From Leucoraja ocellata (lineage: Eukaryota), in NCBI GenBank assembly GCA_036785375.1, contig JAWMAR010000013.1, forward strand, positions 9,424,001 to 9,488,000: 64,000 bases of DNA, written 5' to 3'. The translations under genes and the position numbers were made by a program. This document shows, in pieces, positions 1 through 64,000 of the stretch. How positions within the stretch are numbered: position 1 is the first letter of the stretch; the number at the start of each line of letters is the position of its first letter. The notes below the pieces were generated by a model, which was not told where the DNA came from, ran no database searches, and saw only the letters and a program-made list of their open reading frames with translations.

Positions 1-578
1 CATGTTCCGTGTGGAGCCAAAGCTTTGCATTCACACCAAGGACACCTTCCATTGTGTGGTGTGGCATAGCAATCGTACTTAGTGCAGTAGACTTAGAATA
101 AATCTCAAAACGCTGTGAGGCGTGTGGGCAATTATCAGCAGCAGAAATGTCCACCATCGCAATCTGCAACCTCATGGTCTGGCATGTCTGTTATTCTGCC
201 ATTACTCTCAAGCAAGGGACCAACCCTGGCTCAATGAAGAGAGCAGAAAGTAAGCTGGAGCAGCACCAAGCATTCTAAGGTAAGAGATGCCAACTTGATG
301 TAGGTGCACACAGGGTTGTATGTGTGCTAAAACAGGAATAATAATAATATGCCCTGGACAGTTTGAAATTATCTTATAACCCACTGAATACTCACAAAGC
401 TGAACCGTATCTAGTTGTGGGCAGTAGCTAACGGGGAGAGGAGTCGTCTCCAGGAATGCGTTGATGAAGTCCAGATAATAATCGCATTCACAAACCTATT
501 CAACCAGGAATACTGAGTGGATGAGATTCCCACCATGACAGAAGCCTGCCTGATTTACTCCATGTGATATTAATAGCC

Positions 579-1740
579 TATAGACAATAGACAATAGGTG
601 CAGGAGTAGGCCATTCGGCCATCGAGCCAGCACCGCCAATCAATGTGAATTTGGCTGATCATCCCCAATCAGTACCCCGTTTCTACCTTCTCCCCATATC
701 CCCTAACTGCTATCTTTAAGATCCCTATTTAGCTCTCTTGAAAGTATCCAGAGAACCTGCCTCCACCGCCTTCTGAGGCAGAGAATTCCACAGACTCACC
801 ACACTCTGTGAAAAAAAGTGTTTCCTCGTCTCCGTTCTAAATGGCTTACCCCATATCCTTAAACTGTGGCCCCTAGTTTTGGACTCCCCCAACATCGGGA
901 ACATGTTTCCTGCCTCTAGCTTGTCCAAACCCTTAACAATCTTATGTTTCAATAAGATGCCCTCTCATCCTTCTAAACTCCATAGTGCACAAGCCCAGCC
1001 GCTCCATTCTCTCAGCATATGACAGTCCCGCCATCCCGGGAATTAACCTTGTAAACCTACTCCCTCAATAGCACGAATGTCCTTCCTCAAATTAGGGGAC
1101 CAAAACTGCACACAATACTCCAGGTGTGGTCGCACTTGGGCCCTGTACAACTGCAGAAGGACCTCTTTGCTCCTATACTCGACTCCTCTTGTTATAAAGG
1201 CCAACATGCCATTCGCTTTCTTCACTGCCTGCTGTACCTGCATGCTTACTTTCATAGACTAATGAACAAGGACCTCCAGATCCCATTGTACTTCCCCTTT
1301 TCCAAACTTGATGCCATTAGATAGTAATCTGCCTTCCTGTTTTTGATACCAAAGTAGATAACCTCACATTTATCCACATTAAACTTCTTCTGCCATGCAT
1401 CTGCCCAATCCCCCAACCTGTCCAAGTCACCCTGCATTCTCATAGCATCCTCCTCGCAGTTCACACTGCCACCCAGCTTTGTGTCATCTGCAAATTTGCT
1501 AATGTTACTTTGAATCCCTTCATCCAAATCATTGATGCATATTGTAAATAGCTGCAGTCCCAACACCGAGCCTTGCGGTACCCCACTAGTCACTGCCTGC
1601 CATTCTGAAAGGGACCCGTTAATTCCTACTCTTTGTTTCCTGTCTGCCAACCAATTTTCTATCCATGTCAGCACTCTACCCCCAAACCATGTGCCCTAAT
1701 TTTGCCCACTAATCTCCTTTGTGGGACCTTATCAAATGCT
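579..1740 (-). mobile_element. Young 5'-truncated CR1 (HER1-like) LINE with frameshifted RT C-terminus
   Basis: ORFs 1252-1674 (WIENWL..RKQRV, GVPQGSVLG, KFADDTKLGG), 1043-1255 (RPHLEYCVQFWSP) and 725-952 (TRGHSL..WNSLP). Tail (TTGTCTA)n at 581-596. Confidence 0.95.
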
Positions 1741-3171
1741 GCTGAGAACACTGGATACTGCAAGGATTGTGGAACCAGATAATATTCTAGCTTGAGCATT
1801 GAATGCTTATGGGTTTCTGAACGAGTTGCATTTCTAGTCAAGTTGGCAGTTCAGCACTGGCATCCTGGCAATTTAGAAATTTGCGTGGGCATGTCCTGTT
1901 CAGAAAAAGGAGGGAAAATCCAGTCTGGCTAATTAGACTACTCGGCCTAGTCTGAATCATGACCAAAGTATCACTTGCTCATCAATGACCCCATTTATTG
2001 TAGTCAAGTTTGTTCTAGGGATAAATTTATGGACTCCAAATTTTTATTGTGATTTTGCCTCAAATATGGATCAAAGAGCTGAATTCCAGAGGCCAGGTGA
2101 AAACTGACTGCCCTTAATAAAACGCCTGAATTTGAGCAAGTGTGGCACCAAGGAACCATGGTAATATTGAGGCCAATTGGCATCAAGAGGAAACCATCCC
2201 AGTGATTGGAGTCACATCTAGTGCAGTAGTGATGGTTGTAGTTGTTGAAAATGAATCATCCCAGGCGTAGGTTGCAACTGCAGGAGTTCTCAGGGCAGTG
2301 CCCGAGGTGTAACCATTTTCATGTGCTTCATTAGTGACCTTCCATTACAAGGTCAGAAATGGGGATGTTTGCTGACGAGTGCACAATGTTCAATTCGATT
2401 TCCAACTGTGTAACAACTGTCACAATCCACATCTGCATAAAATGAGAGTGAGACAACATTAGTGCATGGACTGTGAATTAAAAAGTATTTCACAAAAATA
2501 TTTGTGCCACAACAGTGCCAGCCAGTGACCACCACCTGCATATAAGAGTCACACTTGTACACTTGACATTCACTGACATTACCATCACTTGGTAGACAAG
2601 TTACCATCACTTGAGTCCCCCACTTTCAATACCCTGACATCACCAAAATGGCCACCATCAATAATTCCCAGATTGTTCCATTTGTCATATTTTCTTAAGG
2701 AAGCTATGATGGGAAAAATTAGCAGCCAAGTACTTGTGGTCTTCATCTAAAAGTCATTGAAGCTCCATCGTTGATCCTTGTGACTCATCATTCATTATAT
2801 TAAACCTGCTTGAAAAAAGACCTACACCATGATGCATTTGTTATTTTTCAATCCAATGGAACAGTCCTTGAATTAATAATATTATGGAAAATTAAAACCA
2901 ATGCATTACTATCTGATGAGCCACATTTAAGACCTTATGATTAAGTCCCTCGGGTCCCAGTGTCCTCCACTTGTTAGAAAGAGTGCATTTCAGCCACGTA
3001 CAAAAATCTCTATCTTGGGCAAAGTTGTTAGTTTGATTAGTGTTCCATCGATCACCCTAAAGTTTAATTCCCTCCATCACTGAAGCACAGTGGCTAAATG
3101 CACTGCAGTTTCTCACCTAGCCTACTTTGATACCTCTGCGACCCCGAGCTTAAAGTACGACAAGGATTTCA

Positions 3172-3352
3172 GGTGACACGAATTGCTGGAATCTGTAGCA
3201 ATGAAAGGAAAACAGCTGGAGGAATTCAACAAGTCATGTAGCATCTGTGGAGGGAATTAGGCCCTTGAAAGGTCTCAACCCAAAATGGCGACTGCCCATT
3301 TCCCTCTACTGATGCTGCCTGGTGTGCTGACTTCCTCCAGCTGCTCTCATTT
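3172..3352. mobile_element. Decayed inverted pair of Penelope terminal-repeat (pLTR) fragments
   Basis: 'gctggaggaa..agcatctgtggagggaa' faces 'ttccctctactgatgctg..ttcctccagc'. Same family as 40398-40495. Confidence 0.7.
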
Positions 3353-4014
3353 TTGCTGGGGCGTCGATTGCATGGGAACAGAAGTGAGTCCCTTTCAAAT
3401 TATGCACCACTCTTACTTGGAAATGTGCTACTCCATTTTCCCTTTGTCATCAGCCATTCAAATTAAAACGTCCCCTGCTCAGTAAAGTCATGAGAACATC
3501 TCATTAGAAGGTTTACAGCAGTTCAAAGAAAGCAAACTATTTTAAGGTAGTGAGAATGCCTTACAATGCTGTTCTTGCCAGTGATGTGTAGATCCCGTAA
3601 AATGAATAAATGGAAACTACCCCCATGAATGTATGCATCAGTTGTTTGTGTGAGGCTCAAGCCACATGGTAAGCTGCTCAAGAGCATACAAAAATGGAAA
3701 TGCTTTCCTTGAGCCACTGTGGTTAGCATCTGCTCATTAAATGTAAGATATTTTGGTGGGTTCGGGGTCAAGGGGGTGCGGTGGGATGAGACTGGGTTGC
3801 TGAGAAATGTCATCCCTAATTGACAATGATCATTATCTTATGCAGTCCCTCAGGGTCTGCTTGTTTTCACAGAATGGAACAATATCCTTGTGCGTGAATT
3901 GTTTTAAAAGGTGGTGGCGACCGCACATCTGATATCACCTGTACTTGTAGAGTGAGATCTTGGTGCAATAGCAAGAAGATCTGATAAAGTTGGGAACCTG
4001 GCCCTTAGTAACTA

Positions 4015-4360
4015 CATTATATTGCAACTTTATAAAACATTCATTTGGTCACACTTGGAGTATTGCATGCTGTTCTGGTTCAGTTCTGGTTCTGCAGTTC
4101 TGCATTATAGCAAGAATTTTGCTGTGATGGAGAGAGAGAGAGAATGCAGAGGAGATTCACCAGGATGTTGTCTCAGTCCTGATGCAAACTCAACGCGAAA
4201 TATGGTCAATTCCTTTCCTCCCACTGGTGTTATTCAACCCGCTGATTTCCTCCAATAGCGTGTCTTTTTTCACCTGGATGTTGCTTGGTTTGGAGGACCT
4301 TAGTTATGGCGAGATATTGGAAAGATTAGGTTTATTTTCCCTGGAGCAAAGGATGCAGTG
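4015..4360 (+). mobile_element. CR1 fragment split by a pLTR insertion
   Basis: LYKTFIWSHLEYCMLFW... then RFT.ML.GLEDLSYGEILERLGLFSLEQR across the insert. Confidence 0.8.
4171..4268 (+). mobile_element. Decayed Penelope pLTR insertion with 15-bp TSD
   Basis: Flanked by ttcaccaggatgttg (4156-4170) and ttcacctggatgttg (4269-4283). Contains 'cagtcctgatgca...cgaaa' and 'acccgctgatttcctcca'. Confidence 0.7.
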
Positions 4361-7029
4361 TTTTTTCCTGATAAAGTACTTTTACAATATACTCCATCTA
4401 TGTAGATAACTACATTTTTCCATATTATGATAGATTTTCCCAGTTCTTGACAATTTATTGAGCTTAATTATCTATCCTTGCAGCTTCCCTGCATCCTCGT
4501 TATCCACAACGTGGCTTAGTTTTGCATCAACAACTTGGAAATATGATATTTGGTCTCCTCGGCTAAAATGATAACATTGTTTGTGAATAGCAGGGGTGCT
4601 GTCACGCCCCTAATCTATCCAATATCTCTCCATAACCCGCCATAACTAAGGCCCTCCAAAGATCCATGAGAATGATCCATTCTTGCCCTTTGGTTTCAAT
4701 CATATAACCAAAAGCAGCATAATGTCATATTGTTAACACAACTGGGGTGTATATCTAGGGTGAAATTTAAAGGGTCCACAGAATCTGTTCCCTATTTTGG
4801 AGACACAACATTTTGTGTTACTGCACGCGTCCTCTTCCATTTTCAAAACTAAACATTTGGTACATTTGAGTAATGGATTTCCTGACATGTATGAACATGA
4901 AGCACTTGTGTATTTGGCTACACAGGTGTAAGTACTGTAATTTACACCGTATAAGCAGAAAACAGATCTGTCACTCAAATGCCTCGTCCGTTCAATATCC
5001 CTAGAACAATTTTTACCTTTCCTTATAAAATTATTCATTAAAACATTTAGGAACAATTGAGGAGGTGTTAAACCCCAAATTTCTATAACGAACTTAAGTA
5101 ATTTTTTCACAAGTTGTGTCGTATACAGGAATAAAGTCTTGGATTCAAATTCTTCTTGTAGTAACAGGTAGCTTCTAAAATGCCCCACTCTTTTGGGTTT
5201 ACAAATATAGCATGCAAATGGATGCTTGTGAATGACTGGATGGAATCTGTGCAGTGCTGAAATGTTAATGTAAACTAAAATGGCAACAAATTATTAAAAC
5301 TTTACAATTTTTTGGGGTTGTTTTTGACTCAAAACATAACTAAAATGCCGTGATAAACCAGTTGAAGAAGTTGACATGTTAAATCATTGCTAAGTCCCCT
5401 GTCTAATTTTCCCAAACTGCAATTGCTACTTTGACAAAAATATGAAATTGATTTGGTTGAAGGGTGTTAAAGAGCCAACAGCTGAATGTCACAAACAATG
5501 AATGGTCCTTGCTTTGAAAAATCAATGGATAGATTAAGCAGGCCATGTGCAACGCATGGTAACCTGTTCACTTCTTGGGATTAAAAAGAAAAATCTTTCC
5601 TTGATTATGCAGTAAAACTTGATGAATATTAAACAATTTCCTAAATCTATGTTTAAAAAGACATTGCATCAAATCAATAATACTGCCAGAAGTAATATTT
5701 AAAGATTTATGTAAACATTATAGAATCTCATCCATTGTGAGTACTAATGATTTCAAGACCATTCTGAAGTTAATAAGTATTACTTGTGTACCCCCAAACT
5801 GTTATCAAAGTAGGTGTTTCACGTATCAGAAGTAGTAGTTGGTTGAAACAAAGAATGCAGTGAATATGAGTTGTTTTTGCAAACAGCTGAACCAGAAATA
5901 GTTACAGTACATTGCTCTTAATCAAGCATTCTAAGTATCCTTGAGTATTCTTTGCTTCTGCAGGCTGTGCATTGAACATTACTGAGTGTACTTACTGCAG
6001 GTATTCAAGAAAATGGCTGCAGAACTGAGACTGACAGTTTCTTGTAGCTGAACTACAATAAATGCATTAATAGAATGTAATTAAGAGATTCAATCAGTGT
6101 GGTGACAGAGATCAAGTGCTTTATGAATGGAGGCACTAGTTTCCATTGATCTATGAGGCACATTCCCAGCTTTTTATGAACTGAACAATGGAGGATTAGT
6201 GCTCAGAACTTAACAATAAACTGGCAATTTCATTATAATAGGGCTGTTAGTCCATTTGGTTGCAGAGTAAATTGGGAGAATAGAATTTCTTTGTGGTGTT
6301 TGGCCTCCACATAGGGGTATAATTACACAGTGGTACCTATCATAGAAGAAGAGCTCCCTTTATGAATTTTGAAGCATTCTTGAGGTGTTTTGTGTCATTG
6401 GAAAATAATCAATTTTCTCAGGTTGTATGCTTTCATTAGACTCAGGCTTGAAATTTAGTGAGCAAGAAAGAGGTCCTGTGGGCAAAGTCATGAATGGGCT
6501 CATCTGCAGTACACTCCGGTTTCTTTAATGTGGCCACTGATAGCTAATGGGCAGGCTCAAATGGAAGTCTACTAGGAAATCTACATTCACTTTCAAGGAG
6601 CATGGATGACTTTGGCACCAATGAGGCAGTACTTTGAGCAAAGGTTCGAAACCATCTTCCCCGAAGTGTTTGTGCATTTGTAGATCCAACTAGGTCTGAA
6701 GATATAACTTGCATTACTGCAGCTGCAGCAGCCATTTATCTCAACAGAATAATGCCACACTTGCTTTCTGTTAGGTAAGCTCAGTTTTGTGGCCATAGAT
6801 TATTGTATGCAAAGGACTTTCAGAACCTTACAGCATATGAGCATCCTACCTAATAACATCACTGGCGCAGTGTTCCAGGAGAAAAGATGTGTTCTATGGA
6901 ACACAAAGCTGCAATTAACTTTAGGAAACCATGTTCATCCTTAGATCTGCAGCTGTGCCAATGCTGGCTATTAGCCAGCTATCCTGGGGAGCGAACTCTG
7001 CAATTATGATGGTGCCATCTGAAGCCATA

Positions 7030-8262
7030 GGTTGCATCACAGCTTGGTTTGGCAACTGCTCTGCACAGGACCACAGAAATTGCGGAGTTGTGGATGCAGC
7101 CTAGTCCATCACGCAAAGCAGCCTATATCCATGCTGCCTTGGGAAAGCAGCCAACCTAATCAAGGACCATTCACACCCCTGTCATTCTCTCTTCTCCTCT
7201 CTCCTGCCAGGCAGAAGATCCAAAAGATTGAAAGCACGTACCACCAGATTTAGAAACAGCTCCTATGCAACTGTTAGCAGATTATTGAATGGACCTCTTA
7301 TAAGCTAAGAATGTATTCCTGATCCCCCAACCTACTTTCTTCTTTCCTTCTTTCATCTCCGCAACATCGCCAAACTCAGACCCTCTCTCACACCGCCCGC
7401 TGCTGAAAGACTCATCCATGCCTTCATCTCCTCCCGACTAGACTATTGCAACTCACTTCTCCTTGGCATCAGCTCCACCTACATCAACCGACTCCAACTA
7501 GTCCAGAACGCAGCTACCCGACTCATCACCCATACCAAATCCTGGCATCACATCACTCCAGTCCTCAAACAACTTCACTGGCTTCCCATCTCCCACCGGA
7601 TCACCTACAAAATCCTGATCCTCACCTACAAAGCCCTCCACCATCTGGCCCCCCCATATCTCACTGACCTCCTCTCCCCCTACCAACCCTCACGGTCCCT
7701 CAGATCCACATCGGCTGGTCTCCTCTCCATCCACAAGTCCAACCGCAGTTTTGGGGACAGAGTCTTCTCCAGGGCAGCTCCCAGGTTCTGGAACTCCCTC
7801 CCCCAACTGACCCGCAATTCCGTGTCCCTCACCATCTTCCAGTCCCGCCTCAAGACCCATCTCTTCACCTCTGCCTATCCTTAGCCCCACGTGCTGTCCC
7901 TTTTCATCTGTGCATTAATTGCCTCATACTGTGTTTTGTATTGAATTCTGTATTTACTTTGTGTACTAGTCATGTCTCTACTATTTATTTCATTCCCCTT
8001 ACATGTTTTTCCTCTACCTGCTAAATTTTTGTAAGGTTTCCTTGAAAGCTTGAAAGGCGCCCATAAATAAAATTTATTATTATTATTATTATTATTACTT
8101 TGCAGCAGCCCTTGCACTTTTTTTCCTTTTACCTGTGCCTTTTCTGTAGCTGTAATACTATATTTTGCATGAATTCATTGTATTTGTGTATGGATGATTT
8201 ACTCGGATAGCACATAGAACAGCCTTTCACTGTTTCTCGGTAAAAGTGAGAATAATAAATAA
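7030..8262 (+). mobile_element. Rex1/Babar LINE 3' fragment, interrupted by L2
   Basis: CITAWFGNCSAQD..., KAANLIKDHSHPCHSLF, ARTTRFRNS..VSRLLN. The 3' UTR resumes at ~8102 and ends in aataataaataaat. Confidence 0.85.
7339..8097 (+). mobile_element. Young 5'-truncated L2 LINE
   Basis: FFHLRNIAKLR..LIHAFISSRLDYCNSLL..LQLVQNAATRL..HITPVLKQLHWLP..WNSLP..FQSRLKTHLF, followed by the 3' UTR and a (TTA)n tail. Possible short TSD tacttt (7333-7338 and 8096-8101). Confidence 0.93.
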
Positions 8263-8421
8263 ATATTGCCAATATTTTAAAATTAACCATTCACCACCCT
8301 GTTCCTTGCATATCATATGCCTTTCTATCTCAGTCTTAAAGAGACTTGCTTCCAACATCCTTGAGAATGAGTGTTTTCAACACTTGCAGACCTCTTAGAG
8401 AAATAACATCCCAGTCATATT

Positions 8422-8722
8422 GGACGGCACAGTGGCGTAGATGGTTGAGCTGCTGCCTCACAGCACCAGAGTCCCAGGTTCGCTCCTGATCGTGACTGCT
8501 GTCTGTGTGGAGTTTGCATGTGTCCCTATGATTGTTTGATTTCCTCTGAGTGCTCTGGTTTCCTCCCACATCCCAAAGATATGCAGGTTAATTGACCTCT
8601 GTAAATTGCCCCTAGTGTTGATGTGTAAGTGGATAACAGAACTAATGTGCACGGGTAATCAATGTATTGTGGGGCTGAAGGGCCTGTTTCCATGCTGTAC
8701 TTCTAAACTAAGCTGAACTAAA
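8422..8722 (+). mobile_element. HE1-type tRNA-derived V-SINE
   Basis: A-box-like ggcacagtggcgtag and B-box ggttcgctcc. V-domain 'gctgtctgtgtggagtttgcatg...ggtttcctcccacatcccaaaga'. CR1-like tail 'gggctgaagggcctgtttccatgctgta' plus (ctaaa)n. Confidence 0.9.
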
Positions 8723-8817
8723 TGGAAAGCCTTTTTTTAATCAGTGACCGATTCTTCCTTAGGAGGAAACCTCTTCTCCACGTCCATCCTGTCAGGACTC
8801 CATAAGGACCTTGCATG

Positions 8818-9923
8818 TCTAGCTATATTATATTTAACTAAAACGCTCATCTTGTTATCTGCAGGTTTACGTTGTTTCACTATTTGTGCAAAAATAGTAC
8901 ATGATAGCGCTACGTTTTTGGCCCACCTTACTCACCATTGTCCTGTGCTGTAAATGAATCAAGTTTTGTTCAGATCAATGGTATATTTGAAAAGTTATTA
9001 AGGTTTTAAAAAAACCTTAAAACATAGCCCCCATCTGTGCATGTGCAGTTGGGGGAGAGTTCCCGTGCACATCATTACCGGCGTCGCAAAGGGCACCCGA
9101 TGGGTCCTCAGCCGCACCTGTGCAGTTGGGGCCATTCCAGAATTCCGATCGTCATCTTTTTTTCACAACGGCAACACGGGTGAGATTACTTCCATTTTAA
9201 ATTCTGCTGCCCCAGGCCCGCGGGAATCCGCCGCCTTGGGGCTGTATCTGCGGGCGGGGGCGGGGAGAGGCCGTGCCGACCACGGGGATCCGCCGCCTTG
9301 GCACTAAGGCTGGGGCTGCGTGTGCGGGCGGCGGTGGCCAGCTCCAGGGGAGAGGTCACGCTGACAATCCGGGGCCTGGGTGCTGAGCCTGGCCCTGAGG
9401 CCGACGACTGCTGCTCCTCCGGGCACGCAAGGAGGGAAAGAAGGACCACCCTTGAGATCTTGGGGAGGTGAGGAGGGAGAGTGGGGGGGATTGAGGGAGA
9501 GGAGGGGGCAGGGAGAGATAAGTGGGGGGAGTTGAGGAGGGAAACTGGGGGAGGAGGGGGAATAGCGGGAGGGGAGGTAGGGAGTGGGGAATAGAGGGAG
9601 AGGAGGGCAGTGGGGAAGGTGAGGAGGGATAGTGGGGGGGGGTAGGGGAGGTGAGGAGTGGGGGAGGTGGAGGATAGAGCGATAGGGGAGTATGGAGGGG
9701 AGAGGAGTTATGGAAGGAGTGATTGAGGAGAGGAGGAGGAGAGGGGAAAGAAGAGGGAGGGTGAAGAAGAGGGAGAGGGAGTGCTGGGGGAATGAGGGGA
9801 AATGCGCCGCGTCTGCGCAGTTGGGGGTTATGGGTGAGTTGTAATACTGCGTTGGGGAACAGGTTGCATTGTGAGATCAGGTCTCCCGTGTGACAGAGAC
9901 CCAACGGACCCCATTTAGTCTAG
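8818..9923 (+). mobile_element. Non-autonomous Helitron inserted in a CR1 remnant
   Basis: 5' TC at 8818 and 3' CTAG at 9920-9923 followed by T. The degenerate subterminal hairpin 'gagacccaacggacccc' matches the 35876 element. No TSD. Flanks rejoin to the CR1 sequence 'ttgcatg|tttcaat' (compare 941-953). Confidence 0.75.
9460..9800 (+). repeat. G/A-rich low-complexity tract inside the Helitron
   Basis: Dense GGGG/GGAG runs. The Pro-rich ORF 9356-9904 is an artefact of this tract. Confidence 0.9.
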
Positions 9924-9984
9924 TTTCAATTAAATCTTCTCTCCCTCTCCTGAACTCTCAGATGTGGTCTTAGCAACTTAACAA

Positions 9985-10480
9985 TGCCATAGAGCTATAT
10001 ATATGTAGGTCCTTTGTTCCGTGCTGACCATCAAATATCCAAACTACGCTAATCCCATTTACCACCATTTGGCCCCATATCCCCCCATCCCTTGGTGATT
10101 GAAGTGCTCGTCCAGACACTTTATAAATGTCGTGAGTATCTGCCTCCTGCATCTCAGGCAGTGCATTCCAAATTGCAACCAACGTCTGGGTAAAAAAATG
10201 TTACTCGGTTCCTAACCTTCTTACCCCTCACATTAAGCCAATACATTCTAATTTTCGATGTTATACATTATGGGGAAAGGTGTTTAAGAAGGAACTGCAG
10301 ATGCTGGAAAATCGAAGGTAGACAAAAATGCTGGAGAAACTCTGTGGGTGCAGCAGCATCTATGGAGTGAAGGAAATATTTCCTTCGCTCCATAGATGTT
10401 GCTGCACCCGCTGAGTTTCTCCAGCATTTTTGTCTACCTTATGGGGAAAGGTTCCTGACTATCCGCCCTATCGCTGGTAT
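9985..10480 (-). mobile_element. CR1/HER1 3' fragment, interrupted at 10282-10438
   Basis: MVAIWNALP motif on the minus strand, followed by a typical HER1 3' UTR. Confidence 0.8.
10282..10438. mobile_element. Fold-back (palindromic) Penelope pLTR insertion with 14-bp TSD
   Basis: Hairpin 10315-10440 with 63-bp arms centred on aaggaaat|atttcctt. TSD ttatggggaaaggt at 10268-10281 and 10439-10452. Confidence 0.9.
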
Positions 10481-11489
10481 TAAATCAGCCTGAGCCATAA
10501 TAGGCAGAGATATCTGGGTGTCCTTGTGCATAATTCACAAAAGGACAATGCAGTAGTGAAAAATAACATACAAATAATTACTTGATTTACCCCTAAAGAG
10601 TGATGGTTTTGATGGAAAGTCGAGATACTTCTGTCAGATATTTTTCAGACCAATGTGCCATCATGACACCAGTTCCCAACTCATTCAATTATTGTGTGTA
10701 GCCAGCATCTTATAATTCATTATTTGGGGCAAGAGCCTGGGACTTGCAGTATTGCTCACTTTAACACTTTTATGTTGTCACCAGGAGACAGGGTTCCTGG
10801 TATATCAGGCTACTTTACATTTCTCTTTCTCTTGAAATGGAGTATTTCACTATTTCACTATGATTGAGGTCATGACTTCATCTTGCATGAACTCATAAAA
10901 TGTGCTCATTGAGAATCAGTCAGTTATCATAATCAAGTTTGCCATAGATGTCAGAAGAGCTTGCCATTCTTCACCTCCCCACCCCCACCCACCCTAGCAA
11001 TTGTCATCTGTACTCATTCTTACAGATTCTTTGGCTCAATCTACCCATCTATCCATTTCAGTTTTGACCTTCCACAAAGTCTTTACACCTGCTGGCTTCA
11101 TTGGTGATAGAAAAACTTCAATTTTCAGCACACATGCACTGGCTGTTGTAGTTCTTTTAATATAATCTTGTTCAGCACACAGGCCATTCTTCTGACCCCC
11201 TCATTGGCAACTTTATTCTGCTACATGATATCAAATAACTGGAAAACGTTAATCTTTTACTTCTGAACCTTGAAGAGATCATTGAATAATGTTACAGCTT
11301 TGGTATTGTACTACTGACTGAATAGATATCTAAAGTTTTATATTGTTAATTATTCCATATGCTAAACAGAATCACATATAGAGCACATTAACAATCCCAT
11401 GCAATGGATTATGATGATCATAAAAGCACATATTTGTATTGATGGAGTTCAAGACTTGTACCACACTGGGCAAAAAGGGATGGCAAGGA

Positions 11490-12900
11490 CATGAGGTGCC
11501 TTATTCATTACCCCGCTGACCAATGCTGCCGCTTTCAGGAAACTATAGACTTCGACCCCAAGATCTTTCTATTCATTAACATTCCATGGTGTTTAACAAT
11601 TACTGTATTTGTTATTATACTTGATTTCTCAAAATGCGTCACCTTGTACTTCATTCCATTTGCCAACTCTTCACTCAACTTTCCTTATGATCTATATCCT
11701 GCTCTAGCTGTAGACAACCTCTCACTTTAAACTTGTACCCTCTAGTTATAGTCACCCCAAGAAAAGGACTCTGATTATCTATCCTATCTATGCCCCTCAT
11801 CATTTTATAAACCTCCTATATGGTCACACCAGAGTCCTGCATTTCAGTGAGAATAAAACCAGCTTATCCAATCTCTTTATCCTACAGTCCTCCATTCCAG
11901 GAAGTGTCCTGGTGATTTATTTTTGCACTCACTCTCTTGCCACCAGATTCTTACTGCATAGCACGAATCAGAATTGAACACAATCTTCTATCAGCAACAT
12001 TTTTACAACCGTAGCATGACCTCTCAATTCTTACATTTAATGACTTGGCCGATGAAGGCAAGCAAACCAATGTCTTTTCACTTCTCTGTACACCTGTGTC
12101 ACCACTTTCAGCAAGCTCTGAACTTGCATCCCAAAGTGGCGCTGTACCTAAATACTCCTCAGACCATTGCTATTTATCCTACATGACCTGCTAGTATTTA
12201 ACTTCATGTAGTATATTGGCTCACAGTTGTCTGGCTAAAATCCCATCTGACACTGCTCTGCCCAACTGTTCAGCTGATGTGCTACTGTATCCGAGCCAAC
12301 TTTCTTTGGTCTCTACCACCCCACCGATTTTTGTGTTGCCTGTAAACTTACTGATCAGACATCTATATTCTCATTCTCATCCAAGTCATGTATTCACATC
12401 ACAAACAATAAAGGTCCCAGCATTGATCATTGGAGCACACCACTTGTTACAGACCACCAATCAAAAAAAACCCAGTGACCACTGCCCTCTGCCTCCTACA
12501 ACAGAGTCATTTTTTAATCCAGTTTTCAAGCTTCTGCCTAACCAACCATTTGGGACCCCCTCAAAAGTTGCACCGGAGTCCATATAAATCATGTCTACCT
12601 CATTGGCTTCATCAATTTCCTTAGTTACTACAAAATAATTATCTAATTAGCCATTACCTTTCCAAGTGAACAGAGATCCAAACCGTTAGAGTCTTCTCTA
12701 ACAACTTTTCAGCCATATACATATAGCACGTGGGGCTGTATTTTACAGACTTGCCCTGCTGTTATTTTTGAATAAGGGGACATTAGCTACCTTCCTCATG
12801 TAAAAATCTCCATTGGGGTCTTAGCATTCTCTTCCCTTTGCCTTCCCTAGCATTCTAGGACAGCTCTCAACCACCCTTCTGCATTCCAATACATCTAACA
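11490..12900 (-). mobile_element. Several old CR1 fragments
   Basis: Recognisable CR1 antisense phrases, e.g. 'tatctatcctatctatgcccctcat', 'ccgatgaaggcaagcaaacca', 'ccaccccaccgatttttgtgttgcctgtaaactt'. Confidence 0.7.
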
Positions 12901-13727
12901 ACTCCACTTTCTTAATACCCTGAACTTGTATTCTTGAATGCTTTTATGAAATGCATTCAGTGGTGCATTGTTACAGTGATAAACAAGTCCTCTGTGGAAC
13001 AGATGAAATGGGTATTGCCTATACCAAACTTAAATACTGTATACAGTAATTTACCAGCATCACATCCTATTCATTAAGCAAGTTTTATCCTAATCATTCC
13101 ATAAAATGAAGAAATTGCATGTCTCCTTCATAACACTCCTTATCAAAAGTGACATTGCAGATTTCATTGGGCGATGAGAAAAGCTATTTATGTTGGCTCA
13201 AGCTGCTGGGATGGGAATTCTCTTTTCACCCCTTTAGAAAAAATGAACTCATTATTAAAACTCCCAAGTGCAGCATTCACTTCAAACAGTGAAGATGATA
13301 ACCTGTTAAAAAACTGGCAGATTTTCTGCAAGTGGACGTTGTAATAAAAATGCCCCCTACTTTGTTGGGATCATATTTGGAAGGCTGCTGCCATATGTTA
13401 TTTTCCTCTTTAGCTGGGATTATGCCATCATTATTGCTGATAAAAGCTGTTTACTGCCTTGGCAAAACAACCACGCTTGGGGCAGTTTGGGAACTGGTGC
13501 TTCACTCTGCAGCAGAGTTCATTTGTTGCCAGCTGTTCTGAGCTTGGTTTTTTTTTTACGATGAGGTTTTGTGCGGTATTGCATCAGTGGAGAACCCAAA
13601 TAAGTTAATTTGTGCTCTCCTGTCAAACTGTTACTGACGACCCTAACATTAATTTTTTTTCCGTTGTAGGTATATTTTACAATATTGTAAAATTAAACAA
13701 TTAATGCAACTACCTAGAAAATTGTTC

Positions 13728-14567
13728 AAAAGGTATCAAAGGTATTTTATTGGTCACATTCACATACACCTAGGTGTAGTGAAGTGAAATGCTTCTTGCC
13801 ATTTTGCAGCACATAAAGAAGGAATACAGACATAACATTAATAAGAGTTTTAAACATAAAGAACATCCCCCCACAATGGTTCCCATTATGAGGGAAGGCA
13901 CAAAGTCCAGTCCCCAACCCCAGTTCACACATAGTCGGGCCTATTGAGACCTCCACAGTTGCCTCTACGGAGGCCCGATGTCCAAGGCCGTTCTCGCCGG
14001 GTGATGTTGCTCCGGCGTCGGGAGAGACCTCTCAGCGGCTTGGGAACCTTGGAATGGCCGCTGTCGTACTGGAGGCCGCGGCTTCCGCGCCGGTTGGAGC
14101 TCCACAACTGGTGATCTCATCTAGAGATCCCAGGCTCCCGGTGTAAAGTTCAGCGCCGCCACCGCAGCTGGTCGCTCCACAGACCCGCAGCTCCGCGATG
14201 TTTTCCTCAGCGATCTTCAGCTCACCGGAGCTCCAGCGCGGCAACCCGGGCAAGGCATCGCCCGCTCCACGATAGCGCTCCAGCGCTGTGCCGCTGCCGA
14301 AGCCGAGGTTCTGGGCGGTCCCCGACAGGAAACGCCGCTCCAGGCCCGCTGATAGGCCGCGAGGACGGGTTGAAGCTGCAGCCCGGAGAAAAGCTGCCTC
14401 TCCGACCAGGTAGGGACCCTGAAAGGTAGTTTCCCCCTTCCCCCCCCCCCCCACATAAAAAAGTCTAGACCTCCAAACAAAACACTTAACTAACTAAATT
14501 AAAAAATAAAAAGATGAAAAGACAGACAGCTGCTGGCTGGGCAGCCGTGCACAGGACAGCGCCCCCT
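13728..14567 (-). mobile_element. Non-autonomous CpG-rich retroposon with Rex1-like 3' tail (unnamed family)
   Basis: The minus strand ends in ...gtgaccaataaa plus (tacctttga)n. It has a T-rich then G-run leader and a GC-rich core. Homologous to 56034-56773. Confidence 0.7.
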
Positions 14568-14779
14568 TCAAGATGATTATTTAGAAAAACAAAATATTAT
14601 AGGATTTTGACAGCTGTTTAAAGGATAATTTTCCCCACCAGTCAAATTTTGTTAATACCAGAGTCAAATAAATGTTCATTTTCAACCAACTCTTTACCTC
14701 TCCATGCTCACTTCCACACAGTCGGATGAGAATGTTTGTGTGGTCTGTTTAACTATGTTGAGGTCGCATCAAATCTGAA

Positions 14780-14985
14780 CGTGTCTTATCTGTCTTCACC
14801 TAATGTTCCACATGCATGCAGTTTCCAGCAGGGTCAAATGATTAGAGTCATGGGTAACTTGTTCCCTTTCCAGCTTGTGTACAGAGGGACCAATTATAAT
14901 ACTTTCACTGCTCCCTGTTGAAATTAACTAATTCTGCACAGACCAGGCATAAAACCTGACACCCTTCTGCATTTCTATCCATCAT
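14780..14985 (-). mobile_element. Ancient decayed SINE-like repeat; related pieces at ~41200-41300 (-) and ~48580-48700 (+)
   Basis: Shared motif: 'ttgaaattaactaattctgcacag' here, 'ttgagatcagctaatttaatacag' at 41270, and the reverse complement 'ttctgtgttgactgatttcac' at 48650. Confidence 0.45.
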
Positions 14986-15353
14986 TGAACAATTATAGGA
15001 GTGAGCCAACCCTGAGTGTTTTGTGACTCTGGCTAAATATTTTTGGAAGGGTGGTGGTGAAATCTGGAGGAAGAATAATGAAGGTTTTCAGAAATGCGAC
15101 TTTTCACATGATGACATCAAATTGTGCTAGTGCAGTAACTTATTATTTCTCTTGTGTCATGGGAAATCATTTTGATCGATCCACCCTCTATTCTAGGACA
15201 GTTTTAGTAAATATTGCAGCCCTGTAATGAGTTTTTAAAATATTGTGAACACAATTAATATATCTTATTTTATTGAAAATGAGAGGGTTTAAAATGTTAA
15301 GATTTTAAGAAATTATTAGCTGTTATTAAACCTTAGCCATTGAGTATTTTAAA

Positions 15354-15484
15354 TGTTTAAGAGGGAACTGCAGATGCTGGAGAATCGAAGGTTACACAGA
15401 AAAGCTGGAGAAACTCAGCGGGTGCAGCAGCATCTATGGAGCGAAGGAAATAGGCAACGTTTCGGGCCGAAACCCTTCTTCTGA
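15354..15484 (-). mobile_element. Penelope pLTR copy with hammerhead-like motif (15456-15483)
   Basis: Minus strand reads CAGAAGA-A-GGGT-TTCG-GCCC-GAAA-CG-TT followed by the pLTR body. Confidence 0.85.
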
Positions 15485-15789
15485 TTGTGCAGCAAAAATA
15501 TCAAGAAACCACAAAATAATGATTATGTAATTAACCATTTTTTAGCCAGGTGATTATTTATGCCTAGTTTCATGGACAAATATTTAGTTGTTAGAGCTTG
15601 AGAATCGCTTTCTACTGAATAGTGAAATCATACTTTCATTTATATGGTAGAATAACCGGATTTTTTTTTTTTTTTAACAATTCGCAACTGCATAGAGTTA
15701 CATTTTCAGTTGAAGTTGCTTTGGACAAAGGTTTTAATTCAAATATCACAATCTCTTCACCACAACAGTGGTTATTCTTCCAAACAAAC

Positions 15790-16270
15790 TTTGGTTTAGG
15801 TTTATTATTCTCATGTGTACTGAGGTACAGCGAAAAGCATTGTTTTGCACGTGCTACCTAATCAGATCAGATCATACTATACATCCATACAATCAAGTCA
15901 AACTCGAGTACAATAGGTAGAGCAAAAGGGGAAGATATAGAGAGCAGAATATAGTTATCAACATTGTAATGTACCAATTCCATAGACAATGTCTGCAATG
16001 GGGGAGAGGTGAATTAGATTCTCTGCGCTGATGGAAGGACCATTCAGAAGCCTGATAACAGAGGGGAAGAAGCTGTTCCAGGGTCTGATGGTCCATGCTT
16101 TCAAGCTGTATCTGCTGCTTGACGGGAGCAGGGAGAAGAGGAGTGACCGGGGTGGGTCAACTCTTTGATTATGTGGGCTGCATTTCCAAGGCAGCATGAA
16201 GTGTAGATGGGAGTCTGGTCTGTATGTTGGACTGGGCTACAGCCACATCTCTGCAATTTCTTGCAGCCTT
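15790..16270 (-). mobile_element. Rex1/Babar LINE 3' fragment
   Basis: LFSLLPSSSRYSLKAWTIRPWNSFFPSVIRLLN (ORF 15958-16197). Tail aataaacctaaacc. Confidence 0.85.
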
Positions 16271-16544
16271 GGGCATTATGTAAATGCAGGTATCCAAAGG
16301 TTAACTTTTTCGTGCTCTTGTTTTAAGCTTCTATTAAAAATATTATTGTTGATACGTGATGTAGATCGTTTTAATCCACATGATGCATCATTTTCAGTTC
16401 TGTTTAATATTTTGAATTTGATTGTGATTTTCAGTTGTGGACATCAAGGTAATTTTAGTGGTTTAAGGTCATTTTCAAGAGGGCATTAAAAGTCCCATTC
16501 AGGTTTCTTAGCCATACTCATCATCCACCAACCCATGACATAAA

Positions 16545-16664
16545 GAAGGGTCTCCACCCGAAACGTCACCTATTCCATCGCTCCATAGATGCCTCCTCAC
16601 CCGCTGAGTTTCTACAGCATTATTGTCTACCTTCGATTTTTCCAGCATCTGCATCTTTCTTAAA
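16545..16664 (+). mobile_element. Penelope pLTR copy with 11-bp TSD, starting inside the hammerhead core
   Basis: TSD catgacataaa at 16534-16544 and 16665-16675. Begins gaagggtctccacccgaaacgtc. Confidence 0.88.
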
Positions 16665-17179
16665 CATGACATAAATACTGTCACTTGTAAAACAGTTTCC
16701 TTAGTCTAGGATAAGACCAGGCATCCATTTAAAACTTTGTTTTAGCTTAGACAATTCACAGCTTAGCCCTTGAAAAATAATCTGTTGGTCAGTGCAAATC
16801 ACCTTTCCCCTGCTCCCCATTCAACACGAATGGCAGACAAATTAAAGTATTCTCCATCACAGAAACATTACACACTTAAAAGTTTGGTTTTCGTTATTGT
16901 TCGGAAACATTTTAGAATACCATGAAATGCATTACTGAATAATGTACCAAATTCTATTTCATTAGGCTACAGGGCATAGCAATGAACCTAATTATTTTAT
17001 TTTGATGGAAATAGAAGATGCTGAAAATACTGAGGAAGTCTGGCACCCTTTATGAAGAGATGTACCAAGTGAATGATTCGGGTCAATGATTGTTCAGTTC
17101 CAAATCTAATTTTTCCGTGCTTACTGTAAACTAAAAGGCTCCAGTTTTCACAAGTGAGCCAATGTGAAGCCTCATTGTG

Positions 17180-17324
17180 AATAATAATAATAATAAATTT
17201 TATTTATGGGCGCCTTTCAAGTCTCAAGGACACCTTACAAAAATTTAGCTGGTAGAGGAAAAACATGTAAGGGGAATGAAATAAATAGTAGAGACATGAC
17301 TAGTACACAAAGTAAATACAGAAT
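17180..17324 (-). mobile_element. Extremely truncated L2 3' end, same family as 7339-8097
   Basis: Near-identical reverse complement of ~7945-8097, including the (TTA)n tail. Confidence 0.92.
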
Positions 17325-17552
17325 GAGTGAAATGGTGGTATAGATATTGCACTTTGGAGCTATTCCCCTGATTCTCCTAAAATTGTTGTTCTGTACCATT
17401 TTATCTTCAAATGTTACATGACTTTTAGCATGCTGGTTATCATTTTGGAATAAAAAGCAAAACATTTTGGTCTATACCTATTGCTGGAACAGCTTTATTA
17501 TCCTGAGAGTTCTGACAAAACCTTATTAGTTGTTTGGTTTATGCTTGGTTCA

Positions 17553-17633
17553 GCACACACACACACACACAGACACACACACAGCCGCAGACACACACAC
17601 AGACACAGACACAGACACACACACAAAACACAC
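17553..17633. repeat. (CA)n/(CAGACA)n microsatellite
   Basis: Directly visible. Confidence 0.95.
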
Positions 17634-18449
17634 CCTTTGCGCACAGTTTTGTTTCATTTCAGTTTCCCAAATTAGAACAAAAAGAAGCAAAGCAAAACTC
17701 AGATGCATTGCTTACAGAAGCAATTTTGTATAGCTAAAGAGGCTGTGTGGAATTAGATGAATAACTCTTGAAAGTATTTGTATAACCAATTTGGAAAATG
17801 AGCAATAGAATGTATGGATATACAATCTGTGTAGATGCAAGTAGGATGACATATTTGCTGGGTTACAAAGATTTTGTCATTCCTATTTGGAGTCTAATGA
17901 ACAAATTTAACTTTGAATGCCAGTGGAAGAATTTCCTGGAATTATTTAGTTTTTGTATTACTTACCTCTATCTTCCTGCACATATTGAAATATTTCCGAT
18001 TATCCCCATTAGTGTAATGTGTTGTTTCTTTGGCTTCCATCCTGTTACCCAAGAGATTTCACGTGGGGGATGTGAGGATATTATGAAGGTGCACTGTTAT
18101 CACACCTTCTCATTAATAACGTACAATGGAAGGTTCTTCATTGATTAAAGTGCATTTGGAAAGCTTGATCTCATTAAAGATCTCTGTGGCTGCATAATGG
18201 ACAGAGAGCTGGGACTTAAAAATGTTTTGGATTGTTCTCTTTAGGCCAGCATGGATGCAATGAATCAATAGTATTCTTCATCAAAACTTTTTTCGATTAT
18301 ATTGAAAACATTTCTTTTTAAACCTGACACAAAATGTTTTGAAAATTTTGCCAATAATTAGTTAATATAATGCAAATGATTGTATTTGCATATTTGACTT
18401 TTGTGCAATTTTGTTTTGACATTATCAGACTTTTAGTAACCTCTTGCAT

Positions 18450-18625
18450 ATTGCCTAATCTACAAACTTGTACATCGTTTGAGCATGGGAGGAAACCGGA
18501 GCTCCTGGAGAAAATCCTTGGGGAGAACATACAAACTCCATACAGACAGCACCTGTCGTCAGGATCGAACCCAGGTCTCTGGCGCTGTAAGACAGTAACT
18601 TTACCGCTGCGCCACCATGCAGCCC
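18450..18625 (-). mobile_element. HE1-type SINE, 5' half
   Basis: 'gggaggaaaccggag...caaactccatacagacagc...caggatcgaacccagg...ccgctgcgccacc'. Confidence 0.88.
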
Positions 18626-18899
18626 GTTATCTTATGTAGTCTGAAGTGGATAATATGAGTTTACGATTAAAATGTGGCAAGTTGGAAGGTCCTTATCTCT
18701 GATGATGGTACAAAACCAGTGGAATTTTCCCACTGTACACTCGTGTAGCACGTGTAATCTTAATTCCATTGATGAACCTTGTGCCCACACCACTCACCAC
18801 AATGTTTTCCAATGTTGCACTGCTGCCCATCCTTTTCTTTGGAAGAGTAGATGGATAAAGATATTCAAGATGAGGAGTTTTCAGAGCAGCAAGTTCTGC

Positions 18900-19530
18900 G
18901 GGCAACCAGAGAGCAAGCTGTACAAGACCTGGTATTGTGCAATGAGATGGGCTTGGTTATTTAAGGAAGGATGTTATTGCATTTGGAAGTGTTAGCAGTT
19001 AGATTGATACTTGGAATAAATAATTTGTCATATGAGAAAAGTTTGGATAGGCTTGTATCCACTGGAGTTTAAAAGAATGAAATATACAAATGTGTAAGAT
19101 CTTGACAGATCAATATGGTGAGGATGTTTCTTGGGACAATTGAGAACTGAGGGTCCCAGTTTAAAGTAATGATTTGCCCATTTAGGACATTGGTGAATCA
19201 AATTATTTTTTCATCAGGATCATGAATCTTTGGAAATCTTTCTCAAAGGTTTAAGAAAAAATTAGACAAGCACATGGATGGGGCAGATTTAGAGGAATAT
19301 AGGCCAAGTGTAGGCAGATGAGACTAGTGTGGCTGGGACATGTTGGCCAGTGTGTGTAAGTTGGGCTGAAGGGCCTGTTTTCACACTGTATGACTCTATG
19401 ATTTTGGGTGGAAAGTTATTGATAAGCAAGAAGATGAATCATAACCACGGGCAGACAGGAATGAGGAGTTGCAGTCACAATCAGATCAGCCAGTACCCAA
19501 GCTATTGCTCCTAACCTCAAGTCTGTATGT
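18900..19530 (+). mobile_element. Decayed, nested CR1/HER1 3' fragments
   Basis: 'gggctgaagggcctgttttcacactgtatgactctatga' tail at ~19362-19402 and surrounding CR1-like phrases. Confidence 0.7.
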
Positions 19531-20030
19531 ACTGGCATGAAGCTTCCAGAGGATTGTCACTGCTAGGGGCCTCTGTTAATTATACTTCATAATTTCTCAT
19601 TTTGTGAGATTGGAGTTAATGCTTCATGATTTATGGAAAGAAAAAGGAAATTCCCGGCATAACTTTCTACATTCTGGCAGCTCTTCCTGAGTTAGATGCA
19701 TTTAGGTTAGTCTGCTGTGGGGGGGGGGGGGGGGGGTAGGGTAATTACCCATTTAAAACACACTAAGATGTTTAAGTATTAAGTTTTAAGATTCTTCTTC
19801 GTTTGCTCAGATGACTGCTAGAGCATTTTGAAACATCTGGAATGACATTGCACATGCTGCTTGCAGAATTCATAGACTTGCTTCAATAGGAAGATCACCC
19901 CAAACATGTGCTGCTGCAGGTGTCACAGAAAGTTCCATTTATGCATGTGGCAAAGCAGTTTTGAATGGAAAAGTGAATGCACATTTATGTTAATGGGCAT
20001 TCTTTTTATGAATAATATCAACAATACATT

Positions 20031-21492
20031 CAGTGCCCTCCATAATGTTTGGGACAAAGACCCATCGTTTATTTATTTGCCTCTGTACTCCACAATTTGT
20101 GATTTGTAATAGAAATAAATCACATGTAAGGGTAAAGTGCACATTGTCAGATTTTAACAAAGGCCATTTTTATACATTTTTGTTTCACCATGTAGAAATT
20201 ACAGCAGGGTTTATACATAGTCCCCCCCCCCCCCCCATTTCAGGGCACCATAATGTTTTGGACACAGCAATGCCATGTACATGTTTAGTATTTTGTTGCA
20301 TATCCTTTGCATGCAATGACTGCTTGAAGTCTGCGATTCATGGACATCACCAGTTGCTGGGTGTCTTCTCCGGTGATGCTCTGCCAGGCCTGTATTGCAG
20401 TCATCTTTAGCTTATACTTGTTTTGGGGGCTAGTCCCCTTCAGTTTTCTCTTCAGCATATAAAAGGCATGCTCAATTGGGTTCAGATTGGGTGATTGACT
20501 TGGCCACTCAAGAATTTACCATGTTTTAGCTTTGAAAAATTCCTTTGTTGCTTTAGCAATACGTTTGGGATTATTGTCTTGCGGTAGAATGAACTGCCGG
20601 CCAATGAGTTTTGAGGCATTTGTTTGAACGTGCAGATAGGATGTGTCTATATACTTCAGAATTCATGATGCTACTACCATCAGCAGTTGTATCATCAATA
20701 ACGATAAGTGAGCCAGTATCTTCAGCAGCCATACATGCAAAGGTCATAACACCTTCACCACCGTGTTTCACAGATGAAGTGGTATGCTTTGGATCATGGG
20801 CAGTTCCTTCTCTCCTCCATACTTTGCTCTTGCCAACACTCTGATACAAGTTAATCTTCGTCTCATCTGTCCACAAGATCTTCTTCCAGAACTGCGGTTG
20901 CTCTTTTAAGTACTTCTTGGCAAACTGTAACCTGGCCATTGTATTTTTGCAGCTAACCAGCAGTTTGCATCTTGCAGTGTAGCCTCTGTATCTGTTCATG
21001 AAGTCTTCTGCGGACAGTGGTCATTGACAAATCCATACCTGACTCCTGAAGAGTGTTTCTGACCTGTCGGACAGGTGTTTGGGGATTTTTCTTTATTATA
21101 GAGAGAATTCTTCTGTCATCAGATGTGGAGGTCTTGTGTTGATAAACAGCAATAAAAGTTTCAAAATGTGATGGAAAGATGGGAGGAAAGACTAGGTGCT
21201 GAGAGCTCTTTTATACCTGCATGAAGGAGGCATTTAAACACACCTGAGCAATTACAAACACCTGTGAAGCCATGTGTTCCAAACATTATGGTACCCTGAA
21301 ATGGGGGGACTATGTATAAATACAGCTGTAATTTCCACATGGTAAAACCAAAATGTATAAAAATGGCCTTTATTAAAATCTGACAATGTGCACTTTAACC
21401 AAATGTGATTTTTTTTTCTATTACAAATCTCAAATTATGGAGTACAGAGACAAATAAATAAATGATGGGTCTTTGTCCCAAGGAGGGCACTG
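20031..21492 (-). mobile_element. Tc1 (IR/DR type) DNA transposon, internally deleted
   Basis: Termini cagtgccctcc / ggagggcactg. TIRs of about 235 bp with inner and outer direct repeats ccataatgtt(t)(g)gaca. Transposase remnant on the minus strand. Confidence 0.95.
20285..21135 (-). pseudogene. Tc1 DD34E transposase pseudogene (frameshifted, N-terminus deleted)
   Basis: ORF 20571-20999 contains ARLQFAKKY..FWKKILWTDETKI..VKHGG. The downstream frame has WPSQSPNLNPIE and ACKGYATKY*. Confidence 0.93.
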
Positions 21493-21519
21493 AAGCCCCT
21501 TTTGAAAATATAAAAACCC

Positions 21520-21992
21520 CATAGTCATACAGTGTGGATCAGGCCCTTCAGCCCAACTTGCCCACATTGACGAATATGTCCCATCTTCACTAGTCGTACC
21601 TGCCTGTGTTTGGCCCATATTCCTCTAAACCTGTCCTATTCATGTACCTATCGAATTGTTTCCTAAACGTTCCAAAGGTCCCTCAACTACCTCCTCCAGC
21701 AGCTTGCTCCATACATCAACCACCTTTTGTATGAAAATGTTATCCCTCAGGTTCCTATTAAATCTTTCCCCCTTCACCTCAAACCTATGTCCCCTGGTTT
21801 TTCGATTCCCCTACTCTGGGCAAGAGACTCGGTGCGTTTATCCAATCTTTTCCTGTCATGATTATTACACCTCTATAAGATCACTCCTCATCCTACTGCA
21901 AGCAGTTTCAGCCTGCTCAACCTCTCCCCATAGCTCAGGCCCTCGAGTCCTGGCAACATCCTCGTAAATATTTTATGTAGCCTTTCCAACTT
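21520..21992 (-). mobile_element. CR1/HER1 3' fragment
   Basis: 'catagtcatacagtgtggatcaggcccttcagcccaac...ggttcctattaaatctttcccc...cctggcaacatcctcgtaaat'. Confidence 0.88.
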
Positions 21993-22684
21993 GGGAATCT
22001 CATGGGAATGTTAGATAATTAACAGTCTGGAATTTTCATAATCCAATTATTTTTCTTTTTTTCTGTGGACAGCTTCTCTATTGCTTTGCTATTTTGTGTT
22101 TCATTTTTTTCTTAGTCGTGAAGTTGCTTTTCCTTTTAATCTACAAGCTGCATTAGAGTCCCAACTTTACATTGCATTCTGATGTGTGAATCTTCAAGCT
22201 TCTGGACCATTGCTTCCTTCTGCTGCCTTTTGCATGTTAAAGTTGTAGCTTTCAATTTGGACAAACATTTTTCCCATGTTTTGAATTTCCAAGCATAGGA
22301 TTAGCAAACAAGAATCTTCAGTGTAATGTTGTGACATAGATTTTCATGAATAATCACTGAGTCATCACTCAATATTAGCCATTGCTGCACAACCATGTGT
22401 GCTAAAAGGAGGCTGGACCAGGGAGTTGGTGTCAGATGAATTCAATTCATGTGGTGTAGATCAATGGTTCTCAACTTGGGGTGTATGACCTCATTAGGAA
22501 TTGAGGTGATAGAGAGTTGCCAAAGATGACAGTTGTCTGTGAGGCTTTAATAATAAAGAGGTCATTTAGTTTAAATGTTCACAATAAAAGTAAAAATAAT
22601 CTTAAAACAATACACACAGTATGCTGGTTTCCCAGGCTGTAGATCTATAAACTATCTTCTGACACCCAACTCTTGAAAATAAGC

Positions 22685-22777
22685 TAGGCACAATATGCTG
22701 GAGTAACTCACCGGGACAGGCAGCATCTCTGGAGAGAAGGAATGGGTGACGTTTCGGGCCGTTACACTTCTTCAGAC
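22685..22777 (-). mobile_element. Penelope pLTR copy with hammerhead core (22748-22775)
   Basis: Minus strand CTGAAGA-A-GTGT-AACG-GCCC-GAAA-CG-TC. Degenerate TSD cttgaaaataagc (22672-22684) and ctttaaaagaagc (22777-22789). Confidence 0.85.
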
Positions 22778-23782
22778 TTTAAAAGAAGCAGTTCACGATG
22801 CCATCAGGCATTTATGGGAGATTGTATGTTTTACTGGGTTTTAGTCTTGTTTGTACTAATCAATTGAAAGAACTTGTGTAGCTTGTGGAGGGAATATTTT
22901 TGAGGAACAAAGTTGCTGTGGAAAACCACACAGGGTGATACAACTATTTACTGAGTCATTAGGAGAGTCAAGTTAAAGCGTGCACACCAAAATTGCACTG
23001 TGAAAGGGGCCCATGAGTTTTCTGTATGTGCAGTAGAGCGATCTTCGGGATGTGCAGTGACTCATGCTTATGAGTGTCATGAATCCCAGATGTATGTAGC
23101 AACTGTCAAATGAGTGAACTTAGCTGCAGGATCTATCATGGTGGGAGTTCTTCAAAGTTCTTATCTTCCAAATAATGAGGCTAACCCCCATAGATTACCT
23201 AAACTAATGGTAGGTGTGAGAATGAAGTGGACACTCCACTCCACCGACTACCAATTGGACATTGGAAGCTGGCATACAGAGGACCTTCGAAGATTTTCTT
23301 CACTCTTTCTTTTTTTTTAAAGAACACTATGATAAGCGGCCCATTATTTTATGACTTCAGTCGTGATTTCCCTGATAGTGGCATAACTTACACTTGTACA
23401 GGTTTCTGTCCCATGCAGTTTCTTCATCATGTTCCAGTTTTCCAGCAGCAATGGCGAATGTGCATTGTCCACTGATTGATGATGCACAGCTATTTGCCCT
23501 TTGTCTTTCTGTATGTGAACATCATGCGCTTGGAAGCCTATGAATCACTTTCCTCTTCTGTATTCTACATGCATGGGAGTATTCTTACTGTATTACTAAC
23601 TGTTCTACGCAACATATCAATTGTGTAACTGGTAAAATCTCAGAAGTATTTCATTTCATTGGCCAGTGTCATTTAAGCAAAATATGAAAATTCCTGTATT
23701 TAATTACTCAATACTGTTGAAATGGTGTAAAAAAAACAATTGAGTTTCAAATCAAAACAGAAAATGTTGGAAATAGTCATTG

Positions 23783-23917
23783 AGTTTAGTTTAATTTAGT
23801 TTATTGCCACATGTATTGAGGATAAGTGAAACGCTTTTTGGTGTGTGCTAACCAGTCAGTGGAAAGATTATACACGATTACAATCGAAACGTCCACTTTG
23901 TACAGATATATGATAAA
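23783..23917 (-). mobile_element. Rex1-type 3' tail
   Basis: (tttag)n followed by tttattgccacatgtattgagg..agtgaaa; similar to 15790-15900. Confidence 0.7.
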
Positions 23918-24040
23918 CTAGACCAAGTGGGACCCGTTGGGCCCCGTTTCCCCAACGCAACAATACAATACTCACCCATTCCCCCAACGCAACCCGTTTC
24001 CACCACTCACCCGTTCCTCCAATGCAATCCGTTCCCCTAG
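23918..24040 (-). mobile_element. Helitron 3'-terminal fragment
   Basis: a|ctagaccaagtgggacccgttgggcccc has the same CTAG and hairpin as 35876. Internal short repeats 'ccaacgcaac...actcaccc'. Confidence 0.75.
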
Positions 24041-24302
24041 TTTATCTGACATCCGTATATGTATTTCGGCTGATGTTTCATAAGGAAAATTGTTTGCTGC
24101 TTGAAAAGATGGATTCAATTATTATTTTTGATCCCTTATGTTTAATGATTTACAGTATTCAATTGGATGCAATTTTCATTAGTTGTGCTACTGAATAGTT
24201 ATTTTCTTCATGGAATGGTATTTTGATTAATGCAGAAATTAATTTGATATTTAACGATCAAGAAATGGTGCACAAAACTAGTTATGTGTGCTGAGCATTC
24301 CA

Positions 24303-25216
24303 CAATGCACTCCATAATGTTTGGGACAAAGACCCGTCATTTATTTATTTGCCTCTGTACCCCACAATTTGAGATTTGGGATAGGAAAAAATCACATGTG
24401 GCTAAAGTGCACATTGTCAGATTTTAATAAAGGCCATTTTTATACATTTTAGATTAACCATGTAGAAATTACAGCAGTGTTTATACATAGTCCCCCCATT
24501 TCAGGGCACCATAATGTTTGGGACACAGCAATGTCATGTAAATGAAAGTAGTCATGTTTAGTATTTTGCTGCATATCCTTTGCATGCAATGACTGCTTGA
24601 AGTCTGCGATTCATGGACATCACCAGTTGCTGTGTGTCTTCTGTGGTGGTGTTCCGCCAAGGCTGTATTGCAGCCATCTTTAGCTTATGCTTGTTTGGGG
24701 GGTTAGTCCCCTTCAGTTTTCTCTTCAGCATATAAAAGGCACGCTCAATTGGGTTTAGATTGGGTGATTGACTTGACCATTTTTTCGCTTTGACAAACTC
24801 CTTTGATGCTTTGGCTTCTTTGACTTTCATTGGCACAACTTTGGTCCTCATGTTGTTAATCAGCAATAAAAGTTTCCAAAGGTGATGGAAAGACTGGAGG
24901 AAAGACTAGGTGCTGAGAGCTCTCTTATACCTGCATGAAGGAGGCATTTAAACACACCTGTGCAATTACAAATGACTGTGAAGCCATGTGTCCCAAACAT
25001 TATGGTGCCCTGAAATGGGGGGACGATGTATAAACACAGCAGTAATTTCTACATGGTGAAACCAAAATGTATAAAAAATACCCTGTAATAAAATCTGACA
25101 ATGTGCACTTTAACCCCATGTGATTTTTTCCTTTTGATTACAAATCTCAAATTGTGGAGTACAGAGGCAAATAAATAAATAATGGGTCTTTGTCCCAAAC
25201 ATCATGGAGGGCACTG
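24303..25216 (-). mobile_element. Second, more deleted copy of the same Tc1
   Basis: Same long TIRs; the right end ggagggcactg|ta keeps the TA. ORF 24558-24866 contains WSSQSPNLNPIE...ACKGYAAKY. Confidence 0.95.
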
Positions 25217-26689
25217 TACATAGTGACATGCTGACTTCACATTGAATTAACTTCCATCTCATTTAGACTACATTTCTTATTTCTGCAAATGTTAACTGCC
25301 CACTTATGCACCGAAGACTAAAAAACATTTGAATGTTTTTATTTTGTCACAACATTGTCAGCAGATAAGTATCTGAATGACTGGATCAATGTATGTCAAG
25401 TACTCCAATCATGCCAATACTGGCTGTCTCAATCCACGTCAACCACAATTTAAATTTTTTGTCAATATGACTCTTTGATTTAATGATAAAGAGGAAATAC
25501 GTCAACTCATACTGTTTTTAGATAAAGTTGTACGACCTGTCAATAATTCATACTTCACTGATGACTTGACAAAGCTTAATTTTGAATGACCATCTGGGAA
25601 TTCCCTCCTTCAACAATGTTTGTCATGTACTGTAGCTGTTTTAAATATTGGGGTGTTTGAAGTGGCTAGTGCTGTTTTAAGGGAGAGATGCTCTACAGGT
25701 AGGAGTTTCAGGTTCTTTTTACTGCCAAACTTACTGTAATGTCACAACAGGCTTCCCATTTTATCAGAAATTGCGTGCTGGGCTTCTGCTTGATTTACTT
25801 TGGGATTAGAATCCCTTTCTCGCAATTACAGACGTTCTCCACGTTTTAATGATCCCACACGTCCACTGCTCTCCCCGCTTGCTGCACTCTTCCCTTTCAT
25901 TTTAGCTATTAACTATACATTTTTAAATATTAAACTTTTGATCTATTTTGGAATGGTGCCATTAATCATATTTGTAAACTGAAGTTGGCATCTCATTCTT
26001 AATTTATTTTACATTACTAATGTTGCTATAATTGTGTATTCTAAAATATCTGGTGGGTTATATGATGACGTTAAAAATCATCGTCTATAAATATGTTAAC
26101 ATTAAGACAATTAAATGCGAATTTAAAATATTCCAATTAAAAAAATAATAATAAATTAGCATGCTAAAAATGTTGATGACTTTGCAAAAGAGGGGATTAA
26201 TATTATTGCTACTATGACTGACATTGTACCATCTCTGGTGGGAAAAAAAGATCTACCCAACTGTATGGAAAATCATGGAAATTGGAACGTGAGGTATCTC
26301 GGAGAGTCATGGTTAATTCAACATATCACAAGAAATTAGCTCAGTAATTGCATCCCCATACCTGGTATGTTTCTGCATGGTTGGAAAGCTCCATCATGGC
26401 TCTCAACAGTGTAATTCTGCATTATTTTTCATTTCCTTTGGAGTGCCAAAATAATATTTCCTCTCCATGGCAATGTGAACTGTTCTTGCTCTGAACAAAT
26501 ATGCCTCTAGGATTGACATATGGAAAAATAGTGTAGATAGCTGGTGTATGTATTTTTGCACTGGTGGAGGCCAAGTTCCAAGTCACTGCATACACATTCT
26601 CTCAAGCCCAAGAAGGTACAATCCTTATACTGGCATCCTGAGCGAAAGGGAAAGGTTGGGCAGGCTAGAACTGGCTCATGGTGAGATCT

Positions 26690-27427
26690 GGCAAACATAG
26701 ACAACTTCACTTCTCTTGGGAGTCAACTCTCAGCAAAAGCATATTCTGATTATGAAACCCACAATTATCTTTAGTGCATCATTGTGACTGAGGAAAAGGG
26801 TGTTGGCAAATCAAAATCTCAGACTGGACATAAAACTCGTGCATCATTGATCCCTTCTTTCCCATCTGTTTCTGACTCTTCGACTACTTTTACATAAAAC
26901 TTGAGAAATACCACCAGTACTATTTCCTCAAAATGTTCCAAATGCACTGGAAAGATGAAAACAAAATCAAGGGCCATTTTGTCTTCTAACTTTCCCAGCA
27001 CTGAGGTTCTTATTACATTAACCATCGTGATAGAGCAGATCAAGTCCAACAGAACCTTAAAAAGGTGCTGAATTCCAAGATCTGTCCAAGAGGAGATTTT
27101 ATCGGGGGGACAAATAAAAATATTTAAATGTGTCCTCATAAATTGCAGCAAACCCACATACTCCTGGGAGTCCCTGGCTTAAGATGGCTCAAAATGGAGA
27201 GAGCTTCTCTGTGCAGCATTGAGAACCTGAAGACTCCGTATCGTGAGCAGATGAACAGAAGAAGGAACATATCATCTCGTAAACACACCTGTCTTGTCAG
27301 GCATTTCCTGCCCCATCTGTGAACGGCTCTGCAGGAGCAATATTGGCCTCATCAGTCACCTTAGAACCCACAGAAACTGAGTGGAAGCAAATTACCCTCG
27401 ATCCCAAGAGACTGCCTAAGATGAAGC
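26690..27427 (+). mobile_element. Decayed RTE-clade LINE 3' part
   Basis: Residual F.SLGS.L, LEKYHQ..L..I.W.D, GGQ and WESLA motifs. C-terminal zinc finger CPICERLCRSNIGLISHLRTH (27309-27371). Short (aag/atg)n tail. Confidence 0.8.
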
Positions 27428-30085
27428 AATATTTTTTACTTAACTTCCTAGGAATTACTGAAAGTTATTTTCTTTTCCAGCCAGAAAGAATATTCCTTTA
27501 CATTAAGACAGTTCCTGAACGTCAGGTTTGGATAATGTTGTAATATTGGGCAAATCCATCCATTAAAGTGCAGTTATTGTATTGAAAGCAAATTTTCCGA
27601 GTTCTATAGCTCAAGAACGCCTAGAAGCAGTTTCCCTTAAAGTGTACTCTCGTTGTCTTGCATGCAGATATTCATGAGCATGGCCTACACATGTAACCTA
27701 ATGGTGCTGATGTGCAGAAGCCAAATCATATGAATGTCAGTTTCAGACCAGTTCATGTCATTCACAGGTTAGGATTAAAATGATGCTAGATACAATTATT
27801 TACTTAATCCAGGCATAAAATACAAGACCTAAAGCACCAGCCCAATTAATAATTTACATAATTAACATGCATATTAAACAGGGGCTAGACTTGCTTCTCA
27901 GTTACAATGACTGGGGTAATGAGGGCTAACAGCACAGCTTTGAGCATGAGTTTCCACGCGTGTGGCGCTAGTAATTCTTGCTTGGATTGACAAGTGCTAG
28001 ACAGCAGTCACAGCATAACTAAACCTGTTTGGCAGAATTAATCGCTGACAAACGGCACTTAAAGCAACGACATTGTTTGTGTCAGTTATTCTGTTTGATG
28101 TCACTGTTGGACTTAATAAATCAATAGTGTCAGTATTTGGTAATGTTTATAGCAGCAAGGTTTATTATTTCATGTGTCTGTCATGTACAAATAGTATTTA
28201 TCATGACTGTCTATAAATTATTACGGACAGAATGTTGCTTTGCTTATAAGATTCTAATGTTGTTTGAAGAACATTTTCTCGTTTAATCTTGCCGAGCAGT
28301 CCATTTCTTTTCTCTTTTTTTAGCATGCTTAATCAGATTGGTCAAATGATAGATATGGCAGTTCTTTTAACCAGTTTGTATATTTGAGACAGTTTCTGAC
28401 CTTGGCTGGAATGTTCTGGTATTGTGGCTGTGTAACAGAGGGTCTAATTGGTACTCTTACATTGATGAGACATTGATTATTGGTTCCATTTCCAGTAGGG
28501 AGGCCATTAGTTATCCTACCACAGTAAATCATCTGAGAATAGCGGCACATCAGTTAGAATGCTAATTCACTCTGCTGGCAGCGACCACTGTGAGATGACA
28601 GCTTGAAGAGGGGGATGTTAAAAATGGCAGCAGATTGGTATTTTAAAGGGGTGGGGAACTTTGTACTGATGAATAAGAAAGATGACATTTGGTGTCCACA
28701 TTTAACTATATTAGTTGTCCACATGGGGGTCAGTGTGCATGACCTACCTTAATTATGCTCAGACTGGTCAACAGCTGACTGAGAGTGTACCCTTTGGATA
28801 AAATGAAGAGAAAAAATGCCTGGATAATTAGGCCAAGTTTAACGGCAGGAGGTATGCAGTCTTGCTGCTGGCTTTTGTATATTCATGACCCAGGTTTATT
28901 GATGGAAGGATGGCTTTCAGTGACACTGTCATTTGCAAGTTGAAAGGTAGGCAGTGCTTGCACTCAGATGTGCCTTAAAGGGTCTTGCAAGGAGCTCATT
29001 TGGATGCTGATTACATTTGCATCTGCATTTCTTTGTTTCAAACTGTTTGGCAGACATCTGTTAATTTTAAGAGAGTGGCTTTGGTACTCCTCCTTGGGGG
29101 TTTAATACCACAGTTTAAATCAACCCTTGTTTCAAAAATCGTCATATATTTTCCTTTACCAATTTGAAATAAGTCAAAAATCCGCTTCAAACAATTTGCC
29201 ACAAAGGATAAAGCCGAAGCATATTGTTCTTTAATTATAGCATTCACTCATTTTAACTTTTTTGTGATGAAGAATCCTGCCGCATTGTAATTATGACCAT
29301 AAATAAGAGGTGTACATTGAAGCTCACACAGACTGTATAATCTCACAGTTAGAAAGGCCAATGAAGTTCATCAGCAATTTTGTTTTGTATCAGGAAATGA
29401 TTTTATGCCCTCATGTGCCGCAATACATCTTAAATAGCTGAAGATACTGTTCTGTTCGTTAAATCCTAACTAAACATAAACATTCCAATTTTGTCTTCAA
29501 ACAAATCGGCATTTTTCACATGATGGAAGTGGACGTGACACTTGTTCCGGTTTAAGCATTTTCCTTGCTCATCAGTCACACAATTTATGGCTTGGGTTTG
29601 AAATTTATGCCTGCGAGCCCCATCTATGTATTTACACCAATTAACACATAAACTCTAATTACCCAGATCAAGGGAGTTGGGAGTCCATAAATGGAAAGTG
29701 ACATGGCACTGTTCGGCAGCTGGCTGAGTGGCAAGGTGACGATAAATAGGAAAGTATCAATTAGAAGACATTGATGGTAATGCATCTGTGAACTGGGATG
29801 ATAAGTGTTTTAGCAGCTTTAGGTATCATTATCAGTGTGTGTCTAAAGGCTTAAGGGCTGCATAACCTCAAACACCTTGCTAAAATTGAAACGTTTAAGT
29901 TGTTTTCACTTTGATACTTTTTGTGCACATGAAACACTGTGCAAAACTTAGATTTTTATAATGGTTTAGAATATTGTAGGTTTATATATATTTTTTCTGC
30001 CTTTACATTTATGAATGAAAAGACATGAATCCACATGTAGTATGAAATGTAGAGAGTTTGGTATTCATAGTTAACGCAAGATGGT

Positions 30086-30208
30086 TTGAAGAAGGGTTCT
30101 GACCCGAAACGTCACCCACGCTTTTTCTCCAGAGATGCTGCCTGAGTTACTCGAGCACTTTGTGTCTATCTTCAGTATCAACCAGCATCTGCAGTTCCTT
30201 CCTACACA
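30086..30208 (+). mobile_element. Penelope pLTR copy with hammerhead-like motif (30086-30113)
   Basis: TTGAAGA-A-GGGT-TCTG-ACCC-GAAA-CG-TC, then 'ccagagatgctgcc...ccagcatctgcagttccttcctacac'. Confidence 0.85.
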
Positions 30209-30243
30209 TGGAGTTATTTGGTGTGCACTAGCAAGGAGTCAGT

Positions 30244-30505
30244 GTCAAGTCAAGTCAGTTTTATTTCTATAGCACATTTAAAAACAACTCTCGTTGACCA
30301 AAGTGCTTTACATCAGTACAGGTACTAACGTGATACATACATTGGAACATAGATCTAACAATACATACATGAATACATACATACAGCGCTCCCTCAGAGG
30401 ACCTCAAGAAACGCTTGTGAGTAGAAATAAGTTTTAAGTCTAGACTTAAAGGAGTTGATGGAGGGAGCAGTTCTGATGAGAAGAGGGATGCTGTTCCACA
30501 GTCTA
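30244..30505 (-). mobile_element. L2 3' fragment of a second L2 family
   Basis: (TTGAC)n tail, 'tgtaaagcactttgg..aaatgtgctatagaaataaa' 3' UTR, and residual LWNSIP..FKSRLKTYF. Confidence 0.82.
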
Positions 30506-31551
30506 GTGTAACTTCAGTGAGTAATAAAGGAAGGGATTTGTTCCCGCGGTTCACATAAGTAGTAACAAATGTGATGCAGTGCATGCAAGAAGTGCGTAGA
30601 GAGATTAATTTATTCATAACAACGGGAAGGGATTGCATTTTGGTGAAAATTTTCAGCTACGACTACATTATTTTCACCTTCTTGCTAAAAAGAAAAAGCA
30701 GTAAGAACTTGCGTAAAAGTATCGGATGAACTTCTACTGTTATAGGAGCAATGACATTTTAAAACCAAATGCAAACCCAGCCCTTTTTAGAATGATGTGC
30801 AGTAAATATAAAGTGATAGAATGCTTGGCGCTAGTGTTCGATGAAGAAATAATTTTGGGAGCCAAGTTATTTTTCATTCTACACTGCTTAGTTAATAGGA
30901 CTGTTTGGATAAAAGAAACACTTTGCTCACCACAGGGTGCTCTAATTAAGAGGTTCCCATTGTAATTATAACTGAAAGCAATTTGACTGGAGAAATTGGT
31001 TTTGATTACAAAGCGTAGTCCACCTTGTCTGAATGGAATAGTCCAGCTGAATACCGATCTAAGGTCTCCGATAACTCATCACAAAAACTTTCAATGCGTT
31101 AATTTGATTGGTTATTTCTTGTAGAATTAAGAAACTTATAACACTTTGTGAAGATTGAAATCAGTCAATTATTTGTGAATATAGAAATCAGTCAGTATGG
31201 TCGTATGATTATTATAAAGACACAAATAAATCCCAACAACAGATAGCCTGGTCATCTATATTTCAATGAAATCTGAAGATGTGAAAATATAAATGTTGTA
31301 GTTTATTTAAAACTTACTCTTTTGTCTTTGTTTTCTTGCTGCATTTACCCCCCTTCTTTTGTGTTGTACTGAATGAAATAGGTGGCAGTGCAGATACAAA
31401 CTATCTTGACACTGCCTTGTTGAAATGGCCATTTGGCTTGTTAACCCAGTGGTCAGTGAACTGTTAAATATCAGAAGGATTTCCCAACTGGATTTCAACA
31501 GATCTTCACCTGAGCCACAAACACCCTAACAGCCAACCTGATGATGGTTGC

Positions 31552-31649
31552 AGGTAGACAAAAATGCTGGAGAAGCTCAGTAATTAGGCAGCATCTATGG
31601 AGCGAAGGAAATAGGCAACGTTTCAGGCCAAAACCCTTCTTCAGACTGA
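31552..31649 (-). mobile_element. Penelope pLTR copy with intact hammerhead core (31617-31644)
   Basis: Minus strand CTGAAGA-A-GGGT-TTTG-GCCT-GAAA-CG-TT. Confidence 0.85.
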
Positions 31650-32730
31650 AATGGAATTGCAAATGGAAACCAATATAGTCAGTCCACCAGACATAGAAGA
31701 GACAAGGATCCTCGGATCTACTAAGACATTAGTAACCTGCAGTGCTCCATGTAGTTCAGTTAACGCTGAATAAGGTCAATTCTTTGCACAACATTTCTAA
31801 ATTATGCTTAGCTATACTACAAAAAAGCCTTTCTTATTTATTCAGAATATAAAGAGCGATCGTTTAGCGTAAAATATTAGCTTTATTCACTGCGCTAAGG
31901 TGAAAATTAGGATGAAAATTAATCTAATTTGGAGATTTTACGATTCAATTTGAATGATCAAAAGATTGAGGAAAATCTCAAAATAGTTGTTGCAAGAGGT
32001 ATTTATTTCCGTTGGTTAGATATTGTGTATTTGTTTCTTATATTGTCATTTGTGAAAAGCTCTTCTTTAAAATGGAGGGAGGAGGTCACAATACCAATAA
32101 CTGTGTTACTCTGGACTTTGAAGCATTGAAGCAGCTGAATATTGCTAAACATGTTGCAAAGAGAATTGGGATGCTTGGATTAGGTTGGTACTTTGGTCAG
32201 ATCTCTTCGTTTAGGTTAATGCCCGCTTTGTAAAATTCCTTTGTCTAATGCAGATTCCATACAGAAGTACAGTAATAAAAGAGCTGTAGATAATGTTGCA
32301 GTCTGTGGTATGTTAAATACCCGACAGAAGGTCCATTAACATAAATGTTTTAATCAGAGACACAGTGTTATGTATCTAAATTAAAACGTTTTGTGCATCA
32401 GTCTGCTGCAAAAAGCAGCATCATCATAATTAAACATTTTTGCTTTGTTTAAAAAGAACAATCCCAGGCAGCATTTAGAAAGTAAGAGTTGTATTGATAT
32501 AACTTCATGGGTCTCTTTAAACAGTATTTTAGTGTCAACAATAAATTCTTCCCACTTCATGGCTTCATTTTGTTTTGGTTTTTTTGTCATAGTGACCTGT
32601 TTGTCATTTTAGAATAAGAAACATGCTCCATTGTTCAACATGTCATTTACCTGGAAAAAATGGCTGATTTGAGGGACATGGAGCATTTCTTTAACAGAGT
32701 GCACGGATTTGCTTCAGGGCTGAGTGATAG

Positions 32731-32926
32731 NNNNNNNNNNNNNNNNNNNNNNNNNNNNNNNNNNNNNNNNNNNNNNNNNNNNNNNNNNNNNNNNNNNNNN
32801 NNNNNNNNNNNNNNNNNNNNNNNNNNNNNNNNNNNNNNNNNNNNNNNNNNNNNNNNNNNNNNNNNNNNNNNNNNNNNNNNNNNNNNNNNNNNNNNNNNNN
32901 NNNNNNNNNNNNNNNNNNNNNNNNNN
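32731..32926. other. Assembly gap (196 N)
   Basis: Run of N. Confidence 1.
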
Positions 32927-35900
32927 CTGAGCGAGTGTGCCATTACTGATAGCATTACTAGGATGAGCAGTACTTAGCAGTGATGGCATTTCTGCTGGAG
33001 AGTTTGGGTGGGACAAGAGTTAATAGCACTTCTAGCGGCACCAGGTTTACATGCTTTAGCTCTGAAACTCTGCAAGACACTTGTTCTGGCAGCTGTATGC
33101 AGCAAAATGTATTTGTTTGCTGGATATTGGAGTCAGCACATAAACATCAGTTCAATTTTGTGTGGCAACATGCAGCGATGTTGGCAGAATGAAGGAGTCT
33201 GTTTTGTTTATACAGTATGTGACAGTTTATAAAATGTATTTTGTGTGTCTGAAAAAGTTTGAAAGCAATCAAAATAACTCAACGTATGAACACATTTTGG
33301 ATGGGATGGATATATATGGTGGTTCACCTCTTGTAACTTTTTAATAGGGATACAGTAACTCCTCCAATGGTGTATTTTGATGTAAGACACTACCTGACTT
33401 ATGTGTTAATTTTATGGACAGGAAAAACTCATTTAAAAGTAATATTTTTTTGACAGAATTAATATCTGTTTGACTGCCTAAACTCAATCTAAACAAATTC
33501 AGTATTTAATTTGATGAATAGATGAAACCGTTTGCATTTAAGAGTTGTTGCTCCATTGCCTATGTGTTATTGGCAGATTACTGCCCACAGTTACCATAGT
33601 GACCATCCTATTGCCTTGTTTAATGTACCTTGGTTACATTCTGGTTCTACTCGGTTTATTAAAACCATTTTGTTCGATACTTTACTTTTTAAGATTTTGA
33701 CTTCATGACTTTGTGTTGAGAATCAAAACCAATGGGAAAACTCAGCACTGTAGAGAAATATTGAAAAAGATCTGTTCCAGTTTCCCTATCTATTTTGGCC
33801 TGCATTAGGAGCATTTAAAAAAAACTGTCAAGAAAAGTAACGTCTGCTGTGATGAATGGCAGGGATTTTCAAAATTGCTGTTAACGAGAAGAGTTTGCAT
33901 TCAGTGCATTTGTAATTAACTAATTATTCCAGCCTAATCTGCCCTTTGCCATATTTTATGTAACATTGAGTAGGTGAAGAAAAAACGGCATTTATAAAGC
34001 TCCTTCTTTCCCTTATTTGATGTGCAAAAGTATTTCAAATCACTGACCATCGATTGCTCTTGACATCTATGAAGGTGAATTTGATCTGCGGAAATGGGTT
34101 TTGTATATGTCTGAAGGAGCGAATTCAACAGAAACAGGCAAATTACTGTAATTTAAAGAGAGTGTAATTTACAGACTGCCTTTAGGCTAATACAGAGAGA
34201 GGCCAAGGATGTTCAGAGTGAGTGAAAAATCAGTTTCTCTTGAAGGGAAATGTGTGCTTTAGTATAGGCATTGCTTGTTGTGAGTGAATCTTTTGTTCTT
34301 TGAATTGAAATGAGCTGTATTTATTTATTTTTAAAACCTACTGCTTGATTATTGATTGAATTGGATAATGTGAAAAAGAAATAGCTTGCTACGGTAATAA
34401 TGTTCTGCCTCTCTTGAGATCCCAATATTTTTCTGTACAAACTAAAAGGCTAGCAGTGACACATTTGCTTTAAAGGAGCAGGTTCTATTGCGTATGTGTT
34501 GTCATGCATGTATTCTTTACAATCGAGTACAAAGTATATTATTCTCCAATGCTATTAGCAATAATATAAAATCACGTGGAGAGAACAATATACAAAGATA
34601 AAAAGGAAAATGTTGTGTTACTTTAATTTATTGAACAAAAGATGCAGAATTCATCCCAGCCTTCTCAATAGCTTGGATTTTTCTGAGTCGGACCTACCAC
34701 CTGCACTCGCCAACTGCGTCTCCATTCCCTTTTGCTGAGTATGGAAGACAATCTCGTTGTCCAGATGGTCCCTGAGCTGCGTGGAAATGCCCTAAGTGTA
34801 GTATGATGTAATGGAGTGATATGGACAAGTCGGAGCAAGTTATATCACAAAACACCCATGCAAACCTTTAACCATCTGCGAAGCATGGTCCAGCTTTTGC
34901 CAGTTGTCAGTGGTGCCAAGCTTTCTCTGTTTAAATTGGAAAAGAAATAGATAGTTACATGTGTTTACTTATTTACACCTACACACATTTAAAAAATATT
35001 TTGAAGGGCATTTAAATGACAATAATAATAAACAAAGTAAATAAAGAAATGTAGCCTAAATTCATTCTTCCTTTATTTTGCCCACACACACACACACACA
35101 CTCTCCTGTGCAAGTGAACGTGTTCAAGGATCCTGTGCCAGATCGATAGTGCCACATGGTTCAGAAGCAGATTCCTCGACATAAACATAGTCACAGAAAA
35201 CTTTGCTCTTCCACTGATTTCTGTGGGTAGTAAACCATTGGACCACAGCTTCAAAATGGACAGCGAGGCTGGACCAGTAAATGGGATTTCCGTGTTTATG
35301 TGGGAGTCATGAACCTACCATTTCCAACTAAATTCAGCTTATTGTCTGGCTTGGTGCAATAGTAACAATGGCTTTTTAAGACTACATTATTGGGCAGCAA
35401 TAAAATTGGCTTTTGTGCAGATCATTCAGATCTCTCCTCCCATTCAGGCAATCCAGCTGTATTACAAAATAATTAACCACATCATAGCACCTTCTCAGAG
35501 TGAACTGCTATCTCCATTTTCCATTCTTGCCTTCTTGCAGAAGGTAAACAGACCTTGTGCCCCAGGCTAAATTAATTGCTTTGTTTTATAACCTTCCATC
35601 CTCTACCCTCCCATACACGCGCACACTCAGAATGTAACTTTCTCAAATGTGCACAGTCACCATTTAAAATGTGAGCATGGTCTACAGATAGGATGAATCC
35701 TCTCATGGCTCGTTCAGTGATTTGTGTTCTGTATGAAATTTAAGCAATTCAGACTAGCTGTAAAGTTGACTCCATTGCTAACTTGCAATAATGTAAAAGG
35801 TGAAAATGATAAAATTATTAACTAAATTAAGACAGAAGCAGTGTAGCAAAATTCTTCACCCATTTTTATGAAAGACTAGACTAAGTGGGACCCGTTGGGT

Positions 35901-36126
35901 CCCAGCATCACGTGGGAGGGCTGGTCCCCCAACGCAATATTCCACCTCTCCACCAGTACGGGTGTTGTGGGCTGAAGGGACTGGTTTCCAGAGGGCTCGT
36001 ATGGACATTGTGGGCCAAATGGATTCTTGGCCTGGCGGCTCAGTCACTCATGCCTGTTGTGCTGGCAGCTCACTCACTCACGGCTGGTAGGCTGGCAGTT
36101 GACACGGCTATTCCTTGAAATTCCAT

Positions 36127-36244
36127 TTCAAGCAGGGTGCAAGGCCACCAAATTCAAGTGCGGTTTCTTATCACTTCAAGCAGGGTGCAAGGCCACCAAA
36201 TTCAAGTGCAGTTTCATACCTTTTCAAGCAGGGTGCAAGGCCAC
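36127..36244. repeat. 48-bp tandem repeat (~2.5 copies) inside the Helitron
   Basis: ttcaagcagggtgcaaggccac starts at 36127, 36175 and 36223. Confidence 0.93.
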
Positions 36245-36608
36245 TAAAGACAGCGAGTCGTGACCTCTCCCTCCTCCATCTTGCAGAGACTGAGCCACGC
36301 CCACACTTCTGGGTTTTATAGTCCCTCCCCCTCCCACCAGAAGGAGCGTGGCCTTCATGTCATGATTGACAGGAGAGCGAATCTCAACATTTTTTAAACA
36401 CTAATAACTCTTTTATTTTTAATCGATGGGAAAAATCCTCAGCACCTGATGAGTGGAAGGGGACTCTAAGATGGCCAAAAATCACAGCCATACGTGGTAG
36501 CGTTTTTTCTAAAATCAATATAAAGCGCAAACAGGAAGTGGTCAAGATTAGACTTTTAATTATATAGAAGGCAAGGCAACTTTAATTAGGCAAAGCAACT
36601 TTAATTAG

Positions 36609-36727
36609 GCAACACAGCTTTAGCATTTCCAAACCAAAGGCAACACAGCTTTAGCATTTCCAAACCAAAGGAAACACAGCTTTAGCATTTCCAAACCAAA
36701 GGCAACACGGCTTTAGCATTTCCAAAC
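36609..36727. repeat. 31-bp tandem repeat (~4 copies) inside the Helitron
   Basis: aacac(a/g)gctttagcatttccaaac starts at 36611, 36642, 36673 and 36704. Confidence 0.93.
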
Positions 36728-37659
36728 TATATTTTCAAACCACATTAAGGGCACTGACAGGTCAGTAAAACCACTCACAATTTAGTAGACATGTGTTCAG
36801 TGGTATTCACAGCTCAGACTGAGAGATGTGACCCTCTTGCTCCCCCATCTTGCAGAGACTGACTAAGTCACTCAACACCTCTGGATTTTATAGTCCCTCC
36901 GGAAGGGTCGTAGCCTTCAGGAGAGAGAATCTCAACATTTTTTAAACACTAATAACTATTATTTTTCATCTATGCAAAAAATCCACTTGTTCTGCGCAGC
37001 GGAGGGGGGCCCTGAGTAAGATGGCCAAAAATCACAGCCGTAAGTTGCAGCGTTTTTTCTAAAATCAATATAGAGAACAACGGGAAGTGGCCAAGATCAG
37101 ACTTTTAGTAATATAGATTTATGGAAGAAAACATGGTATGTGACTCTCATTGTCATGTTCACCATTTCATATTTACCGAGTGGTGGAAAAGGTTAACTAA
37201 TTTCATTACTATAGCTAGTATTTCTGTAAATTATATAACATTATTTTAGCCTGTTTCCATTTGTATAAGACATGTTTTATATATGTGATCAGATATAAAA
37301 TCTGAATTTGACATGTGCACTATTTGCTGTATAATTCACTTCCTCCTTTCCACATATTCTCTTCATTGTGCTGGGCATACACTGTCTAGCTTGAGTCCTT
37401 GCAAAGCCAAAGGTATACTGCGACTTGTTTGCATACAGATGAAATACTGCTTCTATCAGCCATTGAAAATTAGTTAGAAATGCGTGGTTCCATTTTATTT
37501 GGAATTGAGATTGTGTTTTAATAGAGAATTGTACAGATATTGCTGTAATGTTCTGATTCAAAATAAGGAATTAAAAAAGAACTATTTAAAACTGCCAGCC
37601 TGTTTGCACACGTGCAAAATGAAAGTTACTTTTTGCAACACCTCTACACATACAGGAGG

Positions 37660-37945
37660 TTTTAATTTACTTTAGACTTGAAAGATACAGCATGTACCAG
37701 GCTCTTCGGCCCACCGAGTCCACGCTGTCTAGCGATCAGTCTGTACACTAGTACTACCCTGCACACTAGGGGGACTATTTACAATTTTACTGAAGCCAAT
37801 TAACCTACAAACCTACACATCTTTGGAGTGTGGGAGGAAACCTGAGCACCTGGGGAAAACCCATGCAGTCATAGGGAGAATATACAAACTCCGTACAGAC
37901 AGCACCCTTAGTCAGGATTGAACCCCGGTTTCTGGCGTTGTATGG
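37660..37945 (-). mobile_element. HE1-type SINE
   Basis: 'gatacagcatg..cttcggcccaccgagtcc...tctttggagtgtgggaggaaacc...caaactccgtacagacagc...caggattgaaccc'. Confidence 0.9.
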
Positions 37946-39919
37946 TGTCGGGCCAAAGTGGCAATTCTGTAAAATTGGATGGGATGATTTGAATTGTTGA
38001 AATGTATTTATAAATAGGCTAATATATTTTTGTCATGTGTCTTATCTGCCATTATTGGACTTGAAAAAAAAATGATTTTACAAATATGAACACCTTATTT
38101 TGCAGCTGCTGGCTTCAGTGGTGTGCTCCCCCTAGGAATTCCCAATGTTAAGAATTCCCCACTTCAAGATCTAACAAACTAGTGACATGGAGCAATATCT
38201 GTGTGCACAAAAGATTGAATTGTGCTTTACAGCATGCTGTTTTCTTTTGTACCCTTGGAATCCGTTGTGCACCCAGATGTGTGTAATAATGCCATTGGAC
38301 TGCTCACTTTCTAACATGCGTGCTCTGTAGGTGCTGTGGATCACCGATACAGCACAATTGTGGTCTGCTTTAGCTTACGTTAAATGTGGCCAGCTCTGTC
38401 ATTGAAGCCAACACAGGGCAGAGATTCTTTAAACAAAATACTTACTCCTCATGGTGGATTTTCTTGGAATCGCTCAACTACCACATTCTCTTTCTCCTAC
38501 CAAGTTTCAGTTCCAACCAAATGTTGCATTCTACCCAACAACCTCATCTAATCCGCTGCTCTGATTTCTTCCACACTCTGTCCAGACCAGTGACCAATCT
38601 GTTTTCCTTTGTACATTCCACAGCGGTGAAGCACGTTAATTGTGTATGGCTTAGAACTTGTATATTATAGAATTTTGTGGCAGTAGGCTATGAAAAAAAA
38701 TAGATGCCATTTAAGTGCATTCATGATTTACTGCCTCTTTCTAGGCACCAAAGGTTGCTGTGTTTTCACACATGTTTTCTTGCGAGTAGAACATCTGCTT
38801 CAGTTTGTGTTTAAGGGGTTAATGGTGCAGCATTTGTAAAGTGAACTTTTGGCCTCTGTTTTGCCCCCTTGGTGGGGGTGAATTCCTTGAATATTTGCGG
38901 TATCAAGTCATCTTAATGTTATGGGGAGCAGCATTTTTTTTGCAGCAAGTTATTTGTATAAGGCTTCTGCACTTTATATATCTTCATTTTAAAAATAATG
39001 ACCATTTCAAAATTTGTAACAGGATTTTTGATCAATTAATTTCTTTGGTGGTAGTGATTTACTTGTTCCTTTTAAATAATAAAGGCTACCTGCTAAATAA
39101 AATAGCACAAAACATCCAAAGTTATGCAATTAATATCTACGCTATGTAATTGTCATATTTGGTGTCTGAATTTTCAGCTCTGCAGTTGCAAGTATCAAAC
39201 ATTTTCGTACCAATTTCCCCTTCCTACACTCTTTAATTTGAGTTTTTCGCTTGTTCATCACTTACAAAATGAACTATTGCAATAGCAACACTTTTATTTT
39301 AAAACCTCATATTTTTCAGCTTGAACAATAAATATATTTCTCCTGTAGATTGTTTAGAAAATGTATGACATTTGGTTCCATTCGTAAGGATGAGTGGGAT
39401 GCCTTCTTTGTCCAGTCGACCAGCTGAGCACACTGCCATTTTCCTTTGTTACTGCCTGGATAAAATGGGGGGAAACTGCAGGATCTTAAAACTCAATGTG
39501 GAAATAAGAGACTTTGTTGCCTTTTATTAGAAAGATCAAATGCAATCATCATAAATTTCTTCTTTTATGTTATAGGCATTTGCTGCCTTTAAAGAAGGGC
39601 CAAAATGAATTAACAGTCACCTGACTCGTGCATTGACTCATCCAGAATAGCAAGATCATCTCAGCATGGATAATGTGCGTTTAATTACCTGTGGATGTGG
39701 GACAAACCCTTGCGCTGTAATCTTTCATTTAACTTTTTATTGTAATTACGCACAACCCATTACATTAAATAACCACATGTGAATACTATTCTGTTGATTG
39801 ACTGACATAAACAAATGCAAACTCCTGTGTTTGGGTTCTTGGAGGCAACATCTGAGCACAAAAGATTTGAAAAATAGTTGTTAACTTTCCTGCTAATTGG
39901 TTTATATTCTGAAGATGTT

Positions 39920-40350
39920 AAATTGTAGAATATTGTGACATTTTCAGCACAAAAGGGACCCAGTCAGCCCATCCCAACCGTGCCACCCAAAAGAAGAGTT
40001 CATGACCTTCTATGGTTGTTCAGATGATCGTCCGTGTACATTAAATGTGATGAGGATTTCTTCCTCTGCCGCGTTATTAGGTATTGTTCCAGGTCCCTAC
40101 CTTCTCCGTTCTAATGATTAACTTAAATTTATGCCCTCTTGGTACTACCCATTTTGCTATGTTAATTGATTACTTCCTGCATAAAAATCTATCTCTTATG
40201 ATTTTATTCTCCTCAGTTAAATTTCCCTTCAATCTCCTCTGTTTCAAAGCTCGCAACTCGGGCTAGTTAATGTTTTCCCTAAAACATAAATGTTCCAGTC
40301 TCAGCAACATCCTTGTATATATCCACAGTACCCTCTATCACCACTTTCTT
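39920..40350 (-). mobile_element. Old CR1 3' fragment
   Basis: 'ttaaatttatgccctcttgg', 'aatctcctctgtttcaaag', 'cagcaacatccttgtata'. Confidence 0.65.
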
Positions 40351-40397
40351 GTGACATCCATTGATACCTTTCTTCCTCATTAGTGCACATTATTTGA

Positions 40398-41112
40398 AGA
40401 TAGACAAAAATGCTGGAAAAACTCAGTGGATGAGGCAGCATCTATAGAGAGAAGGAATAGGTGACATTTTGGGTCGAGACCCTTCTTCAGACTGACGTCG
40501 GGGGGGTGGGGAAAAAGAAAGGAAGAGGCAGAGACAGTGGGCTTGTGGGAGAGCTGGGAAAGGGAGGGGGAGAAAGCAAGGACTACCTGAAATTGGAGAA
40601 GTCAATGTTCATACCGCTGGGGTGTAAACTACACAAGCAAAATATAAGGTGCTGTTCCTCCAATTTGCACTGGGCCTCACTCTGGCATTGGCGGAGCCCC
40701 AGGACAGAAAGGTCGAATTTGGAATGGAAGGGGGAGTTGAAGTGCTGAGCCACCGGGGTGATCAGGTAGGTTATTGCGAACTGAGTGGAGGTGTTGGGCG
40801 AAGCGATCGCCAAGCCTGCGCCTGGTCTCACTGATGTAGAGAAGTTGACACCCGGAACAGCGGATGCATTAGATGAGGTTGGAGGAGGTGCAGGTGAACC
40901 TCTGCCTCACCTGGAAAGACTGCTTGGGTCCTTGGATGGAGTCGAGGGGGGAGGTAAAGCGACAAGTGTAGCATTTCCTGCTGTTGCAAGGCAAAGTACC
41001 AGGGAAGGGGGTGGTTTGGGTGGGAAGAGACAAATTGACCAGGGAGTTACGGAGGGAGCGGTCTCTGCGGAAAGCAGATAGAGGAGGAGATGGGAAGATG
41101 TAGCCAGTGGTG
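40398..41112 (-). mobile_element. Penelope-like element 3' part: GIY-YIG endonuclease remnant, 3' UTR and pLTR
   Basis: PCNSRKCYTC...RQRFTCTSSNLI*CIRCSGCQLLYISET (decayed NLIY..LYIGET), then VAQHFNS..LEEQHLIF.L.SLHPSGMNIDF*. The pLTR at 40398-40495 carries a CpG-decayed hammerhead motif at 40463-40490. Confidence 0.92.
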
Positions 41113-42739
41113 AATGTCATTTCCAGTGGGCCACAACAAACTGTTCAACTGCAGGGGCTTTGACACTTTGTTTGATCTTGTCCCCTTGTATCCAAACATA
41201 TTCGGTTCCAGCATAGAGCAGGAAGTCTGGCTGTTTTCACCCAGAGTGCAAGAACAATTGGGTCACTGATTGAGATCAGCTAATTTAATACAGGGGATAA
41301 TGTGGGTTTATCAAGCCTGTATTATTAGGTGGGCAGGAAATTATTGATTTTTTTACAACCATTACACTTTAAAACCTGTCTGAAAAGCAATTTGTTTGAA
41401 TTTACCCTTATGAATAAATAGTGAGCAGATAAAAATAAATTAAAAATGCCAGAAACACTTTCCATACCACGCAACAGCTGTGGAAAGGGAAACAGTTAAC
41501 ATTTCAGTGCAGGATCCTTCATAAGAATTGGGTGAATGACCTAAATAGATGCAGCTTGCGGCAAAAGAAATGATGCTTTTACCTATAGAAGAACGAGAAG
41601 TTTCACAAGTAATCAAGTCAGAGTCATCGGAAATGAACAGAAGAAAATGTACTGATAAAAATGGAAAAGGAGAAGTCAATTTTTTGCAAGAAACCTGATA
41701 TTTTATGTACACAAGATGCCTGCTTTTCGTTAATTTTATGCCCTTTAAAATATGCAGATCTGCATATTTCATTTTGTGCTGATGAGTAGAAATTGGAATT
41801 TACCTTTTGGCATTAGACGTAGGCATTGCTTAGGACAGGAGAATAAAGGAGATTACTTTTTTCTGGTTAGAGGCAGAGCCCAGATGTAGCCACGCCTGTT
41901 GTGATGGTGGAGCCTCAAGAGGCCTCGTGCCAAATGTTTCCCCAAGATACTTGAAGTATGGACCAGTGCTGCAACATGTTGCACTGTGGTGTTAAATATA
42001 AAGATGTTTACATTCTTATCAGCACTGGCTGTGGTAATAGATGGAGCGCACAAATGTCTGGCAGAGGTTGTGGGCAGAATGTGGAATTCACAATGGGAAC
42101 CCATTAATTTGTGTCTTTTGCGTATCTTGCTCCAAAGGATTTGCTCCTTTTTTAATGATATGAGTGCGAAGCAGATCGGAACTGTAACAACTGCTTTTTC
42201 TGAGTAAATATGGAAATAGCTGCTTTGCACTAAAATATGTTATTAGATATCCACTTTATCCTGGGAGCATGTCAGACATGTTAAAGTGATTTGCCTGGAA
42301 GCATGCAGGTCAATTTTCAGAAGGCTGCTAACTAACTTGGATATGATTGGTAGTAAACTCTACTGTGTGCAAAATGGCCTTGAGCACAAATCCTGCATAA
42401 AAATCTGCACAAATGGATCTAATTTTTTGGTGTATGTATTTCTATCCCTGCACACTTGTTTCATTCGATAGTTAGTAGCAAGCATTGGCTCTTTTATGAA
42501 TCTTTTGTCCAATTTTTTTTTAATGTGTAAATATCTTTTAGAGTTTCAGCATGAAGTATAAACTAATACTCGTGCAGCACTAACAGATTTGATTTGTTGC
42601 TTGGGTCCTTGAGAGTTCCAAATGATAAATTTTGGATCTCGGGAAAAAAAAAGTAAATGGGGTTGAAGACATTGTTTAAAGTGCGGACAAGTTCACCTAG
42701 TTGAATGTGTGTATTTTTGGTGGGCAACTGATTGGTTCT

Positions 42740-43950
42740 CTGGTTCAACAAAAAAGTGGAGGACCCTCAGACCTTTTTGATGTGAGGCGGTAAAGAGAGA
42801 GTGCATGTTTTTGGTAAAGATTAGCTGGTTGGGACCAGGGAATTGGAAACTGTTAAAGTGGCAAAGGGCATCTGAAAGTTTGGTGTTATGTAAATGGAAC
42901 GAGTTCCATGGACTAGGGGAGACCACGATGGAGTCAAGGTAAGAGTAGGATGTTTATGGATCTTGAGTAGGAGCCAGCAGTGCCCGGTGTTTTGTACACT
43001 GTTGTGGGAGGCTGAGGCAGCACAAGACTGGATGCAGTGAAGGGATGATTTATCTAGGAAATTAGGTCCGTAACTCTTGGAGGCAATGATCTGATGTTCA
43101 ATGGTTGGGCATGATGAGAGTGAGATATGAATGTGTCTGCGAACTGATATTTGGCCACGGCAACCTTGAGGTCAGTTCACCAGACTACAACAGTAGTCCC
43201 TGTTGGAAGGTTTACAATGATATCAGGGCTGGTTGTTTGTGAGCAGAGCCGTGTAAATTGAAAGAGAATAGGTTAGAGTGAGTGAGGGGAGTGGAAAATC
43301 ATGGCAGTCAATGTCCCATCTGCAGTTCACAAGGAGTAGATCTAGAGAGGGTACGAAGTCAGAGGGAGAGATCCACGTGAATCAGGAAGTCTGGAGACAA
43401 GAAAAGAGTCTGCAGTCTCGGGTGAAACTCCTGGTCAAAGAAATGCGTTTGAAGGTGGCGGAAGAAGAATCCTCAGATTTAATTGAAGTAAGTTTGTAGA
43501 GGAATGCAGCTGAGGCCTCTTGGCGACTGATGTTTGGGGATCAGAAATGGGACCATTGGAAGGGAAGGGGAAAACACACAGGTGGAACTGGAGGGAGAGA
43601 TGAGAAAGCTGAAAGGTCCGGAGGGATATTGGAGGTGTATTGGAATTTATAAGATGTTCAAGTTTGACATTTTTAAAGCCAGAAAAGAAAGAAAAGAAAT
43701 TGTCTGCTACAGCTGACTGAAGAGATTGTGGACCACAACAGCTTTAGGCAGCATGAGTAAGAGTAGTTGACAGGTCAAGAGAGTGCATGGATTAAATGTG
43801 GATCTTGGTATACGATGAGAGCAATGCCTTGAGAAATGATGGCAGATTCCTGGGATCCTGGATGAGTAAATAGTGAAGGGTGGAATTTGAGTTAAAATCC
43901 ACATGGGGCTAGTTGGAGACATTTGCTAATGAAAGAAATATGCACGTGGG
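42740..43950 (-). mobile_element. Probable very old L2 fragment
   Basis: Purine-rich + strand typical of antisense L2; residual 'ctcttgacctgtca' (LDLS) on the minus strand near 43770. Confidence 0.45.
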
Positions 43951-44699
43951 TTTTGGTCAAAGTCTTAGTGAAAACTGGAAGAACAATAGAAACCACTGAG
44001 GATGAACTACACAACCAAAAGGGCAAAACTCTTGTCAGAGTATGCAGGAGAACTTCCAGTTGTCATTGCTGGAAGATAAATTGTCATTCCTGGCAGTGAA
44101 TTAAATAGTAAATAAAAAAACAAGATACATGGAATCTAAAATAAAACATAAAATACTAGAAATAGTTGGTAGGGCAGGCAGAATCTGTGGAAAGAGAAAC
44201 AGAGTTAAAGTTTCAAGTCTAAGACCCTTTGTTAGAAATAGGAAAGAGAGAAAACAAGTTAGTATTAAGTTTTAGATAAAGTGGGAAAGGGATGTTTTGA
44301 CCCAAATTTTCTCCCACTGGTTTTATTCGCTGCTGTTCTTCATACGGTTTTTGAAGAAACAATATATATTACACTTTGCCTGTATTATCATCTGTTAACC
44401 ACCCCATTTAACCCATTTTACCAGAGGTTTGCACACTTTATTGCACAATAACCCTGGCCTCGCTATCACAGATATTTTCTTTATCTTATCGATCCCTGGA
44501 ATTGCAGTGATGAAAAATCCGAGCTGATACAGCTGAAATGTGTTGCTGCATGTGATTATCTCTATATATTTTTTTTCTCTTATTTTTCAAAACCTAAATG
44601 AATCTTGTATTTCAGAATCCTTTATTTTGCTCATGTGAACAAAGATTGTGTGACTGTCCAACTTCAGGTTGGACACTAGAAGTTTATACCACACCCGTG

Positions 44700-45760
44700 G
44701 GATAGTGGGAATTTAGCTTTTTTGCGCCCTGTGCATTGGAGGTAAATTTTGACCTTTTTCGGAAGATGTATTTGGTGGAGATGAGAAAATTTATAAGAAG
44801 TGTTGCAATTGAGAATGATGTAATAAACTTGCAAAGAATAATAGGAATAAATAGGCAGCTGAATTTGTGAAAGGAAAATGGTGTCATTAATTTATTGGAA
44901 TTCTTTGAGGTTGTGATTGATAAAATGTATAACTGAGAACCAATGTACATGGATCTTCTGAATACTTTTGATAAGGACCTATGCAAGAGTTTGTTTTAAA
45001 AGGAATAGGGGCTAATGGACAGTGTGAATTGGTAAAAAGTGTGAATAAATGTGCCTTCATCATTTTCCCTGGGAATTTTGTTTGGGACCCCAGTTATTCA
45101 TAATCTATTTCACCAGTTTGACTAATGGAACAAAATACCTAAGTTTGCAGTTGAGTCAAATAGGCAGGAATTTGAGTGGGAGAAAGACTTGAGTGGGAGA
45201 AATGGCTTCAAACTGGGTGAGTAAGCAAGATTATGGCAATTGGAATACAATGTGGAAAGGTTTTGAGGTCAGCACTTTGGTGTGCACAAGATAGAAAAGC
45301 AGAGTATGGTGAGAAATTGTTGATGTTCACAGGGACCTGGTTGTCCTTGTGGACAAGTCAATGAAAGTTAACATGCAGCGAAGCAAGCAGTTAGTAGTGC
45401 AAATGGTATGCTGCTTTATATTATGAGAGGATGGGCACAGAGAAGTAAAGCTCCCCATTCAAAAAATAATCTGTAATAATACTATGGGACATCATATAAA
45501 AACTAATTCAAGTGTGTTCGGGAACATAAAATATGCTTGAAACTCCACCAGTCTGATACAACCAAAATCCCGTGTGTGCTGGATTATTGACGTTTCCCTG
45601 TTTTATGGGAAGAGAGGAATATCAGTTTAGTGCAGGGGAATGAGAATAGTGCAGGATAATGGTGCTGTGGTTGATAATCACGTGATCTTGTTAAATGGTG
45701 GAACAAGTTCGAAGAGCTAGATGGCCTAGATAGCTAGATTACTCATGATTGTTAGGGTGC
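44700..45760 (+). mobile_element. Old CR1 RT fragment and 3' end
   Basis: INLLEFFEVV, MYMDLLNTFDK, PKFAV, WQLEYNV and ANGML remnants. Confidence 0.8.
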
Positions 45761-48700
45761 TATGTATGTCCTGTGCTCTGATTCAGTAGTCACTGACTTT
45801 GTGAGTGATCTCTTCTGAACACCTTGGTTCCAAGTAAAGTTGCTCCATAATTTACACCCAGCTTTCCTTTATCGTACTATCTAAAATATTGAAAATGATT
45901 GTTGCAGATTACAAATTGCAGACATTACCCTCTGCTGCAGATCATTAACTGATTTTAAAATTACAGGCTGCCTCAAAGGTGCAATCTGAAAGTAACAAGT
46001 ACATTGTAATTTACTAGGTTCTTAACTGAATAGCAATTAAACTCTGGGTGACTTAACATTACTTAGTTGCATCAGATGGACGTTATGACATATGTCTGAG
46101 AAATTTTATAAGTACAATGCTATCACCCTGACTTTACAACTGATAGTTGATCTGCATTAATTGTCATTTGCTGTTCAGAAATTCCAGTTTTTAGCTAGTC
46201 TGCGCGGAAATATTTCCGAATTTCACTTCTGAAAGTACTGTCGCTAATTTTTACCTTGTCTCAAGTTGTAGATCCACGGTTTGTAGAAACAGCTTTTTTT
46301 CATCCATCTTGTTTCCAGGATATCTTGAACTTGAATTGTGTCACCCTTTAACTATCTGAAATACAGCACCCACAACCTATAGTTTCTGTTACCTTACCTA
46401 CTAATCTAACCATGTAAACTAGTACATTTATGTCACAATCCCTCCCAGGGGAAAATATCCTTATTATATGTGGCGGCCCAGACTGCTTTAGTGTTACACG
46501 TATGCTCTTATCTGGGCTTTACATAGCTGTAGGGTATAAATGAATTAGTGGTATTATTTCCACATAAATTCCCCATCTCTTACAAATATTTTGTTTCTAA
46601 AAGTGCTTGCACTTGTTGTCTCAAAGAGCATGTTTAGTGAGTACTATAATCACACTGAGAGACATCCATTCAACACTTCTTCTTCGTCTTATCGAGTCCA
46701 CACACAAGATTAGAAATTGTTCAGCCAGAGCTGAACACACTTCTCGGCATCTGCATACAATGGTGTCTGTCTTGCGCTTCTTGTGCGTGGTGGTGGAAAG
46801 ATTGGTGTCTGCGACGTGAACACTCTTTCCTTGACCCCCCATTCAGCACTGAAACACCAGCAGTTCTTTATTGGGGACATGTATCAACGTTGGGTGTGGA
46901 ATGGATTCCAATTGTGGCTGTTACTTCACTGTTGAGTTTTATACTCTGGATTTGCTTTTATACTCTGGATTTGCTTTCAAGCCTACAACATGAACTTTGG
47001 TCACTTCAGAGAGACACGGCAGAATACTTAGCACTATGGAACATAGCCTCAAGCCGAATCACTTGGATGTTTGCATGGGCATCTCATCAGCTGCATATAT
47101 TCAGTGGAAATTCTCTTGATTGCGCAGTCAATTTGAATTTTCCGTCAAACGTCTGGCTGCCAATCAAGATAGTCCCAAGAGAAATATCTGGTCCTATTTT
47201 CAGAAGAAGAGGACAACATTTTGCAAAGTGTGAAGTATTATTTCCGCTTAATATAAAGTTTGCTTCCTCCTTCACACCTTAAAATTCACAGTAACTGTTT
47301 AAACAAGTATTCCTGCTGGTGATTCTTAGGACAGTGTTTCAAATCGACCTCATTGTTACAATGATGTTATATACTCCCTTGGATGTATTGTGGTCTGTAA
47401 CCTGTTCCCATGCATATAATATGAGTGAATGATCACTTTGTATATATTATGTGATTGAGTTATATTTTTAGACAAGACTTTGCATTTAATCATCTTGCAA
47501 GAGAGAGAAGGGGGAAAGGAATTGATGCGGGCTCTTTATGTGGCATCAAAGCCGATCTGTGACAAGCTGATTTTCCACCCTGTTGTGTTGCTGCTTGCTG
47601 TAGTTAATATTCAGCTGTAAATGTCTTGGAGAAGTAAACCAAAAGGCCCTGCACATGACACTAGAGTGCATTTCCATTAATTATGCAGTCAGTACTGGTG
47701 AGAAAATGCTGTCTTAGAAAGCCGATAAATGAGATCTCTTAAATAGAGCTGAATGAAGAACATACAACAACATGAAGTGAACGTGTGAAGGGCATGGTGG
47801 ACACTTTTGCTGATTGTTTTTAGTTATTGTATATTTATCTGATACTATGAGAATGCTTAAAGGAGAAGCAGTCTCAGAAATGTTCTAATGTTCAGGCACC
47901 CTGATATAAAGTGTATATACTGTGGAGAGAACATTGGGCATGCAATTAAAGGTTCTGCAACATAGCAGTTTAACGAATATAATATTAGCAATTTTATGAC
48001 TCAATTTGTTCTTTCAATTATTTCAAGCAAAGTGATGCTGATTTAGAAATACATGCGCATTTCATGTGTGTGTTTGTGTCTGTCTCCACACAAATTAAGT
48101 GCATGAATGCAACTAGAACTGTATGATTCATAATATCTGCATGGCTTTCTGATGTTTTTTTGTGCTGATTTACAACTTCTAACCCCTCGCAAAGAACTGA
48201 CTAGTGCCCTATTTTGAAGGGCTCACTGGCATCGGTTGCTCTTTGGCCATTATTTATGTGTGCCTGACCATGCCCCAGCAAGCTCTCGAGCTGCACGTGG
48301 CGTTACAGTTAAAGCTGTGCTCCACCTCACCTGATGTTCACATATTTGCACTTCCCCAGCAGACGTTAATTAACAGCAATGAGTGGGATCAATGGGTAAT
48401 TTTCCGTTTTGGTCCGAGATTCAGTACTGCCCGACTGTCACTGCAGCTGAGATTTGTCAATGCAGCAAGGACTGGACTTTGCAGTTGGCACCTTTTCTGT
48501 GTGACTCAGATTTTAATATGTGAACTTACTGATCTATCAGAGAAGCCCATGTATTAGAATAACTGTTTTGCTGATTATCCAGTGGCTTTACTCCGTGAAC
48601 AGCTGAGCATTACAGTTCAAGAAGGTCAGGAATTTCACCTCTTTTATGTTCTGTGTTGACTGATTTCACCCAGAGTGCCTGCAGGAGTAATACCACTGGG

Positions 48701-50456
48701 AATAGAGAAGGAAAGACTGTCTCTGCCTGAGGAGTCAGACCATAATATCTTCAGAAGTGAGGAAGGCAGAGAAAATTGATGCAAAAACATAATCTCTTGT
48801 TAATAATGCTATCAGAGCACTTTAATGAGCAAAATAATAAGCAGTTACATCACAGTAGGCCCCACTTTAAAGTACAGTATGTGGGCTCCAAGAATATTTC
48901 ACACGTATGATTTGAAGCAATTTTAGCCTCGCATTTCATCTTCAGTCTGCGTTATTTCTTTAAAAATGCACAACCGCCTGCAGTCCTCTTCAATATTTAA
49001 TTCAACAACTTTTTAATCTGTCATTACTCCATGATGAAGTAAGCATCAAGTGTCACAAAAGAAGATTAAATTATACTTGGAAATGGGAATTGAAATGATT
49101 TAGTGGTTTGTGGTTGAATATTTGTTTTGCTCAAGCAATAATGGTAGTTTGGGAGAAAGGGGGGGTTCTTAGTGTTTATAAACCTGCACAGAACTGTGCG
49201 TTGCTCCCTTGTGGCTGGCTTTCATTTATATGAGTGCAACAGCCTTTCTTATTTAAATAGAAGTTGAATGTTGAAACAAGTACGGTACATTGCATTAATA
49301 GTGCAGACATTTTCCTCAGCTGTTGTGAATTCAGTAACCATTAAATTTAATGGTAAAAATTGCAGTCATTTACATGCTATCTCAGGCTTTTTCTATTATT
49401 GCAGTTCAATTTTCCAGGGTGCTTAAAAAAAAAATAGTTCCAAAAGCCTTGATGGAGAAACAATAGTTTATTGAAAAATAAGTTGCTTATTTTTGTTCTC
49501 CTTGCCTTTTCACACAATAATTGCATGCATTGCTTCTTCACTGGCACATTGAGATAGAACAACGTTACAGCATATTGCTTCCACAGAAATCTCTGGTGTT
49601 GGTTTGCATCCATTGATATGTTGCCTCAGTGGGGAACAGATTCCCGGAAGGAATGGCAACCATTCTGGATTGCTCTTGGGCATCTCCCAGTGGTTGCTTT
49701 CATATCTGCATTTGCAGAGCTTCGAGGCTTCTGCTACTTTCTCCACTTGCAACATCGGGAAGAATTAGGGAAAAGGAAAACCAAATTATTTGACAAAATA
49801 ATTTTCCTTGTGCACTTTTCCTGCCCACATCTCTCATGCTGCAAATATAAACCCCCCCGTAACACTGATCTTGACATAATCATATTTGATGCATTGAGAG
49901 GTGTAAACATTATGTATTATTGTAATCTTATTAAACAAAGTAGCCATTAGTTCCATCATTTATGTTTTCTGGTGTCATCTGTTTGTTGTTTCCTTAGCAT
50001 AAATGAACCAATCTAAAAATAGGAATTTGTTTCAGTGATGATTAAAAGCTGCTTCTTAGAGATTCCTCTGATCCCTTTGAGAAGATTTACAAGGATGAAG
50101 GTTACCAGGCCATTGAGACTTGCTATCAAATGTAGGTAACATTGACTTAATCCATTGAATGTAAACAGGTAACTCCATATGCTAACCTTTTTTTGGTTGA
50201 TTTGAAATCATCTATTTTCTTGTTAATGCTTTTTAGACTGCATTGGGAGCTGTCTATCGATTGCCTGCCTTCAGACCATTTTTAAAACTGTTTCTAAGTT
50301 GACAATGACAGGGAACTTAAAAATAATTTGGGAGATTCTTCCCCTTAAAATGGCATCTGTCTTCTTGCTTAGTGCTTCTCTGCACTAACGTGACTAAAAT
50401 TAGGAACTCAGCATTGTGATAAGAAATAACTTTAGTTAAAAATTGTGCAATTGTCG

Positions 50457-50762
50457 TGGGTGGCACAGTGATAAAGTTGCTGCCTTACAGCATTTGCAGC
50501 GCCGGAGACCCTGGTTTGACCCCGGCTACGGACGCTGTCTGTACGTAGTTTGTACTTTCTCCCCATGACCATCATGGATTTTCTCCAAGATCTTTGGCTT
50601 CCTCCCACACTCCAAAGACGTAGAGGCATGTAGGTAAATTGGCTTGGTATAATTGTAAATTTCCCCTAGCGAATGTAGTGTTAGTTTGTGGGGATCGCCG
50701 GTCGACGCAGTCCCGGTGGGCCAAAGGGCCTGTTTACACGTTGTAACTCTAAACTAAACTAA
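50457..50762 (+). mobile_element. HE1-type SINE
   Basis: tRNA-like head, V-domain, and 'gggccaaagggcctgttt' plus (ctaaa)n tail. Confidence 0.9.
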
Positions 50763-51807
50763 TATTTCAGAATAACCCAGATCTTATAACTGTAAAAAAA
50801 AAGTCATCGACATGCAAGTGTAAATCTATTTTATGTGTGGCACATGAACATTTTCACTATTGCATATAGTCCAGATTTCTGAAATAAGATATTTCAATGG
50901 GAATGCCACTACTAAGTATGCCATGCCAACAAGGTGCCTTTGCACGTTACAACAAATCAAACTGCAGCTATTTGTGCAAGCAAGCATCTTTGAATGCACA
51001 GCAAGTTTGTGTACAATGTATTACACAAGGAAATATACCATTGTTTTTCAACTACTTGTTCTTGTTTTGGTGGGGTGACTCTCATTGAACCACTAGTGGA
51101 AATCTTGGCCTAGGAATAAGATTGTGCAGTGATTTTTGTTTTGACGTGATGTGCATGAAAATCCGTTTTCCCTGGAGTGATCAAGGTAGGTGTGCTTTCC
51201 TTGTTGAATCACACCTCATTGGAAATTTGACTGCTGTCGCAAATCACTCGTGCGTGGATCAGCAGCTTTCTGTGTCATGCTCGCATGTAGCAATGTTGTT
51301 CCCCATGTAACACCTGTTTAATGCATTGTCAGGAGAAATTAGTTCACATGATTCAGAGCATCCTCTTTGGCCAGGCTCAGCTTGGCCAATTTGGAACAGT
51401 GTTGCTTATGCTGCAATGGCCGGGTTGATCCCCTTCAATTTAATTATTTACCCATCTTCCTCAGTCTCCCTTCCTCCCCCACAGTAATGACCACAACCTT
51501 TGACATCCCTTTGTGTTCTTTAACTATCAACCATTGTTTGTTTAGTGTCATACCTTTTAATGTAGTTCTATGGTCTACCATGGCCAATCAACACCATATA
51601 CATTTGTAGTTTGCTTTGTTTAGAGTTGAGACCATGGCTTCGGGTTGAACAAAATAAAATTCTATCATATTATGATCACTTTTCCCTAAAGGCACCATAT
51701 TAATCATTAACCCTTTCACATTGCATCTAAATGGGCCTATTTCTTCACTGCTTCCTTAGCGTACTGATCTAGAAAATCATCGTATACGTTCATTTGAGTT
51801 CTTCTTC

Positions 51808-51965
51808 ACGTGGATGTGGCCCAGTCCATCGCACAAACTAGGCCTTCCTTCTTTTCTTCCTCCATCCCCAACCACCCCCCCATTAACACTTTTGCTGTCT
51901 CAGGAGAACAGCCAACATAATCAAGGAACATTTTCACCCCGGTCATTCCCCTTCTCCCCACTCCT
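51808..51965 (+). mobile_element. Rex1 fragment
   Basis: VDVAQSI...TANIIKE..HPGHS; homologous to 7090-7200. Confidence 0.65.
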
Positions 51966-52799
51966 GATTATCCATTTTGATGGACCAACTGAGATCATGT
52001 AATAATAATTCAACAATACACCTCTGGCCCACAAATTATACTAAAGCACCATGGACTGCTAGAAACGTATAATAATAAAAACAATTAACTATTTCGGGAT
52101 GGAGGCACAAGATCTAAAAGAGCGCGCGTCGCACGCATTGTCCTCTGTGGGTGCCCAGTGAACTAGTCTGGCCATCACGGGAATTTCAAGTTTGCTCTCC
52201 TAATTTTGTTGGGTTTGTGCTGGACCATCATTTGCCAGAATCGATGGTGTATCCGCACTCCAATATTTGTATACTTTTTGAATGGACTCTCCTTTCTTGA
52301 CAGTCTGGTTATCATCTCTCATTTTGTTCCCACTCTTTAGCTTTCTCAATACATGTGCAACAAATGTTTCTGCAATTCCACCCCAGCCATTTTAGTTTAA
52401 AGCGTTACGAAAAATCCAGTATCCACAATCGCCTGTATTTGCCTCATTTCTGAATAGACGGTTTTTGCTGGTATTCACACGTTTGCATATAAAACACCGA
52501 AGCTAACGTAAGCTATTGTTGTATAGCTTTAAAGAAACAGCATGAATGTTGTTCGTAAAAAAACCCAAATTGATTCAGACCATGACGAGCAATGGGATGG
52601 CCTATGAATGTTACATTCGGTATAATCAATATTCAGAATTACTAACTCATCAGTCGTTCCTCATTGGTTTTAGATTTGTATTTGTGCTTGTACAAAGCTC
52701 TGTATGTCTAGAATTCATTCCTTCATGAATTATTATTTGGTGCAGCCAAGGGAAAGTATGTGGTGATAGAGGAAAGTACAATTAATATTTATAAAGCAT

Positions 52800-52912
52800 T
52801 GGGAGAGGGAAGGAACACATTGGAGGGATCTGGGCCAAATGTGAGATTGGATAAGCTTCTTGGCTGGTGTGGATGAGTTTGCTGAAGGGCTTGTGTCCCG
52901 TGCTGTATAGAA
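52800..52912 (+). mobile_element. CR1/HER1 3' tail
   Basis: 'ggagggatctgggccaaatg...gctgaagggcttgtgtcccgtgctgta'. Confidence 0.7.
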
Positions 52913-55900
52913 TGTAACAACCTATTTCCATGCATACAGAAAATGCAGGAATCACCCAGTGGATCAGGAGGAAATGATAACAAAGAATTGTTTGTGATGG
53001 AGATTCTGATTTACAGCTATCTTTTCTATAATTTTTTTCTTAATTCATGTGAGATGCTCTGTGCTTCTTAAAGACGGGTATATTGATTACAAACTAGGTC
53101 AAATGTGGCAATGCATCTTTCACAATGAAAATTGAGCACGACAATTGGAGGAATATTGGTTTCAGATCATCTGGTGAATCTTGTGTTAGGTATATTGGCT
53201 CCTACTGTCTGCAGTAATTTGGGACGGAATGTGCTTCTTATGTCAGTCTGGTACATGTTCGTTCCCCCAAAAATGTACAATCTGCTCTGGCTGTCAGATA
53301 ATTCATGCCGTGTAAGAGATAAATATGTATTAGGTTGACAGCAAGCACCAACTTCTGGGGCTTTACTTAGATGTGCTGTACTGTTATATATGAATGGATT
53401 GTCATAATAAGATTAGGGAGGTGAACAGACAGCGACAGTGTTTGCAATTAAAAAAAATGATGAATGCAAAAAGCGATAAATTATAGGTTTATTTCAATAT
53501 TGTTATGATGTGAAATTCTGAAGATTGAATGTTTTGTTGATTTCCTTGTGTTTTTGGAAAACACGGGAATATTCTGCATGCGGAAATCTATTAATGTACA
53601 GCATATTGGACAAGCTCCAAAGGAAGTAATGTAATTCTGTTTATAATTTTAGATTTGGATGATGTGTTCATTTTCATTTTGTTTCAACTAATTACTGCAT
53701 TTTAAAACAAAAGGCAAGGAAAATCCCAGCCCCCACCCCCCCACCCCACCCCCCCAAATCTCTGTGGATCTCAGCTGACCTTTGATTAATCAGGCACGAG
53801 TTTCTGGAGTGTTTGATTATCTAATGGCATACCCATTTAGGTATGTTTGTCATCACTGGTCCATTCAATATGCAGCAGGAAGCAAACAACTTCCTTTAAG
53901 CAAAGTAAGCTTCCAGGGTTAAAGTAAATGCACATCTTTGTACAAGAATAAATAAAAAGAGCAAGCTGAGTCAATAAGCTGGTTCGGGTTGTGCCTACAG
54001 CCATAGAGGACAGCTCATTTTGTAGATGTGGGTGTTTTGTTTACATTTATAATGCAGCTTTATTTAATGCTGACAGATATAGCTTGTGGCAAATGTTAGT
54101 CAGAACATATGAGCAGTCATAATGCTTCTGTCATCTTATAGTGTGCTTTAGAAAATAAGCAGTTCACATCAGTTTCATTGAGGAAAAGATACAAGACAGC
54201 ATCAGGTCTACAGAGCCATTTATTGGGCTCTCTTACAAGTTGTGATTATGACATTTTACAGCATCAGTAGAATTAGTCTTTGCTTGTGTTTTTATGCATT
54301 CGTAGGGATAGCCAGGAAGTTTATATGAGGAGAATAAAAGAGGGCGAGCAAATCAAAGTCGCGTTTAAAACATGCCTGAACAAATTGTGATTAAAATTAA
54401 AGGGAATGGAGAGGATCAAAGCTTACACCTCAATACATAATGTTACTGATTCTGAAATATTTAAAATTGAACCAACTAATCTGCTTACAAAATTTATGCT
54501 CATATTTTTCATTATTTTTTCTGTTTGTGTAATATTTCAGCCCATTATCTCAAACTTGCCCACAAAGCAGTTATCTTTTCTTCAAATTACGTATCATTGT
54601 AAGATGCAGCCTTGGAGCCATTGAATTTATTAGCCTGCTGCCTAATTAACTTTTCCTGGTTTGATTACTGGCAGGGTATTGAATATGAACCTGATGCTGT
54701 TGTGTCACTATTCAAACACTGACTGGAGTAGAGGAGGGCTTCATTTAGCTGTCGGATGCTCTGAATTACATAGAGAAGTCATGTAATAAGGTTTCACTCT
54801 CTGCACTCGGGCAAGTGTTGGTGGCATTTATGTTCAATTGAAATTAAGTACTGACTCCCAATTAATTTATAGATTTATTAAAAAGTTAATATGCAAAATT
54901 GCAGGATAGTCAATGTTTAAAAAAAAAAAATCCTAGAGCTTTAGTATTCTATTCTGCACGCAGACCCACTTTTCATTGGATTGAACATGACCTTGATAAG
55001 ATGTGCCAGAGGTGATCAAGGTAGAGAGAGCAATGATAATAGAGTGGGAGCTTGAAGATTGACCTCTTCTTGGAGTCTCAATGAATCCAACTTAATGGTA
55101 ATCTTTAAGTTAAAGAGCAATAAAAATTGGATTACTTTATCAGTCCCTTTGGCCAACTGGATGACTGGCCTATTTTCAAATAAAACACAATGGGTTTTGA
55201 CGCAGTCTCGCCCTAAGATTCCTTCTCTGAATTCTCTTGATGTTTTTATTGAATGCTCTGGCTACATTCATGCGGAGTTTGTCCATATGCAATTGCATTG
55301 ACTCGCAGTGCAGATGGCAGCAACTCTCAAGTAAACTTTACTGGATGTGTTCAGGATCTCCAATAAGAAAGACAGATTTTTTTTAAACCAACGCTCATCA
55401 GCTGATATCACAATGCCCTTGCATTAGGGTGCTGTATAGATCAACACATAATTGTTCCAAAAAGATAATTTCAACTTACTAACAGCCCAACTAAAGATTT
55501 TTCAATATTATACTTTCTTTAGATATAACATGTTTTATTGTTAGCTAGAAGTGAATTGCAATACATTTTGTACATTTAATTGTGGAAACAATATCGACCT
55601 ATCTTGAAATTATTTCAGTCAGCTTGTTCAAAATTCAAGATTTTGTTACTGTTCTTCTTTTCGGATTTATTTTTTATTTTTTATGCTGAGGTGTGTAAAC
55701 TGTGTACAATTTTTTATTGTTGCTGCTGCTGGTTATGGTAAAAGGGGGGCATTTGTTCCCATCTTTACCTTTCTTTGACAGAGATACAGGTACTAAAACT
55801 GGATAAAGGCAGACTTAAATAATTGCAGATTGTCTGTTAATTTTGCTTATGTGCCCCCGCCCAGAAAATTATCTTCTTCAGTCGAGAATTCTCATTTAGA

Positions 55901-56033
55901 GTTCTATTCTGAATGAGAAAATAGAAATTATGCTTAGAATAGATTTTTCTAACTAGATATCATGTTATTGGGTACAATGGTTTTGTTAGTTCATCCTTTA
56001 CTTAGTCCATCAGGTTAATTATTTCTCAAATAG

Positions 56034-56773
56034 TCTGTATTTCATCTTTTTTTACTTTTAGACTGTCTAAAAGTTTTGTTTTGGAGGTAATTTAGTACTT
56101 TTTATGTGTGAGGTGGGGGGGGGGGGGGGCGGTAGGGGGAAACTGTTTTTCTCAGTCACTACCTGGTCGAGGATGCGTCTTTCCTCCGAGCCGCATCTTC
56201 GCGCCCTCCTCGTGAACTACCATCTGGATTGACGCAGCCTTTCCTGCCGGAGACCGGCCAGAGCTTCAGCAGCAGCGCAGCACTGAAGTGCCATCACGGA
56301 GCGGGTGATGTCTTACCGGGGTCGCCGTGTTGGAGCTCAGGAGTGTTAGGACTGCCGACGTCAACATCGCGGAGCCTGGGATCTTTCGCCAAGGATCGCC
56401 TGTGTTGGAGCTCCGCCCAGCTCGACCTGTGGACTTCGGGAGCCGCGGTCTCCGGTAGGAAGCGGCCGATTCGGAACTCCAGGCCACTGAGAGTGTTCTT
56501 CCAACGCCGGAGTTCCATCATCCCGGCGATAGGGCCTGAAACACCGTTGCGGCGATTGCGGAGGCCTCAATAGGCCCCGACAATGGGTGAACAAGAGGAA
56601 GAGGACTGAACTTTGTTGCCTTCTCTCTCAGTGGGAAACATTGATTCCGCTGTGGGGGGATGTTTTTATGTTAAATTCTATAGTGTTGTGTTTATCTTAT
56701 TTGTGTGCAGCATGGTAACTCAAATTTCACTGCACCAATTGGTGTATGTGACAATAAATGTCCTTTGTCCTTT
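56034..56773 (+). mobile_element. Second copy of the CpG-rich Rex1-tailed retroposon
   Basis: Collinear with the reverse complement of 13728-14530 (tttggagg, G-run, tacctggtc, ctcaataggcc, gtggggggatgtt, atttcact). Ends gtgacaataaa plus (tgtcctt)n. Confidence 0.7.
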
Positions 56774-56816
56774 AGAGATTGATTACCTTTGACAGCTCGG
56801 TCCATGTATGCACCAT

Positions 56817-58005
56817 CCTGGGTAGGGGATTCTAAAACTAGATTTAAGATTAGATTGGAAAGATTTAAAGGCGATCTGAGGAGCAATCTTTACACAGACA
56901 GTGTTGGGTATATAGAAAGAGCTGCCAGAGAGTGGGACAGGTGGGCACAATTACAACATTTAAAAGATATTTGGGAAGTGACATTCTTGTGTTTAAGAAT
57001 TTCTCTTTGGGTTCTTTTTAAATTTCTCCCTTCTCATCTTAAACCTATGCTCTCTAGTTTTGAACACTCCTATCCTGGGGAAAAGACTATGGCTATTCAC
57101 CATCTCCATGCCCCTTTATACAGCTTTATCAGTTAACCTAACATCCTCTTTTGCTCCAGGGGAAAATACCTAGTCTATTCAGCCCCCTGTGATAGGTCAG
57201 ACCCTCCAGACCTGGTAACATCCATGAACATCTTGTTTGCACTCTTTCCAGTTTAATGACATCCATCCTAGAGCAGGGTAGCTAGAACTGCACACTGTAT
57301 GTCAAATGTGCTCTTCCCAACGTTTTGTGCAGCCATAACAGGATGTCTGACCTCCTGTACTCACAGCCCTGGCTGATGAGTGATTTCCTTTATTATCAGT
57401 GTACCATGGTTGCATTAAAGTATATTGTAGCCACTCGCCAAGCTTTCTCTAACAGCTTTTTCTGGATGAGCACATCATGACCCCCCCGGTTTCACATAAT
57501 TATAAGTTTGGACATGCATCTTCATCACTGATTGCTTTGTAAATGAACAGCATCATAGCAATTCTTTCATCCCTACAGATTGCAGCAATTGATGTGCTTT
57601 CTTTTGAAGCCACAGTGGCTCCTTCATAGGCATGTTCTTTAGAGAATTAAATTGGATCAAACTTGGTGTGTGAACGGTGTTTGAAACCCTTTTGTCCAAT
57701 TTGTGCATGCCAACCATGTTGATTGAGTTAGTCCCATGTGCCTCCATTTCCCTATAATTTCCTAAGCTGCTTCTATCCATGTTACTTCCCAAATATCTTT
57801 TAAATGTTGTAATTGTGCCCACCTCTCCCACTACCTCTGGCAGCTCTTTCTATATACCCACCACTTTCTGTGCATAGATTGCTCCTCAGATCTCCTTTAA
57901 ATCTTTCCAATCTAATCTTAAATTTAGTTTTAGAATGCCCTACACAGGGGAAAAGACTCTTCACCTTTTCGGTGCCCCCACATGATTTTATATACCTCCA
58001 CGGAC
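56817..58005. mobile_element. Cluster of CR1 3' fragments: 56817-56984 (+), 56985-57385 (-), 57690-58005 (-)
   Basis: FKIRLERFKGDLRSN motif on opposite strands, with HER1-like phrases. Confidence 0.85.
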
Positions 58006-58144
58006 TGGGTGGGGCAATAGCATGAGATATCCATCAGAGTGACCAGTGCTATTCCACTGCGCTCAATGAGTAATGACCTGTAATATGTTAACACCTTGAA
58101 TTGGTTAACACAATGGATGATAATGTTGGCAGGACTATTCGTAA

Positions 58145-58159
58145 GGTTAATCATTAACC
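58145..58159. promoter_or_regulatory. Perfect HNF1 consensus palindrome
   Basis: GGTTAATCATTAACC matches GGTTAATnATTAACC in non-repetitive sequence. Function is unproven. Confidence 0.4.
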
Positions 58160-59364
58160 ACAGATTTCTACTCAAATCACACATTAATTTAAATGAAATG
58201 GTCGCTCAGAAGATGGAATAAAGTGTTAGTACCATTGGAATTATTAGAAAGGATATACAGGGGTGAAGATTATTAATTAAACCTTGAGTGATCAAACCAG
58301 GGTATGTATGAATGAATGGGACAACAGCCATGAAAGGGAGATACATGTAAAAATATTTAACCTTTTAAAAAATGACCATGTGAAGTTATTTATTAAAGAA
58401 GTATTTGCAATTCAGTGTTAGGCCATGTATTTTGATGTCCTCTTTGTGGAAACTATCCATGAATCTATACTGGGCAAGATAAGTCAACCTGGGTATTTCA
58501 AATGCCCATCACACTGCCACCCTTGGATGTAGCTGGTATTGCAGGCTTGCCTGTGCTCGTGACATTCCCTTATGTTTTCCAGTACATCACCCACCAAATA
58601 ATGCAGGCGGTACCCTGAAAGCCACATGATTTTCCTTTGGGGACGGAAACAGAATACCACTCCCTTAATGTATTTTTGATATGAATATAGTAATTCGCTG
58701 TGAGAATAAAACATTGAGATTTTATCATTATTGTTGAAAATGTTTCAAATTATCTTACCCCCAAACTCTCGTTGAATTGAAGCATGCCGCTGTAGAAAAG
58801 TGCTTTACATGTTGTTGGGGCATTAGGATGAATGCTTTACAGATTTTATTTTCAGGAAAATATTGTACTGATTTAGGCAAATGACTAGAATCACATAATT
58901 GCGCTCAGTTGCCAGTGCTCTGTGAGGAATATGACATTTATTTTTGGCTGATGTATAGTTAATTAGTGTGGGAAAACATGGATGCATGCCCAGACATTAT
59001 ATTACACAGATGTTCAGATTGAAGTTTGGGTTAGCCGTGCACAAAATATTGTAATATATTAAAATTGCACAATAGTTTATGGCTGCAAAAACAGAAGTTT
59101 TTATGTTGGGTTGATTAGATGGTACATATCTTTCAGTTCCTAACCTCCGGGACTCCTAGAGCAGCATTACGCCTGCTGTTCTTGCTAGATTTTTCTAAAA
59201 TTCTATGAAATTAAATAAGCTGCTCAAGACAACTTTTCACTTTAGTTTCTTCTTCAGTCAGAACACCTTGTGTCGCTAAATGAACCCACCTTCTCACAAC
59301 CTTTATTGAGCCTCGTAAACTCTAATCTAAATTGTCGTATCATTGAAAGCAATCATGATTTTAT

Positions 59365-59487
59365 GTTTAGGAGAGAACTGCAAATGCTGGTTTAAATTGA
59401 AGGTAGACACAAAGTGCTGGAGTAACTCAGCGGCACAGGCAGCATCTCTGGAGAGAAGGAATGGGTGACGATTCGGGTCGAGACCCT
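59365..59487 (-). mobile_element. Penelope pLTR copy, truncated within the hammerhead motif
   Basis: Minus strand begins agggtctcgacccgaatcgtcacccattcc. Confidence 0.85.
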
Positions 59488-62400
59488 GTTGCTCTCTTAT
59501 CTCTGCCCATAATCATCTTGACTGAGTTAATATATTATTTTCCACCCCTGATCCCACCAATTCTTGGTTATACAGTTGCAGGAACCATGCACACTAATTC
59601 TAGCACATTCCCGTTACCAAAAGGCCATCGTCAGCAAATGGTGCACATTCAGAGAAAGTTCCCAAAGTGCTGATTTAATGCACAAGGCTCAAAGGAATGG
59701 GTATTAGATCAAAAGCTGCAATATTTGCAGTGCACCACAGATGAGCTCAAATGCTCTCTCTGCTTTTCAGTACATGCTTGCCAATTCCACCTTATTGCTT
59801 TGACATCCATAATTCTTGGATGGAATCAAACATGGCTCAAGAAGTTACTTCTCCTGACCAATGTGATTAACTTAAAGCTCCTGTTCTGGACATTTTTTTT
59901 GTGACATAAGTGCCTATTGTGCTCTCAAGATATGTTAAATGTCTTCTTTGCAATTTAGTTGGAGCTTTAGGTGGGAGTATGAAATAATTTAGATGATGTA
60001 AGGTTTTGTCAATATCATTAATCACAATGTTTAAAACTATTCTGGTGAGCAATATCATGAAGGTTGGTTTAATCTTTGATTTTATAATACTAGTGATCCG
60101 ACCTACTGTAACGTTAAATAGATTCTGGTGAAAAGTTTGGAAGTTCAACAACAAGTGATTAATTTTGCAATTAAACTTTACAACTTTGCAATTGAGTTAA
60201 TGTTTTACTCCAGAAGCACCATAATTTTAAACCTTGTTAGGGAAAATGATATATAATGCTTCATGCTGAACAATTCCTTGTTCAAGGAATTGTTACTATG
60301 TGCAGTACCTCTTCAGCTGTTAGTTCACCTGATGTCAAACAGCATAGCAGGTTCCAACATGTGTTGACTTGCCCTGAAAATAATCGAAATAAAAATTCCC
60401 CCTATTTTACTTCCTGCTCAGTTCAGGTACAGTTTGATGGATACTGTAATTATTCTAAAGAATTTTCCAATGTTCCAACGATCACGGAATTGACTGTAAG
60501 TGTAATTTTTTCAGTAATTTCATAAATTAATGAGCATCATACTATTTTTGGACTCGGGGGAATGAAGCTGTTTTAGGAAGTTGTGTTCCATAATACTTTT
60601 TCTTTGTTTACTATGTTTTATTTAAATGCTGGTAGAGTATTTTACATCAGAATGTGGTCGTGGAATATTATAACCCAGGGCTATATAATTTTATAAAACC
60701 ATATCTATTATTTACATTACATTAGACAGAAAAATATTTCCTGTAGCCTCGACTTCAAAGAAGAGTAAAGTTTAATGTACATTAGTGCTGTAGATAATCT
60801 ATTAAAATAATGGAACCTGAATGGTAAAAGAGCAGGTATTAATCCCCAATAGATACTTGTGTTCAAAAAGCTGAATGTAAATTTGAAAACGATATCATGA
60901 GTTCTTGAGGAACCATGTCATATAACTATCTACGAAGGGCTGTTGTGTTGGGAGGGGTGAGCTCTAATCAACAATGAGGAACTCTGCCAATTAAAATATA
61001 GCCTGATGTTCCCTGCACTCACCTCCAGTTATTGTCTTGATTCCCTTTTCCAGCTTGGAGCTTATAAGTTCTAATGCTTGAACCAAACGGAACGGAAAAC
61101 ACAGTGCTTGAACCAGCTGCCAAAGATTAATTGTACCAAAAAATCAAATTGATGTACATCTACTGGTGCACACGTAGTATACGATTAACTCTGGTCGTGG
61201 CCAGTACATGTGCAGCCATTTGTTGCTGCTTGACCTGTTTTCGCATTAGTCATCTGAATCCCTACATGTCTAATTAGGACACGAGAAAAGACTTGGCCCA
61301 CACACTATACCAAGGACTAGCCTGTGGGTATTTTTTAAGGGGCTTTCAGTAACACATTTGCATCTTTGCCTGGGGTCTGAATAAAGAATCACCTTAAGAA
61401 AATCCTAATAAACCATAATGAGATTGCATTGGTGTATAATGGTACTCTCCCATGCCACTATTTGTGATCACTGAAGCCTGCCAGTGGCCCGTAGACCACT
61501 GTTCACTGGCTGTGTGCCCATTTGGGCAAAAGGTCACACAAATAGGTGAGAGACCTTGTTTACCAATTATCACATTTCCCAGTGGGCTGTCATTTCGAAT
61601 GACACTTTCCAGAAATGTCAGCATTTCAGTTGGGCTGTGATTAATTTTGGTGTGCCTGATGTACAAGATGTTTGTTTCAGTTATCTTATCCCTCTGCTCG
61701 CTTTCACAACTGTCAGCCTCTTGTATTAGACATTCTCAAATTCAAGACTCATGGAAGAAGCTACTTATTCTGACAGGGTCCTTTGTAGACAGTGTTTTTT
61801 TGGTGGAGAGAGTATCTTTTCTTGCATACTGAAAATAATGGCATTTTATTATATTTTATTTTATATAGTTATTGAAGTTACCGGTTACTTCAAGTAACTA
61901 GTAGCTTGTGAGTAAAAAAATATGTTGGAGGAAGGTATTTGATTTTAAGTATTCTTTGATTTTAAGTATTGTGGCTGTATAGTTCATCCGGTTTGTTATT
62001 GCTTGACCTCTTGAAAGTTGTCGGCGGTGAGGGGCGGGAGAAGAAGGAAAAGGGCTTGCATAAAATTAATTAATAACTTAAGTCCTATTTACAACTGCAA
62101 ATTATTGTGAGTTCACTTCCTAATATTCTCATGTCGTCAAGTTGAATTTATTATCATATGCACAAGTATATTGAGGTCCAAGCACAATGAAAAATCACTG
62201 CTCAGCGTGTGAAGATTAAAAGTTAAGCAGTTTGTTGCAGTTCTTCATTAAAAATTGTATTGGTCTCAATTCTATTGAGGAATACGATCTCTTGGGGTTG
62301 AGGTGCTAGAGTTTTATAAAAATACTTTAAGGTATAATCAAGGACGCTGCATTTTTCTTGGCAGGCCCTCCATACATCTGAGGAACCCAGACCTATAGCG

Positions 62401-62985
62401 TACAACTAGGCAGAACATGTGTCTCAATTCTATGCATTTCTATCATGCTTGGAAATGTCACAGGCTGCTCATGAAGAAACCGTGTTTGCGAGGTTCATTT
62501 TATTATTAGTTACAGGGGACTTCCAGAGCAGATTCCAGGCCAGAGTCTGCAACAGGAGGCAGCTGCAAGTAAATCCCACTTAAAATTATGTTGCTCTAGG
62601 TGATTCTTCTCGGGCCACTCAAACTCCCTTGATTCAACCATTTCCACATGTTGCCCCTCCCCCCACCCCATTCTTCAAATTCATGTTGAACTCTTTCTGC
62701 CCCTTTGGTGAGCCCAAGCCTTTTTCACTGGATAACAAACATCCACCAGGAGTCTTTCCCCTATGTGTCCATTTCCCTCTCCTTCCACAAACAACGAGAA
62801 CTTTATTCACAACAGAATTTTGTGGCAGCAGGGGAACTGGTAGGAAGCATATCAAGTTCATGCATCTCTCCAGTGCCAAAGAAGTTCTCAGTTACCTTTG
62901 TAACAAAATATTAAATAATGTTTCAAAATTCCCATGATTCAGGTCGCGATCAAAAATCTGAAAGGTTCATTTTTAAGAAGAGCAT

Positions 62986-63495
62986 TAGTTTATTTCAGTT
63001 TAGTTTAGAGATACAGCACGGAAACGAGCCCTTTGCCCCGCCGACCAGCGATCCCCACACACTAATGCCCCTGTCCCACTTAGGAAACTTGAACGGAAAC
63101 CTTTGGAGACTTTGCGCCCCACCCGAGGTTTCCGTGCGGTTCCCGGAGGTTGCAGGTGGTTGCCGGAGATTGCAGGTAGTGGAAGCAGGTAGGGAGACTG
63201 ACCAAAAACCTCCGGGAACCGCACGGAAACCTTGGGTGGGGCGCAAAGTCTCCAGAGATTTCCGTTCAGGTTTCCTAAGTGGGTCAGGGGCATAACACTA
63301 TCCTACACCCGAGGGTCAATTTACAATTATACCAAGACAATTATCCTATTAACCTGTACGTCTTTGGAATATGGGAGGTCACTGGAGATCCCGGAGCAAA
63401 CCCACGCAGGTCACGGGGAAAATGTATAAACTCCGTGCAGACAGAACCCAGTTCTGGCGCTGTAAGGCAGCAACTCTACCCCTGCGCCACTGTGC
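62986..63495 (-). mobile_element. HE1-type SINE interrupted by a MITE
   Basis: Tail (tttag)n, V-domain at 63350-63445, head 'ggcgctgtaaggcagcaactctacc..tgcgccactgtgcc'. Confidence 0.9.
63066..63292. mobile_element. PIF/Harbinger-type MITE (227 bp)
   Basis: 86-bp inverted arms (63066-63151 and 63207-63292) beginning TGCCCCTGTCCCACTT. TSD TAA at 63063-63065 and 63293-63295. Confidence 0.88.
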
Positions 63496-64000
63496 CATTA
63501 GTTTCCACTGGCACAGCCACACCAATTCAGATCAATTGATCATTTATATCATTGCTATTAGTAGAAACTTGGTTTGTGCAAAGTAAGTGTGTGTTTGCTT
63601 TTATAACGTCAGTCAGTGCATTGTAAGGTTGAAAGAGTCTGAACTACTACAGAAATTTTTGAAATATTCTTCAGATCGGACAGCATATATGGAGGGAGAA
63701 ATAGGTGTAATATTCCAGCTTGATGACCTTTGATTCGAAATCATTTGATGACTGAAGGGAAGGAGTTCATGCCAAGGATTGGGCAGAGATCGATGGTGGT
63801 GGTGGATTGAGGCCTCCGTTGAGGATCTTGGTTGATCAGGAAGTAGATGAGAGTCTGGATCTTGGCCTTGGGAGTGCGTAGGATGTATGTGGTCAGATGT
63901 AATTATAACGATGGCACCTCCTGCAACTCTTTGTAGAAGCCGTCAGGGTACTAAGGCGTTTCATGCTTGGCCAAATTTCTTCCTTGACATGAGTGACCCA

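Follow-up and report, generated by a model that had tools for sequence, protein, structure and literature searches.

Copies of the repeat in the window

We searched the window, i.e. the whole 64-kb stretch of skate DNA under analysis, with a profile of the repeat, yielding 15 matches, against none in a reversed-sequence control. One of them ends a 5'-truncated Penelope-like element (PLE) on the minus strand, which consists of a frameshifted C-terminal ORF fragment of Neptune type with a CX4CxxC linker and a GIY-YIG domain with CCHH (40583..41115), a pyrimidine-rich 3' UTR from the ORF stop to the hammerhead (40500..40582), and a pLTR unit made of the hammerhead and ~80 nt, with the short 3' end and without the tail (40390..40499). 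The last 56 aa of the ORF fragment are 75% identical to the intact PLE protein described below, and Pfam recognised neither this GIY-YIG fragment nor the piece at locus L025. The first-pass annotation had rightly placed the motif at 40463-40490 on the sense strand downstream of a GIY-YIG ORF: it lies ~90 nt past the stop of this fragment, and its core, read from 40490 to 40463, is broken at G12 (GAAA to AAAA, CG to UG).

Solo units make up another part of the matches. On the minus strand, the one nearest to intact in the window (31547..31650) has intact core boxes from 31644 to 31617 and a G-U pair at 10.1-11.1, the unit at 22676..22779 has intact boxes from 22775 to 22748 and a broken stem II, and two units carry the tail, one of the youngest subfamily with core U4 mutated to CAGAAGA (15354..15487) and one cut at stem II with a mutated GAAA (59363..59487). 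On the plus strand, both solo units carry the tail: that at 16543..16665 is cut inside CUGAAGA and flanked by an 11-bp target-site duplication, and that at 30080..30209 has C3 mutated (UUGAAGA) and an 8-nt internal deletion. Two head-to-head pairs, to which no strand is assigned, were also retrieved, namely an inverted pair with a 13-14 bp target-site duplication, in which one arm has the tail, the other lacks it and no hammerhead is left (10281..10440), and an old, decayed pair detected by the profile (3181..3342). The fainter profile matches comprise an old plus-strand copy with an unrecognisable core (4189..4271, 24 bits), two minus-strand copies of the oldest subfamily (41442..41526 and 44133..44235) and a very faint minus-strand copy (17010..17086, E 0.008). 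A possible very old minus-strand copy at 63660..63760 was below the profile threshold and recognisable in alignment only.

The profile thus recovered, with an empty control, the copies previously reported at 15354, 16545, 22685, 30086, 31552, 40398 and 59365. The one at 4171, listed among the main copies, exists and is faint, with no recognisable core; among the fainter ones at ~3172, 41440, 44140 and 63660, the profile detected the first three. The pair at 10281..10440 and the faint copy at 17010..17086 had escaped the first-pass annotation. Core boxes are intact in 2 of the 15 copies, at 22748-22775 and 31617-31644 as had been proposed, and the suggested hammerhead core holds to that extent, no window copy being fully canonical. 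An Rfam scan of the window, up to E=1, matched no hammerhead model; a microRNA match on the 10349-10406 fold-back and a snoRNA match were discarded as chance. Fifteen candidate host-gene frames had no Pfam match. The best matches in the protein search were shark proteins, in agreement with the cartilaginous-fish host deduced earlier. We conclude that the window copies are mostly decayed, separately inserted ribozyme-bearing end pieces of a PLE, and that they are dead.

Parent element

The repeat unit is the 3' end plus leader of a parent element of ~3.95-4 kb with an intact ORF; the Penelope origin first put forward from the window is borne out, the unit being the pLTR of an intact RT/GIY-YIG element. 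Among the matches listed, 60 of 68 had an ORF without stop. The single ORF encodes a 1221-aa protein with a proline-rich N-terminal part, then RT, then GIY-YIG with CCHH. Pfam returned RVT_1 (E 1.4e-6, 28.6 bits, slightly under the 29.6 cut-off) and a weak GIY-YIG match (E 0.012, under the curated cut-off); CX4CxxC and CCHH were read directly, and homologues of the protein carry both RVT_1 and GIY-YIG. The sequence of the linker before the nuclease is CGRSRCNTC in the intact protein; the fragment in the window has CNSRKCYTC. In the tandem units at loci L111, L112, L126 and L128, the stop is followed by the core after ~110 nt, and the ATG comes 164 nt after the core. The family as a whole shows the partial-tandem pLTR, the inverted arm and the 30-40 bp tail. 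Judged by its domain order and by its CX2-5CxxC linker, which the available part of PMC8557442 gives as absent in Penelope and Poseidon, the parent is an autonomous Neptune-type PLE.

Hammerhead motif

The subfamily consensuses bear out the initial description of a minimal type I hammerhead in which stem III is replaced by a palindromic CG and an extra A is present. The CUGANGA, GAAA and UH core is present in intact elements, with N7 being A or U and H17 being C or U across the seven consensuses, all of which have the extra A before stem II. The 10.1-11.1 pair is G-C in six consensuses and, weakly, G-U in the oldest (25 copies), and the palindromic 15.2-16.2 is CG in six of seven and TG in the seventh, probably through CpG decay. 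Stem I has 2 bp and stem II 4 bp; the stem II pairing formerly written GGGUC-UC-GACCC needs a 2-nt loop and is better read as GGGU-CUCG-ACCC.

Among the seven consensuses, none of the 11 core columns is variable, compared with 31 of the 84 others (p = 0.01); since invariant blocks also occur outside the core, this is modest evidence. In the young subfamily, one pair of stem II and one of stem I have changed from U-A to U-G and so remain paired; loop 2 is variable. Two-sided stem changes were absent from the well-sampled subfamilies, and a possible one in the oldest comes from two to three decayed copies. We did not accept selection on the dispersed copies from the lower mismatch at core A13-A15 (4.8%, vs 9.9% at other A columns; p = 3e-5), a difference that unrecognised subfamily variants, sequence context or the alignment of an A-run can produce; the mismatch rate at U16.1 was no different. 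The hammerhead is not the predicted fold of the monomer (stem II probability at most 0.05), and whatever activity it may have is predicted for full-length transcripts, where it would work as a dimer or be assisted by the element's protein.

Abundance and subfamilies

An 800-kb genome sample contained 440 copies of the repeat, i.e. one per 1.8 kb and 5.1% of bases, so the window, with 15 per 64 kb, is poorer in the repeat than the average of the sample. The very high copy number claimed from the window stands, and the estimate of one per 6-8 kb does not fit either count. Extrapolation gives ~1.9 million matches genome-wide, roughly a fifth of them with intact boxes (84/440 in the sample). Head-to-head pairs contained 147 of the 440 sampled copies, and target duplications of at least 10 bp flanked 27/440 copies, compared with 1/440 shuffled pairs. 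No tandem arrays of hammerhead units were found among the inspected copies, apart from a few local hammerhead duplications at loci L015 and L020. The dispersed copies are decaying passengers.

Ends of young copies and origin of the short insertions

We chose 99 young copies by exact identity to the master (a 73-nt stretch is identical to that in the pLTR of copies with an intact ORF), counting both arms of pairs and including two duplicated loci; a sample picked in this way cannot reveal a solo-only lineage. Counted from core C3, there are two fixed 3' ends, +93 to +96 and +129 to +133, which a 36-nt tail separates; 60 copies end at +93 to +101, 36 at +125 to +137 and three elsewhere. At the 5' side, 50/99 copies end within the interval from +18 to -5 relative to the core, most densely at -2 to -5; the ends are spread rather than set at one base, 19/99 falling between +1 and +18. 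The 24 ends in -2 to -5 correspond to 9.8% per nt at risk, vs 0.11-0.15% per nt beyond -11. This edge is confined to short copies: of the 27 copies that contain the ORF start and extend to the core, none stops in +19 to -10, compared with 50/99 young copies (p = 1.9e-7; 0/21 with arrays collapsed, p = 3e-6), and a plain polymerase stall is therefore excluded. Inverted pairs hold 23 of the 52 short young copies, and the TCAG-T-CTGA palindrome at the core edge can itself attract inversion joints. An excess of C before the 5' joint (12/18 at -2 and -4 in young copies) was dropped after the random sample gave 1/15 simple copies at those positions.

Our main reading, to which we give a probability of about 0.7, is that the repeats are solo or head-to-head pLTR insertions, which likely arise when RT initiates within the leader of the RNA and continues to its 5' end, just before the hammerhead. 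RT starting at two internal sites in the leader, as observed in vitro for an anole PLE, would give the two fixed 3' ends, and running off the RNA 5' end at the front edge of the hammerhead would give the short copies beginning at -2 to -5. The transcription start would then be TCAGT at -5 to -1, a sequence resembling an Inr.

RNA reads came from four runs of a related organism and were dominated by copies inside host transcripts. Read starts did not pile up in these runs at either stringency, so that a transcription start was not seen, and neither did read ends at the cut site, the latter result being uninformative. Joints to flanking sequence in the same organism's reads cluster at -3 and -2. 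Strand asymmetry was present in its single-cell RNA runs.

Several other origins of the short copies were weighed. One of them, which seems to us improbable, is that the short copies are ordinary 5' truncations, the RT stalling or folding back because of the sequence itself, either at the edge of the hammerhead or in the C-rich tract before it. In its favour, the stop rate within the hammerhead is already about 8 times higher (1.1% per nt), there are palindromes at +10 and -1 and microhomology at many joints, and the available text of Cervera 2014 (PMC4209133) ascribes single motifs to truncated PLEs. However, the 27 long copies pass that same sequence, a structural block should halt RT on the 3' side of the structure and not past it, and a start at -2 to -5 is also seen in simple copies that are not inverted and have target duplications; a stall of the newly started, low-processivity RT alone may be a variant of this explanation. 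We give equally little weight to a SINE-like non-autonomous family, in which solo units would each have an internal promoter and a structure bound by RT, and would be transcribed and recopied in trans. Solo units do far outnumber ORF-linked ones, most so in old subfamilies, where an ORF match was found within 450 nt in only one to two of 35, 48 and 49 copies, some of them doubtful; long copies lack the fixed 5' end; and, in the accessible parts of the respective papers, the pLTR of D. virilis holds the promoter (PMC2377424) and rotifer pLTRs are enough for mobilisation in trans (PMC3846280). Yet copies that extend into a 3' UTR or ORF end occur in every well-sampled subfamily, the older ones included, tail and body variants of young solo copies recur in ORF-linked copies, and no shared host flank was noticed behind the 3' ends of the short young copies listed. 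The distinct non-autonomous unit of the first-pass annotation likewise finds no support in the young copies, of which 39 of 99 run on into the ORF; re-mobilisation of solo copies may nonetheless have occurred, the sample being too small and too selected to argue against solo sources.

The short copies could also be cDNA made from RNA that the hammerhead has cleaved, or from RNA spliced to a poly-pyrimidine/CAG acceptor ending at -2. The cut site does lie inside the unit, GTTAGT at -121 and CAG at -2 resemble splice sites, and the D. virilis Penelope intron ends at helix I (PMC4209133, in the part available). Both versions are nevertheless largely refuted and very improbable: there are 6116 exact matches on one side of the cut site and still 5857 on the other (4.2% lost, ordinary CpG mutation included), 8/440 alignments in the random sample start at columns 35-37, and 1.36 Mb of loci plus the window contained no spliced junction; such a skip was also absent from the RNA joints listed for the related organism. 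Because the core upstream of the cut site is kept, self-cleavage has no visible role in making short copies.

Returning to RT run-off from internal starts, one-unit RNAs starting at -3 predict full-length copies starting there. As 0/27 do, a second template class must be assumed, and the long partial-tandem copies may be templated by multimeric or circular RNA. Cervera and de la Pena 2014 (PMC4209133, as given in its available part) had suggested a circular PLE template formed by hammerhead cleavage and ligation. A tentative extension, which we regard as rather unlikely, is that one PLE would have two template classes, with linear RNA from the hammerhead edge giving on the order of a million strong-stop-like mini-insertions and a circle of this kind giving the long partial-tandem copies. 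If true, the intact 1221-aa element makes the circle proposal directly testable in a vertebrate.

Relation to known elements

Minimal hammerheads in dispersed PLE ends have been known from fishes since 2014: the available text of PMC4209133 describes min-HHRs in pLTRs of metazoan PLEs, mostly single or as opposite-strand pairs, with Xena, Poseidon and Neptune among those of fishes. We found no title or abstract describing the present family or its 5'-edge pattern in the literature searched, which did not extend to Repbase or subscription journals. The value of the family, whose unit covers ~5% of the sampled genome, lies in the extensive fossil record of PLE integration that it has left while still intact, in which two fixed 3' ends, a 5' edge confined to short copies and the lack of a cut-site trace constrain PLE copying and the role of the hammerhead, a role still described as unclear in the accessible part of PMC8557442.

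The skate motif shares with the min-HHR, as far as PMC4209133 is available, the core boxes, the extra base between 9 and 10.1, G10.1-C11.1, the palindromic 15.2-16.2 and the pLTR location; its 2-bp stem I is as in D. virilis, whereas its stem II has 4 bp rather than the 7-8 bp of Schistosoma. Copy number differs widely (~1.9 million by extrapolation, vs 4,000-9,000 motifs in coelacanth and Xenopus), and that part of the paper names no cartilaginous fish. The element resembles the Neptune/Nematis EN+ PLEs, as presented in the same portion of PMC8557442, in having RT followed by a C-terminal GIY-YIG with CCHH, the CX2-5CxxC linker, partial tandems, an inverted 5'-truncated arm and a 30-40 bp tail, and differs in its long, 1221-aa ORF and in the overwhelming predominance of pLTR insertions that are one unit long and share a fixed 5' edge. 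With PAc, a Poseidon of Anolis carolinensis (PMC11167929, available in part), it would share two internal RT starts bounding a tail, uncleaved RNA as the main template and no RNA-seq ends at the cut site; the PAc 3' ends lie inside the ORF, whereas both skate ends, known from sequence alone, lie in the leader before the ATG (at +164), and the clades are different. Finally, the non-LTR retrozymes (bioRxiv 10.64898/2026.07.22.740005, in its accessible part) are likewise PLE-pLTR-derived and non-coding with a type I hammerhead, and are reported in one chondrichthyan, but they are tandem repeats with a hammerhead per unit, whereas the copies in the skate window occur singly or in head-to-head pairs and are linked to an autonomous master.

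Repeat copies in the window and in the genome

We searched for the repeat using a core scan, a self-comparison, BLAST of the window and then an iterated profile HMM, and sampled the same genome as 80 stretches of 10 kb at round-number positions on large contigs. The final profile matched 15 places in the window and 440 in the genome sample, with 0 matches in reversed control sequences. All four methods bore out the dispersed repeat that the first-pass annotation had described across the window; seven of its eight main copies were strong, the one at 4171 being faint, and its additional copy at 63660 scored below the profile threshold. An inverted pair at 10281-10440, absent from that annotation, is flanked by a target duplication of 13-14 bp. 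Both hammerhead core boxes are retained in only two window copies, at 22748-22775 and 31617-31644, where intact boxes had been proposed, but stem II is broken in the former and the 10.1-11.1 pair is G-U in the latter. The motif at 40463-40490 does lie downstream of a GIY-YIG ORF end, although its GAAA is mutated to AAAA. None of the window hammerhead motifs scored in Rfam. The repeats in this window are dead.

Parent element

The 40463 motif is preceded by a pyrimidine-rich UTR of ~90 nt and, before that, by a frameshifted ORF end encoding a CX4CxxC linker and a GIY-YIG domain. A longer piece of the same ORF, used as query, retrieved 90 proteins, the best being from zebra shark (61%), which makes a cartilaginous fish the probable host. 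A shark homologue gave 68 listed scored matches in the genome (60 without stops), twenty of which were fetched for inspection. A 1221-aa ORF was present among these loci, in four of them within seamless tandems of period ~3.95-3.99 kb, where the hammerhead lies ~110 nt past the stop codon and 164 nt ahead of the next ATG, making the repeat a pseudo-LTR (pLTR). According to PMC8557442, Neptune/Nematis-type Penelope-like elements (PLEs) are marked by the linker, by a nuclease of CCHH type, by partial tandems and inverted arms, and by a tail that may be present or absent; the present element, placed by these features, shows them all. The repeat is almost certainly the pLTR of a Neptune/Nematis-type PLE. 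On contigs C300, C1, C8, C265, C1093, C215 and C3986 of this genome (G000), 2-3 nearly identical full-length units whose ORFs are open stand in tandem, which suggests that the family was recently active.

Other elements

One head-to-head pLTR pair is a passenger inside a MITE-like element of ~700 bp whose terminal inverted repeats are ~70 bp long; the 3 copies of this element in 800 kb (loci L063:8122-8830, L049:2325-3018 and L094:3573-4131) indicate secondary amplification of the pair by another element. Self-comparison of the window revealed remnants of two Tc1-like DNA transposons, related to each other and bearing inverted ends (20022-21481 and 24302-25225, with a weak Tc3 transposase match at 20571-21020), a second dispersed SINE-like family (18456-18589, 37793-37942, 50497-50667 and 63312-63444; families D9 and D16, inverted I6, I18 and I22) and probably MITE-like elements with long terminal inverted repeats (63000-63302, 87 nt, 94%; 56817-57948, 114 nt, 93%). 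A LINE fragment at 1252-1695 (-) has an RVT_1 match, and 7309-7884 (+) resembles a LINE ORF2 C-terminus. At 9186-9920 a GC-rich stretch gives way to low-complexity sequence rich in purines; this region, with no Pfam match, is possibly a promoter or first exon.

Hammerhead motif

The hammerhead of intact elements reads CUGAAGA-A-GGGU-UUCG-GCCC-GAAA-CG-UU, with a stem I of 2 bp; standard core numbering and the bases tolerated at N7 and H17 are used below. Using a seven-component mixture (K picked by eye), 318 of 455 alignments of clusterable length were assigned to subfamilies of 8-24% divergence. Across their consensuses, 0/11 columns varied in the core vs 31/84 elsewhere (p = 0.01), and changes inside the motif fell at N7, loop 2 or H17 or were pair-preserving wobbles, the exceptions being a single change that is probably a CpG artefact and two changes in the oldest group, where sampling was poor. 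This invariance fits selection on master elements; invariant blocks are also present outside the core. Dispersed copies are decaying: among all 440, truncated ones included, core boxes were intact in 84, together with stem II in 51, with stem I as well in 36 and with the palindrome too in 22. Structure prediction did not give the hammerhead fold for the monomer, as expected for motifs that are reported to need dimers (PMC4209133) or protein (PMC11167929). Local hammerhead duplications inside one insertion (loci L015, L016, L020 and L021) could allow an intramolecular dimer, and go-back joints of 33-34 nt in RNA reads resemble them.

Ends of young copies

A 73-nt pattern from the youngest subfamily has 5857 exact occurrences genome-wide, and the first 100 places listed yielded 99 distinct records, counting both pair arms, keeping two duplicated loci and including 8 censored by locus ends. 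Numbering from core C3 (negative upstream), 60 of their 3' ends fell in the interval +93 to +101 and another 36 in +125 to +137; these two groups match the tail and the pair of internal RT start sites demonstrated in an anole PLE (PMC11167929). At the other end, 50 copies began between +18 and -5, including 24 at -2 to -5, where the end rate was 9.8% per nt vs 0.11-0.15% further upstream; 39/99 reached the ORF. The same kind of pile-up, at most ~10 nt upstream of the core, was found in every well-sampled subfamily of the random sample, and RNA reads from a related organism contain joints to flanking sequence at -3 and -2. Target duplications of at least 10 bp at 27/440 copies (control, 1) and head-to-head pairs comprising 147/440 copies show separate target-primed insertions.

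In locus L125:2674-2750, AGAUGCUG in the body is predicted to pair with CAGCAUCU in the tail. This helix, predicted in all 7 subfamily consensuses, contains the first 3' end, the second lying just after it; shuffle z ranges from 0 to -3.5, and covariation is absent because the pairing sequences are invariant.

Origin of the 5' edge

A run-off step is the simplest reading of the 5' edge, with a probability of roughly 55-60%. Uncleaved RNA with its 5' end at about -3 would serve as template, and RT, initiating within the leader (at +94 or +130), would run off that end to leave a short cDNA, which would be joined to the target, frequently via microhomology or a second inverted arm. Since full-length copies never begin at -3, which counts against run-off as does the spread of 5' ends rather than a single one, long copies would have to be templated by other RNA, multimeric or circular. 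RNA reads of the related organism showed no transcription start site, which also counts against run-off. TCAGT at -5 to -1 resembles an initiator. Earlier work places the promoter within the D. virilis pLTR (PMC2377424) and notes an Inr-like TCACT in a rotifer pLTR (PMC3846280).

Ribozyme cleavage was ruled out as the source of the edge, as crossing the cut site (about +27) lowered the count of exact copies no further than from 6116 to 5857. Splicing was ruled out by 0 joined junctions in 1.36 Mb; the 3' UTR of locus L126 from -121 to -2 (window 40492-40582) is intron-like, with a GTTAGT donor, a poly-pyrimidine tract and a CAG acceptor at the hammerhead edge, and no spliced copies of it were found in the same 1.36 Mb. 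For long copies, 30 loci were fetched from 40 listed ORF-start matches and 29 scored. Two begin at +80 and +89, and the other 27 continue through the hammerhead with no stop, reaching at least -38 or the limit of the locus (0/27 at the 5' edge vs 50/99 young copies, p = 1.9e-7; 3e-6 when arrays were merged, leaving 21 loci), which rules out a plain polymerase stall. The first-pass annotation had proposed a high-copy, non-autonomous unit; the same facts also allow this SINE-like reading, in which solo copies would themselves be transcribed, but a solo-only lineage was not found in the young or random samples, and UTR- or ORF-linked members exist in old subfamilies.

Comparison with known systems

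The repeat is real and belongs to a known kind, PLE ends bearing minimal hammerheads. A literature search outside Repbase, subscription journals and supplements found no published description of this family or its 5' edge; the edge pattern is one mechanistic clue on PLE copying worth a bench test. Minimal hammerheads of fish PLEs had already been reported by Cervera and de la Pena (PMC4209133); most of theirs were dispersed singly or paired on opposite strands, and they suggested that tandems form from circular templates. Unlike the present repeats, retrozymes (bioRxiv 10.64898/2026.07.22.740005) form tandem arrays.
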